Positions 1 through 64,000 are shown, counted from the stretch's first letter. The stretch is 64,000 nt of DNA from Caecitellus pseudoparvulus (GCA_965644315.1 CBFFRQ010000018.1:62001-126000); one strand, 5' to 3'. The notes: generated by a model from the sequence alone, not told the origin. A program made the numbers and translations.

Positions 1-3000
1 CCGCTGAAGTACAGCAGCGCAGGTGATTTGGTGCTGTCAATCGAAAGCACCCTTCCTTCTGGTGCTGGAAGCTACACCGCAGCTGCTGGTGGCCCAGAGT
101 CATTCGCAGAGGGAAAAGAAGAACAACCGACGGAGCAACCTGAAGGGAAACAGGTGGATGGCCCTCCCGCCCAAAGTGCTTCAGCTTCCGTGCCTCCCTC
201 AGCCATCAATGACATCGAGCGTCAGTACACGAAATCAGCCATCGTAACGGGCGCTTCTCTCTCCCGGCTGTTCGAAAAGGCGGGCCACCCAGTGGAGCGG
301 CACGCTCTCGAGGAAGCCTTGCAGTCAACTGGTGCTGGGAAAACCAAGCGCCTGTCCATCGCGACGGTGATTGACGTGTACAAAGAAACACAACGACTGG
401 CCCCAACCCCAGGCTCTTCCCCAGCCAGGGATGGGTCGGCGCCATTTGGAAACAAAGCAGACTCTCATGCACGCGGGGGCGGTGGCGACTTGCGCGAGGG
501 CGACGCAGTGGAGGGCAACTTCCGTGGGCGGGGAAAGTGGTACCCAGGCCGCATCCACCGTGTGAACCCTGACGGCACATTCCACGTGAAGTATGCTGAC
601 GGGGATGAGGAGATGTTTGCGCCCAGTCACCGCGTGCGTGCGGCGGGTGGTGCGCAGGGCGGGACACCAGGGCCTGGTCATGGAGGGAGTGGTGGCGGGG
701 GCGGGGGCGACTTGCGCGAGGGCGACGCAGTGGAAGGCAACTTCCGTGGGCGGGGAAAGTGGTACCCAGGCCGCATCCACCGTGTGAACCCTGACGGCAC
801 ATTCCACGTGAAGTATGCTGACGGGGATGAGGAGATGTTTGCGCCCAGTCACCGCGTGCGTGCGGCGGGTGGTGCGCAGGGCGGGACACCAGGGCCTGGT
901 CATGGAGGGAGTGGTGGCGGGGGCGGGGGCGACTTGCGCGAGGGCGACGCAGTGGAAGGCAACTTCCGTGGGCGGGGAAAGTGGTACCCAGGCCGCATCC
1001 ACCGTGTGAACCCTGACGGCACATTCCACGTGAAGTATGCTGACGGGGATGAGGAGATGTTTGCGCCCAGTCACCGCGTGCGTGCGGCGGGTGGTGCGCA
1101 GGGCGGGACACCAGGGCCTGGTCATGGAGGGAGTGGTGGCGGGGGCGGGGGCGACTTGCGCGAGGGCGACGCAGTGGAAGGCAACTTCCGTGGGCGGGGA
1201 AAGTGGTACCCAGGCCGCATCCACCGTGTGAACCCTGACGGCACATTCCACGTGAAGTATGCTGACGGGGATGAGGAGATGTTTGCGCCCAGTCACCGCG
1301 TGCGTGCGGCGGGTGGTGCGCAGGGCGGGACACCAGGGCCTGGTCATGGAGGGAGTGGTGGCGGGGGCGGGGGCGACTTGCGCGAGGGCGACGCAGTGGA
1401 AGGCAAGGCGTCTGAGACTGAGAAGCCTGCCCGTTCTGATGGGGGTTTTACTGTGCAGTCGCAGGGTCCAGACATGGACGATGAATCATGGCGAAACGAG
1501 GGCTGGGTACATAGAATGGGTGCAACCCTGCTTTCTAAGGTAGAAGATGCTTTCTTTAGGTACTCCTCGAGCATATCTCGAGAAGTGGAAGCGCGGCGAA
1601 ACAGGAAAAGCCTTCCGCCACTTCCACATCGAGGTCGCGTGCTGGCGGTTCGACAGCTTCCTTCGGCACTTAAGGACACTGGGCGGCGTATCACCAGCTC
1701 AAGGCTGCTCGGATGGATGGACATGTTTGGCTTCGATACCAACGATGTCCTGTCTTTGTCTGAGTTTGCTCGTGCCTTTGACTTTTTGTTCGTTTCAGGG
1801 GAGGATGTCGGGAAAGCTGCTGACGCAGTCGAGCATGTTTGGCGTCCAGTTCCGAAGGCCGCCGATACCCAGCATACTAGCACAATCGCCCCAAAGATGC
1901 ATGCAGATGTAGCTGCCCTGAGCGTGTCTGCTGCAGCTGCACGTGTGCTGGTCTCGTATGGGCCAGCGTCAAGTCACGGGGAATCAGATGAAGTTGTGTC
2001 TGACATGCTTCGCGCTGTTGCAGCAGGACGCAGCGCAGCAGAAAGCAGGGCACTGGAAACAGCGTTTGACTTCTTCAAGCGAGCTGACGCGCCTGGGGCC
2101 GCACCTTTGTCCATTCCAGTGGCTGAAATCCCAAGCTTGTTGTCTAGTCTCAAGCGAAGGAAGGGGCTGGCAAGGGATGTGGCTGCTCAAGCAGACCTGG
2201 TTGATAGGCTGGAAGCAAGGGGAGTGAGTACTGCGCATGTGAACTTCTGGGAGTGGCTGACGGTGTTTGGATATGTCATTGAAGAAGCAGGCGCCGTAGT
2301 GTCCCGCACGGTGGAGGCTGCTGTTCAGCAGCTTCGCTTCTCTGCCTCAACTCAGGAGATGCGGACGTGCATGCAGACGGTGCTGCAGTACTTGAATGAT
2401 GCCTTGGATCACCCACATTCCAGCTCTTGGTGGAAGATCAACACGAATGACGCTGTGTTCAACAGTGATGTCGCGAGATTGGGAGGCGGCTACTTGCTTG
2501 TCAAGGCATGCGGATTTACCGAGCAGTATGTGGAAGGAAGCACGTGGCTCTTGCTCCGGGCTGGCTTTGACATCTCCGGGATCCCTAAGCCAAGCTTGAG
2601 CCTGCAGGACCGGAGGCTTCTTGCAGCACGGCGGCGGGAATTGGAAGGTGCCATTGCAGAGCTCGATGACGGGATGCCGACTCCGGCTGGGGTCTTGCGC
2701 TCGATGGTGCATTGTGGTGGGCTTGATGCTGCGCTGGCAGGGGGGTCATTACTTCTCCAGTATGTGGACAATGTCTTGAGCAGTCCTGGCAAGGACAAAT
2801 TTTGGACCATCAGTGGTGAGAACGTCGTGCTGCAGCGCCGTCTCTTGCGCTTGGGCCGCGGAGTTGCCGTGGCCGGGCTGAAGTCTGCAGGTTTCGCGCC
2901 TTGCATCTCGCAAGAAGCTGGCTCCACTGCCTCACCAGTTTTCACTTTGATCGGGAATCCCCAAGATGAAGCTGCAAGTGGCTTCAAGTTCCCGGTCATT

Positions 3001-6000
3001 CCCGAAGACGTGCTTCAGAGACTGTGGCACCGCCGGGGGGTGTTCAAGCAAGAGCTCGCTTGTCTGGCGCGACTTCAGCGCGATGGCCAAGACTCCATGG
3101 GCCCTGGGTTTGGAAGCTACAGCCCAGAAGCGCTGAGCATGGACCCAGGCGTTGTCAAGACGCAAGGTCGGCCCAACTTTGCCGCTGATGCGGGCAAAGC
3201 TGCTCCAATGGGCCACAACAAGCAGTCTGGAACCAGCTTGCCGAAGAGAGGGGCCCAAGCCAGTGAGCGTAAGGGACACAGGCAAGACCTTGCCGCTTCT
3301 GTTGCTGTCGGGCTGGCTGCTGCCGCTGATGCGATGTCCGGATCCGCGCTGCACGGCCGCCCCGCAACGCAGCACGCGCTGCCCGCTGAGCGATTGGATG
3401 TCACTGCCCTGCCTGTCCAGCGGGACCAAGTCCGGGCTGCGCGAGAGGTATTTCGATCACTCTGCCCACCAGGTTCTACGTTAGTATCTGCGGCAGACCT
3501 GCGCAAACATGCTGCATTGCAGGGCGACGCAGCTGGTGAGAAGAGCGCCGGCGAGCTGATCGCAGCTCTGGATGCAGACCAGGACGGAAAGGTTTCTCTG
3601 TTTGACTTCGTCAAGTCAACCTCTGTAGCTTTGCTCGTGCCTGGGGTGGGGTCTGGAGAGCTTGACAGTGCTGCTGCGGCTGACTTCCTGACTTTGCTTC
3701 CTGGCCCGGGCGTGCTCAGCGCTGTGGGGACGTTGCGTCTGATGGCATCGCCAGCAGAATGTGTGCAAGTGCTGCTTGGAGCCCAAAGTGTCGTGCAGCA
3801 GCTGATAGCTGCTGCCTCTTCCAGTGCAGACTGGAGCTTTCACGCCCGAGTGCCAGGACCCGATGAGCGAGCCCCGCCACGGTGGACTTCGCAGGCGACT
3901 CCATTGCCAGCTGCTCTGCTTCGAACACCCTGGGCATCGCTGATTATGCGTACCATTGGGCTCGTTCCAATTATCCCACCTGGCACAGGCCGCGTGGCTA
4001 CCTGGCAGGCTGCAGCGCGATCTCAGGGGGGGCACATCCTCCTGAGGTTCATGGGCGATGCATCTGAGCGCTGGAAGCAGATCCCGTCGGCTCTCTTGTC
4101 CAAGCTGCAGCAGCTGCTCGTGAGCTTGAAAAAACACCGAGTTATTCTGCAGTTGGGCTCCCTGCCTCATGTTGCAGCAGTCACTGCTGCTGTAAGAACA
4201 CTGGCCATGTCAGCTGAGGAGCTTGATAGCCTAAACCACGACTCCAAGCCAGTGCTCCCAGATGGGTCGATCCCGAGTGTGGAAGGATCCAGTCAAGACA
4301 CCATGCTGAGTATGTACACGGCCTTGAAGACACTGTCAGCATACTTGTCGAACGTGACTCGACGGCCTGATGAGCCCCTGTACCGCCGGGTGAACCCCCG
4401 CAACACAGCCTTCCAGCAGCGCATGAAAGACATCCCCATGCCAGGTGCATGGGTGTGCCCACCGGTGCCAGGTTCAGTGCGTGTCCTTGGTGAGCACTTG
4501 CTTGTCGCGGCTGGCTGGGTCGACTGCGCTGATGGCACTCTCGTGCTGCCGGCGAGCGTAGATTTGGGGACACTGAGCGCCCGCTGTCTTGAGCTGCAAG
4601 CAACGCTGAGAGCGTTGAAGCCCCTTGTAAAGCAAGCCAGGTCAAAGTCTGACAGCCAAGCCAGTCAAGGTGGCGAACTGACGCTTTCACGTGACCCTGT
4701 GCGAAGCAACCGTGGGGAACAGCACTCAGGTTTCCATTCTGCTCCGCCAACATCCTCTGATGTAACCCTGCGTGAGGAAGCGAGAAGCACAGCAGCAGAG
4801 GAGCAAGTGTCCGATTTGTCAGCTGCACAGCACAAACGAGGTGCTCTTGTGGCACGGGCTCAGTCTGACAGAATTCGGAGTCTGGAGGCAGAAGTGGCTT
4901 CACTCCAGGAACAGCTACACGCCAGAGTGCCCGACAAGGCTGCTGCCGTGCTCCGCAGTATGCGTGCAAGTGATCGAGCCCAAGTCCTTAAGCTGCTCAA
5001 GGCCGCCGGAATGGGTCGGATGCCCGAGCCTGACAGCCTTAGCCTTGCCGGCGTTGATTCCTTGCTTCAGCAGGCGCCAAAAGCCGGCTTGTACGATGGC
5101 GCCACACCTGCCTCGGCAGCGACTCTTTCAACTTCTTCCCTGCACCGAGATGCTAGCAAGGGCACCACAGCCTTGAGCACGACGCTGGACACGCGTCAGA
5201 GGGCTGGAAGCTCGACACGTGCAACCCGCCCCTCCGCCAGCTCAAGGAGTGCTGCCCCGCTTTCACAGCCCACATTCCTGACGACCCATGCGCCAGCAGG
5301 GGACGTGCAGGTTGCACTGCAGTCTTTGGCCTTGTCTGTGCTGCGACGCAGTGCAAAGCTCTCCAAATCACGAGCGAAGCGCAGAGGCAGAGGTCGAAAG
5401 GCAGCGCTACAACCTCGCAGGATCCGAGGCACACCCAGCGCTGAGCCTCCCACAACAGACCTTGTCTCAGCAAAGTCATCTTCGGGATCTGCTGCTGCCT
5501 TGCTCGAGGTTGCTGGGGACGGAGAGACACTCCCAGTGCAGCTCGGGGAGAGGGTTCGGATTGGAGCTGAAGGGCAAGAGGAAGAGGCATTTGTGACTGG
5601 AGTGGACCAGCAGTCTCAGATTGTGCAGCTTGACCGCCCTCTTACCTTTGACCACCCAATGGGCACACCGCTGGTGCTGATCGCCACTCCTGCCGCACAA
5701 AAGCAAGATTTCTTGAGAAAAGATCTAAAAGGTATGGTGGCTGCGGTGCTTGACCACGCCATTGGCGTGGCTGTGCAGCGTGGTGAGGCCAGCCGCACGT
5801 CCGCAAGCCTTACAAACTCCTTCCAAACGCGGTTGATCCCTAAAGTGGGGCTCTTTCCCACTGAGCTCACGAGGACCACAGCTGGTGCAGGTGCCAAGCT
5901 ATTTCTTGGACGTGGGGGTCCATCGTGGGCGATGGAGGACGCCTCTTGGGGCACTGCTGCTTGTTCATGGGACAGCCCAGTGGAGATGGCAGCAGGCGCA

Positions 6001-9000
6001 TTTTTTGATGCCCTCGACTTCCATGCAACGGACAGCCTTTCTCTTCAGCGTCTTGCTTCAGCTCTATCCGGTGGCCATGTCCCCCATGTTGCAGGCGTCC
6101 CGCCCTTCTTTCAACCTGCGAGCATTCTGCATCTGCTGCGGTCAAGTGTTGGTTCGGGCGGCAGCTCCTTGGCTTGTGAAGCAGGCTCTCTCGAAACCAG
6201 CGCTCTGAACCAGACGCCCGATCAAGTCTCCTCTGCACTCATTGCGTCGTGGCGCTCGATGAACACGCAGCACTCGTGCCTTTCGCACAGCGAGCATGCC
6301 CTGCGCGCTTGGGCGGTGGAGCACTCGAGCCTGGACCGCAACCAGTTCGTCGGTCTGTATTCCCGCGTACGAAGCTTGGCTTCGGGCACCCAAGCGGCGC
6401 AGCTGACACCGCTGCCTTGCTCGGGAGAGTCAGTCCGCACACTGCAGCGCGTGCTGCATGACGAGACTCGCCTGGCGCGCGAGCTGTGCGGATGTGCTCT
6501 TGACGACACCATGCTGGGACAGCTTGCATCTGGCTTCGCTGCAGTGTGCGCCAATGTAAACTACGGTGTGGTTGTCGATTCCAGCTGGAAAAGAGTGGGG
6601 CCCCAGATGTCTCTGCCACTCAAGGCGGTTGCAGCTGTCATTTGGGAGTGCGATGGGGTCCAAGTTCCAGCCACAGCGCTTGAGCAAGGCGCCGCAGCAG
6701 CCATTGGGGAGATCGCTTGCGCACCCAGTACTCTGCTCGACACAGATGATGGTCTACACGCCTCTCCAGTACAGGGAATAACTTTCTCTGCGTTCGTTCA
6801 GCTTCGGCAAGAGCTCATCGATGTTAGCACAGCTGCGGTGGAGGCCCACTGTGCAGAGCCCTGGCAAGCGGGCTTTGCTCAAGGCAGTGATGCTGCTTGG
6901 CCGAAGTACGCGCCTAGGCGAGCTGCCTTACGTGAGAGACTGCGCAAAGCATTCAACGCGTGTGCCCGCCAAGGAGTTCGAGCAATGACTTCGTCAGAGT
7001 TGATCAGTATGCTCAGTCGCTCGCATGAGGGAGCGTCCATGCTGGACAGCTGTACCATTCCAGGCTGCTCTGAATCCCTGCGCACCTCTCTTGAGAGATT
7101 CAGCTCGCGCCTCACTTGGGGCGCCCTCGCTTGCTTCATTCGACATCCTGCCTTCTCACAGTCTAGCATTCAGTGCTCGCCACCGCGCCTTTCAGCCCCT
7201 TCCCTGCCTGGAACTCCCACCCACACTGCAGTGTGTTCCGAGGCAGGATTGAAGGCTTGCATGACGGAGCAAGGCGAGCTTGTCATCTCCAGACTGGACA
7301 CTCCCGAACACGTGCACGTCAATCTGCAAGGATTCCTGCCCAACCCCGTCCAGCCAGGTGCTGTCTGCATTGTCTGGTCCTACCCCCAGGCAGCCACAGG
7401 CACCCCACAGCTTTGGGTAATCGTGAGTGGTGTAAACTGCATCCAAGTGGACCCAGGCTCAGGGTCAGTCGCTGGCATTACCAAACTCAACGGTGTGCCT
7501 GAGCACGCTGCCAGTAACAGCTCACAAATCATGCACAGGGGCCAGCCGTTAGCAAGTATGTGTGTCTGGTTTGAGCACTTTCTTCTTATTTCGTGGGTGC
7601 CAACGACAGGCGCGCTGCGCGTGCACTGCTTGCTCTCAGGAAACCTGGTTGGCATCGCTGAATGCCAACCAAAGGCGCGAGCAGGGCCACTGTGCATCTT
7701 GACACACTTGGAGTGCTTGGTCGTGGGGCATATCGGGCGTTTGGACTTCTGGGATTTGAGGCCAGCTTTGAAGGCAGCCGCAGATGCCCGTACCGCTCTC
7801 CAACGTGGCGATGCACCAAGCGCCCCAGCCACAGTGACTTGCCTTACTTCTGCCGAGAGTCCGCAGTGGAGGGCTGTGGCACACCCACCTGAAGTTGTGG
7901 CCTTGAGTTTCAGCGAGCCAGCTTGCTGCCTTGCTGTCTTAGATGCAGCGGGGGAGCTCCACACCTGGGATGTGTATGCTCCCCTGCATCGTATGGCTTC
8001 GCCTGCCAGCGCTTTGCACCTCACAAGGCACGATTCCCTGCGTGACACGAGTGAAGACTCATGTGATTGGTTGGGCACCGATGCCCCCCTTTCCGAACCT
8101 GAGGCAGTGGAGATGCAGCAAGCCGTCCCCCTTCGGTACTGTGGGGTTGTTAACACGGGCGGCTGCGTCGCAGGACTGAGCGGCATTCTCATTCCGAGCT
8201 CAGGCGGCAGCTCAGGTTTCCAACCACAAGACTGGATGGCCAAGTTGCAACGAATCACTGCGAAAGCTCAGTCTGCACCCCGTGGCTCCCTCCACGAGGG
8301 TGCAATCTACATTTTTTCTGATGGCACTGTGCGTGCCATTGACGCTCCGCATCTGTGCCCAGAATTGATCACGCTCCACTGTCCAGCTGCTCTTTTCCAG
8401 AGCCAAGTGAGCACTCGTCACGTGAGCGAATCAGGCGCTCGGTTGCAGGCCTCGTTCGCCGCATTGCTCAAAGTGCACCGCCAGCGGGCACTGATTCAGC
8501 GCGTGGTGCTTGTGGCAGCATCGTCAGTGCCTCTTTCGATGCTGGCAGACTCTCTCCTCATGCCGACAGTCGGCACTGATGCTGGTGGGTGGAGAGGTGA
8601 GGTGCCGACCTGCCTGGCTTCCGAATCGGACCTCAAAGCTGCCCTGTTGCGTGTCCACCTTGCGTGCAGCGCCCCAGCTCCAGTCCCAGAAGAGGACGTG
8701 GGTGAACGGCAACTGCATGAGATTGCAGAGCAGAAGACGTACGGTGAGGCAACAGCCGGGCCGTACGTGGAAGTTGTGTACACACCCGGTGACGGCCCGG
8801 AGGAGTGTATGAGGCCTGCCCAGAGAAACAGGGATGCAGTTGGCGGCAAGTGCATTGGGTATCTCAAGCAAGTGGTTGATTCCACGGCGTACGTTTCCCT
8901 CGCGCACGTTGCAGAAGAACTGCATATTGCTGTGGATGAGGTGTCTGTGCTAGGCATGCACTCGGTGTCACGAGCCGCCCGGGCTGGGGACTGGGTCCTG

Positions 9001-12000
9001 CTGGATGCCCCAGACGAACTCTTGGATCAGTACCCTGTCTTGCGGCACTGCGACCCCAGGACAGCTGGTTTACCTGCCCCACGTTGTGACAGCAAGACAA
9101 GCGCGCTGCTGGGCGTCACGTTAGATGATGGTCAGTGCCTGCTTCTCGCCTTGAATCGCATGGCGATCTCGCGAAGCGTGGTCTCTCTGACCCAGCAGCT
9201 CTCAGAGTCTGAAGTTGGTGCCGCGGTTAGTGCTGCAGCCACTCTCAGCGCGCAAGACCTGCTCTTGTGCTTCCACGAATCGTCTTCGCTGAGCTGGAAC
9301 CTGTCTCAGATTCGCGGGCTTGCCAGCCTTGCTGCCTTGGAGTGTTCTTCGCTTGCTTCACGGTGGCGGCATGCGCCCGATGGTGAATTGAGCGTGGCTT
9401 CAGCTCTTCAGCTGCAGCGGGACTTCTCCGCAGCGCTGCAGCTCACTGTGGCCTGTGCGTCAGCTCCTCGCTGGGTGCAAGAGGGACTCTTGCCCCACGC
9501 CATGTACACTGCCCTGCAACTTGCGTTCAAGCCAGGTACAAACGTGGCGAGGCTCTTGGCGACTTTGACGAGTGTGGTTGCTGCATTTCCTCCCCTCCAG
9601 GCTGCCTGCGCACCCTTTGTTGGACTGCAGTCAAATCCCTCAAAGTCCGGCGCCCCGCTGCGTGATAGTTTGACCCATACCTCCATGGAAGCATGCCGCC
9701 TTTCCTTCTGTCATGACGAAGTGGAGAGCGCGGAAGATGCCGAAGTGTATGCTGCACTGTGGGGACGGCTGCGAAGTGCTATCCTGCGCTGCGCGTCGGC
9801 CCCGCAGCAAAGCCCTGCGGCGGACATCAGTGCACCTGTTCATGTGCGCTGGCAAGTTTTGAAGCAAGCTGCAGCGGAATGTGTCCTTCCACCAGCGTTG
9901 AGTGGTGGGCATGGCCCCTCAATTTGTTGGGATGCAGTCGCTGCCTTGCAGAAGTACCTGCCATCCGCCGTCCCCCACCCACAGTGGCAGCATCTCGCAT
10001 CGAGCTCTACAAATGCCATGCAGACAAGCCGTGCACTGGCACTGGGGCCGTTCTCTGCCACCGTGCCCGCAGGCGGCGATTGGCCAGCTGCCTCTGCCTC
10101 CCAACTTCTGCCCCTTGAGCACCAACTTGAGGTGGTGTCTGCCCTGCAGCCAGTTGAGCTGGCAGAGGCCGCGCTACTTCGAACACACTCCTTGACGCTC
10201 ACGGCCGCGGAATGGCTGGCAGCCCCGGGGGGACTTGCAGCAGTATTGGTGGGACAGGAGTGCGTCCAAGAAGCCCCTGACGGCGCACAAGGGCAGCCCT
10301 CGGTCGGGCCTGAACATTCGACGCCTGCTCACAGTCTTCTCGTACAGCACTTTGCAATTCCGGCCGCCGACTTGCTAAACTGTTTGGCTTGCCCCCAACA
10401 TCAACGTCTACAAGTGGTGCCTGCTGGAGATAGCCTCAGTCGTCTACTGACTTGCCTTTCCATCGCAGAGGTGGTTCTCTGCGATGCTCCCGCTGATGCG
10501 GCTGCAAGCAGAGCTGCGAGAAGTGGCAGCGTGCGTTCTGGAAACGAAGGCCTGTCACTGCGGCAGTTTGAGCGATTGTGGCTGCACCTGGCTGATGATG
10601 CACGCGCTGAGGGGCGGGACTTCTTCCTCTCGGTGAAGAGCTTAGATGTACTGGCTTGTCTCGTTCTCTTGCACTCTGCGAGCGCAGGTGCGCCCCCGCT
10701 CTCTGCACACCAAGAAGAGAAGCTTCATGAAGAGAAACTCGCAGATCTGGCCTGCCAGGTCTTCGCATCGTTGCTTCGTCGGCTCGCGAGTGACCCATTC
10801 GTGGAAGGGCAGCCTGCAGCCTTTCGGCTCAGCTGCTCCGCTGCCGTGCTCAGCGCTGCCGGTGCCCTCGCCACAGGCAAGGCGTTCGGACTTGACCAAC
10901 ATGTCCAAGCTGCTGAAGATGGGGACGATTTGCAGCAAGAGCGGTGTGTGACTCCCGCGACGTTGGCATCGGGCGCTGCCCTGCTTCGATTTTTGGTCGG
11001 GCGAGATGGCATGGGTGGCATGGCTGCCCCCAATGTGTCTTACCTGCTGCAGCATCCGGGTGTTTTCACTGTAGGGGCACACCCCCACGAGGTGCAAGAT
11101 AGGGCGGCAGGGACTCCACCTGTTGCTTCCTTCTATTTTGGCTTCTTGCCGGCGAGGGGTCGCACCGTTGACGATAGCCCACCACCAGACCGTGCAGGTA
11201 CAGAAGCCATTGCTGGGCTGCTTGCGGCGGCACAATCAGTGCACTCAGGAGAGGCACCAGCACAGGCACTGGCTGCTTGGTTTCCTGGGGCAGCTCCGAG
11301 CAGTAGTTCGGTGCTGCGCAGCTCTGTGTGGCTCGCCGAGGCTGCAGACGTGGCGGAGGGTCTTCGCCAACTAATGCTGGGCGTCCACCTCAACCAGATC
11401 CATGCACAGCGGACGGGGGCAGCAAAGGCACGGCAGACCATCCGAGCAGCTCTCTCAGCCTGGCTTCCGAGCACGACTGCAAAGTCACGTGGCTCACCGT
11501 CCCTCTCACTGGACAAACTTGCGCTCGTGGAGGACTTTGCCCTGGTGGACTCGCTTGTGCCCCTTCTTGCGAGCCCTGACCAGCATGTGCGTGCAGCTGT
11601 CCTCTTGACAGCCAAAGACATAGCCCAAGCCTCTGAGCGTGCCCATCACACGGAGAAGTCCGGTGCCTCTTTGCCCGTCGGGGCAGTGCCGCCTTCGGCG
11701 GTGCGGCGGCTACTCAGGCCTTTCTTGACCCCACAAGCGGTGCATGGTGTGACCCAACGTGTGAAGCTGAGCATGCCGGGCACTGCAGCTAGACACCTCG
11801 GCGACGATGGCGCCGCTGTTCAGGCGGCCATCGCCTGCTTGTGTGGCATCGCTCGGAGCGGCATGGCGGACGCCGCCACATGGCTCGCCTGTGATGTGCC
11901 CAGCACCCTCGAGCTGGCGGCACACAAAGGAGACCCTTCCTGGCGACGAGACGCCGAGCAACTGCACGAAGACTTGCAGTCGGGTGCCTTGATTCCTGCT

Positions 12001-15000
12001 CTCGCTGGTCTTTTGCCGCGCAGCACCGGTCCCTCAACGGTGAGCGAGGGCGGGGAGGTCCAGAGTCTTGAGGAAGTGGTCGCGCTGCTGCGCACTGTTT
12101 TGGTCAGCTTCTCTGACGCTGGGCTTGGCGAAGTGCTTGGCCTCACTGTTGCTGAAGCGACAGGTGGACACACAGCCTTTTCTCCCGCATCTGAAGCGCC
12201 TTTGATTGGCTTGAGTATGGCCGAAGATGACCGTAGCACGTTTGCCGAGTGCCTCCTACCTGCAGTGGCAGGGATGCCGGCAGTGATGCACCTTCTCTCC
12301 GTCGCGCTTGCGGAGGAAGCTGCATCGGTGGCCAACCATTTTGCGGTGCACGAGAGTGCCCTGCGCAGCGTAAAGCTTGCCGCGGTATCACTCGCGTGCA
12401 CGCCGTCAACTGCGCCACCCACCGTTGACACGGCGCTGCAAACGGTGCCACCCATTCCTCAACACCGCAGCCTTCTTCACCGCGCCATTGCGATGCTGTG
12501 GGAACTGGCCGATGTTTCTTGGCGTGGGTTGCTTAACATGGCTCCTGAGACTCATGTTGCTGGCGTCGCAGCGTCATTCGTCACGCGATGGCTCGACTGG
12601 GTGCGTTGGTCCCAAGCACAGGGACCCATGCACTCCGCATTTGTCCTGTGCTGCAGCGCGGGTGCGGAACACACCCTGCAGCCCTGCACGCAAAGACTAC
12701 AGTGGCTCATGCACATGGCGTCACAGCGCTTGCCTTGGGTCCTTTCCATTGCGTGCCCGGCTCGATTGGTGCAAGTGCACATGGTGGACGTCGTATCAGC
12801 CACACTTCAAGGCATCGTGAGCTTAAGGAATGGACGGCTCCCTGAGTTGGCGCAGGCGGGCGCGCCCCAGCACATTGATATGGCGTTCACCGTTCAAGAA
12901 CTCCGTGGAGTACTGGCAGCACAAGGACTACAGGACCCTCTGGCCAATGTCTGGGCTGTGACTGAGTGGGGTATAGAGTGGACACTGCTCGGGGCCTGTA
13001 TGGGGTGGCAAGGCAGTAGCCCAGCCCCCGATGCCGTGAGGGGTGCTTCTGAGAGTCCCATGAGAGCCACTGCTTGCCACATGCTGCACGCACGGCTACA
13101 ACAAGACCACGACTTGGTGGTGCTGAGCCACAAACACGGAGCGGAACACATCCACTTGCCAGGCCTCCTGCCCAGAGCCATCGTAGGACGTGCCCAAGCG
13201 CTGCAGGCTTTCCTGGGCTTGCTCGAAACGTCTCCTTCCAGCCCTGTCACATCTTCCATGGTGGATTGCTTCAAGGCAAGCGGCGTGCTGCAGTGCATCG
13301 TTGGTGACTTGCTGTCCAGCCAAGTGCCTGTTTCAGTGGACTTCCACTTGGTTCCGGCAGACTTTGCTCCGTACAACGGCAGCTACCCTTTGCGGTACGA
13401 AGGTGTTGCGACCCTCGTCCAGCTGTGCAAGTCCTTGTTTGCTCAGTACTCATCTGCGAAAGCTTGCGTGGAGGCGCTGCCCTCGCCGCTGCAAGACGAC
13501 TTTCAACCTCGAGCGAGCGACGCACTGCACAAGCACTTGACACAGCTGATTTGCCAGGAACATTTGGCTCGAACAGAGCGCCACAGACTGTTCGAGTTCA
13601 AAGACCCGCAACTTGTAACGACAGTCGAGCACGTCATGCAGTGCCTTGTATCTTTAGGGAGCAGTCACATTCTGCGCATGCTCAGCGAAGCGGAGGTGAG
13701 CATCCCAGATCACTGGCTGCACCTGGATGCCTCTGGGCCAGGCAATGCTGTGCTGGTCACCGGTGCGCATTCTCTTGACCTGAGACCATGGCGAAACCGC
13801 TGCAGCCTCGTCGGTGCCTCCGAGCCCAGTAGCCTCCAGGCAGACGACGGTGGTGCAGCCCGACCGCCTCGACCACCGCGTGTGCCCGAAGTCGTGCTAC
13901 CTGGCCCTGGACACGCACCGCCGTCCCGGCGGCTGGCTGGCGTGGCCTTGCCTGTGCCCACGCAACCTGTGCGTGGTGACGGAGCCACCCCGCCTCCTCA
14001 TACGGGCATTACTCCGTCTGTTTTGCCGCCTTCCGACCGAAGCGACGTTGGTTCGAGACCTCGCCTTGTCCCTTCTGCAGACAGTGCTCCGCGCGTGCTG
14101 GGTGGCACAGGCTCTCGCGAAACGGCCCGAATTCTCGTATGGCTCCGTCCAAGCCATGCTGGGCCTGATGCTGCGACCCACGTTCGAGCCGTGCTTGAGG
14201 CTGTTCTGGCTGGTACGAGCACGGAAACTGGGGACCGCAAGCCCCACCGCGTGCACGAGGCGAGGGCTCACACTGCACCTCAAGATGGGGTTCCCTTCAG
14301 TGCAACCGGCATGTCAGAGCCGGGTCCTGGCACTGTGGTGGAGTGCAGTGCTAGCTTGGCGACTGCAGCTGCCCTGTGGCATGGGCTACAGCCAGAGCGG
14401 CTCGCTTCATTTGGCATGGTGCGGTGTGGGTTCCTGGGGGTAGGCATTGAAGGGTTTCGGCCCATTGACTTGTCGGCCGTGGCGCCTGAAGAGGACCTTG
14501 AGCAAGGCTCAGCCAGCGGCCATGAGGGTGAGGCAGGCCGTGCCCACCCACGCCCCCCCACTGACAGCTCTGCTACGAGCACCCACCCAGCAACTCTTGA
14601 GACCAGTGTCGCTAAGGCTGGAGATGTGCTGGATCACTTGGCCGAGGGGATCGTCCCCGTCAAGGCCGCGTTTGATGCGCAACTCCGCAGTGTCCTGCAG
14701 CAGCATGATGCCTTGCAGGCTTCCTTGCGTGACCTTCGAACTGCGGCAATGATGAAGCGCGGCCGTCGCTCCGAGGCGGCGGACGCCGAGTCCAACATGG
14801 CCAAGCTTGAGGCCCAGCTGTCTGTGCTTTCCCCAGCAGTCGGCGGAGAAAGGCAGCCCCGACTGCCAGCAGCCCACGCTGCAGAGGCCCTGCAGACTTT
14901 GGGTTTAGACCCTTCCAATGTGTTTGGCACGACAGGGGAACACTCTCCACGCACATTCTTCGGCTTCTTGGTTGATGTGGAAACGTGCCTCCTCGCAGCA

Positions 15001-16422
15001 CACGACGCCATCAATCGGTCCGTGGGAGGAGCGCAGTGGAGCCGCGTCAAGTCCATGCCTTCGTGGGCTGCTGGGTGGACCCTGTGGAAGACAGGCCGGC
15101 AGCAAGGCTCGGTCGAACGTAGCACGGAGCAGGATGGGAAGGAACAAGGCCTGGAAGATGGTGACCCGCCGGACAGTGCCGCAAGCGAGTCAGGCGGCCA
15201 CTTCCGGGCCGCAGGTGTCTTGCACATTTCAAAGCAGGACCTGGCTCGCAGACTCTCCCCCTCCCAACGGAAGCTCGCCTTGGCAGCGTGGAGCGAGTTC
15301 AGCAGCCGCGGGGCAGGACCAGCTGCTGGCACCATCGGTCTGTCTGTGGCCAGCGCCTCTGCCGCTCTGGACGCGATTGGCATGGGCACCCTTCGTACCA
15401 GTGCGAGCAGGGAGCTCTGGCGCTTCCTCTCTCGCCCGCTGCATGGATTGCTGTCTGAAGAAGAGTGGCTGCTGGCTGTTGCGGCTGTGTTGGCGTACCA
15501 AGGCCCTGCGGTGCCCGTTCCCCAAGCCGGCTCTGCCAGCACCATGTCGGCTCAGGAGCGGGAGCAGCGAAGGCAAGCGGCAACTAAGGCTGTCATGAGG
15601 CGCCAGGCCGAAGCAGCTGCTCATTCCCAGCAACAGAGGCCCGCAGCATCTGGAGAACCTGAGGCGGCTGCACCCGAGCTGGCAGGCACGCAAACTGACA
15701 GCCCAAGTGGCCATGTTGACCGGCCACAGGACGGGGCTAGCGCAAGGTCTGCAAGTACGACAAAGTCTGGGCGCCAATCGCCAGTCGGCAGCCAGACTGA
15801 GCTGCCACACCCTGCACCCGAAAAGGACGACCAGCCGTCACCTGGTTCTGCAGAGCGGCAGGTGCCCGAGGGTTCAGCTGCAGCACGGCGCAGTGGTGAG
15901 ACGCAGACTGGAGATGCGGCCGATGGCGCTGGCACTGGTCGCACGACGGAGAGCACTGTGTCGAGGGACAGTGCTGATTCGTTTGGATTTGGGGACGTGC
16001 CAGCTCCCGTTGCTGGGGCCGGGGCTGGGGCGGGTGCTCCTGCGTTGACACTGGGTCTGACACCAGCAGTTGTTGGGCCTGCTGCTGGGGATACTCAGGT
16101 AGCCTCTGACAGCGCGCCTGCTGAAGCGGGAGACACCAGCGAACCTGCGCCAGAGCAAGCCGACGGAGTGCCGGCGGACACGCCAACCTTGGCACTGCCC
16201 ACTCCTTCGGATGGCGCAGTGGAGGATGGTGAAGCGAGTGACGAAACTAGGAAGTCAGCCACTGCACCTCCAAACTCGGCCGGTGGTCCACCAGCAGCAG
16301 ATTCCGCCAGTGGCAGTGGTGGATCAGGGGCCGCTGCCACGGCCGTGCAAGGCAGTGCCGAGGCAGATGGGGGATACGCTGAAGACGGCTTCGAGGAGAG
16401 CATTGACCTGGATGCCTCGTAG
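1..16422 (+). CDS. Giant multidomain protein (>5,464 aa, probably 5'-truncated by the window): 4 Tudor/Agenet-like repeats, 3 PUB-like domains, EF-hand(s), WD40-like and helical-repeat regions, disordered C-terminus
   Basis: Frame 1 is open from base 1 to TAG 16420-16422. Tudor-like unit GDAVEGNFRGRGKWYPGRIHRVNPDGTFHVKYADGDEE occurs four times. PUB-like segments lie at about 2371-2523 (VLQYLNDALDHP..WWKINTNDAVF..LLVKACGF), 2749-2901 and 4321-4521 (LKTLSAYLSNVTRRPDEPLYRRVNPRNTAF..LLVAAGW). EF-hand loop DADQDGKVSLFDF is at 3571-3609. WD-like endings LDFWD and LHTWD lie at about 7740-7975. Confidence 0.85.
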   Translation, partial: PLKYSSAGDLVLSIESTLPSGAGSYTAAAGGPESFAEGKEEQPTEQPEGKQVDGPPAQSASASVPPSAINDIERQYTKSAIVTGASLSRLFEKAGHPVERHALEEALQSTGAGKTKRLSIATVIDVYKETQRLAPTPGSSPARDGSAPFGNKADSHARGGGGDLREGDAVEGNFRGRGKWYPGRIHRVNPDGTFHVKYADGDEEMFAPSHRVRAAGGAQGGTPGPGHGGSGGGGGGDLREGDAVEGNFRGRGKWYPGRIHRVNPDGTFHVKYADGDEEMFAPSHRVRAAGGAQGGTPGPGHGGSGGGGGGDLREGDAVEGNFRGRGKWYPGRIHRVNPDGTFHVKYADGDEEMFAPSHRVRAAGGAQGGTPGPGHGGSGGGGGGDLREGDAVEGNFRGRGKWYPGRIHRVNPDGTFHVKYADGDEEMFAPSHRVRAAGGAQGGTPGPGHGGSGGGGGGDLREGDAVEGKASETEKPARSDGGFTVQSQGPDMDDESWRNEGWVHRMGATLLSKVEDAFFRYSSSISREVEARRNRKSLPPLPHRGRVLAVRQLPSALKDTGRRITSSRLLGWMDMFGFDTNDVLSLSEFARAFDFLFVSGEDVGKAADAVEHVWRPVPKAADTQHTSTIAPKMHADVAALSVSAAAARVLVSYGPASSHGESDEVVSDMLRAVAAGRSAAESRALETAFDFFKRADAPGAAPLSIPVAEIPSLLSSLKRRKGLARDVAAQADLVDRLEARGVSTAHVNFWEWLTVFGYVIEEAGAVVSRTVEAAVQQLRFSASTQEMRTCMQTVLQYLNDALDHPHSSSWWKINTNDAVFNSDVARLGGGYLLVKACGFTEQYVEGSTWLLLRAGFDISGIPKPSLSLQDRRLLAARRRELEGAIAELDDGMPTPAGVLRSMVHCGGLDAALAGGSLLLQYVDNVLSSPGKDKFWTISGENVVLQRRLLRLGRGVAVAGLKSAGFAPCISQEAGSTASPVFTLIGNPQDEAASGFKFPVIPEDVLQRLWHRRGVFKQELACLARLQRDGQDSMGPGFGSYSPEALSMDPGVVKTQGRPNFAADAGKAAPMGHNKQSGTSLPKRGAQASERKGHRQDLAASVAVGLAAAADAMSGSALHGRPATQHALPAERLDVTALPVQRDQVRAAREVFRSLCPPGSTLVSAADLRKHAALQGDAAGEKSAGELIAALDADQDGKVSLFDFVKSTSVALLVPGVGSGELDSAAAADFLTLLPGPGVLSAVGTLRLMASPAECVQVLLGAQSVVQQLIAAASSSADWSFHARVPGPDERAPPRWTSQATPLPAALLRTPWASLIMRTIGLVPIIPPGTGRVATWQAAARSQGGHILLRFMGDASERWKQIPSALLSKLQQLLVSLKKHRVILQLGSLPHVAAVTAAVRTLAMSAEELDSLNHDSKPVLPDGSIPSVEGSSQDTMLSMYTALKTLSAYLSNVTRRPDEPLYRRVNPRNTAFQQRMKDIPMPGAWVCPPVPGSVRVLGEHLLVAAGWVDCADGTLVLPASVDLGTLSARCLELQATLRALKPLVKQARSKSDSQASQGGELTLSRDPVRSNRGEQHSGFHSAPPTSSDVTLREEARSTAAEEQVSDLSAAQHKRGALVARAQSDRIRSLEAEVASLQEQLHARVPDKAAAVLRSMRASDRAQVLKLLKAAGMGRMPEPDSLSLAGVDSLLQQAPKAGLYDGATPASAATLSTSSLHRDASKGTTALSTTLDTRQRAGSSTRATRPSASSRSAAPLSQPTFLTTHAPAGDVQVALQSLALSVLRRSAKLSKSRAKRRGRGRKAALQPRRIRGTPSAEPPTTDLVSAKSSSGSAAALLEVAGDGETLPVQLGERVRIGAEGQEEEAFVTGVDQQSQIVQLDRPLTFDHPMGTPLVLIATPAAQKQDFLRKDLKGMVAAVLDHAIGVAVQRGEASRTSASLTNSFQTRLIPKVGLFPTELTRTTAGAGAKLFLGRGGPSWAMEDASWGTAACSWDSPVEMAAGAFFDALDFHATDSLSLQRLASALSGGHVPHVAGVPPFFQPASILHLLRSSVGSGGSSLACEAGSLETSALNQTPDQVSSALIASWRSMNTQHSCLSHSEHALRAWAVEHSSLDRNQFVGLYSRVRSLASGTQAAQLTPLPCSGESVRTLQRVLHDETRLARELCGCALDDTMLGQLASGFAAVCANVNYGVVVDSSWKRVGPQMSLPLKAVAAVIWECDGVQVPATALEQGAAAAIGEIACAPSTLLDTDDGLHASPVQGITFSAFVQLRQELIDVSTAAVEAHCAEPWQAGFAQGSDAAWPKYAPRRAALRERLRKAFNACARQGVRAMTSSELISMLSRSHEGASMLDSCTIPGCSESLRTSLERFSSRLTWGALACFIRHPAFSQSSIQCSPPRLSAPSLPGTPTHTAVCSEAGLKACMTEQGELVISRLDTPEHVHVNLQGFLPNPVQPGAVCIVWSYPQAATGTPQLWVIVSGVNCIQVDPGSGSVAGITKLNGVPEHAASNSSQIMHRGQPLASMCVWFEHFLLISWVPTTGALRVHCLLSGNLVGIAECQPKARAGPLCILTHLECLVVGHIGRLDFWDLRPALKAAADARTALQRGDAPSAPATVTCLTSAESPQWRAVAHPPEVVALSFSEPACCLAVLDAAGELHTWDVYAPLHRMASPASALHLTRHDSLRDTSEDSCDWLGTDAPLSEPEAVEMQQAVPLRYCGVVNTGGCVAGLSGILIPSSGGSSGFQPQDWMAKLQRITAKAQSAPRGSLHEGAIYIFSDGTVRAIDAPHLCPELITLHCPAALFQSQVSTRHVSESGARLQASFAALLKVHRQRALIQRVVLVAASSVPLSMLADSLLMPTVGTDAGGWRGEVPTCLASESDLKAALLRVHLACSAPAPVPEEDVGERQLHEIAEQKTYGEATAGPYVEVVYTPGDGPEECMRPAQRNRDAVGGKCIGYLKQVVDSTAYVSLAHVAEELHIAVDEVSVLGMHSVSRAARAGDWVLLDAPDELLDQYPVLRHCDPRTAGLPAPRCDSKTSALLGVTLDDGQCLLLALNRMAISRSVVSLTQQLSESEVGAAVSAAATLSAQDLLLCFHESSSLSWNLSQIRGLASLAALECSSLASRWRHAPDGELSVASALQLQRDFSAALQLTVACASAPRWVQEGLLPHAMYTALQLAFKPGTNVARLLATLTSVVAAFPPLQAACAPFVGLQSNPSKSGAPLRDSLTHTSMEACRLSFCHDEVESAEDAEVYAALWGRLRSAILRCASAPQQSPAADISAPVHVRWQVLKQAAAECVLPPALSGGHGPSICWDAVAALQKYLPSAVPHPQWQHLASSSTNAMQTSRALALGPFSATVPAGGDWPAASASQLLPLEHQLEVVSALQPVELAEAALLRTHSLTLTAAEWLAAPGGLAAVLVGQECVQEAPDGAQGQPSVGPEHSTPAHSLLVQHFAIPAADLLNCLACPQHQRLQVVPAGDSLSRLLTCLSIAEVVLCDAPADAAASRAARSGSVRSGNEGLSLRQFERLWLHLADDARAEGRDFFLSVKSLDVLACLVLLHSASAGAPPLSAHQEEKLHEEKLADLACQVFASLLRRLASDPFVEGQPAAFRLSCSAAVLSAAGALATGKAFGLDQHVQAAEDGDDLQQERCVTPATLASGAALLRFLVGRDGMGGMAAPNVSYLLQHPGVFTVGAHPHEVQDRAAGTPPVASFYFGFLPARGRTVDDSPPPDRAGTEAIAGLLAAAQSVHSGEAPAQALAAWFPGAAPSSSSVLRSSVWLAEAADVAEGLRQLMLGVHLNQIHAQRTGAAKARQTIRAALSAWLPSTTAKSRGSPSLSLDKLALVEDFALVDSLVPLLASPDQHVRAAVLLTAKDIAQASERAHHTEKSGASLPVGAVPPSAVRRLLRPFLTPQAVHGVTQRVKLSMPGTAARHLGDDGAAVQAAIACLCGIARSGMADAATWLACDVPSTLELAAHKGDPSWRRDAEQLHEDLQSGALIPALAGLLPRSTGPSTVSEGGEVQSLEEVVALLRTVLVSFSDAGLGEVLGLTVAEATGGHTAFSPASEAPLIGLSMAEDDRSTFAECLLPAVAGMPAVMHLLSVALAEEAASVANHFAVHESALRSVKLAAVSLACTPSTAPPTVDTALQTVPPIPQHRSLLHRAIAMLWELADVSWRGLLNMAPETHVAGVAASFVTRWLDWVRWSQAQGPMHSAFVLCCSAGAEHTLQPCTQRLQWLMHMASQRLPWVLSIACPARLVQVHMVDVVSATLQGIVSLRNGRLPELAQAGAPQHIDMAFTVQELRGVLAAQGLQDPLANVWAVTEWGIEWTLLGACMGWQGSSPAPDAVRGASESPMRATACHMLHARLQQDHDLVVLSHKHGAEHIHLPGLLPRAIVGRAQALQAFLGLLETSPSSPVTSSMVDCFKASGVLQCIVGDLLSSQVPVSVDFHLVPADFAPYNGSYPLRYEGVATLVQLCKSLFAQYSSAKACVEALPSPLQDDFQPRASDALHKHLTQLICQEHLARTERHRLFEFKDPQLVTTVEHVMQCLVSLGSSHILRMLSEAEVSIPDHWLHLDASGPGNAVLVTGAHSLDLRPWRNRCSLVGASEPSSLQADDGGAARPPRPPRVPEVVLPGPGHAPPSRRLAGVALPVPTQPVRGDGATPPPHTGITPSVLPPSDRSDVGSRPRLVPSADSAPRVLGGTGSRETARILVWLRPSHAGPDAATHVRAVLEAVLAGTSTETGDRKPHRVHEARAHTAPQDGVPFSATGMSEPGPGTVVECSASLATAAALWHGLQPERLASFGMVRCGFLGVGIEGFRPIDLSAVAPEEDLEQGSASGHEGEAGRAHPRPPTDSSATSTHPATLETSVAKAGDVLDHLAEGIVPVKAAFDAQLRSVLQQHDALQASLRDLRTAAMMKRGRRSEAADAESNMAKLEAQLSVLSPAVGGERQPRLPAAHAAEALQTLGLDPSNVFGTTGEHSPRTFFGFLVDVETCLLAAHDAINRSVGGAQWSRVKSMPSWAAGWTLWKTGRQQGSVERSTEQDGKEQGLEDGDPPDSAASESGGHFRAAGVLHISKQDLARRLSPSQRKLALAAWSEFSSRGAGPAAGTIGLSVASASAALDAIGMGTLRTSASRELWRFLSRPLHGLLSEEEWLLAVAAVLAYQGPAVPVPQAGSASTMSAQEREQRRQAATKAVMRRQAEAAAHSQQQRPAASGEPEAAAPELAGTQTDSPSGHVDRPQDGASARSASTTKSGRQSPVGSQTELPHPAPEKDDQPSPGSAERQVPEGSAAARRSGETQTGDAADGAGTGRTTESTVSRDSADSFGFGDVPAPVAGAGAGAGAPALTLGLTPAVVGPAAGDTQVASDSAPAEAGDTSEPAPEQADGVPADTPTLALPTPSDGAVEDGEASDETRKSATAPPNSAGGPPAADSASGSGGSGAAATAVQGSAEADGGYAEDGFEESIDLDAS
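487..1406 (+). repeat. Coding tandem repeat, 222-bp unit (74 aa), about 4.1 copies, Tudor-like domain plus Gly-rich linker
   Basis: Units start at 487, 709, 931, 1153 and 1375 (gacttgcgcgagggcgacgcagtg...). Copies are essentially identical; the one difference seen is synonymous GAG/GAA in unit 1. Confidence 0.97.
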
Positions 16423-16423
16423 A

Positions 16424-16431
16424 AATGCATT
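16424..16431. terminator. AATGCATT palindrome, putative shared 3'-end processing signal
   Basis: Begins 2 nt after the TAG of the giant ORF and lies about 35 nt past the TAA of convergent HACD. Confidence 0.6.
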
Positions 16432-16465
16432 GCAGCATGACTGACACGAGTGGAGTGGGTGCTCC

Positions 16466-17307
16466 TTACTGCGTCTTCTTGGCATCGTCGGCGGTTGGGG
16501 GAGCGAGCTTCTTTGTGCGCTGGCGCAGCATATGCCCGAACATGTGCACGCTGCCTGGGGGGTAGATTGCCAGGAGGGTGAACCACAGGAAGCCGTGGTA
16601 GTCGAACAGCATGTTGTAGGCGTTGGGAAGTGCGACAGACAGCGTGCCAGTCGCCTTGATGAAGGGCAGCGCAGACCAGATGGACCAGACCTCCCCTGAG
16701 ATGCCAGTGGGGTACAGCACCATGAAGAGGGAGTACCGCAGCCACAGCAGTGGGTAGGGCACGGCGTTCCACAGGTTCAGGAGGAGGAAGAGGTAGCGAG
16801 GGACCTCCACAGCTGACCAGGAGGCTGCCATGAGGGTGAAGCAGGGGCCAGTCTGCGCTGCAGGTGCGAAGTGGGTGACGCCCCACAGCACGATCAGGCG
16901 AGACAGCACTTGCAAGGCAGTAGTGGCGGGGCTGGCGCGGACCAGGCCGACCATGGCGTGCAGGACTTCCATGGCAGCCAGGGTCTGCACGCCTTTCAGT
17001 GGCAGCTCCACCTTCTCGTACAGCGTATCCGGAGTCCTGTGCAAGGAGGTCGCAGGGGGGCTGCAAAGCGGGCAGCCCCCGATCAGACACACACAGCACC
17101 ACGCACCCATCGTTTGCGTAGTGGTCCGCCAACAGGTAGATGACGTAGGCCCTGTGCAATGGGCGGGATTGTGCGTGCGGAAATTGATGCTAGCTGCCGG
17201 CGCGGGGACTGCCACAGTACGCACCACCCAGCGATGTTCACTGCATTGTACAGGGACAAGTACAAAAGCACGGGGAGGCTTGTCTTCTTCGCCTTCTTGT
17301 CTGCCAT
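16466..17307 (-). CDS. HACD: Very-long-chain 3-hydroxyacyl-CoA dehydratase (PTPLA/PHS1/PAS2 family), 3 exons
   Basis: Exons 17307-17225, 17151-17107 and 17036-16466; introns GTGCGT..CAG of 73 and 70 nt. The spliced protein has YLSLYNAVNIAGW, QTLAAMEVLH, QVLSR, WSAVEVPRY and WLRYSLFMVLYPTGISGE (catalytic Tyr/Glu motif). Confidence 0.93.
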
Positions 17308-17522
17308 GTCTGCTGTGTGGGGCAGGCGCAGCGGCACACACACGGATGTGGAGGCGGTCGCTACAGTCAAGGAGGCTGCGGACGTAAAGCCAGGCAGAAG
17401 TGGCGCAGAGGGGGCCGGACTGAGACGCGGTGGATTGGAAAGTACGGCTGAAGCAGGGCTTGCAGGTGTGGTTGTGACATGTGAGGGGGGCTTCATTTCA
17501 GGCGCAAGAGTGCACTGTCGCC

Positions 17523-18943
17523 TCACACTTGGCTCGCTGCCTCGGCATCAGAGGCTGCCTCAGCTTCTGCACCAGCCTGGGCAGGCTCGACCTTTGATGA
17601 AGGTGCTGCAAGGAGGGTGCCTGCACTTGCTGGCGCCTCCCCGCGCCATGCTCGCGCCATGAAGTCGCGAATGCGGGTCAGGCTGAACGCGCTCCAGTAC
17701 GCGACGATGACGAGGAGGAAGACGCCAATGGCCACGACGGCGTCAGTGCCCCGCGTCCACGTCAAGATGCTGTACAGGGATTCCCCAGGGTTGGCCGCAG
17801 TGAAGGCGCCGTTGACAATGAGGTACAGCAGGCACACCAGGAGGAAGGCGGGGAAGTGACTGGACAGCACTGGCACACGCCCCATGGCAATCTCCAGCAC
17901 CGGCACGAGGATGGAGATGTGGGTTTGCACAGACCGGTACAGGCCCGCGCCCTCTGGCGGGGAGGAGTAGTTGAACAGCAGCAGCCAGTAGATAAGCGTG
18001 ATGCCCACACCCAGCCCAGCTGCAAGGTGGAAGAGGAACACCAGTGTCTGCTGCACCCACAGCGCAGACTGCGGGCTACAGCTGATGGGCACCTGTGCCC
18101 CGCCCTGGGCCAGCGTGTTCAGCTGGGTGACTGTCGTGCAGTCGCACACGTCATTCACGTCGGGGCAGGACCCTGGAGCAGCGTCCACGGGCGCCAAGGG
18201 CAGGGCTTGGGCGCCATGCGACTTGGCTGCGCCGCTGGAAGGTGCCGCCTCGCTCGCGGACGTGTCAGGAACGATGGGCGTGGCCTCGGACACAGGGGGC
18301 GGGGAGGCGCCCTGCGTGCCTGCTGGGCGCCCGGGCTCAGTCACAGGCTCGCTGCTGAAGAGCGCACCTCCGAACTGCAACGCGCCAATGATGCCGGCTC
18401 CGGTGATGTAAGCGCCAGTGAAGTACAGGCCCCCTGAGAAGGCAAGGCCCAGAGTGTAGCTGCACTTGGTGTGGGCACCGTGCGAGGGAAGGCAACGCAC
18501 AGTTACTCAGGTACCAGAAGTGGCGCTCTGGCTGTGCGTCAGGGCCGACATTGGTGTCCAGGTTCGCCACAGTGTAGTACAGGCTGCGAGACCAGCATTC
18601 GCTGCATGAAGGCAGTGCTTGCACGGCGTCGAACCGCGCCAGCGACGCACCAGAAGCACAGAAAGTACAGCCCCAAAGGCAATCTGAACAGCAGGTTGTA
18701 GTAGGCGCTCGCCTTGTCATCATCCGACCACGCCCAGCTGCACAAGCGAAGCACTGAGGGTTGCTCGAACTGAAACGCTCGCCTCGCACTCCCGCGACAA
18801 GCTCACCGCCAAAGGTTCGCAAAGTCCACGCCATGGTAGCTGCACCAACACACAGCCCGAGAGCATACTCCTATGCTCTGTGCATTGGTGTCTGCAGCCG
18901 CAGCTGGCGCCTCTGATGGGCTGGAGGTGGTTCTTGCAGCCAT
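17523..18943 (-). CDS. Rolling-stone / FAR-17a/AIG1-like multi-pass membrane protein, 4 exons
   Basis: Introns 18806-18738, 18650-18584 and 18500-18434 (69, 67, 67 nt, GT-AG) restore YLSNWGLYFT...ITLIYWLLL...VQTH...LYSILTW, the conserved pattern of this family. Confidence 0.75.
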
Positions 18944-19098
18944 GCCTGCGTTTCGTTGCCCAGGCGGCACGACGAGGGTGCCGTGGAGCAGAAAGGGCGG
19001 TCTGTGGCAGCAGGTGCACACGGCACGGTGAAGAAACAAGATTTGTGGGGTGAGGAATGTGAATTTACACGTGCCTGTCTCCCTGGCAGGCGCAGGCA

Positions 19099-20144
19099 CT
19101 ACAACTCAGACTGTGTGCGGTCTTCTGTTGCCCCACGCGGGACCCTGCCCAGCAAGACATCTTCAGAGAGCGGCGGCGGCACCTCCTCGCCCTCTGGTAC
19201 TTCTCTCACGAGCTCCTTCGGCTTCCGGGGCGGGGCGGCGTCTGTCGGCACGCTGGTCAGCACCACCCGCCCCTCCTCCAGCAGAGTGGACTGCACACCC
19301 TCCGCGGCTGCACGGTCTCCAGTCACAGGGGCCCAGCCAGCCGCAGCCATGTTCATGGCAAAGACGGAGCGCGCCTGCAGGCTGTACGCGCCCAACTGGC
19401 CGTCCCCCACCATGAACCCCACCGACCGCACATGCTCGAAACTGCCCAGGGCGGGGCCCCCCTGCCAACGCTTGCCCTGCACGCGAGGCTCGAAGGCCGC
19501 CAGGGGGACGATGTACGTGACGAAGCCCTCTTCGGAGGGCAGCACGCCCTCTGCAGTCGTGTGCATGCGTGCAGTGTAGTACACGCCGTACGGCACGTCT
19601 TGAGACCGCAGCACGATCTTGAAGTCGCGGTCGGTGGGCTTGGCTGAGACGGCGATGGAGTCACAACCAGCCTTGAACGCAGCCTGGAAGCGGTCCCACA
19701 CCTCTTTGTTCATGTCATCAAAACGCACAGATGCGAAGCCCCCCCCGTTGGCGTCAGACCTGCGAGCAGTGCGAGCAACGAGCGTGAGGCAGCGCGCTCC
19801 CGGCGCCAGCTCCACACCACGCACACGGTGCCGGAAAACTCAGCCACTTCTGCGCTCCACTCCCACCCGTTTGTGGACTGTCCTCCCATGACTACGTCGC
19901 CCACTGGCCGCCTGCGCAGCAAGTGTTTGGCAGGGTGCACACATGCTGCTAGCACCTCCCAGCGCCAGGCACCTCACCAATCCCACCACTTGTTGTACCC
20001 ATCGCCTTCCCGCCCAAAGAGAAGCACGCCCTCAGGTGCCGCGGCAGCAGACGCCATGCCAATGAAAGAAGCAGCAGCTACGCAGGCATACACCGAGGCG
20101 CGGGCCCTTCCCGACGCAGCTGCGCCACGTGCCGACAGCAGCAT
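19099..20144 (-). CDS. CIA30 (complex I intermediate-associated protein 30/NDUFAF1-like) domain protein, 3 exons
   Basis: Introns 19977-19912 (66 nt) and 19824-19760 (65 nt). The spliced protein has WRPVGDVVMGGQS, FSGTVSDANGGGFASVR and VPLAAFEPRVQGK. The N-terminus is Arg/Ala-rich then hydrophobic, like a targeting peptide. Confidence 0.85.
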
Positions 20145-20283
20145 GGGGAGCTGCGGAATTCGGCGCCTCACCCGACCTCTTCCCCAAAGAAACGCAAGGC
20201 AAGTCAAGGTCAGCGGGACCAAGGGCATCTGGTAAACCTGCCTGAACTCACAGCACAAATGTATTGTGGACGCGCGCTGTCCG

Positions 20284-23200
20284 TCAGTGTCGGCGACGAT
20301 GCAGCCCCAGCCCGCGAGGGGTCTGCGGAGACGGCTCGTCATCCTCCTCGGCATCCTCCTCCAGCCACTCCAGCGAGTCAGCGCGCTGCACCCCCTCCAC
20401 GTCGGCCATGGAGTCGAACTCCTCCCCGTCGTCCTGCAGTGATGCCGTCTCCTCCTCCCCCATCCCGTCACTGGCCATGGACCCCACTGGCTGCACGCCA
20501 TCGGGCAGGGAGAAGGTGAACACCTGCCCTGCGCTTCGGCCGTACTCAGGGGACAGCGGCATGTTGCGCGGCAACATGCTGCCCTTGGGCGACAGCACCC
20601 CCCACGTGGGCCCTGGCCCGCCCAGCCCCGACATGACCGAGTGGCGGGCGGTGAGGGGGGCTGCCGCACCCACCTCCGCCCCAGCCCGCCCGGACCGAGC
20701 AGTGGCCATGGGCGACGGCTCTCCAGGTCCGCCAAACGCACCAGCTGCGGCGGCGTCGTCGTGGGCGGAGGAAGCCGTGCGACCCGACGGCAGCGCCTTG
20801 CCCGCCCCCACAGACCGGGTTGACGTGGGCAGCGGGGTCTTGCTGGAAATGGGGGGCAACAGCTTGGGCCGCGGCAGTGCCGGGGCACGGCTGTGCAGCC
20901 CAGGGCGTGCCTTACCCTCTGGCTCGCATGGCTCTGCGCAGTCGTCCAGGAAGTCCTCTGCCGCGGACGACGTCGCCTTGCTCTTACTGCTGCGGGCAGA
21001 GGTGGCGGCCAGCAGCAGTGCCGGCACCTGCGCTGTGGGAGTCACTCCGTCGTCCTGTGACTCCCACGCCAGCAGGTCGTCGTCTGCACCAGCCAGCCCG
21101 ATGGCCTCCTCTGACTCCCCAGTGAGCAGCTCGGGGAGGGGCGGCTGCTCAGTGCTGTGCCCGACCCCCGCTGGGACGCGGGGTGTGCGAGCAGTTCGTG
21201 GTGTGCGCGCGGTTCGTGGTGTGCGCGCGGTTCGTGGTGTGTGCGGCGCATACGTGTGCCCTGTGCCTGGCGTATCCTCCAGCAGAAAGGCATCGGAGTG
21301 GCGCGTGGCGCATGCCGAGCGCACCGCACGCCTACAGCAAGCAGAGCTGCAGAACACCAAACAGGCGACCAAGAACAGCAGCGTGGCCAGGTTCCACAAC
21401 ATGACTCCGGCTTGAAGAGCAGGGGCGGTTACAGGGGGTGGGGGGGAGCCTGCTTGCAGCGCAACCGCAGTGACTTGTGTCGCGATGAGAGACACCAAGG
21501 ACACGCCCTCTGCAACGTTCAGCATGGTGCTGTCGTAAGGGTTGAGCGCCAGCTGAGCGACAAGCGCGCCCATGAGCACCGCGATGACGCCTTGGCTCTG
21601 CAGCAAGGCATCGCCTACCAGCACACTCACCATGGCCAGCCCAGCCTTGCGCAGCAGCACCACCGCCTCCCACATCCACAAGTACTCGCCACACGTGCGC
21701 CGCATGCCGCTCTCTCGAGCCTGGGCAGCCAGCGCAATGGCCTCCTTGGCTGCATCAGGCACCAGTGTGCGCTCAGCCTGCGCCTGCACAACCACCAGGG
21801 GGTCCAGGTAAAAACTCAAGTACAGCAGCCCAAAGCGGCGGCGCATGCGCTGGGAGGCCACTTCATGCCGGTGCAACCACAGCAAGACGACAGCCGCGAT
21901 GGGCAGTCCAAGCGTGACCAGCACCAGGGCAGCTGCCGCCGCTCCAGCCACTGCAGGGTACTCGGCATCCGACGTGGCATGCTGCATGTTGCGCCGTAGA
22001 CGGTACTGCCCGAAGATGGGTTGGTCGTACACATCCAGCACCTGCAGCGCCGTGGCAGTCACAGTGGCCCACACGAGGTACATGAGGAAGATGCCAGCAC
22101 GCCAGGCGGCGGTGTGGACACTTGCCACCTCAGGGCGCACGTCTCCAGGGTGTCCCTTCTCGTCATTGCCAGGCGAGACCTCCGTCTGGCCCGCCTCCAC
22201 CTCAGCCCCCTCAAGCTCGCCAACGCCCTTGAAGGTGAACACGGTGTCGTCCATGACTCCGTCGTCCCCCCTGCCTGAGGGCGACATGACATTGGCCGCG
22301 TGCGGTGCCACACGGCTGCTGGTCTGAGACGCGTCCGACAGGTCTGAGACACTGCGCTCGATCGTGTCGTCCAGGCGAGCTGTTCCGCCGTGGTGCCTAG
22401 CTGTGGCCATGTGCCCCATGCGCAGGGAGGAGGCCGAGCCCGAGCCTGAGTCAGACCCTGGGCCGCTGTTGCCCCCTGCGTGGGGGGGGGCGCCCGGCAG
22501 CATGCGCGCCTGGCTGCCGCCTGACCCGGTAGACATCGCGCCGTCCGCCGCCAGCACAGGGCCCGGTGCATATTTCTCCTCTGACGTGCGAGTGGTGATG
22601 ATGGGGCGCGGGGGGGGCTTGCGCATGGTTCGGCGGGACCGATGCGTGCCCAGTGCAGTGGGCGCAGGCCGTGCTCTGCCTGACATGATGTCGGTCAGAG
22701 CATCCTCTGGCTCCTCGCCTGCTCCTTGCCCTTGACCTGCAAGCGCAGGCACACTGACCAGCTGAACAGGCAGGCTCGAATCACGCCCCGTGGCCATGCC
22801 CAGCAAGGGCGGGACATCCTTGCGGGCCCCGGTGGCAGCCACCCCCATGGAGCTCTGTGGAGCAGCGTCGGGGGTGGCGCCCCTGCCTGCCGCATGCATG
22901 TCAATGCTGGTGCTACTGGGCTCGGCGGGATCAGGCAGACTCAGACTGCCCTGCGTGCCGGAGCGGGAACTGCGCCCCGGAGGCCGCAACAGGTGGGCTC
23001 CAGCCTGGCTGGAGCGCGCAGTGGATCCCGACCCCGCCCTCTCGCGGACAAGGACAGCTGTGGCCTCAGCACCAGACGGTGGGGTTGGCCCGTCGGGCTG
23101 TGGCTTGCCAGTAGGCTTGGCCTGTGGGTTGCGATACTTGCATCCGTTTCCTGCCAGAACAACAAGCACACCTAGCTGGCCCAGAAGCCACGGCAAGCCC

Positions 23201-26200
23201 ACTGCCAGGACAGGCAGAAGCAGAGCCAGGTACAGTTGCATGTAGAGACCAACGCCCATCTCACTGAGCGTGCAGGCCACAGGGGTGGAAGTCAGGGGCA
23301 CGCCCGTCGCTAGTTGCCCCAAGTACGCCACGCCCTCCGCAACAGCCGTTGAGGGGGCGTAGCGCAGCGTGAACAGCAACGCCGCCGCCTGTCCCCACGA
23401 CACAATGATGCGAATGATGCCTGTGAGCATGCGTGACGCCCGCATGCCGTCGCTGTTGTGCTTGGCCAGCGCCGCTGCTGTGGAGGCTGCGATGAGCCCG
23501 CTCTCTGCCGCCGCCTCCTCTGACAATGCTCGAGTGTGAGCTGCCTTCGGGTCTGCCTGCCTCATGAGCTCAGCTGCGCGCAACTCGGCCTCAAAGACAG
23601 CAGCCTGGGCCATGATGACAGCAGTGGAGGCGGCATCCCCGGCCTCCAAGGCAGCACCCGAGGGAGCTTTCAGCGCGTACCACATGACACTGGCCAGCAC
23701 GAGCGCGGCACCCACTGCAATCATGCCAAGTGCGACGTGTGTATCCCAACAAGCTGCACAGCTGGACCTGACAGAAAACGCGTAGCCGGGCTCGCACACT
23801 GCACACAGCGGGCCAGAGTACCCCTGCGCACACTGCACGGCCACGCCTTGCCCCACAGGCATGCACGCCTCTGGAGTAAAGCAAGGCAAGACCTGGTCGC
23901 CAGCGGTCAAGTTGGCGCTCGCAAGAAAGGAGGACGTCTGTAGCAGCACAGGTGCCGTCTGAGACAGCGACCTGGCGGCTGGTGCAGCGGTACCAGCTGC
24001 AAGCTTTCCAGGAGTCGACGCTGCTGTAGTGAGGCCTGTGGCTGAAGGTCGCTCCACAATGCAGTTTTCACACCAATAGCCTTGGCGGACACGCAGGACA
24101 CCACTCGTGCACACGACCCCTGGAGATGAAGGGCAAGGCACGCATCTGTCCTGACTTGGGGTGGGGATCATGCCGTCCGGGCAAGGCGCACACGGCTCTG
24201 TGCCACTTGCTGTGCTGCGAACCTGTCCAACCCCACAAGCGAGGCACACCGACCCCCGTGGCGCGCCTTCGGTGGTGACGGCTTCATAGCCGGGTGCGCA
24301 CAGGCATGCATCTCCGTGAAAGGAAGGCACCTCGAACGGAGCAACACACTGCGCCTCCGGAATGTGCACAAAGACAGGGGACCAAGTGATGTGCTCACCA
24401 GCCAGAAACACAGACACCTGCACGGTTCCGGGCAACAAGGCCTGAAGCGAGACTTCAGCAATGCCATCTTGCAACTCCTGAACCTGTGCTTCCAGGATAG
24501 TTCGCTGCGAGCCGAGAAAGATGCCTGACGTGTTGCCAATGGCAGCAGCCCCGCCCAGTTCCGTGATCAGAACCTCGGGTGTGAAGTCAGCCTCAGACGT
24601 GATGAGGAAGCCGAAGGCATCTTTCGCATGAATCAAGAGCGACGCAGAGTCTGCCTTGGCGTTCGGAGGCAGCACAAGCATGTGGTCAGCCAAGTTCACT
24701 GTTGCGCCGACGGTCCGGTTGGGGAAGCCATCCACGCCTTCGCCGGGGATGGACGTGAACGCTTGTGCGGCAAACACCACTCGACCATCACTGAAGTCAG
24801 AAGTCGATGCACCAGATGAGTACGGCACCAAAGCAGATGACGTGTTGAAGTCGTCTGCCAGGATGGGGTCATGCTGCGCCACGTGCAAGAGCAGAGAGCT
24901 CTGCGCCGGGCTTGCTTGTCCTGACCGGACACGGAGCGAAACCTCAAACGCAAGATTCTCCAGGAAAACGCGGGAGCTCGGCTGACCAGCTACCTGTTTC
25001 CATGCTAAGAAGGGGATGGTGGCCGAGTATTCCCCCGGTGGCAGCAACTCGTCTCGAAGACTGCCCGTGAGCGCGCTGACAGAAAGCGAAACCTCAACTG
25101 GCCGCCCAGGCTGCAGCGAAGACGGAAAGGCGCCAAACTGCGCCGTCCTGCTCAGCCAGGAAGGGAAGTTGGAGTCATTCCAGTTCATGTGCCAAGAGAA
25201 CTCTTCACGTGAGTGAACTTTGAAGGAAACAAACTTCGCCGACCCCGGCAACAGCTCCACTGATGCAACCCTCGGGCACAGCGTCAGACGGGAGGCGTGC
25301 ACCTCCACAGGCACTTCAGCAACAGTCGGGACAGGGCCATGAGTGCGCAATGTGAAGTTGGCAGATTGTGTGAACGGCTGCACGTGCTGTCCGGATGCGT
25401 TTGCATGGATGTAGACAACTCGAACCTCTCCTGGACGCAATACTCCTGAGCAGTCAGCCGGGTCGACAAAGGCCCACGTCAGCGGCGAGGCACAACTCGC
25501 AAACTCCCATGGCAGAAAAACAGGGGAGGGGTTGTGCAGCCGAAAGGGGAAGGGCGCTGTGGTTCCCGGTGATAGCTCGAGTGGCAAGACAGGGGGCTCC
25601 ACCTCCACCTGCACTTCTGCAACAGCGACGTCGACCACAACCTCAGAAGGGCGCTCCAAGGGGACACTCGCAGTCCCATTCACCCAGTGTGTTGTCACGT
25701 TGTCGGCAATGAGAATACTGTGTCGGTACGTGCCCGGGGAAAGCTGCTGAGGGTCTGCCGCCAAGGTGACTTGTGTCCCGCTGCGAGAGGCGGCGAGCCA
25801 ACCTGGGAGATCATCCAGAATGCCCCAACCCCGCCCTTCCTGTGCAAGAACTTGGCTCAATCGGGCCACTATGGGTTGCGAAGCAGGAGTGTGGAGCAGC
25901 AGGTGCCCGTGCCAGTTGGGAACGGGAAACACGTTGACGCCACTGACTCCCGAGACAATGACGAGTGGCACAGGCACCTGCAGGCTGCCACCGAGGCTGT
26001 CGTGCAGAGCAACTGTCAGATTCAAGCGGTGGCCCCATGTGTGGGAGCCAGCCGCTCGGGCCACCTGCACTCGTGTCGGGGCCGTTGAAGGCCCGAGGAG
26101 GCCGGACGCGGCGACCTGCTGGCCAACTTGCAGGGTGAGCCAAGCCCAGGAGGAGGCGGCAGAAGCTGCAATAGGCTGCAACTGCGCCTCAAAGCTTTGC

Positions 26201-26604
26201 AACTCTGTGCAAGGTTGGCCTTGGCTGGTACTGCAGGCCGCAATGCCTGCGGTGACGTTTGCCAGGTTCACGCCAGCCGTGGACACCAGCATGCCGCCGG
26301 GCGGCACGACATCAGTGCCTGCCCCTGCCCCTGCCCTGACTTGAAAAGCGGCCCCGAAGTTCGTGGCAGCCACAGACACGTGGATAGAGGAGGTTCCTGC
26401 CAGCACTCGGTGTGCTGGTACGGTCGCCTTGGGCCGAGCGCACGGCTCGCCACCTTCGGAAGCAAGAGAACCGGCAAGCACACCGCCGCAGCTGAACTGG
26501 CTGAGCGCCCCAGCAGAGTCGCCAATCTGGCCAACGACGACATTATCAGCTAGGAACAGCAGAACGCTGCTTAAGAGCAGCCTCCAGGCACGAGGAATGG
26601 ACAT
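20284..26604 (-). CDS. 2,106-aa cell-surface multi-pass membrane protein: signal peptide, Ig/BACON/filamin-like beta domains, Cys-rich ephrin-receptor-like repeats, TRP-C/7TM-like module
   Basis: Signal peptide MSIPRAWRLLLSSVLLFLA; Cys-rich CLCAPGY..CLACGVG..CAPCPDG and CAQGYSGPLCAVCEPGY; TM module motifs RFGLLYLSF, WMWEAVVLLRK and LNPYDSTMLNVAE. No intron is required. Confidence 0.8.
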   Translation of the reverse strand: MSIPRAWRLLLSSVLLFLADNVVVGQIGDSAGALSQFSCGGVLAGSLASEGGEPCARPKATVPAHRVLAGTSSIHVSVAATNFGAAFQVRAGAGAGTDVVPPGGMLVSTAGVNLANVTAGIAACSTSQGQPCTELQSFEAQLQPIAASAASSWAWLTLQVGQQVAASGLLGPSTAPTRVQVARAAGSHTWGHRLNLTVALHDSLGGSLQVPVPLVIVSGVSGVNVFPVPNWHGHLLLHTPASQPIVARLSQVLAQEGRGWGILDDLPGWLAASRSGTQVTLAADPQQLSPGTYRHSILIADNVTTHWVNGTASVPLERPSEVVVDVAVAEVQVEVEPPVLPLELSPGTTAPFPFRLHNPSPVFLPWEFASCASPLTWAFVDPADCSGVLRPGEVRVVYIHANASGQHVQPFTQSANFTLRTHGPVPTVAEVPVEVHASRLTLCPRVASVELLPGSAKFVSFKVHSREEFSWHMNWNDSNFPSWLSRTAQFGAFPSSLQPGRPVEVSLSVSALTGSLRDELLPPGEYSATIPFLAWKQVAGQPSSRVFLENLAFEVSLRVRSGQASPAQSSLLLHVAQHDPILADDFNTSSALVPYSSGASTSDFSDGRVVFAAQAFTSIPGEGVDGFPNRTVGATVNLADHMLVLPPNAKADSASLLIHAKDAFGFLITSEADFTPEVLITELGGAAAIGNTSGIFLGSQRTILEAQVQELQDGIAEVSLQALLPGTVQVSVFLAGEHITWSPVFVHIPEAQCVAPFEVPSFHGDACLCAPGYEAVTTEGAPRGSVCLACGVGQVRSTASGTEPCAPCPDGMIPTPSQDRCVPCPSSPGVVCTSGVLRVRQGYWCENCIVERPSATGLTTAASTPGKLAAGTAAPAARSLSQTAPVLLQTSSFLASANLTAGDQVLPCFTPEACMPVGQGVAVQCAQGYSGPLCAVCEPGYAFSVRSSCAACWDTHVALGMIAVGAALVLASVMWYALKAPSGAALEAGDAASTAVIMAQAAVFEAELRAAELMRQADPKAAHTRALSEEAAAESGLIAASTAAALAKHNSDGMRASRMLTGIIRIIVSWGQAAALLFTLRYAPSTAVAEGVAYLGQLATGVPLTSTPVACTLSEMGVGLYMQLYLALLLPVLAVGLPWLLGQLGVLVVLAGNGCKYRNPQAKPTGKPQPDGPTPPSGAEATAVLVRERAGSGSTARSSQAGAHLLRPPGRSSRSGTQGSLSLPDPAEPSSTSIDMHAAGRGATPDAAPQSSMGVAATGARKDVPPLLGMATGRDSSLPVQLVSVPALAGQGQGAGEEPEDALTDIMSGRARPAPTALGTHRSRRTMRKPPPRPIITTRTSEEKYAPGPVLAADGAMSTGSGGSQARMLPGAPPHAGGNSGPGSDSGSGSASSLRMGHMATARHHGGTARLDDTIERSVSDLSDASQTSSRVAPHAANVMSPSGRGDDGVMDDTVFTFKGVGELEGAEVEAGQTEVSPGNDEKGHPGDVRPEVASVHTAAWRAGIFLMYLVWATVTATALQVLDVYDQPIFGQYRLRRNMQHATSDAEYPAVAGAAAAALVLVTLGLPIAAVVLLWLHRHEVASQRMRRRFGLLYLSFYLDPLVVVQAQAERTLVPDAAKEAIALAAQARESGMRRTCGEYLWMWEAVVLLRKAGLAMVSVLVGDALLQSQGVIAVLMGALVAQLALNPYDSTMLNVAEGVSLVSLIATQVTAVALQAGSPPPPVTAPALQAGVMLWNLATLLFLVACLVFCSSACCRRAVRSACATRHSDAFLLEDTPGTGHTYAPHTPRTARTPRTARTPRTARTPRVPAGVGHSTEQPPLPELLTGESEEAIGLAGADDDLLAWESQDDGVTPTAQVPALLLAATSARSSKSKATSSAAEDFLDDCAEPCEPEGKARPGLHSRAPALPRPKLLPPISSKTPLPTSTRSVGAGKALPSGRTASSAHDDAAAAGAFGGPGEPSPMATARSGRAGAEVGAAAPLTARHSVMSGLGGPGPTWGVLSPKGSMLPRNMPLSPEYGRSAGQVFTFSLPDGVQPVGSMASDGMGEEETASLQDDGEEFDSMADVEGVQRADSLEWLEEDAEEDDEPSPQTPRGLGLHRRRH
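21174..21245 (-). repeat. 18-bp coding minisatellite encoding (TPRTAR)x3-TPR
   Basis: gttcgtggtgtgcgcgcg-type unit repeated about 3-4 times on the plus strand, in the receptor's C-terminal tail. Confidence 0.8.
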
Positions 26605-27284
26605 GCTCCCGTCCTCGTTGGTGATGTAACGTGGCTACGTCGCAGCGGCCAGATGCCGGACGGCTCGATGTCTAGCGCCCCCTTGCACGCCTCAGCGGCT
26701 GGCTGCCTTCACCAACGCAGCACGATGCGTGTGGTCCCAGGTCCTTGTTCGAGTCGCCTGGAAGTAGGCCCCGCTGCCACGTGCGCAGAGGCACTGGCGT
26801 TGGCGGGGCGACAGGGCAGCTCTGGGTGTGGACGGCGAGCGCGAGCGTTCGAGTGCTAGGCACACAACACATCACATCACGCGTGGACTCTGCAGCTTGC
26901 GTGTCATGTGCACTCTGTTGGTGTTTTGATCTTGCTCACAGAGTGCGCTCGTCGGCGCTTTGCACTGTCTGTACGCGAGGAGTATTAGAGCACTTCTCCC
27001 CAGGACGCCACAGCGCGGCCTGCCCAAGTCAGCGAAAAATCAGGGCTCAGAACTTGGTGCGTATGCGCCCGAGTGCATCCCCCTGGACTGCCCAGGCGGG
27101 GGCTTCCGTCCACGTGCCTTGCCAGCAAAGCTTGCGGCTTTTGGAGTGCACGCTGTATTTCCGCGATCTTTGCAGGTTGTTCTCTCGCCGTCGAGCTCCA
27201 CGCCATGAGCACAGTGTGCGTGGCAGATGCCTTGACTCTTGTTTCTCCCCGCCAACTGCCTTCACGGCCGATCCTGTCTCTGCC

Positions 27285-30200
27285 ATGCACAGACCTGCGT
27301 CCGCTGCCCCGGCTGGCGTTGGGCCGCCGCCCAGTGCAGCGCTCGTATGCCTCATCGAGGATGCCTTCACGACCTTCCTGCGCCTCAAGCGGTGGCAGCA
27401 CCAAGGAGAAAGTGGGCTTGATACCGTTGACGGCACAGATTCGCAGCCCAGCTCCGTCATCCGCAAGGTATCGACGGAGTTCCGACAGTCCCTGAACGCA
27501 GCCGTGCAGGACATGCAAGATGACGGCACAGAGACTAGCGATGGCGGTGCTGTGGCTGGGAGCTTGCCGCTGTGGGAAGTGCTGGAGGGTGTGTCGTCCA
27601 TGTGGCACCTCAGCGAGGTCTGCCTCTTCCGCAGCAGTGGCGAGCCGCACAGCCACACAGCCCTGGTGGCCGTGCTCGAGTGGTTGCAGCAGTACTTTGC
27701 GTCAGGCACGTGCATGTCAGAAGACGAACTCAGCTTGCTGTCCAGCAGGCTCCTGTCCGACCAAGTCGCGACAGAGGTTCTGTGGAACGCTGTGGCGCGC
27801 TGCGTCCTGACAGGCCAGCCACACCTTGCTTCTCCCCTCATCTTTCAATGCTCACGGCTGAACTCAGACCCTCACGCGGTGTCCCTGGCCGAGCTGCTCG
27901 ATGAGTTCCCCAGTGTTCTCGCCGACGCCAGCGCTGCGCACAGCGCCACGGCTGGGCGCTGGCGCCAGTGGCGCGGACGTGTAGTGGGGTACCTTGCCAC
28001 GCTGCCGCAGGCGTCCGCTGGGGACTCTGACGCCCTGATCGCGACGAGGGCCATCTTGGAGACACTCGCATGCAAGCAGTCAGCATTCGAGGACCCTGCT
28101 CCCCAACAAACTCTGCCAGCTGCCAGCATTGTCACTAGCATGGCTGTGCACGGGCAGGTGCCGCCGGCAACCACCCCACCTTCGGCTCAGTTTGAGGTGG
28201 TGCCCCCTGCGTGGGATCAGTGCTTGTCCATTCGTCTACTGTACAGCCAACCTGCAGGGGACTGGTCAGCTGCCTCGGTCGTCGCAGCGCTGCTCGACGC
28301 CCTGAAGGGAGCTGGTGAGGAGTCAGAATTCGTCGCCACCCTGGCTGCTGTGGCTGCCGGGGAGCTTCAGCCGGCTGTTGCGTTTGCAGAAGCACACGGC
28401 GTTCCGCTGCTCGGCTTGTTCTGGGTGGACTTGTTGGCCACGGCCGCACGCTTTGGCCTCCTGCGGGGCCCACAGCCATCCCCCCGACTCGTCTCGCGCC
28501 TCGCCGACGACCTTGTGGCTGCCAGCCTCACGAGCCTGGCTGAGCTGGCCTGTCACCCAGCCCTCCCCGAGGCAGCCCCTGACGCTGACATCCAGCTCGC
28601 AGTCGAAGGAGATGCGGGGGAGGTGGCGGTGCAGGGCACACCACTGCCCCCCCGCCTCCTCCTGCTGGCTGTGGGCACGACAGTGGGGGCGGCAGTGCCC
28701 TCCCAGTCGCCCGCTGCAGATGCCTTGGTGCACCTGTGGACCAAGGTTGGCTGGCATGGTGAGGAGGAGGCCCATACCGTGTGGGCCTACGTGCAACACC
28801 TCGCGGCCGGGCTAGTGGCTCGCACGACTGGCAAGGCGGTGCGCGTGCCCACCACGGCGTTTGGCCTGCCGCACCAGCGAGCCCACCTCGCCCGCTTCGC
28901 CCGGGTGTGCGCGCAGTGCCTGTCTGCTCGCGCAGCTACTATTGTGTGGCTGCGCCTGGCCCAGGTGTGGTCACCCTCTGCCAGTGACCAAGCCGGGCTG
29001 TGGCTGCAGTCTCGTGAGGAGGGGCGGAGCGGCCTCCTGGCTTCTCTTCCTCCCCCCAGCAGCAGCTATGATACGAATGCCTTTGAAGAGTGGGCTGGGC
29101 AGGTCGGGCGTGGCACAGCCTTTGGAGCCTTGGCATGCCAGCGCGCTCTGGCCTGGGCACTCCGGTCCAACCACCAGGCAACGCTGGAGCGCGTGGGGTC
29201 GCACCTCTGCGACCTTGGACTGCAAGCATTGCAGGGCGTGCACATCACAGGCGCACCTGCTCTCGCCGGCGACGCTGGTGAGCTATTCACGCAGCTGGCG
29301 TTTCAGGCGGCGGGTGGGGCGTTGCCTGCCGCCAGTCCGGGGGAGGCGTACACACACCTGGCCGTGGCGCTGGGCTGCATGCCGCGCCTGGCCATTCCTT
29401 CTGCTGCTGCTCCCCACCTCCACTCTGCCGTGAACCTTCTCCGCCTGCTCTCTGCGCTGCATGATGTGCAAGGCTTCACCAGTTGCTTGCCCTTCACCCT
29501 ACAACAGACGTCAGTGTCTGGCCTGCCGCAAGACACCGACCCTGCCTTGCGGCACCTTTCACAACGAGAGGCTTCGAGCCACCTGGACCACTTGTGGAGA
29601 GCAGTGGGCACAGGCATGTGCGAAGTCCTGTGGCGGTCTGGCGGCCCCCTGCATGGGAACTTGGCGCCCGGATGTGTCACGTCGTCCACCGCAGACGCAC
29701 GCACTTCAGCTGCCGTGCTGGTCTGGGCACACGGCAGCGGCCTGCTGGCGAGTGCTGCATCGCCCTTCACAGCAGCACAGGCCACCTCCCTTGTGCGTGT
29801 GGGAGTGGCCCTGTTCTCGCCACTCCTGCAAGAGGCACCCCTCTTCGCGCCATACCAACTGTCCACGCCTGCGCTTGGGCTGCCAACCACTGCAAGCGCT
29901 GTGCAGGTGTACAGAGATGTTCTTGGGAGTGTAGCGCAAGCTGCCTCTCGCTCAGTCATGCTAGCTCCACACGAAGAGCAAGTGTCGGGCTGGGCCAGCG
30001 GTGACCGCGTCGGCGCTTCAGTGCTGAAGGCGCTCTCTGGGACCGTGTGGCGGTACACTGAGGGGGCACTGGGTGCAGGCACAGTGTCCCGTGTCGCACT
30101 GGGCGTTGCGCACATCCCAGTGCCCGGTTTGCCGCAAACAGGGGAGGGAGGCATGCCGCTACTCCCCCCACCCTCCGCCGGGCCCACCCCCTTCGCCTTC

Positions 30201-31172
30201 CAGTCTGCGAAGAAGCGCCCAAGACACGCCTCGCGCATCGTGGCCCAAAGCACACCCCATGGGGGTGTGGTGGAGTTGCAGCCTTCTGCTGTGGGGGTGC
30301 CTCTGGCCTCCCCGCCTCCAAACTTTGCCTTGTCTGCGGAGCGGCCTTCACGGGCGCCTGCAACCGATCACGCCAGCCCCCGGCGCCCATCGGAGCGAGG
30401 GAAGCTGCCCTCGCCAAAGGCAGACATGTTCACCTCCCCTACTGCCTTGCTTGGCTCGGCGCTGTCCCCTGCCTCTGATCGGGACTCTCCTCCTGTCGGT
30501 TTGGGGGACTTGGATGTCTCTCACATTCAGGGTCGAGAGAGCGGCGTCTTTGAGCAGGGCGGCTCAACGCTCGACTTTCACGATACAACTCTCAGCACAT
30601 CCATCAAACCAAGCCACAGCCAGCGCTCCCCTGCTCCTGGTTCGGAAAGCAAAACAGAACCACTGCTGGGAGGTAGCAGCAGTGGCACTGGCGGGGGTGT
30701 GAGTGGCGGGCTGCTGGGAGGTGGCAGCAGTGGCACTGGCGGGGGTGTGAGTGGCGGGCTGCTGGGAGGTGGCAGCAGTGACGTCGGTGGGGGTGTGAGT
30801 GGCGGGCTGCTGGGAGGTGGCAGCAGTGGCACTGGCGGGGGTGTGAGTGGCGGGCTGCTGGGAGGTGGCAGCAGTGGCACTGGCGGGGGTGTGAGTGGCG
30901 GGCTGCTGGGAGGTGGCAGCAGTGGCACTGGCGGGGGTGTGAGTGGCGGGCTGCTGGGAGGTGGCAGCAGTGACGTCGGTGGGGGTGTGAGTGGCGGGCT
31001 GCTGGGAGGTGGCAGCAGTGACGTCGGTGGGGGTGTGAGTGGCGGGCTGCTGGGAGGTGGCAGCAGTGGCACTGGCGGGGGTGTGAGTGGCGGGCTGCTG
31101 GGAGGAACGGGTGGTCTGCTGGGTGGTGCTTTTGGTGGCAGGACATTAGATGATCCACCCGCTTTCGCGTAG
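27285..31172 (+). CDS. NUP85: Nuclear pore complex protein Nup85-like (Y-complex) with extended disordered C-terminus and GLLG repeats
   Basis: Nup85 pattern in order: MWHLSEVCLF, VLEWLQ, LWNAVARCVLTG, LAELLDEFP, RWRQWR, ILETLAC, WDQCLSIRLLYSQP. The ORF opens at 26745; ATG 27285 (gccATG) is the likelier start. Confidence 0.72.
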   Translation: MHRPASAAPAGVGPPPSAALVCLIEDAFTTFLRLKRWQHQGESGLDTVDGTDSQPSSVIRKVSTEFRQSLNAAVQDMQDDGTETSDGGAVAGSLPLWEVLEGVSSMWHLSEVCLFRSSGEPHSHTALVAVLEWLQQYFASGTCMSEDELSLLSSRLLSDQVATEVLWNAVARCVLTGQPHLASPLIFQCSRLNSDPHAVSLAELLDEFPSVLADASAAHSATAGRWRQWRGRVVGYLATLPQASAGDSDALIATRAILETLACKQSAFEDPAPQQTLPAASIVTSMAVHGQVPPATTPPSAQFEVVPPAWDQCLSIRLLYSQPAGDWSAASVVAALLDALKGAGEESEFVATLAAVAAGELQPAVAFAEAHGVPLLGLFWVDLLATAARFGLLRGPQPSPRLVSRLADDLVAASLTSLAELACHPALPEAAPDADIQLAVEGDAGEVAVQGTPLPPRLLLLAVGTTVGAAVPSQSPAADALVHLWTKVGWHGEEEAHTVWAYVQHLAAGLVARTTGKAVRVPTTAFGLPHQRAHLARFARVCAQCLSARAATIVWLRLAQVWSPSASDQAGLWLQSREEGRSGLLASLPPPSSSYDTNAFEEWAGQVGRGTAFGALACQRALAWALRSNHQATLERVGSHLCDLGLQALQGVHITGAPALAGDAGELFTQLAFQAAGGALPAASPGEAYTHLAVALGCMPRLAIPSAAAPHLHSAVNLLRLLSALHDVQGFTSCLPFTLQQTSVSGLPQDTDPALRHLSQREASSHLDHLWRAVGTGMCEVLWRSGGPLHGNLAPGCVTSSTADARTSAAVLVWAHGSGLLASAASPFTAAQATSLVRVGVALFSPLLQEAPLFAPYQLSTPALGLPTTASAVQVYRDVLGSVAQAASRSVMLAPHEEQVSGWASGDRVGASVLKALSGTVWRYTEGALGAGTVSRVALGVAHIPVPGLPQTGEGGMPLLPPPSAGPTPFAFQSAKKRPRHASRIVAQSTPHGGVVELQPSAVGVPLASPPPNFALSAERPSRAPATDHASPRRPSERGKLPSPKADMFTSPTALLGSALSPASDRDSPPVGLGDLDVSHIQGRESGVFEQGGSTLDFHDTTLSTSIKPSHSQRSPAPGSESKTEPLLGGSSSGTGGGVSGGLLGGGSSGTGGGVSGGLLGGGSSDVGGGVSGGLLGGGSSGTGGGVSGGLLGGGSSGTGGGVSGGLLGGGSSGTGGGVSGGLLGGGSSDVGGGVSGGLLGGGSSDVGGGVSGGLLGGGSSGTGGGVSGGLLGGTGGLLGGAFGGRTLDDPPAFA
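30663..31139 (+). repeat. 48-bp coding tandem repeat x9 (LLGGGSS[GT/DV]GGGVSGG) plus degenerate tail
   Basis: Units start at 30663, 30711, ... with a partial unit at 31095. Two variants (ggcactggc vs gacgtcggt) occur in the order A A B A A A B B A. Confidence 0.96.
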
Positions 31173-31178
31173 GCGTGA

Positions 31179-31186
31179 AATGCATT
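31179..31186. terminator. AATGCATT palindrome between convergent NUP85 and the exonuclease-like gene
   Basis: Begins 7 nt after the NUP85 TAG and overlaps the TGA of the minus-strand gene (TGAATGCATT). Confidence 0.6.
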
Positions 31187-32514
31187 CACCCCGCTGGTGG
31201 GTCCTTTTTTTTGTTTCGCTGCCGGCGCACTTCAGTCCGCAGCGAAGGCTGTGCAGAGCCGCGATGCAAGTGCAAGTGGAAGGCTTGGGTGCGCTTGCGC
31301 AGCGACAGGTGTGTTCGCTGGGGGATGAAGTTGTCATCAGCGTACCAAGAGCGCAGTGGCAAAGCCCACAATGCAGAGAGGTCGCTATCAAGCACACTGT
31401 GTTGTAAAGATGGCTGTAGCAGTCTAGATGAACTGCGAGACCGCACGCGTGGGGATGCATGCGCTTGATTCTTGTCCGCAGATTTAAAGGGCGGCTTGCT
31501 CAGGTGAGCCTGCGCCTCCTGCGTGCAGGCCAAGCGCTGAGGCAGGGAAGCCATAAGGAGGCTTGCGACACTCGACCCCACTGCCGCGTGGAGTTGCTGT
31601 GCACATGTTTCCTCGAACTCCCTCCATACCTCTCGTGCACTTGCGGCAGCAAGGGAATCACCAAACGTTGCATCGGGTGCCAGCGCCGGCTGGGGTGTGA
31701 GGACAGCAACTGCATCTGCGATGGACGCACTGTGAAGCTGCACCACCTGCTCCAGTCCATATCCCGTCAGGAATGGCGTGTCTTGGAGGAGATCGTCCAC
31801 GCACCCATGCCGAGCAAGGGTGCTCGTGCTGCGCTGCCGGCTCGGCTGCCCCACACGACGAATGCCACAGTCCGGGAAACCGATTAGGGACCAGAGGTGG
31901 GGGAGTTGCGGTGGATGGCAGCCATAGAGCAACTGTAGGGCTGTATAGGTGCCTTCAAACAGCAGGAGGCTCGGCCCTGTCATGGCGTCCCTCGGCACCA
32001 TGGCGTGCCACTCAGCTACTGACGTTGCAGGCCCAGAAACCAGAGGCCGTAGAAGGGGATCGGAACTGAAGATGACCCGGCGATGGTCAGACCCAGTGGC
32101 GTGACTTGCACTGCACCATCGGGCGATGACATCTCGCGCCTCTGCCGTGGGGCTGGCGAACAGCGACGAGCTGGGCAGGTTGGGTGGAATCCAGGCGCAG
32201 CCCTCTCTGGCCGACGCAGAGCCTGACACTTGCTGCGCCGCCCAGTGCGCGCCAAGCCAGCGAGATTCAACACATGCAGTACCGTGCTGTGCTCGCATGT
32301 GGCGCCGGGGTGTCTTGGTGCCGGCCCACACGAACTGAACGCCGTCCACGCCAGCGTAGTGATCGAGGGCCAGACACACGGCTCGGGACAGAAGCACTTT
32401 GGAGAAGGGCTGCACTGCTCGTGGGTGCACAGTCGGACTACATGATGCCAGGTGGGACGCGTACTGGAGACTGCGCCCCGTGAGGCTGGAGAGGTCCACG
32501 AGCAAACTCGCCAT
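31186..32514 (-). CDS. Degenerate 5'-3' exonuclease (Pol I N-terminal/FEN-like PIN + H3TH) homolog, probably catalytically inactive
   Basis: LLVDLSSL, EARDVIARW (cf. EADDVIATL), IFSSDPLLRPLV (cf. IVSSDKDLxQLV) and PPQLPHLWSLIGFPDCGIRRVG...LARHGCVDDLL (cf. PxQxxDYxALxGDxSDNIPGV...LxxYGSLExL) occur in the expected order and spacing. Confidence 0.6.
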   Translation of the reverse strand: MASLLVDLSSLTGRSLQYASHLASCSPTVHPRAVQPFSKVLLSRAVCLALDHYAGVDGVQFVWAGTKTPRRHMRAQHGTACVESRWLGAHWAAQQVSGSASAREGCAWIPPNLPSSSLFASPTAEARDVIARWCSASHATGSDHRRVIFSSDPLLRPLVSGPATSVAEWHAMVPRDAMTGPSLLLFEGTYTALQLLYGCHPPQLPHLWSLIGFPDCGIRRVGQPSRQRSTSTLARHGCVDDLLQDTPFLTGYGLEQVVQLHSASIADAVAVLTPQPALAPDATFGDSLAAASAREVWREFEETCAQQLHAAVGSSVASLLMASLPQRLACTQEAQAHLSKPPFKSADKNQAHASPRVRSRSSSRLLQPSLQHSVLDSDLSALWALPLRSWYADDNFIPQRTHLSLRKRTQAFHLHLHRGSAQPSLRTEVRRQRNKKKDPPAG

Positions 32515-32683
32515 GCCGCAAGAATGTCGGACGAAACGCAGGTAAAACGCTCCTGCCTTGAGACGTCGCGGCCCAAAACCCAGAAACGCACACTGACTTC
32601 CACAACTGGTTTTCCACCGTGCTTTGTGTTTTCAATAGTGTCGCTTTTCTGTGTATTGTAGCTGCGGGTGCGTGGCAAGAGCC
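32515..32683. promoter_or_regulatory. Probable bidirectional promoter (169 bp) between the divergent exonuclease-like gene and UBC7
   Basis: Head-to-head ATGs at 32514 (-) and 32684 (+); the interval is AT-richer, with T-tracts. Confidence 0.5.
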
Positions 32684-33334
32684 ATGGCAGCTCTCAAGCG
32701 CCTGCGCTCGGAGTTCAGCAACATGGTTAGGAATCCTACAGAGGGCATTGTTGCCGGGCCTGTGTCCCCTGAGAACTTGCTGGAGTGGGATTGCTACATC
32801 ATGGGACCCCCAGACACTGTGTATGAGTACGGCTTCTTCCACGCAAAGCTGACGTTCCCGAAGGACTACCCGATGTCGCCGGTGAGACGCCCCAGCTGAG
32901 GTTGCGCCCGAGGGACAGGGAAGCACGCTGGCCTGCTGCCCTACGCAGCCGAAGATGGTGTTTGACCCCCCTATTTGGCACCCGAACATTTATGACTCAG
33001 GCTCTGTACGTGAGCCAGCTGAAGAGGTCAAATGCCTTCCTGCGCATGCGGAAATCGCCACTTCCAACGCCAACACGCCTCACAGAGAGCTGGGGAAGTG
33101 TGCATCTCAATCCTGCACGCTGGCCAAGACCAGTTCGGCTACGAACAAACGTCAGAGCGCTGGACTCCGGTGCAGCGCGTGGAGAAGATCTTGCTGTCCG
33201 TCGTGAGCATGCTGGCAGAGCCAAACATCGAGTCGCCGGCTGGCGTGGATGCCGCGAAGCAGTGGCGTGATGACAGGGAGGGCTTCGCTGCCAAGGTGAA
33301 GCGCCAGGTGGAGGCCAGCCTGGACTTGTTGTGA
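32684..33334 (+). CDS. UBC7: Ubiquitin-conjugating enzyme E2 G2 / Ubc7, 3 exons
   Basis: Introns 32882-32948 (67 nt) and 33006-33085 (80 nt). The protein has [26 protein letters not shown], the Ubc7-type loop insertion, and [29 protein letters not shown]. Confidence 0.95.
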
Positions 33335-33352
33335 CCTGCTGCATGGCGGTGT

Positions 33353-33360
33353 AATGCATT
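33353..33360. terminator. AATGCATT palindrome between convergent UBC7 and PRORP
   Basis: Begins 19 nt after the UBC7 TGA and overlaps the PRORP stop (TGAATGCATT on the minus strand). Confidence 0.6.
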
Positions 33361-35384
33361 CACTGTTCTGCGGGCCACGTGGCCACCCACCGCTCGCCCG
33401 CCTCCTCTACCAGCGGCATGAACCAGCCGTGCTGGCCGCCCTGCATGCGCGCAGAGTAAGGCGGCGGCGGGCGAAAGCGGAGGGAGACCGTGGACGGCGC
33501 CGCCTCCTCGCTAGCTGCGTCGCCTTGCTCGTGCAGGCAGATGTAGTAGGTGATCTGGTGCCGCTCTCGCCACTTGAGGAAGCTCGTGGGAGCCAGCATG
33601 CGGAAGTGGTGGTCGCGCATTTGGTCATTGCTCACCACCCGCACACTGCCACGCGTCCCATCACTGCCCACACACGTGACTGCCGCGTACAGCCAGTACC
33701 AGTCATCGTTGTTCCCTCGCTGCACCTCAAACAGGCTGCCGATGGAGCGCCACCGGTCACGGTACGCAGCCAGCCGCTCCACCTCGCTGGTGCCACTGCT
33801 GGTGTCTGCAGGCGCTGTGCTCGGTGCAGAGCCCACGTCGCTGCCTGCTGCGGCAGCTGGCGGGGCAGGGGCCGGGGCGGGTAGTGAGCCGTCGTGGCGG
33901 CGCTTCTGGGCGCCGTTCGAGGCTCGCTTGAAGGGGGCAGTGTTGGTGGTGGGCTGGAACCACTTGCCATGCAGCACCACCAGCACCTTCAGTCCCTTTG
34001 ACGCGAAGTGTGTGACGACTGCGTCGATTTGAGCATGCGAGAACGCACCACCGACGTAGTTTTGGTTGTAGAAACCGACGTTGGCGGCGTCCACGAGGAT
34101 GTCAACGGGCCCGATGCTGCCCAGGAACTCCTTGAAGGCGGCGAACTGGGCCGTCCTGCGCTCCCCCTTGCAGGCCAGCTGCTCTGCTTGCTGGGCCAAA
34201 TGGGCCAGTTCGCCCGGCTGCACGTCCAAAGAGGCGAGGCTGGTGCCTGACGGCTCAAACACGCCAGAGCGGTTCACTGCGCCCTCCCCGCTCAGCCAGC
34301 GCCTGCCCCCGCCAGTGCTCTCGTGCAGCTCATACAGCGAAACCACAGCGGCTGCCGTGTCGCGTGAGACGCGGTGCACGGCCCCTGCCAGCTCAGCCAG
34401 CAGTGTTTCAGCGTAGGCCCACCAGTCTGCGTCACTGGCCGTGGAGGGTGCCGCGCCAGCTGCGCCCGCCTGGAGCCGGGCTGTGATGGCGCGCAGCATG
34501 GCGGCGTAGGCCTGCTCCGTGACAGTGACTCCCGCCGCTAGCATGCGCTGCAAGACTGCCTTGGCGGTGTCAGCGTCGCCCGCTGCCGCGAGGGCCTGCA
34601 GCACAGGCAAGAAGGTGCGGCCCCGCGCAGCGACCTGCCTGGCCGCCATGCTGTCCAGGTACTGCAGAGCGGTGTGTGGCTTGCCCACACCACACATGGC
34701 ACGGATGGCGGAGGAGTAGGCTGACTCCTTCAGCGCCACGCCAGGCGCTGCCTGGGCTGCCGCCACCACCTCCTGCGTCACCGCCGTCAACTGTTCGTGG
34801 GTCAGGGAGCAGTCTGCAGCCTTGCGCAGGAAGGTGGGTCCCCCACCAGGCGCAGCTGCCGTGGCTGCCAGCATGGACGCAGGCGTGCGCACGACGCCCT
34901 TTCGGCGTTTGGGGGCGTTGGCGGTGACGGGCGCCGCCTCACCCGTGGCAGCTGTCGCACACAGGTTCAGGAGCAGGCCGTACATGTACTCCGTGAGCGG
35001 GGCGCCCTGGGCCTTGGCTGACGCATACAGGTCCAGGGCCGCTTGGAGGTCATTCTCATGGGCTGCCTCGTTGAAACCCTTGCGCAAAGCAGCCTGCGCC
35101 GCGGCACGCGAACGTGTGTGTCTGGGCCACTGTGCAGCACAGCACCGCGCCCGAGGGAGGAGGCGGGAGGCATGCAGAATGCATGGGGAGGGAGGGTGGG
35201 GACTTACCTTGTCCAGGGGCTCCCCGGCTTTGGGAGAGCTGCCTTCACCCCCGCCAGACGCCATGTGCGAAAATGCGTGCCAGGACAGCTGCGGAAGTTG
35301 ACCGCAGTACGGTCCGCCGCAAAGGTTCGCGGATAGGGGCCTGAAGGCGAGCAGCAGCCTCGGCAGGGAGGGCAGACGCATCAT
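33360..35384 (-). CDS. PRORP: Protein-only RNase P (PPR repeats + NYN metallonuclease)
   Basis: PPR-like helices (YMYGLLLNLC, ESAYSSAIRA, RTFLPVLQAL, EQAYAAMLRA) and NYN motifs DILVDAANVG, NDDWYWLYAA and VVSNDQMRDHHF. A probable in-frame intron starts at GTAAGT 35207 and ends at 35130 or 35094. Confidence 0.93.
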   Translation of the reverse strand: MMRLPSLPRLLLAFRPLSANLCGGPYCGQLPQLSWHAFSHMASGGGEGSSPKAGEPLDKVSPHPPSPCILHASRLLPRARCCAAQWPRHTRSRAAAQAALRKGFNEAAHENDLQAALDLYASAKAQGAPLTEYMYGLLLNLCATAATGEAAPVTANAPKRRKGVVRTPASMLAATAAAPGGGPTFLRKAADCSLTHEQLTAVTQEVVAAAQAAPGVALKESAYSSAIRAMCGVGKPHTALQYLDSMAARQVAARGRTFLPVLQALAAAGDADTAKAVLQRMLAAGVTVTEQAYAAMLRAITARLQAGAAGAAPSTASDADWWAYAETLLAELAGAVHRVSRDTAAAVVSLYELHESTGGGRRWLSGEGAVNRSGVFEPSGTSLASLDVQPGELAHLAQQAEQLACKGERRTAQFAAFKEFLGSIGPVDILVDAANVGFYNQNYVGGAFSHAQIDAVVTHFASKGLKVLVVLHGKWFQPTTNTAPFKRASNGAQKRRHDGSLPAPAPAPPAAAAGSDVGSAPSTAPADTSSGTSEVERLAAYRDRWRSIGSLFEVQRGNNDDWYWLYAAVTCVGSDGTRGSVRVVSNDQMRDHHFRMLAPTSFLKWRERHQITYYICLHEQGDAASEEAAPSTVSLRFRPPPPYSARMQGGQHGWFMPLVEEAGERWVATWPAEQ

Positions 35385-35631
35385 GGCTGCGCTGAGCGGC
35401 ACCCCGTACAATTTGTAGTTTGACCCTCGCGCCCTGCAGCACACACAGCACTCACGGCTCGCAGAGCCACCCCCCACAAGCCACACTTGCAAGGGTGGGC
35501 AGCATGGGGGGGTGTTGACATCTCACCACAGACGGGCGTGTGTCCTTCACACAATCACTCACACACGCATCCCAGGCCTCGCTACATGTTGTTGACGCTG
35601 ACCTGTCAAGCCAACACCCACCGCCTTCACC

Positions 35632-36921
35632 ATGCTGCGCATCGCCACCCTCCTGGCCGCCGCTGCAGTGGCTGCTGCCACTGGCGTGCCTTCCTTCTCT
35701 CCCCAGTGGTGCGTTCTAACAGTCGCCTCGGTGCACGGCGGGCCCCCCTGGCGCGCTGCCCGGCTCTTGGCCAAGCAGCCGTGCTCGGCGTGGTGAACGT
35801 GCCAGGGACACATCCGCCTGCTGCCGCCCCCGCCCTGCACCGCGTGTCCTTGTACTTCACAGGAGTGCTGCTGTCACCCAGCACATGGTCGTGAACCAGG
35901 GTGGCCAGACCTCCGGCAACGGCAGTGCGTGCGGTGGAGCCAGCCCTGACTGCCGACCGCCACACCACACCTTCCTGCTGCCTGCCGCCGCCTGCAGACA
36001 TCTGCTGCCCCTTCAACGCCCCTGAGTGCAAGGTGCAGACTGGCTACTCTGTCTCCAAGCAGTATTTCGATTTCACCAACAACCGGTGCGTGGCCCGCCT
36101 GCAGCGGTGGCAGACGGCGAGGCGTGCACGGCACCTTCCCCTCACGGCACGTTCCCGCAGCACCGCCACGTTCTACTCCAACGGCGTCGGCGTCGTCGCC
36201 CTCTTCAACGATGGCAAGGAGTACGAGGTCAACTCCCAGGGCGCCTGCCAGTCCTACTGCCCCATCGAGGGCGGCATGCTGCGTACGTGACCACGGCTGG
36301 TGTAGTGCACTGCCGCTTCTCCCAGCCTTGCCCTGGGGCGCGCTCCTGCCTGCATGTGCCGCACCCTGCACACTTGCTGGCCCTGCACAGCTTTCGGCAT
36401 CCCCAGCTCTGCTGAGGACAAGGGCTCTGCCACCTACAACGGCAAGCAGGCTGACCTGTTCGAGTCCAGCTCCGAGGTGAGGCAACCCCGCACGTCCTTG
36501 CCACACCTCTCTGCAGCCCGACACCCACGCCCCGCCGCCTCCCTTCCCCCAGTTCCCCATCCTGAACGTCACCATGTCTGTCCAGGACTTCTACATCGTG
36601 CCTGGCTCCCAGACCAACGCTGTGCCCATTGCCTTCGTCCAGCACCTGACTCCCTTCGGCGAGCAGATCGGCGGACAGACCACCCTGTTCGAGAACTGGA
36701 CCAACGGCGCCCCCGATGCCACCAAGTTCGTCGTGACTGGCAAGGCCTCTTGCCCTGAGGCCAACAACTGCGGGGGCTCCTCCTCCGGCGGCTCTGGCAG
36801 CCACTCCGGCAGCTCTTCCTCCCCCTCTGGCCACAAGGCCCGCTACCTGGAGGCCACCGCGACCCCTGCCGGCTACTCCGCCCCCTCTGCTCTCATGCAG
36901 GCTGTCGCCAAGCGCCAGTAA
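35632..36921 (+). CDS. Secreted ependymin-related (EPDR/LolA-fold-like) protein, 6 exons
   Basis: Introns 35709-35862, 35925-35997, 36086-36160, 36283-36390 and 36477-36552 join into one ORF: signal peptide MLRIATLLAAAAVAAA, PSFSPQWSA, QYFDFTNNR, Cys pairs, FENWTNGAPDATKFVV..C. C-ending codon bias is strong. The gene model is firm; the family call is tentative. Confidence 0.7.
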
Positions 36922-37053
36922 GCACTTGACGCTGCCACCCCAGCTCCCGCGCGCACGGCCCACGCCACTCGCTGCAATGCACTGCCTGGGCTCAAATTCC
37001 ACACGCTTGCCAGTCCAGCCAGGGCAGGGTCGCGAGGGCGCCGAGTGTCAGCC

Positions 37054-38956
37054 ATGGCGTTCTCTGGCCCCAGAGTGCCGCCGCCAGCGGCGCTGGGCGC
37101 AGCGCACCGGCCCCATGTGAAGATGCTGCGCCCTATCACACGGCACCTGTGCGAGGTGGCGACAGAGCCAGAGAGCAGGCCGCTCTCCACGCGCCTGGTG
37201 CCTGCCATGGCTGCAGATGTGACGCCCAAGGACACCGGCGCTGTCATCAAGCTGCTCACGTCCATGCACTGCTTCCTGTCCGAGGTGCGTGCCTGGCAAG
37301 CCAGCTCTCGCCAAGCCAGCGGCACGCCCACGACGCCTGTTTGCTGCTGCTGCTGCGCAGTGGAGGCACTTGAAGCGGGTGATGAGGTCCATCCCGACGC
37401 CCGAAGAAGTGGCACAGGTAGAACTGGGTGCCACGCTGGACACAGTGCCTGTGCACCCGCCGCTCAGTGCGCCTGGTGCCCTGCGGGTTTTGCTGTGTGC
37501 CTCCTCTGCGTTCGCCGCTCTGCCGGCAGAGGGCGTGGAGCAGCTGCGCAGCATCACGCATGGCCTGGTGCAGGTGCAGGTCCCATGTGAGCCGCCGCTG
37601 AAGAAGGAGGAGCTGTTCAGGGAGTCCAAGTGGGTGTGGCCTCAGAACGTCCTGGCCAGCGGCCCGCCCCCTCCCTCGCCCCCCAACGCTGCCGAAACGC
37701 GTGTCATGCTGCGGTGCATGCGCCAAGCGTGGGCAGCGGCACTGGCTGCAGCTGCCAAGGGCGTCAACCCCTCCTTGTGTGCTTGCCTCATCCACGACCC
37801 CATCGCCGACACAGTCATGGCTGTGGATGTCTCGGCTGCCCGCGACCGCATGCCACGCACCACCACTGCTGGCGTGTCTCTGGCCGACGAGGGCGGGCTG
37901 CCTGGCGACCTGGCCTTCCGCGCCACGCCGGCAGGCACCCCCTCTGCAGACAGCCCACGTGTGGCGGTGGCCACAGCCGACAGCCAGGTGGTGGCGGCCA
38001 GTGCGCTGCGCAGTAGCCAGGTCACGGCCCAGCTCCCCGCGCTGTGTGACAAGTACGGGCTGAGCCTGCTGTCGCCCGACAAGCAGGAGACGTACATGCA
38101 GGGGCAGGTGCCGCACATGGTGCCGCCCCAGCCCGTGGCGGCGCCGCCGCCCCCCCGCCATGACGCTGGCAAGCCGCCCACCCCCATCATGACCACGGAC
38201 GGCCCCATCCACATCACTGACTCCCTGGAGGGGCCGCCCGCCGTCAAGCGCCAGCGCACAGACGACATCCTGCCCGGTGGCAACGTGCACCGCGGCATCA
38301 CAGTGCCCCACCCCGACCCCGCCCACACCGAGCGGGAGCTGGGCGACGCCTTTGGCCAGGCACTGCCCCTGCCGCTGTCCACACTGCACACGGCAGTCAT
38401 GCGCTGCGTGCAGCAGGTGGCAGCCCAGGACAAGGTGCGCCACGAGACGGGGCACCCGCCGTACGCCCACCGCGCTGCCTTCGCCAACAGCGTCCCTGTT
38501 GTGCCAGGCGACGCCCACGTGCCGCGCGCACCCTCCCCCCCCCGAGACCTGCACGCCCCAGCAGGGGGGGATGACGCCGCTGCCACCTCCAGCGGATCAC
38601 AGGCTGCTGCCTCGGGGGCCGCCAGTCCGCCCAGCAGCCCCGCTAGCCAGGGCAGTGGCGAGGACAGCGACGGGCCGCCTAGCCGGTACCTATGCACTGG
38701 CTTTGACGTGTACCTGACCTTTGAGCCAGAGCCCATGGACGCTATGGCCCTCGTACACGCCCGCGTGCGGCGGGTGGTGTACTGCCTGCCCAACCTGTCC
38801 GAGGGCGCGCTGGGCACGCGCCTCATGCTGCACGAACAGCGGCAGCTGAACCACCACTACAGGGTCTTCCGTGTTCTCGAGGCGCCCCAGACCATCCTCA
38901 AGTACGGCGCACCCCCACCCTTGCCTGCCCCTGGCTCAGCAGCAGCAGCAGTGTGA
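37054..38956 (+). CDS. TAD3: tRNA adenosine-34 deaminase non-catalytic subunit ADAT3/Tad3, 2 exons
   Basis: Intron 37285-37360 (76 nt). Motifs [45 protein letters not shown] and GALGT..LH...LNHHYRVF. Confidence 0.9.
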
Positions 38957-38963
38957 ATGCATT
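38956..38963. terminator. AATGCATT palindrome fused to the TAD3 stop codon
   Basis: TGAATGCATT at 38954-38963. Confidence 0.6.
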
Positions 38964-39141
38964 CCTGGATTGTATCGTTGAAAAGGATCTGGCGCCAAAC
39001 TCAAACAGCGATCCCACCGTATACCAAGTGCCTCGGTGTCTGCTCTTCCATCGTTTGCCAATTCTTCGGCAGTTTGGACAAAAATGACGCGCCTGACACG
39101 CCCAAAGTACTCACACAGCATAGATACACACATGATCGAGG

Positions 39142-40147
39142 ATGGAGGCAAGCGCTAAAGCTGCGCCAGCCGTGGGCTCAAGCACAGCTGCCGCAGCTGC
39201 TGCCGCAGGCGGTGCGGGCTCACCGCAACCCGTCCAGCCCAGCCATGCCGATGGCGCTGTGCAGTGGGACCCTGACACGCTGTCTGCGACCAGGAAGCCA
39301 TCCAAGGCATGCATTTCAAGGCTGCGCAAGGAACTGAGAGCGCTGTACAAGGGTGGGAGCCGGAAGATTGCGCCGCGAGTGCAAGCAATTACCGCAGCCA
39401 GCCTGCTTTGCCACCACCACAGATCCATTGCCCGGAATCCTCGTCTTCACGGAGCCAGCGAACATGACAATCATACACGCCCTTATCACGGGGCCCAGCA
39501 GCACGCCGTACGCTGGGGGCATGCTTGCTGTGCGGGTTGGCGTGCCAGACGACTACCCTCTCAGCCCTCCTCGCGTGAAGCTGCTGACGACAGGTGGGGG
39601 CACTGTGCGCCTGAACCCGAACCTGTACAAGAACGGTAAAGTGTGTTTGAGCATCCTCGGCACGTGGCAAGGGCCGTCGTGGAGCTCGAGCCAGAGCATT
39701 GGCAGTGTCTTGCTCAGCGTGCAGTCGTTGCTGGGGGAGCACCCCGCCACAAACGAGCCGGGCTTCAACAGCAGGACCACCCCCCAGGCGTCTGCAGCGT
39801 ACGACGCCATCATCGCACACGAAACACTGCGCGTTGCTGTGCTGGATGTGCTGCAGAACCCTGAGGCACTGCTGCCTGGTGAGCTGGCGGCCGCGGTGCC
39901 AGAGTTGGCTGCTGGCTTCGCCGACACGTACAGGGACACTGTGGCGGCATGGTGCCACCTGGACGGCACAAAGTTCCAAGACCCTTTCCAGCACAACATC
40001 GGCGGCACGAACACGGGAACCTTTGCGTTTCAGGCCCTGGGACAGGCCATCGCAGAGGAGGTGGCGAAGGTGGGTGGCGGAGGGGCAGGCGCCACGTCAG
40101 ACACCGACGACAGCGACACTTCCTCTGACTCTGACAGCGACGCGTGA
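39142..40147 (+). CDS. UBE2Z: Ubiquitin-conjugating enzyme, UBE2Z/USE1-like, 2 exons
   Basis: Intron 39353-39422 (70 nt). Motifs WDP..CISRLRKEL..DPLPGI, HALITGPSSTPYAGG, TTGGGTVRLNPNLYKNGKVCLSILGTW, NEPGF and HETLRVAV. Confidence 0.88.
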
Positions 40148-40348
40148 AGAGCACGGCCCTCCGTGCACAGCACGTGCCTGCGCGTGGGGCGCCATCGTGC
40201 GGCATGTCCAGACTGGGGCTGCGCCAGTGCATGGCCGGCGCCAAATCACACCGAAGCGGAAGGACAATGCATGGCCCACCTGCACTCTCTGCCTTTGGCT
40301 TCAGGAGCACCCTTGGTGGCCCCCTGACGTCCAGCCAGGCAGTCCAGC

Positions 40349-42020
40349 ATGCCGAAGCGGAGCAGCAAGAAGAAGAAAGAGAAGAAGCCCCCGCGGGAGC
40401 CCACCAAATACGATGAGTGGGAGCCGGCGAGGATTGAGGCCCAGACGGCCAAGTTCAGGGAGCTACTAGACAAGGCGGCCATGGACCGGAGCCAAGTGCA
40501 GGTGGACAAGGTGCGGAGCTGCCGTGCACACCTGCTCCGCAAGCCACGACCTTGACGTGCTCGCCTGTCGCGCTGGACTGTGCAGGACGCCGTGCAGCAG
40601 TTCTACGACATCACACGGCGAGAAATCCGGGAGATGGAGCTGGCCATCTTGGCTAAGGAAAAGGAGATGGAAGTGCTGGAGGAGAACCACCGCGTGGAAG
40701 TGCGGGTGAGTGGAGGGCAGCTGGCTCTGGCTCACAGCACGAAACGCAACGAAACGCCCGCCCACCGCCACTCCACAGGTGTACGCCCAGAAGGTGAAGC
40801 ACCTGGAGTACGAGCACCAGAACATGCTGGCAAGGATTGCAACACAGGAGAAGGAGCTCGTCGGTGGGCAGGACGCGTCGCACAGCACGTGAGTGTCGCA
40901 TCAACGCTGGTCACCTGCCGCGCCGCTGCGACACCCAGCGCCGTGCCGTTGCCTGCGCAGGCGGGAGCTGGCCTTGCGGCGGAAGAAGGCAGAGCTGCGG
41001 CAGGCGCTGTCCGACATGGAGGCTCACCACGAGGCGGCAGTCGTAAAGGCCAAAGCTGACCACGAGCGGTACTTGGCCTCCCTGCGAGACAGCTTCCGGC
41101 GCAACATGGTGGAGCTCAAGGCTCGGTACGACGCCCGGCTGCAGCGCCTGCGGCGGGACCTGTCCCTGCAGCGCAAGGTGGAGATCCACGAGGTGGAGGA
41201 GCGCAAGAACCAGCACATCGCGGACCTGGTGGCGAACCACGCGTCCCAGTTCGCCAAGATGAAGGAGTTTTACAACGAGATCACCCGACGCAACCTGCGC
41301 ACCATCAAGGACCTGCGCGCCAAGATCGAAGACATGAACGAGAAGCAGGTGGCCAACCAGGCCCTCATGGTGGACATCGCTGAGGAGAACAAGACCCTGG
41401 CTGACCCCCTCACAGTGGCCACCGCCGAAGTGCAGAGCCTGCGGGCAGACCTGCGCGACGCGCCCAAGGACCGCCTTGCCCTGCGCAACGCCAAGGCCCG
41501 CATCCGCAAGCTGGACGACGACATCGCCGGCCTGCAGCGCTCCATCGCCCGCATGGAGGCGGTGTACGACAAGACGGAGGCGGAGAAGGAGGAGCTGCAG
41601 GAGCGCTTCCAGAGCACGGTGGAGGCGGTGCAGGGCCGTGCCGAAGCGCGCAACGAGGCCCTGGAGAGCAAGCTGGAGTCCGTGCAGGACGAATTCGACG
41701 AGAAGTCTGCCCAGCTGCAGGAAGTGCTGACGGCAGCGCAGCTGGACCCCTCCGTCATCGGCATGGTGGCCAGTCGCCTAGACAGCATCCTTGACGCCCG
41801 GAACGGCATCATTCGCGAGCTGCAGCACCAGGTGGCGCGTGTGACGAAGAGCCACAACGACGCCCTGAGGGTCTTCGAAGCCAAGCTGCGCGACATGGGC
41901 ATCCCGACGGGGGACATGCCCTTTGTGCCGCTCCCGACAGCCACCACGCTGGCTCCAGCAGGACTGGTCGCCGCGCCCAAGTTCAAAGTCAAGCCAGCAG
42001 CGGCCACGGGGGCCGGCTGA
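40349..42020 (+). CDS. GAS8: Growth arrest-specific 8 / dynein regulatory complex subunit 4 (trypanin), 4 exons
   Basis: Introns 40511-40585, 40706-40778 and 40889-40960. Motifs HRVEVRVYAQKVKHLEYEH, RKVEIHEVEERKNQHI, MKEFYNEITRRNL and KSHND; coiled-coil composition. Confidence 0.95.
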
Positions 42021-42188
42021 CAGGGCCTTGCGCAAGGCATGCAGACGCACTCCTGCGTCACTTCCCCTTCGCCTTGCAGCCTGCAATGCACCGCGTCTGT
42101 CCTGAACCACGTGCGCCGCACTGCGCGGGACTGGCGTGGGTGAGAGTGGACCAATTTCCGCGCCGCCTCATGTCTTTGATTGCCCTGC

Positions 42189-45100
42189 ATGGCCGCTGAC
42201 GAAGCCCGCGAGCATAGGTGTCCCAGGGTCTTGTATGTGCTCCTCTTCCTCGTCGCAGCATGCTGCGCGGGCCTTGCGGTCTTTGGCGGTGTGGAGCGCC
42301 TCCCAGACACCGCTGAGGTGCACTTTCGAGGAAGAATCGAACCCACCCCGCCGCCCCCTTCCATCTCGCCCCGCCCGTCACCACTGCCATCCCTAGAACC
42401 GGGGTCCTCTCCACACCCAACTCCAGCACTGCCTGGCAGGCGCAGCCGCCTCGCACAATTCCAAGCCAAGCACGTCAAGGCTCGTCACTGGCTCACGCAG
42501 CTGCTGCCCGGCCTGAGAGCGCCCAGTGTACCTGCCCTGCACGCGGCAGTGAGTGCGCGAGGCCGCACAGCACTGCAAGGGTGGGTGGGCCAGTGCGCCA
42601 CCGACCACCTCTCGTGCTCCTGCGACCTCCGGTGCCCCCCTGATGCCGTGGAGCTGAACGCCCTCGTGGCGCTGGTGCCGCCTCCCGACGCCACTGCGCC
42701 CGGCAGCTGGACGTGGCAAGGCTTTCACTACCCCCGCACAGCCGCTGCTTTCCACCCCGTGGGTGGCGCACAAGGAGCGCTTCCACACTGCCTCGCCGTG
42801 GTCGTCTGCGCCGCTTCGCCTCGCGACACGCTCACTGCCCTCGGCGGAGCTCTCAGCAGTGTCGGCGAGGCGGCTGCCATAGGGAGGCTGACTGTCCTGA
42901 GCAGTCCCCTGTGGGACCCCCGCCCTAAGGAGCAGCGCCAAGGCCTGCAGCCTGGCGAGAAGCTGCATGCAGCCCAAGTAGACCACATCCCGTCCGTGCT
43001 GGCCACCAAGGCTGACCTGGTGGAGGTACAGGTGTGGTACCCAGGCCACCACGAGTTCACTCAAGTCATCCCGCGCTTCCTGCGCCACTCCGCGCTTCGG
43101 TTCGTGTCTTCCTGGCGAGCAGGTGAAGCTGCCATCCCAGACACCGCCCCCGCCATGGCAGCTTCCCTCGCTGCGCAGCCTGGAGAGGAGGCACAGGTCC
43201 TGCTGGCGATGCGGGGGAGCTTGCTCGCTGCCTGGGAGGCCAACACGACGGCCGACATCCTCTCCCCCGACGTCTGGACCGCCCGCCCGCGGCAAGAAGC
43301 CCTCACCGTCCTGCTCTCCACTGCCACACCCACCATCCCTGGCTTCAGAGTCTTCACGCACCATGCCGCTGCAGCTGCACAGCTGTGGGCATGGGCTGCT
43401 CGTGACCCTGGCTCATGGAGCGCGGAGAGTGTGGACAGTGAGCTTGGTGGGCAAAGCCAGACGCCTGGTGAGAGTGGGGGTGTTCTGCGGCTGGGCAGTC
43501 GTTACTGGCGTTTCCCGCCGTCTGATCGTGGGTTTGTGAGTGATGAGATGTTCGGGGGCTGTGCGTCGCAGTGCAAGGCGGTGTTCCGGACTGAGGGCGT
43601 GGTGGAGGGGGAGGGCGCGGTGCTGGTGCATGGGCCGCGCTACAAGGACGCCAAACCGCCAATTCTCGTGTACGGCGCGGCACTCTCAGCGCCTCGCCTG
43701 CACGGCAACATGACCCGCCTGCCATGGGCGCCGTACTTGCCAAGCACATGGGTGCCAGAGCAACCCCCTGTGCCCTTGCCGCTGTTCTACACCCTGCAGC
43801 TAGAGTCGGGGGCCAACCATGGTGAGGACTCGGCCTTGGACTTCCCTCGTCGCTTGCAGGCCACGTGGGGTCCAGGCGCCGCCCGGGCCCTGACGCTGTC
43901 CATGGTGGACGGGGCAGCGCCCTACGTGGACCATGCCCAAATGGGTTTCCTGTACATTCCGTCAACACTGCTGGACCCGGGCATGTCGCCGCTGACGTCT
44001 GGCAAGTCCGAAATGCTGGACCCCAACACCCTGTCCCCTACTCCCGTTCTGAGTGTCATACAGAACTGCATGGAGAAGCACAGCCGAGTTGGCATCATGA
44101 AGATGCTCCAGGCAGCCTTGAAGCCTCACGGCTACCCGGAGGGCATACACCACCATGGCCGATGTTTGCGCAACATCCCTCAGGCAGAAGGGAGCCCTGT
44201 CACCGTCGCCATGCCCGCTTCATTTCCAGGGTGGTTGTACTGGGGCACATCTGGTGGGAAGAAAACCATTGCCTCCAACTTCAAGACCGCTATGGCTCCG
44301 TTACAATGTCGGTTCGGTGCTTGGAAAGCCAAGCACAAGGCTTGGCTGGGCGCTGACAGCTGGAGGCCGTGTGGCACTGGCGCGCAGGAGCCCTGTCCAG
44401 CTGTGCTCCCCACGGAAGCCACTTCTTGCGAAGGGGCTGAGAAACTCGAAAGCCAGCTTGAGGCTACGGTTGTGCTGAGCGAGCGAGACCAGCTGTACAC
44501 CACCCTGGCCATGGACCAGATCATCCGCGGCATGTACAAGCTGGGCATCGCCATGGAAAACTCCAACTGCGTGCACTACGTCACCGAGAAACCCTACGTC
44601 ATGCTCAACGGCGGCGCCATCCCCATCGTGCGCAGCATTCGAGGCGTCCCAGCCTACCCTCGACACCTGCCGCCTGGCAGCTACCTGGACGTGGCGTGGT
44701 TCGCAGCGGCAGATGGCACCTTGCCAGATGGCTATGCAGATGCGCTGGCTGCCACCATCGCGTTGATTGACAAGGAGCCCAGTGTGTTCTGGATGTTCCA
44801 CGAGTGGCGGCGGTGGTGGCCGTGGACTGCCCGCGACCTGGCCATGGACTCCCCGCCCTCCGAGCGGCACACACCTCCCTACCTGAATGCGGAGCCCCTC
44901 ATGTGCATGATGGCGTGGGACCTGGCGTTGCAGGGTGTGCAGGTGCCGCCGGCGTCTGTGGCAGACCTGTTGGCGCCTGCCGTGGCCGCCTGTGGAGGCA
45001 TGTCGAGCGTGAACTGCTCGGTGGTGTTGGGGGCGCTGCAGGTGGTGGGCGAGCGTGTGGTGGCGATGGGGGAAGTGGGGGTGCCTGATTGTGCTGGGGC

Positions 45101-45305
45101 ACAGGGGCTGTTTGCTGCTCGGGGCCAGCCTGAGGCGTTTGCCACGACGAGTGGCCGGGCTTGGTGTGATGTGTGTGACGACATGGCGAGGGGTGTGGGG
45201 GGGGGGTCTGTGTTGGGTTGGGAGGGGGGCCGGCTGCAGGTGCGTGGGCAGGTGAACCTGGCGCCGGACGCGGCGCTGTCCCCACAGCAGACTTGCGTGT
45301 CGTAG
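42189..45305 (+). CDS. Alpha-1,3/4-fucosyltransferase-like protein (GT10), type II membrane protein, paralog A
   Basis: N-terminal TM (VLYVLLFLVAACCAGLAVF), Pro-rich stem and GT10 signature YKLGIAMENSNCVHYVTEKPY...GAIPI; intronless. Confidence 0.82.
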   Translation: MAADEAREHRCPRVLYVLLFLVAACCAGLAVFGGVERLPDTAEVHFRGRIEPTPPPPSISPRPSPLPSLEPGSSPHPTPALPGRRSRLAQFQAKHVKARHWLTQLLPGLRAPSVPALHAAVSARGRTALQGWVGQCATDHLSCSCDLRCPPDAVELNALVALVPPPDATAPGSWTWQGFHYPRTAAAFHPVGGAQGALPHCLAVVVCAASPRDTLTALGGALSSVGEAAAIGRLTVLSSPLWDPRPKEQRQGLQPGEKLHAAQVDHIPSVLATKADLVEVQVWYPGHHEFTQVIPRFLRHSALRFVSSWRAGEAAIPDTAPAMAASLAAQPGEEAQVLLAMRGSLLAAWEANTTADILSPDVWTARPRQEALTVLLSTATPTIPGFRVFTHHAAAAAQLWAWAARDPGSWSAESVDSELGGQSQTPGESGGVLRLGSRYWRFPPSDRGFVSDEMFGGCASQCKAVFRTEGVVEGEGAVLVHGPRYKDAKPPILVYGAALSAPRLHGNMTRLPWAPYLPSTWVPEQPPVPLPLFYTLQLESGANHGEDSALDFPRRLQATWGPGAARALTLSMVDGAAPYVDHAQMGFLYIPSTLLDPGMSPLTSGKSEMLDPNTLSPTPVLSVIQNCMEKHSRVGIMKMLQAALKPHGYPEGIHHHGRCLRNIPQAEGSPVTVAMPASFPGWLYWGTSGGKKTIASNFKTAMAPLQCRFGAWKAKHKAWLGADSWRPCGTGAQEPCPAVLPTEATSCEGAEKLESQLEATVVLSERDQLYTTLAMDQIIRGMYKLGIAMENSNCVHYVTEKPYVMLNGGAIPIVRSIRGVPAYPRHLPPGSYLDVAWFAAADGTLPDGYADALAATIALIDKEPSVFWMFHEWRRWWPWTARDLAMDSPPSERHTPPYLNAEPLMCMMAWDLALQGVQVPPASVADLLAPAVAACGGMSSVNCSVVLGALQVVGERVVAMGEVGVPDCAGAQGLFAARGQPEAFATTSGRAWCDVCDDMARGVGGGSVLGWEGGRLQVRGQVNLAPDAALSPQQTCVS
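44505..45305 (+). repeat. Dispersed direct repeat, about 99% identical to 55386-56186 (3' part of the GT10 paralogs)
   Basis: Offset 10,881 bp; about 6 substitutions seen in 800 nt. A second near-identical block is 43239-43630 vs 54090-54481. Confidence 0.95.
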
Positions 45306-45595
45306 TTGCTCCAAGGCTCCAGGGCGTGTACATTGATCTGGAGATGATGTGTCGAAGGTGTGGGAGGGCGTGGGTGAAGTGCAATGTTATTCCGACAGCA
45401 ATAATCGAACTTCGGCCTAACTTTTCCCTTCTGCTGCAGCCGTTTTTCTATCGTATCCCGCGTCCATGGTGCGGTTGCGGGAGTACACGCACAAAGGAAG
45501 CCCGGAAGTGAGTAAGGCCAATTTCCGCAGCAAGTGTCGTTACAGGGTGCTGCCTTGCGGCCTGAATCCGCTGTGCCAGTCACCCTGGTGGAACG

Positions 45596-46440
45596 ATGAG
45601 CTCGAAGTCTGGTACGTATCTGGGTGGGGCGTCAAAGTGTGTCGAGGAAGTGACCATGCCTGGGTGGGAGTGGCGGTCGGAGCTATGCAGCTGGCACGCA
45701 GAGCACGCTCACCACGACGTGCACGCAGGGTCGCCAGAGGCCGTGGAGGCATTGCTCCGCGCTGCGGGCAATGCGACTGGAGAAGATTTAGAGAAAGTCC
45801 TGGCTTCAGGCACAAACATTGACTCGCAGGATCAGGTGTGTTGGCTGCAAGTCCGCCGAACAGGCAGCTTCGGAAGCCTGCCGACAATCACACAGCCTTG
45901 CCGACACCCCCCCTCTCACAGTTCGGGCACACCGCTTTGTATCGGGCAGTGCAGCAAGGGAATGAAGTGGCGATGATGGCGCTGTTGGGGGCTGGCGCTT
46001 CACCCGACGCTACTGGCTGCAGCAGACCCCCATTGCTCGCCGCTTGCGAGTTGCACAGCTTGGCCTCCGCCAGCGCGCTTCTGGAGCACGGTGCTGACGT
46101 CGCGCAGGCAGGCCCAGAGGGCACGACACCTGTCATGGTTGCTGCAAGGGATGGCTGCGTTTCCCTCTTGTCGACGCTGCTGTCAGCCAAGGCACCACCG
46201 TCAGATACAGATGCAGAGGGGCGCTCAGCACTGGTGCATGCCATCGAAGCCGGCAAGTTGCACACTGTGCAGCTGCTGCTCAAGGCAGGGGCCGGCAGGA
46301 GTGCAATTGAGAGGGAAAACGCCTTGACCCGTGCTCAGGCGATGCTGGGTTCCGCCCATGCGACGCAGAGCTCCGCTGACATCCTCGCGGCAGTGCAGGG
46401 GCTGCTTGCAGAGGCGGGCGCTTCAGGCGGCCATAAGTGA
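45596..46440 (+). CDS. Ankyrin-repeat protein
   Basis: Intron 45836-45921 gives DSQDQ|FGHTALYRA. Further repeats PPLLAAC, GTTPVMVAA and GRSALVHA. A second in-frame intron at 45612-45728 (GTACGT..GCAG) is possible. Confidence 0.85.
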
Positions 46441-46488
46441 GGTGAGAGGGAAGGCGGTGGGGTAAGTGTGTGACAGTGTCGTCCATGC

Positions 46489-46496
46489 AATGCATT
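46489..46496. terminator. AATGCATT palindrome between the convergent ankyrin gene and NAA35
   Basis: Begins 49 nt after the ankyrin stop and lies 26 nt past the NAA35 stop. Confidence 0.6.
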
Positions 46497-46521
46497 GTGT
46501 GTGCTGAGTCGGCCAGCTGCG

Positions 46522-49500
46522 TCACATGACTGAAGACACTTCCGTGCCAGGCGGCAACGGACCGTCCACGAGGGCGACGCTGGGGAAGCCACCAGCTGCA
46601 TGGCAGTACACCTGCGCAGATGCTGCCTCACCCAGCTTCACCTCCACGTGTTTCTCGGGCAGGGGCAGCTTCAGCGAGGCCACAGCATCCCGCTGGTCCT
46701 CACGGAGCTTGGCGTATTCCTCTACCAGGGCCGCACGGCGGCTAGCACGCAGGGCTGATGCCTCTGCAATGGTCGTGGGCAACGGAGCTGGCGTGGAGTC
46801 GCTGGGCTTGGTGGGGGCTGCCGGCGTGGAGCTAGCCTCTGGCGCAGGCACACCTGCTCCAGCAGCAGCGGCAACAGGCTCGGCTGCCTCTGGCTCTGCA
46901 TCAGCCTTGGCCTCAGCCTGCTCCGCGGCGGCTGCTTCAGCCTTGCGCTTCTTCAACAGCGCCAGCTGCCGCGCCTCCACCCCTGAGATGAGGCCGAAGA
47001 TGACATCGGCCTTCTTTCCATACACGACGGCGTCCTCTGACGCGGCCTTGCACAGGGCAGCCAGACTGCGTGCTCGTGTGGCCACCTCCTTAGCGGCCTC
47101 TGCAAGCCATGCAGAGGCATGCCGCAGAACGAGCGCAGGGCTGGAGAGCGCTTGCAGGGCGGGCGGCGACCGTGCAGTGCTCTGGAATGCGTCGACGGCC
47201 CGCTGCGTGATGCGGGCAGCTTCCTTAGCCATGCGAGCGGTGGTGGCGGCAATGGCGGCTGAAGGCTGCCGAACGACGCTCTCCACTTCCAAATGGTACC
47301 GGTGGATGTCCATGATGCCCAGAACACCCGATCCTACTCGACTGAAGGCGGTGAGAGGTGCGTACCGGTTCATGAACTGGCCCTTCTTGATGCCAAACAT
47401 GCCTGGCGAGTTGGCAAATGTGCGAGCCTTGGTGCTGCACAGGAAGAAGCTGAAGAGACCACGGTACAGCAAGCTCTGCCCCTGCAGCAGGTTCATGTGC
47501 GGCACATGGTCCTGGGGGGACTCGACAGTCTTCAGGTCTGGCAGCATCTGCGTGGAGGGGCGGATGCCGGGCAAGTGCCCTGCGCGCCCCCCCCCACGCC
47601 CCCCCCGGCCTGGGCGAGAAGGGGCCTTGTGCTGCTGCACGCGGAAGGCGCCCACCTGCTTGCACGACATGCGCATGCGGTCTTCACACAGCAGGCGCTG
47701 GCGAATGAGGTGGTCCATCACGGCGCAAGCCGGCATGATCTCATGTGGCGCCAGCAACTCGTCACTGAAGGATACCGCCACATACTCTGCCTGCAGTCGG
47801 GTGACCATGGCCACTGCCGGGAAGGCGGCCCGCTGCAAGTGCTGCTGCACCATGATCATCTTCAGCCGGCTGATGTAGTCCTGGAAGGAAGAGCCTGCAG
47901 GGCGTGCAGGCACCCGGCTCAAGTGCTCCGCGACGGCCCGAGGCACCGGCACGGTGAGGAGGCCTGCCTGGTCGGCGGCACCGGTGGGGCCATTCAGGGC
48001 CTTGTCTTGCTCCTCGGAGATGGGCCCCCGGGTCTCGGGGTCCCGCACATGGATGCCAAAGCACGTCTGCACGAAGTAGTCCATGACCATGTCGTCCATG
48101 GCCTCCAGTTGGTGCAGCAGCATCTGCCACTCCTGCAGCAGCTGCTGCATGGTGCGGCGGCGGCGGGAGGGCGTGCTGCACCACACGCGGATGGTGCTCA
48201 CCAGCACCTGAGGGGCCAAGTTGAACACCAGGCTGTGCGCGTCAGGCAGCAGGCAGTACTCGCGAGGGACGCCGCCCTCCTGCAGGAAGGACAGCGTCAG
48301 CTCTACGCCCGTGTGCGTACCCATGACCCACATGGGCATGGTGGGCAGGGGGGGGTCCACGCCCTCTGGCCCCACGCCTCCGCCGGTCTTGAGACCATCC
48401 TCCCCCACCTCTGGGCGGGCCGAGGGGCCCTGCTGCAGCACCAGCATGTTGGCCAGGGACCTCACGAAGCAGTTGCCACCCGACTTGCACAGGAGGTCGA
48501 GAAAATCCAGGATGCCCGTCAAGGTGACGGCGGGGCGGCCGTCTGATTCTCGCAGCGTGCGCCAGGGGCTGTCCAGGTCCAGGGTCCCATCAGGCAGCAT
48601 GCCAGGCCCAGACACGGACGTGAAGCCACCTGGCAGGGAGGGCTTCTTCGCCAAGGTATCTGCCAGGCCCTGCATGGTGAGGGGCTTCAATCCACGCACG
48701 TGGGGGTAGTCGGGCACCGTCACCTCTGGCACGGCGTCGTCCAGTCGAGACGGCGTCGCGGCGATGAGCAAGCGGCAGTTCATGACGTACCCCACATGCA
48801 ACAGGTGGTGTGACATGCGTTGGAAGACCTCGTTGAAGGACGGCCACGGCGTGAAGCGGGGAGCCGCCGGCATGTGCAGGTGCAGGCAGTGGTTCACATC
48901 GAAGCCTGGCGTGCCCTCCGGCATTGCCTTGCCGGGCACCTCCTGGGCAGCGAAGGGGCAGTCCGAAGCAATGGCGCTGAGCTCCCGCGCTGCCAGGCCC
49001 AGCACCGGCGCGCCGACAGCGGTGTTGTCCGTGAAGGCGTCCAGGCCGCTGTGGGCGTGGATGTACGACATCATCAGCCAGCGGGTGAAGCGCAGGCGGC
49101 GCAGGAGGCGCTCTGCCTCTGCCGCACTGGCTCCGGCGTTGTCAGGCACGAGCACACCGCTCGCCACGATGCCAGGCAAGCCAGCAGGCGCCTGGGCGGC
49201 AGCCTCCGCTTCCTGCGCCTCTTCGTCGGTCTGTGTGGAGAAGCGGAGGAGGGGCAGCAGTCCCTCGGGGACATCCTCCGCCAGCACCATGGCCTCCAGG
49301 TCCAGAGGGGGCGTGTCCGGCGTGCGCTCGCTGGCAGCGACCCCCGCCCCGACGGCCGTGCCTGTCACGGCCAAATCGGCCGCGGACCCAGCTGCGGGAC
49401 GCCAACCGGATTGGAGGGCCAAGTCAGTGAGGTTACGCACGTGCCCAGCCGCCGCCTCGCGCAGCTTTATTGCGGCACTCCGCGCACAGGCGCTGCGCAT

Positions 49501-50574
49501 GTGCGCTGCGTAGTCAAGCCAAGTGTCAGGGCTCACCGTCGTGTCGTCAGGCAGCGTGATGTCTGGTGGGCTCGTGCTGCCGTGGACGAGGGGGGCACTC
49601 AGGGCAGCTTCAGGGAGAAAGCCGAAGCCCTTGAGGTAGCCGTCCACCGCCTCGGGCACGGTCAGGCCGCCAGGGAGGTGGCCTGGCCCGGGCCGGTACA
49701 CAGGTGCCTTGGCGGGGGTGGCGGGCGCGGGCAGACTGGCCATAACCGCGGCCTCAGCGTCAAGGAGAAGGGCCAGCGCCTCATCGAAGGTGCAGCTGTA
49801 CGCGAGGTCGACGCCGCCGCGGACGGAGTTAAAGTCTTCGTCGTCGAAGATGTCTGCGTCTGTAATCACACGTCTGCAGAGGTCCACCAGCTTGAGGTGG
49901 GCAGTCACCAACGCCAGCAGTGCGAGGCGGCGGGTCGCCTCGGGGCTGTCCGACGGGACCTTGGCCACGGAGGGTGAAATGTCCTGCACTTGCAAGTGCG
50001 CCATGGCTCGGCAGTGCACCGACACCGCCGTGGGGTCTGGCAAGTTGGGCTTGGAGTTGTCCACCTCGTCAGGCTCAGTGGTTGCTACGGCGAGCGGCAG
50101 CCCCAGGGAGGCACGGAGGGCCTGGGTGGCCTCCACGTGGGCGAACTTGCATGCCATGGTTGTCTGCAGCACGCTGTTCCCGTCGAAGTATGACACCTGC
50201 GCAGAAGCACGAGCGCGCCGGCGGGCGGTGGCGGCGGGGCGTGCGCCAGCCTCGCAGCGCTGTCAAGCGCTCACCAGTGCACGCAGCAAGCAGTCTGCCA
50301 CTGCGGTGACGCCACCCTCCCCAACATCCAGCGATAAAGTTCCCTCCTCCAGTTGCTTGGACACTGGCTCGTGTGCGGACAGGTGAATGCCAGCGTCCAG
50401 TTTGGGGTCCAGCAGCTCAGTTGCGTTCATGCAATCCTTCAGGGTGGTCCCAGGCGCCAGGACGAAGCCTGCGCTGCCCATTTGCCCGGCAGCTGTCTTG
50501 AACAAGGCTGTAGCATCCTTCCAAGCAGCGGGGACGTCCCCCGGAGCCCGTGACTGTGGCGCGGCCCAAGCCAT
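46522..50574 (-). CDS. NAA35: N-alpha-acetyltransferase 35, NatC auxiliary subunit (Mak10), 2 exons, with large insertions
   Basis: Exon 1 has WKDATALF..TLKDCMNATELLDPKLDAG (Mak10 N-terminal motif). Intron 50274-50197 (78 nt). Exon 2 has YFDGNSVLQT, IFDDEDF, GFD..PR, RSL, SRRRR and ELLAPHE. Confidence 0.85.
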
Positions 50575-50796
50575 GGCTTCCGTCAGTGCTGCTTTCAGAT
50601 TCCGCACCCTCGCAATACGCCTGCCGGTCGGCGTGCTGGCTTGGAGTGGGCGGGAGGCACTGTTTCAAGACCTCACCTTGATAGAGTGCACGGGGTGCAG
50701 GTTGGTGCGTCAGAATTACCCTCACACTTGCCAGTGGATGGCCTGTACTGAGTGCATGCATTGGGGGAGGTCGGCACAGTTCGTACCTGCACCACA

Positions 50797-52172
50797 TCAC
50801 TCCGGGTTGCTGAACAAGTAGTTCGCAGCCGCCTCCTGGTTCTTGTCACAAATGAGATACGCCTCCAGAGCCCGCTGGCGAGAAAACCCCAACGCCTCCA
50901 GCGACTGGACGGCAGCAGCCTCCTCCTGCGTCAGGCGCACAACTCGGCTGCCGGGGGGTGCCCCGCCGCCACCGCCGCCTACGGCCAGAGCCTGCCCCAC
51001 AGCCTTGAGCTGGGCTGGAGCGATTTGCATGCTGGCGGCCATGGTGGCCAGCTGCTCGTCTGGCAAGTTTGCGATGAGAGCTCCCAGCAGCTGGGGGTTG
51101 AACCCTGGGGGCAGGCCAGGCACGCCGCCGCCGCCACCGCCAGCACCGTCAGCACCATCACCGCCTTCCCCCACCGGCTCATTGATGAAGTTGATGAACT
51201 CTTCCCGGTGTGTGGCGAGCCACTGCCCCAGAGCGGGGCTCTGCCGAGTGAGCATGGCGAGAACCTGGGGCAGGACACTGGGATCACTCTGCACCTGGCG
51301 CCGCAGCTGGTCAATGCCAGGGACAGACCGCAGCATGTCCAGCGGGGAGCTGCCGCCAGAGGTTGGGGCCGCAGAGGGGGCAGGTGACGGGGCCGAGGAG
51401 GCGGATGCCGCCGCCACGTCGGCGGGGATGCCGTCCAGAAGGTACTGCAGGGCGCGCTGGCCGTGGTTGAAGGCAGCACGCATCGCAGCGCGCACTTGCT
51501 CCTCTGGGAAGCCCATGGCCATCAGCTCCTGCACCTTGGCCTCCAGAGCAGCACCAGACAACACGCCGTCGCCACCCGAGGTCCCTGAGGCGCCGGTGTC
51601 CCCACCAGACCCCGCAGCATCGGTGGAGGCAGGGGGGGCTGCACCTGTAGTTGCAGCGGTGGCGGCACTTGCCGTGCTGCCGCCAGTTGCTGCTGCAGGT
51701 GCGGGCGCAGGCGTTGCTTTGGGCTTGGACTGCGACACGAACAGGCGCCAGGGAAGACGGGGTGCAGGCATCGCTATCTTGTCCGCAGCGCGCTGCTGCA
51801 GGTACGCACAGATGCCTTGGAAGGCAGGGCAACGAGGAATGGCTTGGCTTCGATGTTGTAGGAGGCCAGTGGCTTGTCGTCCTCCAGAACCTGGCAGCGG
51901 GAAACGTTGGCGTGGTGACGGAACCGGGACACGGATGCGGCGGCGCACCTCACCTTCCCAGAGAACACCAGCCGAAGGCCTGCTTCGAAGCCAGACTCCG
52001 CGGCTTGGATGACCTTCTTCGCCTCAGCGACCTGGGCGAGCAGCAAAAGGCGCTCAAAGTGGCGAACCCTGCTGGCGCGGCAAAGGCAGGGGCTGACACT
52101 GCTTACGGTGTCCTCGGGGTTCAGCTCCACCTCAAAGGTAGTGCCTCCCAGCCTCTTGACTTTCACCAACAT
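50797..52172 (-). CDS. RAD23: UV excision repair/ubiquitin receptor RAD23 (UBL-UBA-STI1/XPC-binding-UBA), 4 exons
   Basis: Introns 52106-52032, 51953-51891 and 51809-51730. UBL (LVFSGKVLEDDK), UBA1 (LMAMGFPEEQVRAAMRAAFN), XPC-binding region (LRRQVQSDPSVLPQVL) and UBA2 (LGFSRQRALEAYLICDKNQEAAANYL). Confidence 0.96.
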
Positions 52173-52805
52173 GATGAGTAGCTTGGTTCGTTGCTTGGCG
52201 CGGCTCCACGGTCTGGCGGGCGTCTGGAGCCCTGCACGTCAGTCGAGGCGCGTGGTGAAACGCCAGCTGCTGGCTCGAAACGCAAGGGGTACCAGGGGGG
52301 AGTCTGAGAGGGAAGCAGGCATGGATGTGATCTGTAGGGTTTTGTCAGCGGATACCGTATGAAAGAACTGTCCCGGAACGTGTTCATGGGCCTAACTTGG
52401 TGGCGGGGGCCGTCGGCGCCATGTGGCTGCACAGGTGGCCTTCGTGGCCTTGAAAAAGTGCCACAACGCGCGGTACACATGGCCAGTAGGATGGAAAGGA
52501 TGGCAAGGTCAGGTTGCTGCTCAGCTGCCCGGGTACTCTTGCGTCAAGCCACGAGCAGACATTGCAGAGGACCACAACGCATCGCCAACGCTTGCTCAAA
52601 CTACAAACTCTGTCGATTGCCGAGGTGCAACCCCTCGTTGGGGGTGCACCCGTCAGTTTCAGGGGTTGACAGCCGCTATTTCACCTGGCTGGGGCCGCCA
52701 GCGCACAGGCAGCACGGAAGACCTTGTTCTAGACTGAGCCGTGGCCGAAGTACTCACAGCCAAGCGTGTGCGTGCCCTGCAGAAGCCTGAGCTAGCTTGG
52801 TAGAG

Positions 52806-55800
52806 ATGGACCACAGGGCACACACACGAGAACAAGTGCCATTGGGGGGCATGGCTGTTGAAGCCGAGCCTGACTCTCGGAGGCGGGTGCTGGATGCTCT
52901 TGCGTCCAGCAAGGGTCACAGAGCCTGCAGCGTCGGCAGTGCGCCGTGCGTCTTGCTGCTTGTGTGCTTCGGCATTGCTTCTCTGGCAATAAGTGGACTG
53001 CGTGTGGAGTTGAGAGTGCAAGGCACTGATAGCCACCTTCGCCAGCAGACTGCAGGCCAGTCTCCGGGACATGTGGAAGGCAGTCCAATTTCCGCGGCAG
53101 AGCCCAGCCACCTCCCAGCTCAGCAGCCGCCCGTGCATGGAACACCCCCCCTGCCCACAAGCAACCCCGTCCACCTTTCTCCCTTAAAAGTTGCTGAGCA
53201 GCCTTCGCACCCTGCGCAGCCGTCCCCCTCGTCCACGTCTCCTGCGAAGGTGCAGCGCCTCCCAAATGGCTCGCCTGTGCCAACCCAAGCGGCCGCACGG
53301 CGGGCCGAGCTGCGTGAGGCATTCGAGCCCAGGCGGAAGCAGGTCAGGAAGGACCTACTGCACCTCATTCCGTCGCTTCGGGGCCCCTCGCGCAGCATGC
53401 TTCGAGCTGCCATCACCGCTGATCGGCGGACTGCGCTGGAGCATTGGGCAACGGAGTGCTCCAGCGAGCACAGCGCCGGGTCATCATGTGCATTTTCGTG
53501 CGATGCAGAGGCCTGGGAGCTGAACGTGCTTGTGTCCCTATCGGCAACCCCTGACAGTTCCCGTGGAGCTTGCCAGTACGGTGTCGATGCCGCGACCGTG
53601 GCGGACGCGGTGCAAGCCTCAGCTCCAAGCCACACCCCAACTTGCACAGCAATCGTGGCCTCAACAGGGAACCCCCGTAGGCTTGTGGTGTCCTTGGCAG
53701 AGGTCTTGGCCCGCTCCAGTCTGGGGCCCGCTGCAGCCGTTGGCCGCCTCACCATCATGGCAACACCAGACTGGAAAGCTGACGGACTGCCGTGGCCGGG
53801 AGCTGAGCTGCACATTGCCCCTACCGAGCTCCTGGCTGCAGCAGACTTGTTTGAGGCCACGTGCAGCGGCTGCTATGACTCGAAGGGTCTGCCCATGATC
53901 GGGAAGTATGTGGCGCCCATCACTGGAAGGAGCGGCAGGCACCGGCTGATCAGTACATGGCGTGCAGGGGAAGCGGCAGTGTCACGGGTGTCTGGCGACA
54001 AAGCCTTGGACCTGAACACAGCAGCGATGAACGAGACGTCACAATACTCCCTCGTTGCCATGCACCGCCGCTTGCTGGATCCCCTGGTCGCCAACACGAC
54101 GGCCGACATCCTCTCCCCCGACGTCTGGACCGCCCGCCCGCGGCAAGAAGCCCTCACCGTCCTGCTCTCCACTGCCACACCCACCATCCCTGGCTTCAGA
54201 GTCTTCACGCACCATGCTGCTGCTGCCGCACAGCTGTGGGCATGGGCTGCTCGTGACCCTGGCTCATGGAGCGCGGAGAGTGTGGACAGTGAGCTTGGTG
54301 GGCAAGGCCAGACGCCTGGTGAGAGTGGGGGTGTGCTGCGGCTGGGCAGTCGTTACTGGCGTTTCCCGCCGTCTGATCGTGGGTTTGTGAGTGATGAGAT
54401 GTTCGGGGGCTGTGCGTCGCAGTGCAAGGCGGTGTTCCGGACTGAGGGCGTGGTGGAGGGGGAGGGCGCGGTGCTGGTGCACGCACCGCGACAAGACACA
54501 GATGCGCCCCCGTTTCCACTGCAGTACGGAGCAACTGCTCATAAAGACCAGCTGTCAGCACCCAGCACAGCGACTGCACAGTGCCCACCTTGGGTGCCGT
54601 ACTTGCCAAGCGCCTGGGTGCCAGAGCAACCCCCTGTGCCCTTGCCGCAGTTCTACACTCTGCAGCTAGAGTCGGGGGCCAACCATGGCGAGGACTCCAC
54701 GCTCGCCCGCATGCGCGCGAACATCGCTGCATGGGGTCCAGGCGCCGCCCGGGCCCTGACGCTGTCCATGGTGGACGGGGCAGCGCCCTACGTGGACCAT
54801 GCCCAGATGGGTTTTCTGTACATTCCGTCAGCACTGCTGGACCCGGGCATGTCGCCGCTGACGACTGGCAAGGCGCGCATGCAGCCTGCAACTCAGACCG
54901 TGGGAGCATCTCCGGTGTTTAGCATAGTGCAAAACTGCATGGAGAAGCACAGCCGAATTGGCATCATGAAGAAGCTCCAGGCAGCCCTGAAGCCTCACGG
55001 CTACCCGGAGGGCATTCACCATGTGGGAAGGTGCCTGCACAACATCGAGCCAGGGAAGCACTTCGGCAGGCACAATCTGACCATGCCTGCTTCATATCCA
55101 GGGTGGTATTATTGGGGACCCACAGCGATGCGGCAGGGCTACAAAGTGCCTTTCGCGAGCTTCTGGAGGGAGCATGCGTGCTGGTTCGGTGCTTGGAAAG
55201 CCAAGCACAAGGCTTGGCTGGGCGCTGACAGCTGGAGGCCGTGCGGCACTGGCGCGCAGGAGCCCTGTCCAGAACTCGAAGAAGCCGACTTGGCAGAGTG
55301 CTCTGGTGCCAGCAGCTTCAAGGCGTCGTCGGGCGAGGTTACCGTCAACATGTGGCTCAGCAACAGAGACTTCCTTTACGAACAGCTGGCCATGGACCAG
55401 ATCATCCGCGGCATGTACAAGCTGGGCATCGCCATGGAAAACTCCAACTGCGTGCACTACGTCACCGAGAAACCCTACGTCATGCTCAACGGCGGCGCCA
55501 TCCCCATCGTGCGCAGCATTCGAGGCGTCCCAGCCTACCCTCGACACCTGCCGCCTGGCAGCTACCTGGACGTGGCGTGGTTCGCAGCGGCAGATGGCAC
55601 CTTGCCAGATGGCTATGCAGATGCGCTGGCTGCCACCATCGCGTTGATTGACAAGGAGCCCAGTGTGTTCTGGATGTTCCACGAGTGGCGGCGGTGGTGG
55701 CCGTGGACTGCCCGCGACCTGGCCATGGACTCCCCGCCCTCCGAGCGGCACACACCTCCCTACCTGAATGCGGAGCCCCTCATGTGCATGATGGCGTGGG

Positions 55801-56186
55801 ACCTGGCGTTGCAGGGTGTGCAGGTGGCGCCGGCGTCTGTGGCAGACCTGTTGGCGCCTGCCGTGGCCGCCTGTGGAGGCATGTCGAGCGTGAACTGCTC
55901 GGTGGTGTTGGGGGCGCTGCAGGTGGTGGGCGAGCGTGTGGTGGCGATGGGGGAAGTGGGGGTGCCTGATTGTGCTGGGGCGCAGGGGCTGTTTGCTGCT
56001 CGGGGCCAGCCTGAGGCGTTTGCCACGACGAGTGGCCGGGCTTGGTGTGATGTGTGTGACGACATGGCGAGGGGTGTGGGCGGGGGGTCTGTGTTGAGTT
56101 GGGAGGGGGGCCGGCTGCAGGTGCGTGGGCAGGTGAATCTGGCGCCGGACGCGGCGCTGTCCCCACAACAGACTTGCGTGTCGTAG
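52806..56186 (+). CDS. Alpha-1,3/4-fucosyltransferase-like protein (GT10), paralog B
   Basis: TM segment CVLLLVCFGIASLAI, stem and the same GT10 signature; shares near-identical blocks with 42189-45305. Confidence 0.82.
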   Translation: MDHRAHTREQVPLGGMAVEAEPDSRRRVLDALASSKGHRACSVGSAPCVLLLVCFGIASLAISGLRVELRVQGTDSHLRQQTAGQSPGHVEGSPISAAEPSHLPAQQPPVHGTPPLPTSNPVHLSPLKVAEQPSHPAQPSPSSTSPAKVQRLPNGSPVPTQAAARRAELREAFEPRRKQVRKDLLHLIPSLRGPSRSMLRAAITADRRTALEHWATECSSEHSAGSSCAFSCDAEAWELNVLVSLSATPDSSRGACQYGVDAATVADAVQASAPSHTPTCTAIVASTGNPRRLVVSLAEVLARSSLGPAAAVGRLTIMATPDWKADGLPWPGAELHIAPTELLAAADLFEATCSGCYDSKGLPMIGKYVAPITGRSGRHRLISTWRAGEAAVSRVSGDKALDLNTAAMNETSQYSLVAMHRRLLDPLVANTTADILSPDVWTARPRQEALTVLLSTATPTIPGFRVFTHHAAAAAQLWAWAARDPGSWSAESVDSELGGQGQTPGESGGVLRLGSRYWRFPPSDRGFVSDEMFGGCASQCKAVFRTEGVVEGEGAVLVHAPRQDTDAPPFPLQYGATAHKDQLSAPSTATAQCPPWVPYLPSAWVPEQPPVPLPQFYTLQLESGANHGEDSTLARMRANIAAWGPGAARALTLSMVDGAAPYVDHAQMGFLYIPSALLDPGMSPLTTGKARMQPATQTVGASPVFSIVQNCMEKHSRIGIMKKLQAALKPHGYPEGIHHVGRCLHNIEPGKHFGRHNLTMPASYPGWYYWGPTAMRQGYKVPFASFWREHACWFGAWKAKHKAWLGADSWRPCGTGAQEPCPELEEADLAECSGASSFKASSGEVTVNMWLSNRDFLYEQLAMDQIIRGMYKLGIAMENSNCVHYVTEKPYVMLNGGAIPIVRSIRGVPAYPRHLPPGSYLDVAWFAAADGTLPDGYADALAATIALIDKEPSVFWMFHEWRRWWPWTARDLAMDSPPSERHTPPYLNAEPLMCMMAWDLALQGVQVAPASVADLLAPAVAACGGMSSVNCSVVLGALQVVGERVVAMGEVGVPDCAGAQGLFAARGQPEAFATTSGRAWCDVCDDMARGVGGGSVLSWEGGRLQVRGQVNLAPDAALSPQQTCVS

Positions 56187-56192
56187 TCGCTA

Positions 56193-59100
56193 TCATGCGT
56201 CCCCCAGCGGAGTGAGGATGATGCGGTTGGGCTTGCCTTCACCTTGAGCTGACGGGAAGCTAACAGTTCCCGCTTGTCCAGTGCTTGACTTGTGAGCACA
56301 GTTCTGGCCCTGGGTGACAAGCGTCCCAGCTGGTGCTACTTTTCCGGGGTGTGCTCCAGCTCGTTTACGGCTGCCACTGTGGTGTTGTGACGAGTCTGCT
56401 GCACGGCCACCCCGATCTCTCTGCCTACTCTTGGACTTGCCCTGTGCTCCCACCCACCCAAATCGACGTGCGCACCAGAAGCAATGGGCGGGGCGCCTGC
56501 GACCGGTGCCATGTGGCTCATGCTGCAGAAGGTCAAGCTCAGCAGAGGTTGGCACGTGCCTGAAACCTGTGCCGCAGCGCAGAGTCCAGTGGGCATGCTG
56601 ATGCCGTGCCCAGCGGCTTGCAAATGTTTGTGCAGCTCTTTCCCCCATCGCGACCCTTATCTGCAGTGAAGTTCGCAGGGCCGGTAGTCCCTGGAACAGG
56701 TCTGCCCACTCTGGCGCAGCGGCCACATCGAAGGTGGTAAGCTCGCGACCCTCCGCTTCCGCCTGAAACTCAAGGAATGTAGTTGATGCAAGTGCTGCTT
56801 TTGCAATCGCCACAGCGGCGGCACCGTGGCCATCACGGCTTGTGAACGACACTGACGGCTCCAGGCCTCCAGCGGAGCCGCGCCCACAGCAAGCGGTCTG
56901 ACATGATGCTGCGAGTCTGCGCGCTGCTTTGCGGGTGCCCCAGATGAGGGCGATGCACAGAACAGCAGCGTGAGGGATGATGTTCACCTCCAAGATGCGA
57001 TCAAAGAACACTTCCGCCGCAGAGAAGGAGCTTGGGGTGTTTCGGACAAGCAAGGGAAACTGCTGCTCCACGGGCACTCCCCTGCCGCTGATGAAGATGC
57101 CACTCGTAAGCATCCACATGCCCAGGAGGGACCGAAGGACAAGCGCTACAATGAGCACTTGGGACGCTTTCTGTGGAATGGTGTTGTCGTGGTGCAGCGG
57201 GGAACTCAACACGCGGCAGAGCATGGTCTTGTCAAACCAGAACGCCAGCCCTGCTACAAGTGCTCCGACTGGAAGGAGCACTGGCAGCACAGCTGAAAAG
57301 ATGAGGCAGACAAAGATGGCACTGAATACTTGGCCCATCCGCACGGCCAGGGAGAAGCGGGGAAAGGTGAACAGGCGATCTAGCTCCCTTTGACTCCACT
57401 CAGTGACGCGTCCAGTCTCCACCGCACGCAGCCTCCAACTTCGAACGAGCAGCTTCGTAATCGGGATTGTATACGCTGCGAGCGCTTCATACAGCATGGT
57501 GACCACCATGCTGGTGCCCACATCCTTGAACCATTCAGGGGTGAAGTCACTGAACGCGCCCGCCTGAACCACCGACCCCAGCCCCAGTGCAGACACAGCT
57601 TGCTGGAAGTCAGCGTTGACTGTAATGGCCAGCAAGGCTGAGTTTATGAACTGCGGGTAGAGGAGGCCCTCGAACACACGTAGCTGTACGAAGTCCTTTC
57701 GGCTGTGGCGCTCAAACGCGACGACCTTGGTCACAAGGTGAACTAGCAACGCGTTTACCGTGACCACCACCAGCGGCGTCACGAAGGGGAGCACTTCTGC
57801 CGTCGGAAAGCTGCCCGAGCGGCCTGAGGCCTTTGCTATTGCAAGCTCTGCCTCCTTGTCTGCCTTCAGCTTCCTGGTGTGGTACAGCGTCGTGATTGTG
57901 CACAGCAGCAGAATGCAGACGCAGGCAGTGGATGTGGCTCTCCGCGCCACACGTTCGAACCATGGAACGCCGATGTTCCCCCACTCAATGTTGCTTGGCT
58001 TCGGACAAGCCTCTACCTTCGTTTGAAAGTCATCGGAAAGGTTGGCTTCGCGGGCCACGCAAGGCAGGCAAAGCAGTGTTGAGCCCTGCCCACCCAGGCT
58101 TGCTTCAAATGCCTGCTTGTCTTGCTGTGTTGACCACACCACAAAGCACCCCTGGGATGGCCTTTCATCAAGTACCTGCTGTACATGAAGTTGGATGTCT
58201 AGCACTCTTTTCGACATGTGCTCACGGGCGGAGAGAAGCGCAGCCACGAAGCGGCGCTGCTCTAGACTCAGCTGAACTGAACAACCTGCGCTGCGACCTG
58301 CAGAGGCTGCCGCCCCTGTCACCTTCTGACAAGCCGCGCCTTCACTCGACCCGCTGCCGCTGCGGTCGGTTGCGTCTCTTTCGTGGTCCCCCTGAAGCGC
58401 TGCATGGGCAAATGCCTCAGCTTCTCCGGGTTGCACATCCACTCCAGCAGCATGCAGCACGTGGCTGAGCCGGCAATCAACTTCCTCCATACGATCAAAC
58501 AGCGCCCGGCGCTCGGTACGCAGGGCAGCTGCGTGGCCAAGATGTGGGATGAGGTGAATGCAGTGAGGCTCAACGCCTGCATGACGCTGGAGTGCTTCCC
58601 CGATGTCATGTTCGCGTGTGCTGGCGGGCAGGGCGCCTGCAAGCCAGTGGGAGAAGCTATGGGCACCCAGTGTCTGCGATGCCAGCTCTAATGCTTCCAC
58701 TTGTTCAGCTTGGCGCAGCCACATGAGCGCGATGAGCAAGACTGCCGCTGCGAGCCCATCCAGGGCTGCCGCGAGCCCAACAGCTGATTCGCGATCAAGG
58801 AAGACCTCTACCGCTTCGTGAGAGAAAGACGCAGTTGCTTCTGATGCGTTGGTCGTGTAGAGTCCCATGTTTCCAGGGCTCAGCCAGAGGAACACGAGCT
58901 GAAGCTGGGACGACGCCGTGGATTCCGGCGCTGCGACGAAGTACCCTCCCGACCAGTACAGCGCCATGGCTGGCAGCTGAATCATGGTGAGGATGATGAA
59001 CGTCCAGAACATGAACTTGAGGAACTTGAAGTAGTTGGAAATACCTGGGCCAAAGTCCCTGAAGCTGCTGCGCGTGCCCTCGTGCAACGGGTCAAGGTGC

Positions 59101-59489
59101 ATGCATGGGCAGCTTGGCAAGCAATGGCGGCCGAGCGGTGTGTTGCAGACGCCGAGGCGCCGCATGCGCCCTTGTGGGTCTTCGATGTGGGGTGCGCACC
59201 GCAGAGCCTCTTGGCGTGCCCGAGAAGTGCTCGGTGCGTGCAAGAAGCCTCGCTCAGTCAAGGCTTGTTGTCTCTGCTCTGGCCCGCACCCTGTTGCGCT
59301 GCTTTGGTCGCCCTGTGCTGTCCCGTGAAGCCGAGACGAGCAGCAAGGCAGAGAAAGGCAATGGTATCGGTAAACTTGGGAGTTGTTTGGATCCTGGGGC
59401 AGTTTTCTTTCGTGAGGTGCCGTGCCTGCGGTCACGGTCGAATGTGGAGTGTGATGAGTTGGCGTTTCACGCTGCGTTTCTCCAGACAT
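56193..59489 (-). CDS. OSCA/TMEM63/CSC1-family mechano/osmosensitive channel (5' end uncertain)
   Basis: FGPGISNYFKFLKFMFW, GCFVVW, VEACPKPSNIEWGNIG, FERH, QFINSA, SDFTPEWFKDVG, LIFSAVLPVL and FWFDKTMLCR, with many TM segments. Confidence 0.85.
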   Translation of the reverse strand: MSGETQRETPTHHTPHSTVTAGTAPHERKLPQDPNNSQVYRYHCLSLPCCSSRLHGTAQGDQSSATGCGPEQRQQALTERGFLHAPSTSRARQEALRCAPHIEDPQGRMRRLGVCNTPLGRHCLPSCPCMHLDPLHEGTRSSFRDFGPGISNYFKFLKFMFWTFIILTMIQLPAMALYWSGGYFVAAPESTASSQLQLVFLWLSPGNMGLYTTNASEATASFSHEAVEVFLDRESAVGLAAALDGLAAAVLLIALMWLRQAEQVEALELASQTLGAHSFSHWLAGALPASTREHDIGEALQRHAGVEPHCIHLIPHLGHAAALRTERRALFDRMEEVDCRLSHVLHAAGVDVQPGEAEAFAHAALQGDHERDATDRSGSGSSEGAACQKVTGAAASAGRSAGCSVQLSLEQRRFVAALLSAREHMSKRVLDIQLHVQQVLDERPSQGCFVVWSTQQDKQAFEASLGGQGSTLLCLPCVAREANLSDDFQTKVEACPKPSNIEWGNIGVPWFERVARRATSTACVCILLLCTITTLYHTRKLKADKEAELAIAKASGRSGSFPTAEVLPFVTPLVVVTVNALLVHLVTKVVAFERHSRKDFVQLRVFEGLLYPQFINSALLAITVNADFQQAVSALGLGSVVQAGAFSDFTPEWFKDVGTSMVVTMLYEALAAYTIPITKLLVRSWRLRAVETGRVTEWSQRELDRLFTFPRFSLAVRMGQVFSAIFVCLIFSAVLPVLLPVGALVAGLAFWFDKTMLCRVLSSPLHHDNTIPQKASQVLIVALVLRSLLGMWMLTSGIFISGRGVPVEQQFPLLVRNTPSSFSAAEVFFDRILEVNIIPHAAVLCIALIWGTRKAARRLAASCQTACCGRGSAGGLEPSVSFTSRDGHGAAAVAIAKAALASTTFLEFQAEAEGRELTTFDVAAAPEWADLFQGLPALRTSLQIRVAMGERAAQTFASRWARHQHAHWTLRCGTGFRHVPTSAELDLLQHEPHGTGRRRPAHCFWCARRFGWVGAQGKSKSRQRDRGGRAADSSQHHSGSRKRAGAHPGKVAPAGTLVTQGQNCAHKSSTGQAGTVSFPSAQGEGKPNRIILTPLGDA

Positions 59490-59748
59490 GACAGAGAACT
59501 ACGTGCGCCCAACTGCTTGAGCACCGCTCGCAATTCTTCAACTTTCAGCACAAGATACAGGTTTCGCACAGCACGCGCTTGCAGGGCCCTTTCACAAGCA
59601 GTTGCAAGATCTGAATTGCTCCCAACTGGCGTGTGCCACCTTCGCCATTCCAAGAGCCGTTGGCAGCACCCCTGGCCATCTTGATCGTGGACAAGCATGC
59701 AAGCACACCGAGAAATACACACTTCCAGGCATTGGAATGCACTGCGGG

Positions 59749-62700
59749 CTATCCGGTCCCGCTGTTGCCGTTGCCCCCTCGAGGCCCCTTGGCCGCTCCA
59801 CGCCACGCCGACGCGCCACTTTTGGAGGAAGTGAGCAGGGACCCCCGCGGTGACGACAGCTCTGACGTTTCCCCTGCAAACGGGGAGGCGGTCGGTCGAT
59901 CTGCAGTCACGTGCACTGCGTGTGGCGTCGTGTCCAGAACACCCGCCGGCGCCGCTGGGCGCATGCCCGTGCCATCCAGGTCCGTGTCCACTCGCTGTGG
60001 CTTGCCTTCCCCTCTCCACTCGCTCATGCTGGGGCTGTCCTGATCCCTCGTGCTCACTGGAGATTCTTGGCCCGACTCCTCCACGACGGGCACAGATGCA
60101 TACCTGTGGCGGCGGCCACTGTCGGGCCCGCCCGTCACGGATGCCATGCTGGGGGTGTCCAGCCCATCGCCCTCGCTTTCTTCCAGAACCTGCAGCTCGG
60201 CGAAGCTCGCTCCTGAGGAGTTCCTGAGGCGGACCAGCTCCACGACGCTCGGCTCGCCCCCCGCCCCAGGCCGTGGGGACAGGCCCTGCCCCTCCAAGCT
60301 GGGGGGGTACGTCGGCGGCACACCCGTGCCAAGGGAAGATGCACGCGCTGCCGGGATGCCGCCGAGGGAGGACAGGGAGTCACGCCTGCGCTTCCCGGGA
60401 CTCCGAGGTGACTCTGCTGCCTCCAGTGCCCCAGCAGCTCGAGTGCTCAGCCGCTCGTGGGTAGTGGGCGCCCCGTTCCCGCCGCCAGGCAGGGACACAC
60501 GAAGGTGCGGGTGGCCAGGCGTCGCAGCTGACGTTGACTGGGACATGGTGATGCTCCAGTCGATGCTGTCGTCAGCACCGCCTGGAGCTTGCACCGCCGG
60601 GCGTGGACTGCCGGCGGTGGGAGACAGCGACAGTGACTGCAAGATGGTGCTGTCCGCGGCACTGTGGCGGGCTGATGCTGCTGTGAGGGGGGTGGTGGGG
60701 CCTCCCAGCACGGGGGTTCCCTGCGGCGAACCCGCTTCAGTGCTGAACTGTGACGCTGAGCTGCCACCGCTGCTTGCGAGGGAGGCAGGGGACTGGGGCC
60801 TGTGTGCGGGACGTGGTGGGTCGCCGTTCACGCTGCCTCGCTCGGCCACTCGAGCACGCAGCCGGGTTCCTGCCGCTGCACGACGGGTGCCGCGCACCCT
60901 TCCGGGGCTGCCTGACCCCGTGCTGTCCCCCCCTGAACCATCCGTCCCGGCGCGTCGAGGAGGCTTGGCATGCAGCCGGATGGCTGTGAACACCCCCGGA
61001 GCCCCCTCCCTCGTCTCTGCGAAGGGCGCAGGCATGGGCTGCCCGCCGGGGGTGTGAAATGCCCGCAGCTCCCCATGGGTCCGCGCAATGGCAGGCGTCG
61101 CAGGCGCCACGCCACCGGGGTCGCCTGGCTCTCGAGCTGAGCCGCCTGATGCGCCACCAAGCCACTTGCCACTCCCTGGTCCGCCTCGTGCCGCCATAGG
61201 TGTCGCAGCCGCCACCGGCTTGGGCTCTTCGTCCCCCACATCGCTGACGTTCAGAGATGGGGGGACGTTCCCAGCTTGCGCAGACTGCGACCCTGCAGTG
61301 GGCGGTGTGGACACTCCTCTGGTGCCGGAGTGGACACTGTCCACTGACTCCTCGCCCTCCATCACATCGCGAGCCGTCAGGCCCAGTCCTCCGCTGGTGG
61401 ACTGCTCCACGTCTTCGGCTCCTCCCTGCGCGGTGGCCCACTGGGCCTGACCCGTCAGGGTCGTAGGATCGTCCTCCCCGCCCCGCGCTGCGCCGCTCAG
61501 GGAGCTGCTGGAGCCCAGGGATTCGTCCAGCGTGCTGGGCAGGGCAGCTGCGCCGCCCGTTCCTGTCGTGACATTCAACGCACCCGCGATGGAGGTGGCT
61601 GACAAGTCGCCGACGCCGGGCTCCCCGCTGCCCCGGATGCTGGACAGGCCAGCTGCAGGTACCACCGGGCTGCCTGCTCTCTCGCCCTCGAAGCTGTCGT
61701 TCTCATAGCCGCCGCCGGCCTCCTCCTCCTCAAAGGCATCCGACTCATACCCGCCGCTTGCACTGCCTGCACCATCACTGTCGGTGCGGTCTCTCACAGC
61801 GTCCGACGCGCCATTGGCGGACGCCTGGACGGCGCTGTCCGATTGAGACTGCTCATGGGCAGACACCCACTCATCCAGCCACGTCGTGTCCACAGGCGGC
61901 TCAGCAGTGGCTGCCTCCACCGCGCCCTCCGGGGAAGGCGGAGGCATGGCGGCGGAAGGCTGCGCCCCCTCCACCATGTCCAGGGCGCTGGCGTCTGCGG
62001 GGGGCATGGCAACTGTGCCGTACAGGTCAGACAGGCCTCCAGTAGCAGGTGCAGGCTGCTTCGGCGCGTCGGGCTGAGGCTGGCTGGAGGGCGGGAAGCC
62101 CGCCCCCCCCACTGGGAAGGAGCTGTCCAGAAAGCTGCTCCTCTCGTCAGCCTGGAAGGAGACCCGTGGCCCGGACACATCCACGCGTGCCCCGGGACCG
62201 TCCCAGTGCCGAGGCCGCACCACAGGTCGCCCGTTCATGGCCAAGCGCCACTGGTGCCCTGCGTCCCCCGCTGGGCTGGCTTCCCCGCTGGCGTACACGT
62301 CTGACAGCCCGAGCTCGCCTGGGGGCAGCCTGTCCCCAGACCGCACGCTGTGCATGGGGGTGGCGGCAGACAGCAGGCCTTCATCGCTGTGCAGCGCGTC
62401 GCCAGGCGACATGGGCTGCGTCAAGGCCACGTCATGCTGGTCTCCAGTGTCAACACTGCCCGCCCCTGTGGACTGAGACACGTTCACAGCTGCAATGTCC
62501 CGAGCTCGCTGTGCAGCGTGAGAAGGCTTGCCGCCTGGAGGGGGCACTTCCCCCCTCCAAATGGCCAGCAGGAGACTGCGGCGCAGAGCGCTGTCTTCAC
62601 TGGCGGTAGGAATGGAGCGTCGCTGTAGGTATGTGTGCAACACATCCTCCGGCAGGCGTTGGGAGGCCTCCCTCGGTACGCGAGGGGCCAGGGACGGGTC

Positions 62701-64000
62701 GTGGGCCTGTGTCCGCGTCGGCAACGCCTGAACCCCAGGCCATGCCCGTGCGACAGCATCAGGCAGCGGCAGAGGGGGGGCAGGCGGGGGGCCGTATCGG
62801 CTCACATCGTCGGCATCGCGCCGCCTGGCCTCACTCGGTGCAAGGCCAGCCCTGTCCACTGCCGCCTGCTGCGCAGCCAGCATGCGCTTGCGGGGGGCTT
62901 GCGCCGCCTCCCTCACCAGCTGCTCCACTGACTTGGCTGGCGGTGGTGGCTGCGAGGTGCTGGGGATGGGTGTGCCGGCAGCCACAGGCGCAGTCTTGGA
63001 CAGCGCCTCCTGTTGTCGCTCCGCTTGCAGCCGTGCCCGCGCCTTGGCCTGGGCTGCTGCGGCTGCGCGCCGCCTGCGCGCCGCTTGGGCCCTGCGCTGA
63101 TTCGGCGTCAACTCCCGTTCCTCCAGCTGCCGCATCTTGTCGCGGGTGGCGGCTTCCTTCAAGAGCTGCGCGCGCGTCGTGCGACCCATGCGGTTGGGCA
63201 GCAGTGCGCCAGGCGCAGTGGCTGGCAGAGGAACTGCTTTCTGTTGCACGCCACCCTGGTCCACAGACGCACGTGAGCCGCGCAGGCCCGCCTGCCCTGC
63301 CCGGCTGTGGTGGGCTGCTGGGTGGTGCACATACGTGTTGGACCAAGAGTCGTCTGCCTCTCGAGAGCCGGCCGCAGTGCGTTGGCGGTCCAGTGTGCTG
63401 GGGCCGACGCCCTCCTGCAGCACACGGGCTGAGCCCGATGGCGAGGAGGGCGGCATGACCCCCTTCAAGGCCGTGCTGTCCGTGTGCTTGAAGGTGACTG
63501 TGCCTGCCAGCTGCACCCTGTCTCCTGACACATGTGCCACTGGCACACGGGTGGCGCCGTGTGCGGTGGTCTGGGCGGCGTCCAGCACACTGCCAGTGGG
63601 CAGGGCGCCCCCACCCACCATGCGCTCCAGGGCGAGAAACGTGCCATCAGTGTCCTGCCCGCCGGCTTGGATGGCGCCTTGGTAGTTCCCACCGCTGCCC
63701 CAGCTCGCACTGGTGCCTGCCCACGCACGGCCGTCTGGGGTGGGGCCGAACCCGAAGCCTGACTTGGGCACATCGTCCAGAGGGAGGGGCCCCTTGTGTG
63801 ACATGTACGGCTGCCCTGCAGGTCCCAGGGGCAGAGACAGCAGCGGGTGCCCTGCCACGTATGCGGTGGGCTTGCTTGTCTTACCCCAGGCAGCCATGGG
63901 CCCCTCACCCTCCCCGTGCACACCTTGCGCCAGAGCGTCGTGGTCCAGGGCGCCGTCCACCGTCCGCGCCACATCCTCGTCCTGGGCAGCATGGCTCAAT
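59749..64000 (-). CDS. Large, mostly disordered Ser/Gly/Ala/Pro-rich hypothetical protein (>=1,416 aa, probably 5'-truncated)
   Basis: The ORF is open to the window edge. It has a short coiled-coil/basic segment and a small helical patch (LPEDVLHTYLQRRSIP..LRRSLLLAIW). No family was recognised. Confidence 0.7.
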   Translation of the reverse strand, partial: LSHAAQDEDVARTVDGALDHDALAQGVHGEGEGPMAAWGKTSKPTAYVAGHPLLSLPLGPAGQPYMSHKGPLPLDDVPKSGFGFGPTPDGRAWAGTSASWGSGGNYQGAIQAGGQDTDGTFLALERMVGGGALPTGSVLDAAQTTAHGATRVPVAHVSGDRVQLAGTVTFKHTDSTALKGVMPPSSPSGSARVLQEGVGPSTLDRQRTAAGSREADDSWSNTYVHHPAAHHSRAGQAGLRGSRASVDQGGVQQKAVPLPATAPGALLPNRMGRTTRAQLLKEAATRDKMRQLEERELTPNQRRAQAARRRRAAAAAQAKARARLQAERQQEALSKTAPVAAGTPIPSTSQPPPPAKSVEQLVREAAQAPRKRMLAAQQAAVDRAGLAPSEARRRDADDVSRYGPPPAPPLPLPDAVARAWPGVQALPTRTQAHDPSLAPRVPREASQRLPEDVLHTYLQRRSIPTASEDSALRRSLLLAIWRGEVPPPGGKPSHAAQRARDIAAVNVSQSTGAGSVDTGDQHDVALTQPMSPGDALHSDEGLLSAATPMHSVRSGDRLPPGELGLSDVYASGEASPAGDAGHQWRLAMNGRPVVRPRHWDGPGARVDVSGPRVSFQADERSSFLDSSFPVGGAGFPPSSQPQPDAPKQPAPATGGLSDLYGTVAMPPADASALDMVEGAQPSAAMPPPSPEGAVEAATAEPPVDTTWLDEWVSAHEQSQSDSAVQASANGASDAVRDRTDSDGAGSASGGYESDAFEEEEAGGGYENDSFEGERAGSPVVPAAGLSSIRGSGEPGVGDLSATSIAGALNVTTGTGGAAALPSTLDESLGSSSSLSGAARGGEDDPTTLTGQAQWATAQGGAEDVEQSTSGGLGLTARDVMEGEESVDSVHSGTRGVSTPPTAGSQSAQAGNVPPSLNVSDVGDEEPKPVAAATPMAARGGPGSGKWLGGASGGSAREPGDPGGVAPATPAIARTHGELRAFHTPGGQPMPAPFAETREGAPGVFTAIRLHAKPPRRAGTDGSGGDSTGSGSPGRVRGTRRAAAGTRLRARVAERGSVNGDPPRPAHRPQSPASLASSGGSSASQFSTEAGSPQGTPVLGGPTTPLTAASARHSAADSTILQSLSLSPTAGSPRPAVQAPGGADDSIDWSITMSQSTSAATPGHPHLRVSLPGGGNGAPTTHERLSTRAAGALEAAESPRSPGKRRRDSLSSLGGIPAARASSLGTGVPPTYPPSLEGQGLSPRPGAGGEPSVVELVRLRNSSGASFAELQVLEESEGDGLDTPSMASVTGGPDSGRRHRYASVPVVEESGQESPVSTRDQDSPSMSEWRGEGKPQRVDTDLDGTGMRPAAPAGVLDTTPHAVHVTADRPTASPFAGETSELSSPRGSLLTSSKSGASAWRGAAKGPRGGNGNSGTG

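Follow-up and report, generated by a model that had tools for sequence, protein, structure and literature searches.

AATGCA and the palindrome AATGCATT at gene 3' ends of Caecitellus pseudoparvulus: a candidate polyadenylation-type signal in single and merged form

The canonical signal AAUAAA is read by CPSF, through fingers 2-3 of CPSF30 together with WDR33, and signals of this type lie at a narrow, fixed distance (~10-30 nt) from poly(A) sites. Lineage-specific poly(A) signals include UGUAA in green algae, AGURAA in Giardia and UAAA in Trichomonas, and yeast has roadblock terminators such as Reb1. In Aspergillus oryzae, the most over-represented hexamers between -40 and -1 include AAUGAA, CAAUGC, AAUGCA and AAUACA (PMC3111234). 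The 3'-end signal of Blastocystis, a stramenopile with extremely short 3' UTRs, is the UGUUUGUU element, which lies past the cleavage site and outside the mRNA (PMC4159000). Bidirectional termination zones of ~120 bp centred on palindromic UAUAUA have been described in yeast (bioRxiv 10.1101/2022.11.02.514956).

Like AAUAAA, the AAUGCA element analyzed here is a sense hexamer found shortly past the stop codon and in mRNA just upstream of the 3' end. The two share four of six positions (A1, A2, U3, A6) and variants of the element fit AAUNCA, whereas positions 4-5 are GC instead of AA and the distance to cleavage may be shorter. A non-AAUAAA element would dominate upstream of poly(A) sites, as in green algae, Giardia, Trichomonas and A. 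oryzae; in the last of these AAUGCA is minor and stands behind AAUGAA (PMC3111234), whereas here it ranks first. Stop codon and 3'-end signal nearly touch as they do in Blastocystis, also a stramenopile, but AATGCA is contained in RNA contigs, unlike UGUUUGUU (PMC4159000), which speaks against a downstream element of that type. No paper naming AAUGCA as a signal in any stramenopile was found in a literature search.

Motif copies in the window

Exact AATGCATT was found five times in the window (the whole 64,000-nt stretch of DNA analyzed), at the positions given by a sequence-only reading (16424, 31179, 33353, 38956 and 46489). As that reading had claimed, every copy is close to a stop codon (0-48 nt) and none of the five lies inside a coding segment. 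Its estimate that this exceeds chance was borne out, as dinucleotide shuffles produced a mean of 0.39 copies and a maximum of 2, with 0/100 shuffles reaching five. Four copies were also correctly assigned to convergent gaps (13-81 nt), with the copy at 38956 located in a tandem gap. Palindromes, half-sites and variants are distributed as follows:

16424..16431, both strands: AATGCATT in the 43-nt gap between a giant plus-strand ORF and HACD (minus strand), 1 nt past the TAG of the giant ORF (16420-16422) and 34 nt from the HACD stop (16466-16468, minus strand)
31179..31186, both strands: AATGCATT in the 13-nt gap between Nup85 (plus) and an exonuclease-like gene (minus), 6 nt past the Nup85 TAG (ending at 31172) and overlapping the TGA of the minus-strand gene, which ends at 31186 and is fused to the motif (minus strand, TGAATGCATT)
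33353..33360, both strands: AATGCATT between UBC7 (plus) and PRORP (minus), 18 nt past the UBC7 TGA (33332-33334) and overlapping the PRORP TGA (33360-33362), which is fused to the motif
38956..38963, plus strand: AATGCATT in tandem arrangement, fused to or overlapping the TGA of the gene at 37370-38956; the next plus-strand gene starts near 39464
46489..46496, both strands: AATGCATT in the 81-nt gap between an ankyrin gene (plus) and an NAA35-like gene (minus), 48 nt past the ankyrin TGA (46440) and 25 nt from the NAA35 stop (46522)
36976..36981, plus strand: half-site AATGCA, 54 nt past the stop (36921) of a spliced, highly expressed six-exon gene
40266..40271, plus strand: half-site AATGCA, 118 nt past the stop (40147) of a UQ_con gene, placed from sequence and not RNA
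42085..42090, plus strand: half-site AATGCA, 64 nt past the GAS8/DRC4 stop (42020)
50757..50762, minus strand: half-site AATGCA, 34 nt past the RAD23 stop (50797-50799, minus strand)
20258..20265, minus strand: variant AATACATT, 18 nt past the stop of a 2106-aa minus-strand gene
59736..59743, minus strand: one-mismatch copy AGTGCATT (read on the gene strand), with the sense half-site AGTGCA

All four half-sites had been listed by the sequence-only reading, as had both one-mismatch copies; at 59736, however, the exact AATGCA is antisense (plus strand) and the sense half-site is not exact. The sense strand after stops is enriched in the AATACA class, to which the AATACATT site relates. The arrangement at 16424 is also present in contigs of other isolates (L071 and L072).

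Enrichment and strand bias at gene ends

The enrichment extends to the whole genome, as the earlier reading implied: AATGCATT occurs 1011 times compared to 109 for ATTGCAAT, a palindrome of the same composition, and 22 for the reversed word, while AATGCA occurs 14,744 times compared to 1,756 for its reversed word. Most of the ~13,700 genomic sites are non-palindromic, and the variant palindrome TGAATTCA is not enriched (139 genome-wide, about 110-120 expected). Some copies on small contigs are spaced by ~100 bp (C5:11620, 11720, 11816), which suggests that a few genomic copies belong to tandem repeats.

An unbiased ranking of hexamers in the 100 nt past 104 long-ORF stops was headed by AATGCA (8.9x), ATGCAT (7.9x) and TGCATT (7.1x). 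AATGCA was seen 43 times in these flanks against 4.8 expected from a first-order Markov model, and its enrichment over Markov expectation within flanks was 9-15x; the near-neighbour hexamers AATGCC, AATGCG, GATGCA and TATGCA were not enriched at gene ends. T is frequent at the two positions that follow the hexamer, with flanks that hint at an extended consensus (GCAATGCATTGC). AATAAA was absent within 100 nt past all 104 long-ORF stops, in agreement with the earlier observation, and TGTAA was present at one of these ends. Among secure convergent 3' ends, 28/66 (~42%) carried AATGCA (1.8 expected, Markov) and ~48% of secure ends carried AATNCA. The remaining half or so, very tight pairs included, lacked AATNCA over a distance of 105 nt, which requires a further signal or degenerate variants.

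Sense-strand enrichment past the stop codon and avoidance on the sense strand of coding sequence are characteristic of an upstream poly(A) signal, and AATGCA displays both, the latter as a moderate effect. Tandem gaps contained 14 sense half-sites and 2 palindromes within 120 nt of the upstream stop, against 3 antisense sites (16 vs 3, binomial p = 0.004), and AATGCA was at background level in divergent, promoter-only gaps. Coding sequences contained 14 sense and 59 antisense copies. Codon shuffles predicted 26-31 sense copies, corresponding to an approximately two-fold depletion that ranks 213 of 3268 hexamers, and other hexamers (e.g., AGTGCA) depart from the shuffles as strongly.

RNA contig ends near the motif

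Transcript ends were assessed using Logan contigs. Runs X1, X4 and X23 were taken as RNA because their contigs are spliced at GT..AG, whereas the DNA run X22 reads straight through. Contig ends provide only lower bounds on transcript 3' ends, because the UBC7 RNA contigs stop 37-65 nt short of the stop codon, and none of the Logan RNA contigs carried a poly(A) tail at the ends examined. Spliced RNA contigs of three genes include AATGCA and end 1-15 nt beyond it, which places the motif in mature mRNA, as expected of an element upstream of cleavage. For the six-exon gene (motif 36976-36981), contigs from three runs end at 36982, 36983 and 36996 with depths of 229, 28 and 86, respectively; the spliced RAD23 mRNA contig (L027) ends 11 nt past its own AATGCA; and the PRORP contig ends, 33351 and 33357, fall at the palindrome at 33353. 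The 3' UTRs of these three RNA-covered genes differ in length, and in each the RNA end tracks the motif. At palindromes, the RNA end of one partner is seen (PRORP, 33353), the UBC7 contigs being short and 31179 lacking RNA coverage.

Convergent gaps and competing explanations

Sharing was evaluated over 33 convergent gaps and the 13 palindromes found in 295 kb. Ten of the 13 palindromes are in convergent gaps, two in tandem gaps and one in a divergent gap, so the split between convergent and tandem gaps favors the former, as anticipated. Both-strand signals were present in 10 convergent pairs, nine of which contain one palindrome and one of which contains two separate half-sites; the palindrome is therefore the usual form between convergent genes with signals on both strands, which is the position expected of a shared terminator. 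Palindromes make up 10/22 motif sites in convergent gaps compared to 2/16 stop-proximal sense sites in tandem gaps (Fisher p = 0.04), and reach 10 in 4.8 kb of convergent gaps against a genome mean of ~0.03 per kb. Tightly packed convergent pairs have a median gap of 34 nt, smaller than the ~120 bp zones of yeast.

Taken together, we consider it fairly probable (roughly 0.6) that AAUGCA acts as a poly(A)-type signal specific to this lineage and that AATGCATT combines two overlapping copies for use by both genes. The observations made here cover location, strand bias, enrichment, presence in RNA and the preference of the palindrome for convergent gaps. AAUGCA, together with weaker AAUNCA variants, would replace AAUAAA in this extremely compact, GC-rich marine protist as the principal upstream cis-element directing cleavage and polyadenylation of mRNA 3' ends. 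It would be positioned 0-100 nt past the stop, often fused to TGA, and kept in mature mRNA, probably to be read by CPSF, with cleavage apparently within roughly 15 nt of the motif or slightly more, an exact distance that we infer from contig ends. Because the TGCA core is self-complementary, two opposite-strand signals can overlap to form the 8-bp palindrome AATGCATT, and since tight convergent pairs mostly use this merged form, each transcript would obtain its own sense-strand AAUGCA from one 8-bp site that both genes presumably use. The sequence-only reading of a 3'-processing element shared by convergent genes thus holds for a strand-specific, stop-proximal, mRNA-retained signal and for the palindrome preference, but not for universality (~42% of secure ends with AATGCA, ~48% with AATNCA). 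Its claim to novelty is likewise divided: AATGCA appears lineage-specific, but sharing as a concept is already known from yeast UAUAUA (bioRxiv 10.1101/2022.11.02.514956). Both are palindromic elements between convergent genes that are readable on either strand and allow terminator sharing in compact genomes. They differ in that AATGCATT contains GC and is built from superposed asymmetric hexamers, whereas the yeast hexamer is itself palindromic, and the likeness concerns element placement, not symmetric 3' ends, the PRORP end being the one seen. Merged AATGCATT may accordingly be viewed as this lineage's own form of the terminator sharing known from yeast.

An unlikely but conceivable alternative is that AAUGCA is a poly(A) signal and the palindrome has no shared function, arising from a UU preference or from overlap in short gaps with one gene dependent on it. 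The frequent T after the hexamer and the possible GCAATGCATTGC consensus would fit, as would the palindromes in two tandem gaps and one divergent gap and the RNA for a single partner (PRORP). This would leave unexplained the low palindromic share in tandem gaps, the use of one palindrome in 9/10 both-strand pairs and the density in convergent gaps. Less likely still, the motif would recruit an RNA-binding protein to the 3' UTR to regulate stability, translation or localisation and would not be a cleavage/polyadenylation signal: although a sense-specific motif in the mature RNA of only ~40-50% of genes would suit such a site, RNA contigs of three genes with differing UTR lengths stop 1-15 nt past it, also where coverage reaches 86-229x, none of the other candidate signals shows enrichment (AATAAA 0/104, TGTAA 1/104), and the frequent fusion of motif and stop codon leaves no other UTR.

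A DNA-level element, with a dimeric protein that binds the palindrome, or more weakly its half-sites, and so blocks Pol II or sets a chromatin boundary between genes, is improbable. The perfect 8-bp palindrome concentrated between convergent genes, and yeast roadblocks such as Reb1, give this idea its appeal, and the sequence-only reading had offered it as an option. A roadblock is a poor fit, because half-sites favor one orientation relative to the upstream gene (16 vs 3) and the motif lies inside transcripts and not beyond the mRNA end, opposite to the orientation-independent placement past the RNA 3' end of Reb1/Nsi1-type terminators; depletion in coding sequence on the sense strand only, and the non-palindromic majority of genomic sites, also disagree with it. 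Finally, a chance, compositional or repeat-derived pattern devoid of function has very little to recommend it beyond the ~100-bp spacing of some copies on small contigs, and is contradicted by the window shuffles, genome counts (9x over ATTGCAAT), hexamer ranking and Markov flank test (9-15x), as well as by site flanks that are unrelated to each other.

The genome encodes CPSF73 and Fip1 and contains a candidate CPSF30 at G000:C24:50226-50513. Fusion of the stop codon to AATGCA was also observed in relatives, at PRORP (L021) and HACD (L070).

The palindrome and its half-site at gene ends

The sequence-only reading had proposed an 8-bp palindrome, AATGCATT, and its half-site AATGCA as a bidirectional 3'-end signal, and its account of where these words lie in the window was confirmed. 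All five exact copies of AATGCATT it had claimed are present (16424, 31179, 33353, 38956 and 46489), and, as it had also noted, all lie close to a stop codon (measured here as 0-48 nt), none falls inside coding sequence (0/5) and four occupy small gaps between convergent genes (measured as 13, 25, 43 and 81 nt), whereas shuffles of the window with dinucleotides preserved gave a mean of 0.39 copies and a maximum of 2. Three of the five are fused to a TGA stop, the gene strand reading TGAATGCATT. The listed half-sites and one-mismatch copies were likewise all found, except that the gene's own strand at 59736 reads AGTGCATT. Pfam agreed with the gene names proposed for PTPLA/HACD, Nup85, PRORP, GAS8, ankyrin, NAA35-like and RAD23-like proteins, and also confirmed two GT10 fucosyltransferases in the window. 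Window GC is 60-70% and long ORFs crowd both strands. Gene calling by ORF length was too noisy in such GC-rich DNA, so codon-usage log-odds segmentation was used instead and, together with spliced RNA contigs, served to locate stops; spliced genes were treated exon by exon or via stored protein ids, without joined spliced proteins.

Counting both words genome-wide and relative to stops, the check suggested by the sequence-only reading, revealed strong over-representation. Across the assembly (30.6 Mb, 215 contigs) AATGCATT occurs 1011 times and its reversed word 22 times, with 109 copies of ATTGCAAT, a palindrome of the same composition; AATGCA occurs 14,744 times versus 1,756 for the reversed word. 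When hexamers were ranked without prior assumption in 100-nt flanks downstream of 104 long-ORF stops (200 kb of contig C13), the top words were AATGCA (8.9x), ATGCAT (7.9x) and TGCATT (7.1x), with 43 AATGCA observed against 4.8 expected under a first-order Markov model. Among 3' ends that face a convergent neighbor, the most secure class, 28 of 66 had AATGCA versus 1.8 expected. The single-base neighbors AATGCC, AATGCG, GATGCA and TATGCA were not enriched after stops, and the variant palindrome TGAATTCA was not enriched genome-wide. Mild enrichment of AATCCA, AATTCA and AATACA defines the motif family as AATNCA. The reported lack of AATAAA at gene ends also held, as none of the 104 long-ORF stops has one downstream; TGTAA follows a single one. 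The motif sites do not form a repeat family, since their flanks are unrelated. A minority of the 1011 genomic palindromes, away from gene ends, are probably members of tandem repeats, as several copies on small contigs are spaced at ~100 bp or 22 bp (G000:C5:11620-11823 and C8:8128-8157).

RNA ends and strand bias

RNA contigs were examined over window positions 31100-37090. Sequencing runs X1, X4 and X23 were identified as RNA because their contigs skip GT..AG introns; run X22 represents DNA from a strain diverging by 1-3% and is continuous throughout. In a highly expressed six-exon gene (stop at 36921), AATGCA lies at 36976-36981 and contigs of the RNA runs stop at 36982, 36983 and 36996 (depths of 229, 28 and 86, respectively). 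PRORP RNA contigs terminate at the palindrome (33353-33360), with ends at 33351 and 33357. Contig L027, a spliced RAD23 mRNA assembled from a fourth data set, extends 11 nt past its own AATGCA. Judged from these ends, which correspond to 3' UTRs of ~9, 51 and 61-75 nt, the RNA of three genes includes the motif and stops just beyond it; the ends are lower bounds, as assembled contigs carry no A tails. UBC7 contigs end 37-65 nt short of the UBC7 stop codon, so an RNA end at a palindrome is seen for one partner only (PRORP), and no RNA contig crosses the palindrome at 31179. A metagenome scan for gene-specific 3' ends followed by an A run returned no matches, and omitting the A run gave only two DNA contigs. 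Exact-protein look-ups for further mRNA contigs yielded RNA only for RAD23; the other matches were to DNA scaffolds from this organism or its relatives.

Calling genes from ORFs alone is unreliable both here and in related genomes. Two multi-exon genes in this region, each confirmed by spliced RNA contigs, are absent from ORF lists. All of their introns are GT..AG:

32600-33334, UBC7; introns 32881-32947 and 33006-33085
35564-36996, six-exon gene; introns 35708-35861, 35925-35997, 36085-36159, 36283-36390 and 36475-36550

In run X1, a high-depth contig joins 36263 to 36644 across a non-canonical AT..GC junction, and its loose ends are unrelated; it probably derives from a paralogous transcript that aligns in part to the six-exon gene.

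The motif is also oriented. Within 120 nt past the upstream stop of tandem gaps, 14 sense half-sites and 2 palindromes were found versus 3 antisense sites (binomial p = 0.004), and in divergent gaps, which hold promoters only, AATGCA was at background level. In the CDSs of the window and C13:1-200000, AATGCA occurs 14 times on the sense strand, where codon-order and synonymous shuffles predict 26-31, and 59 times on the antisense strand. This sense-strand shortfall is genuine, though at rank 213 of 3268 hexamers its size is moderate. Against synonymous shuffles, sense-strand avoidance is greatest for GCTAAC (1 vs 22 expected) and GTAAGC (2 vs 24 expected); as these are splice-signal-like, the test evidently picks up RNA-processing signals. 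Because the two words resemble branch-point and 5' splice-site signals, cryptic splicing appears to be strongly selected against. Antisense AATGCA (TGCATT on the coding strand) is over-represented (59 vs 31-36 expected) and evenly spread along genes, which could reflect termination of antisense transcripts or a codon-context effect.

Of the two interpretations offered by the sequence-only reading, an RNA 3'-processing signal appears largely right, as does its sharing between genes, whereas a DNA-bound roadblock or boundary factor is hard to reconcile with a motif that is oriented, depleted in CDSs on the sense strand only and present inside mRNA. The last of these observations also rules out an element like that of Blastocystis (PMC4159000), which is of the downstream type. 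Overall, AATGCA is a hexamer particular to this lineage, and two overlapping copies of it form the 8-bp palindrome AATGCATT.

A probable shared palindrome for convergent genes

A survey of 295 kb, including 31 kb of contig C1 from pattern searches, yielded 33 convergent gaps (median 34 nt). Ten of them offer each partner a sense AATGCA within ~100 nt, in nine cases through a single AATGCATT and in one through two separate hexamers. The surveyed sequence holds 13 palindromes (10 convergent, 2 tandem and 1 divergent), which make up 10/22 motif sites in convergent gaps versus 2/16 in tandem gaps (Fisher p = 0.04). Although numbers are small, these counts fit the superposition of opposite signals through the self-complementary core TGCA that had been proposed, and we infer that both genes of a pair use one palindrome; an altered octamer, AATGCAGG, would carry the signal on one strand only. 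On this reading, a very compact eukaryotic genome accommodates both terminators of a gene pair in as little as 13-80 nt.

The generality of the motif had been overstated, as AATNCA is missing from the 105 nt beyond the stop at about half of the secure 3' ends, some of them in pairs 6-12 nt apart. No recognizable 3' motif was seen at such tight convergent pairs or at those with ORFs overlapping by 23-30 nt:

Window 56186-56193
C13 27469-27482
C13 181822-181830
C13 112064-112086
C13 170108-170137

Novelty had likewise been claimed too strongly. In yeast, palindromic UAUAUA poly(A) elements between convergent genes serve both strands (bioRxiv 10.1101/2022.11.02.514956; see also PMC6420913), and these bidirectional termination zones parallel the AATGCATT gaps, although here the site is 8 bp. 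In Aspergillus oryzae, AAUGCA is among the over-represented hexamers upstream of poly(A) sites, behind AAUGAA (PMC3111234). Literature searches turned up no description of AAUGCA as a stramenopile poly(A) signal, and only primer noise for AATGCATT itself.

Candidate readers and relatives

AAUGCA retains A1, A2, U3 and A6 of AAUAAA and differs at positions 4-5. In solved human CPSF-RNA complexes, zinc finger 3 of CPSF30 holds bases 4-5, and U3 and A6 pair on WDR33. It is conceivable, at roughly three chances in ten, that the hexamer was recoded (AA to GC) at the finger-3 contacts with a putatively co-evolved reader, and that compaction selected a self-complementary signal. Under this scenario positions 1-3 and 6 would be retained, the reader protein would change along with the signal, the new core TGCA would make a palindromic two-strand signal possible, and genome compaction would then favor it. 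CPSF73 and Fip1 are encoded in the genome, and a PF18345 match marks a candidate CPSF30 on contig C24 (G000:C24:50226-50513). PF00642 matches were rejected as CPSF30, being other CCCH proteins as judged from translated frames; from our own reading of the frames we take them to be Cwc24-like, U2AF35-like and TTP-like proteins and one C2H2 zinc-finger-like protein. Reading of the UGCA core by a UGUA-binding CFIm is without support, as a search for CFIm25 (PF13869) was blank, which does not prove its absence. As a natural variant of AAUAAA altered at positions 4-5 alone, AAUGCA could help to probe how CPSF30 and WDR33 specify the hexamer.

In three related environmental genomes, in which PRORP is syntenic and 47-49% identical, AATNCA-type hexamers follow some stops but are less frequent. 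Examples with the stop fused to AATGCA are:

PRORP, on relative contig L021
HACD, on relative contig L070

For annotation, AATGCA provides a simple criterion by which stop codons, gene ends and very short 3' UTRs can be placed, here and in related genomes.

Proteins of this organism also share 90%-identity clusters with deposits from Symbiodinium sp. KB8, whose assembly probably holds contaminating contigs of this protist:

Window 16469-17110, CAE7034621.1 Hacd2, same 90%-identity cluster
Window 33363-35444, CAE7578858.1 PRORP1, same 90%-identity cluster
Window 41016-42017, CAE7810782.1 DRC4, same 90%-identity cluster
L019:6116-7597, CAE7605248.1 ALDH12A1, exact match

The first 4-5 kb of contig C13 (L001, G000:C13:1-5000) are strikingly AT-rich, with ORFs in AT-rich flanks unlike the remaining contig, and may be a chromosome-end element.
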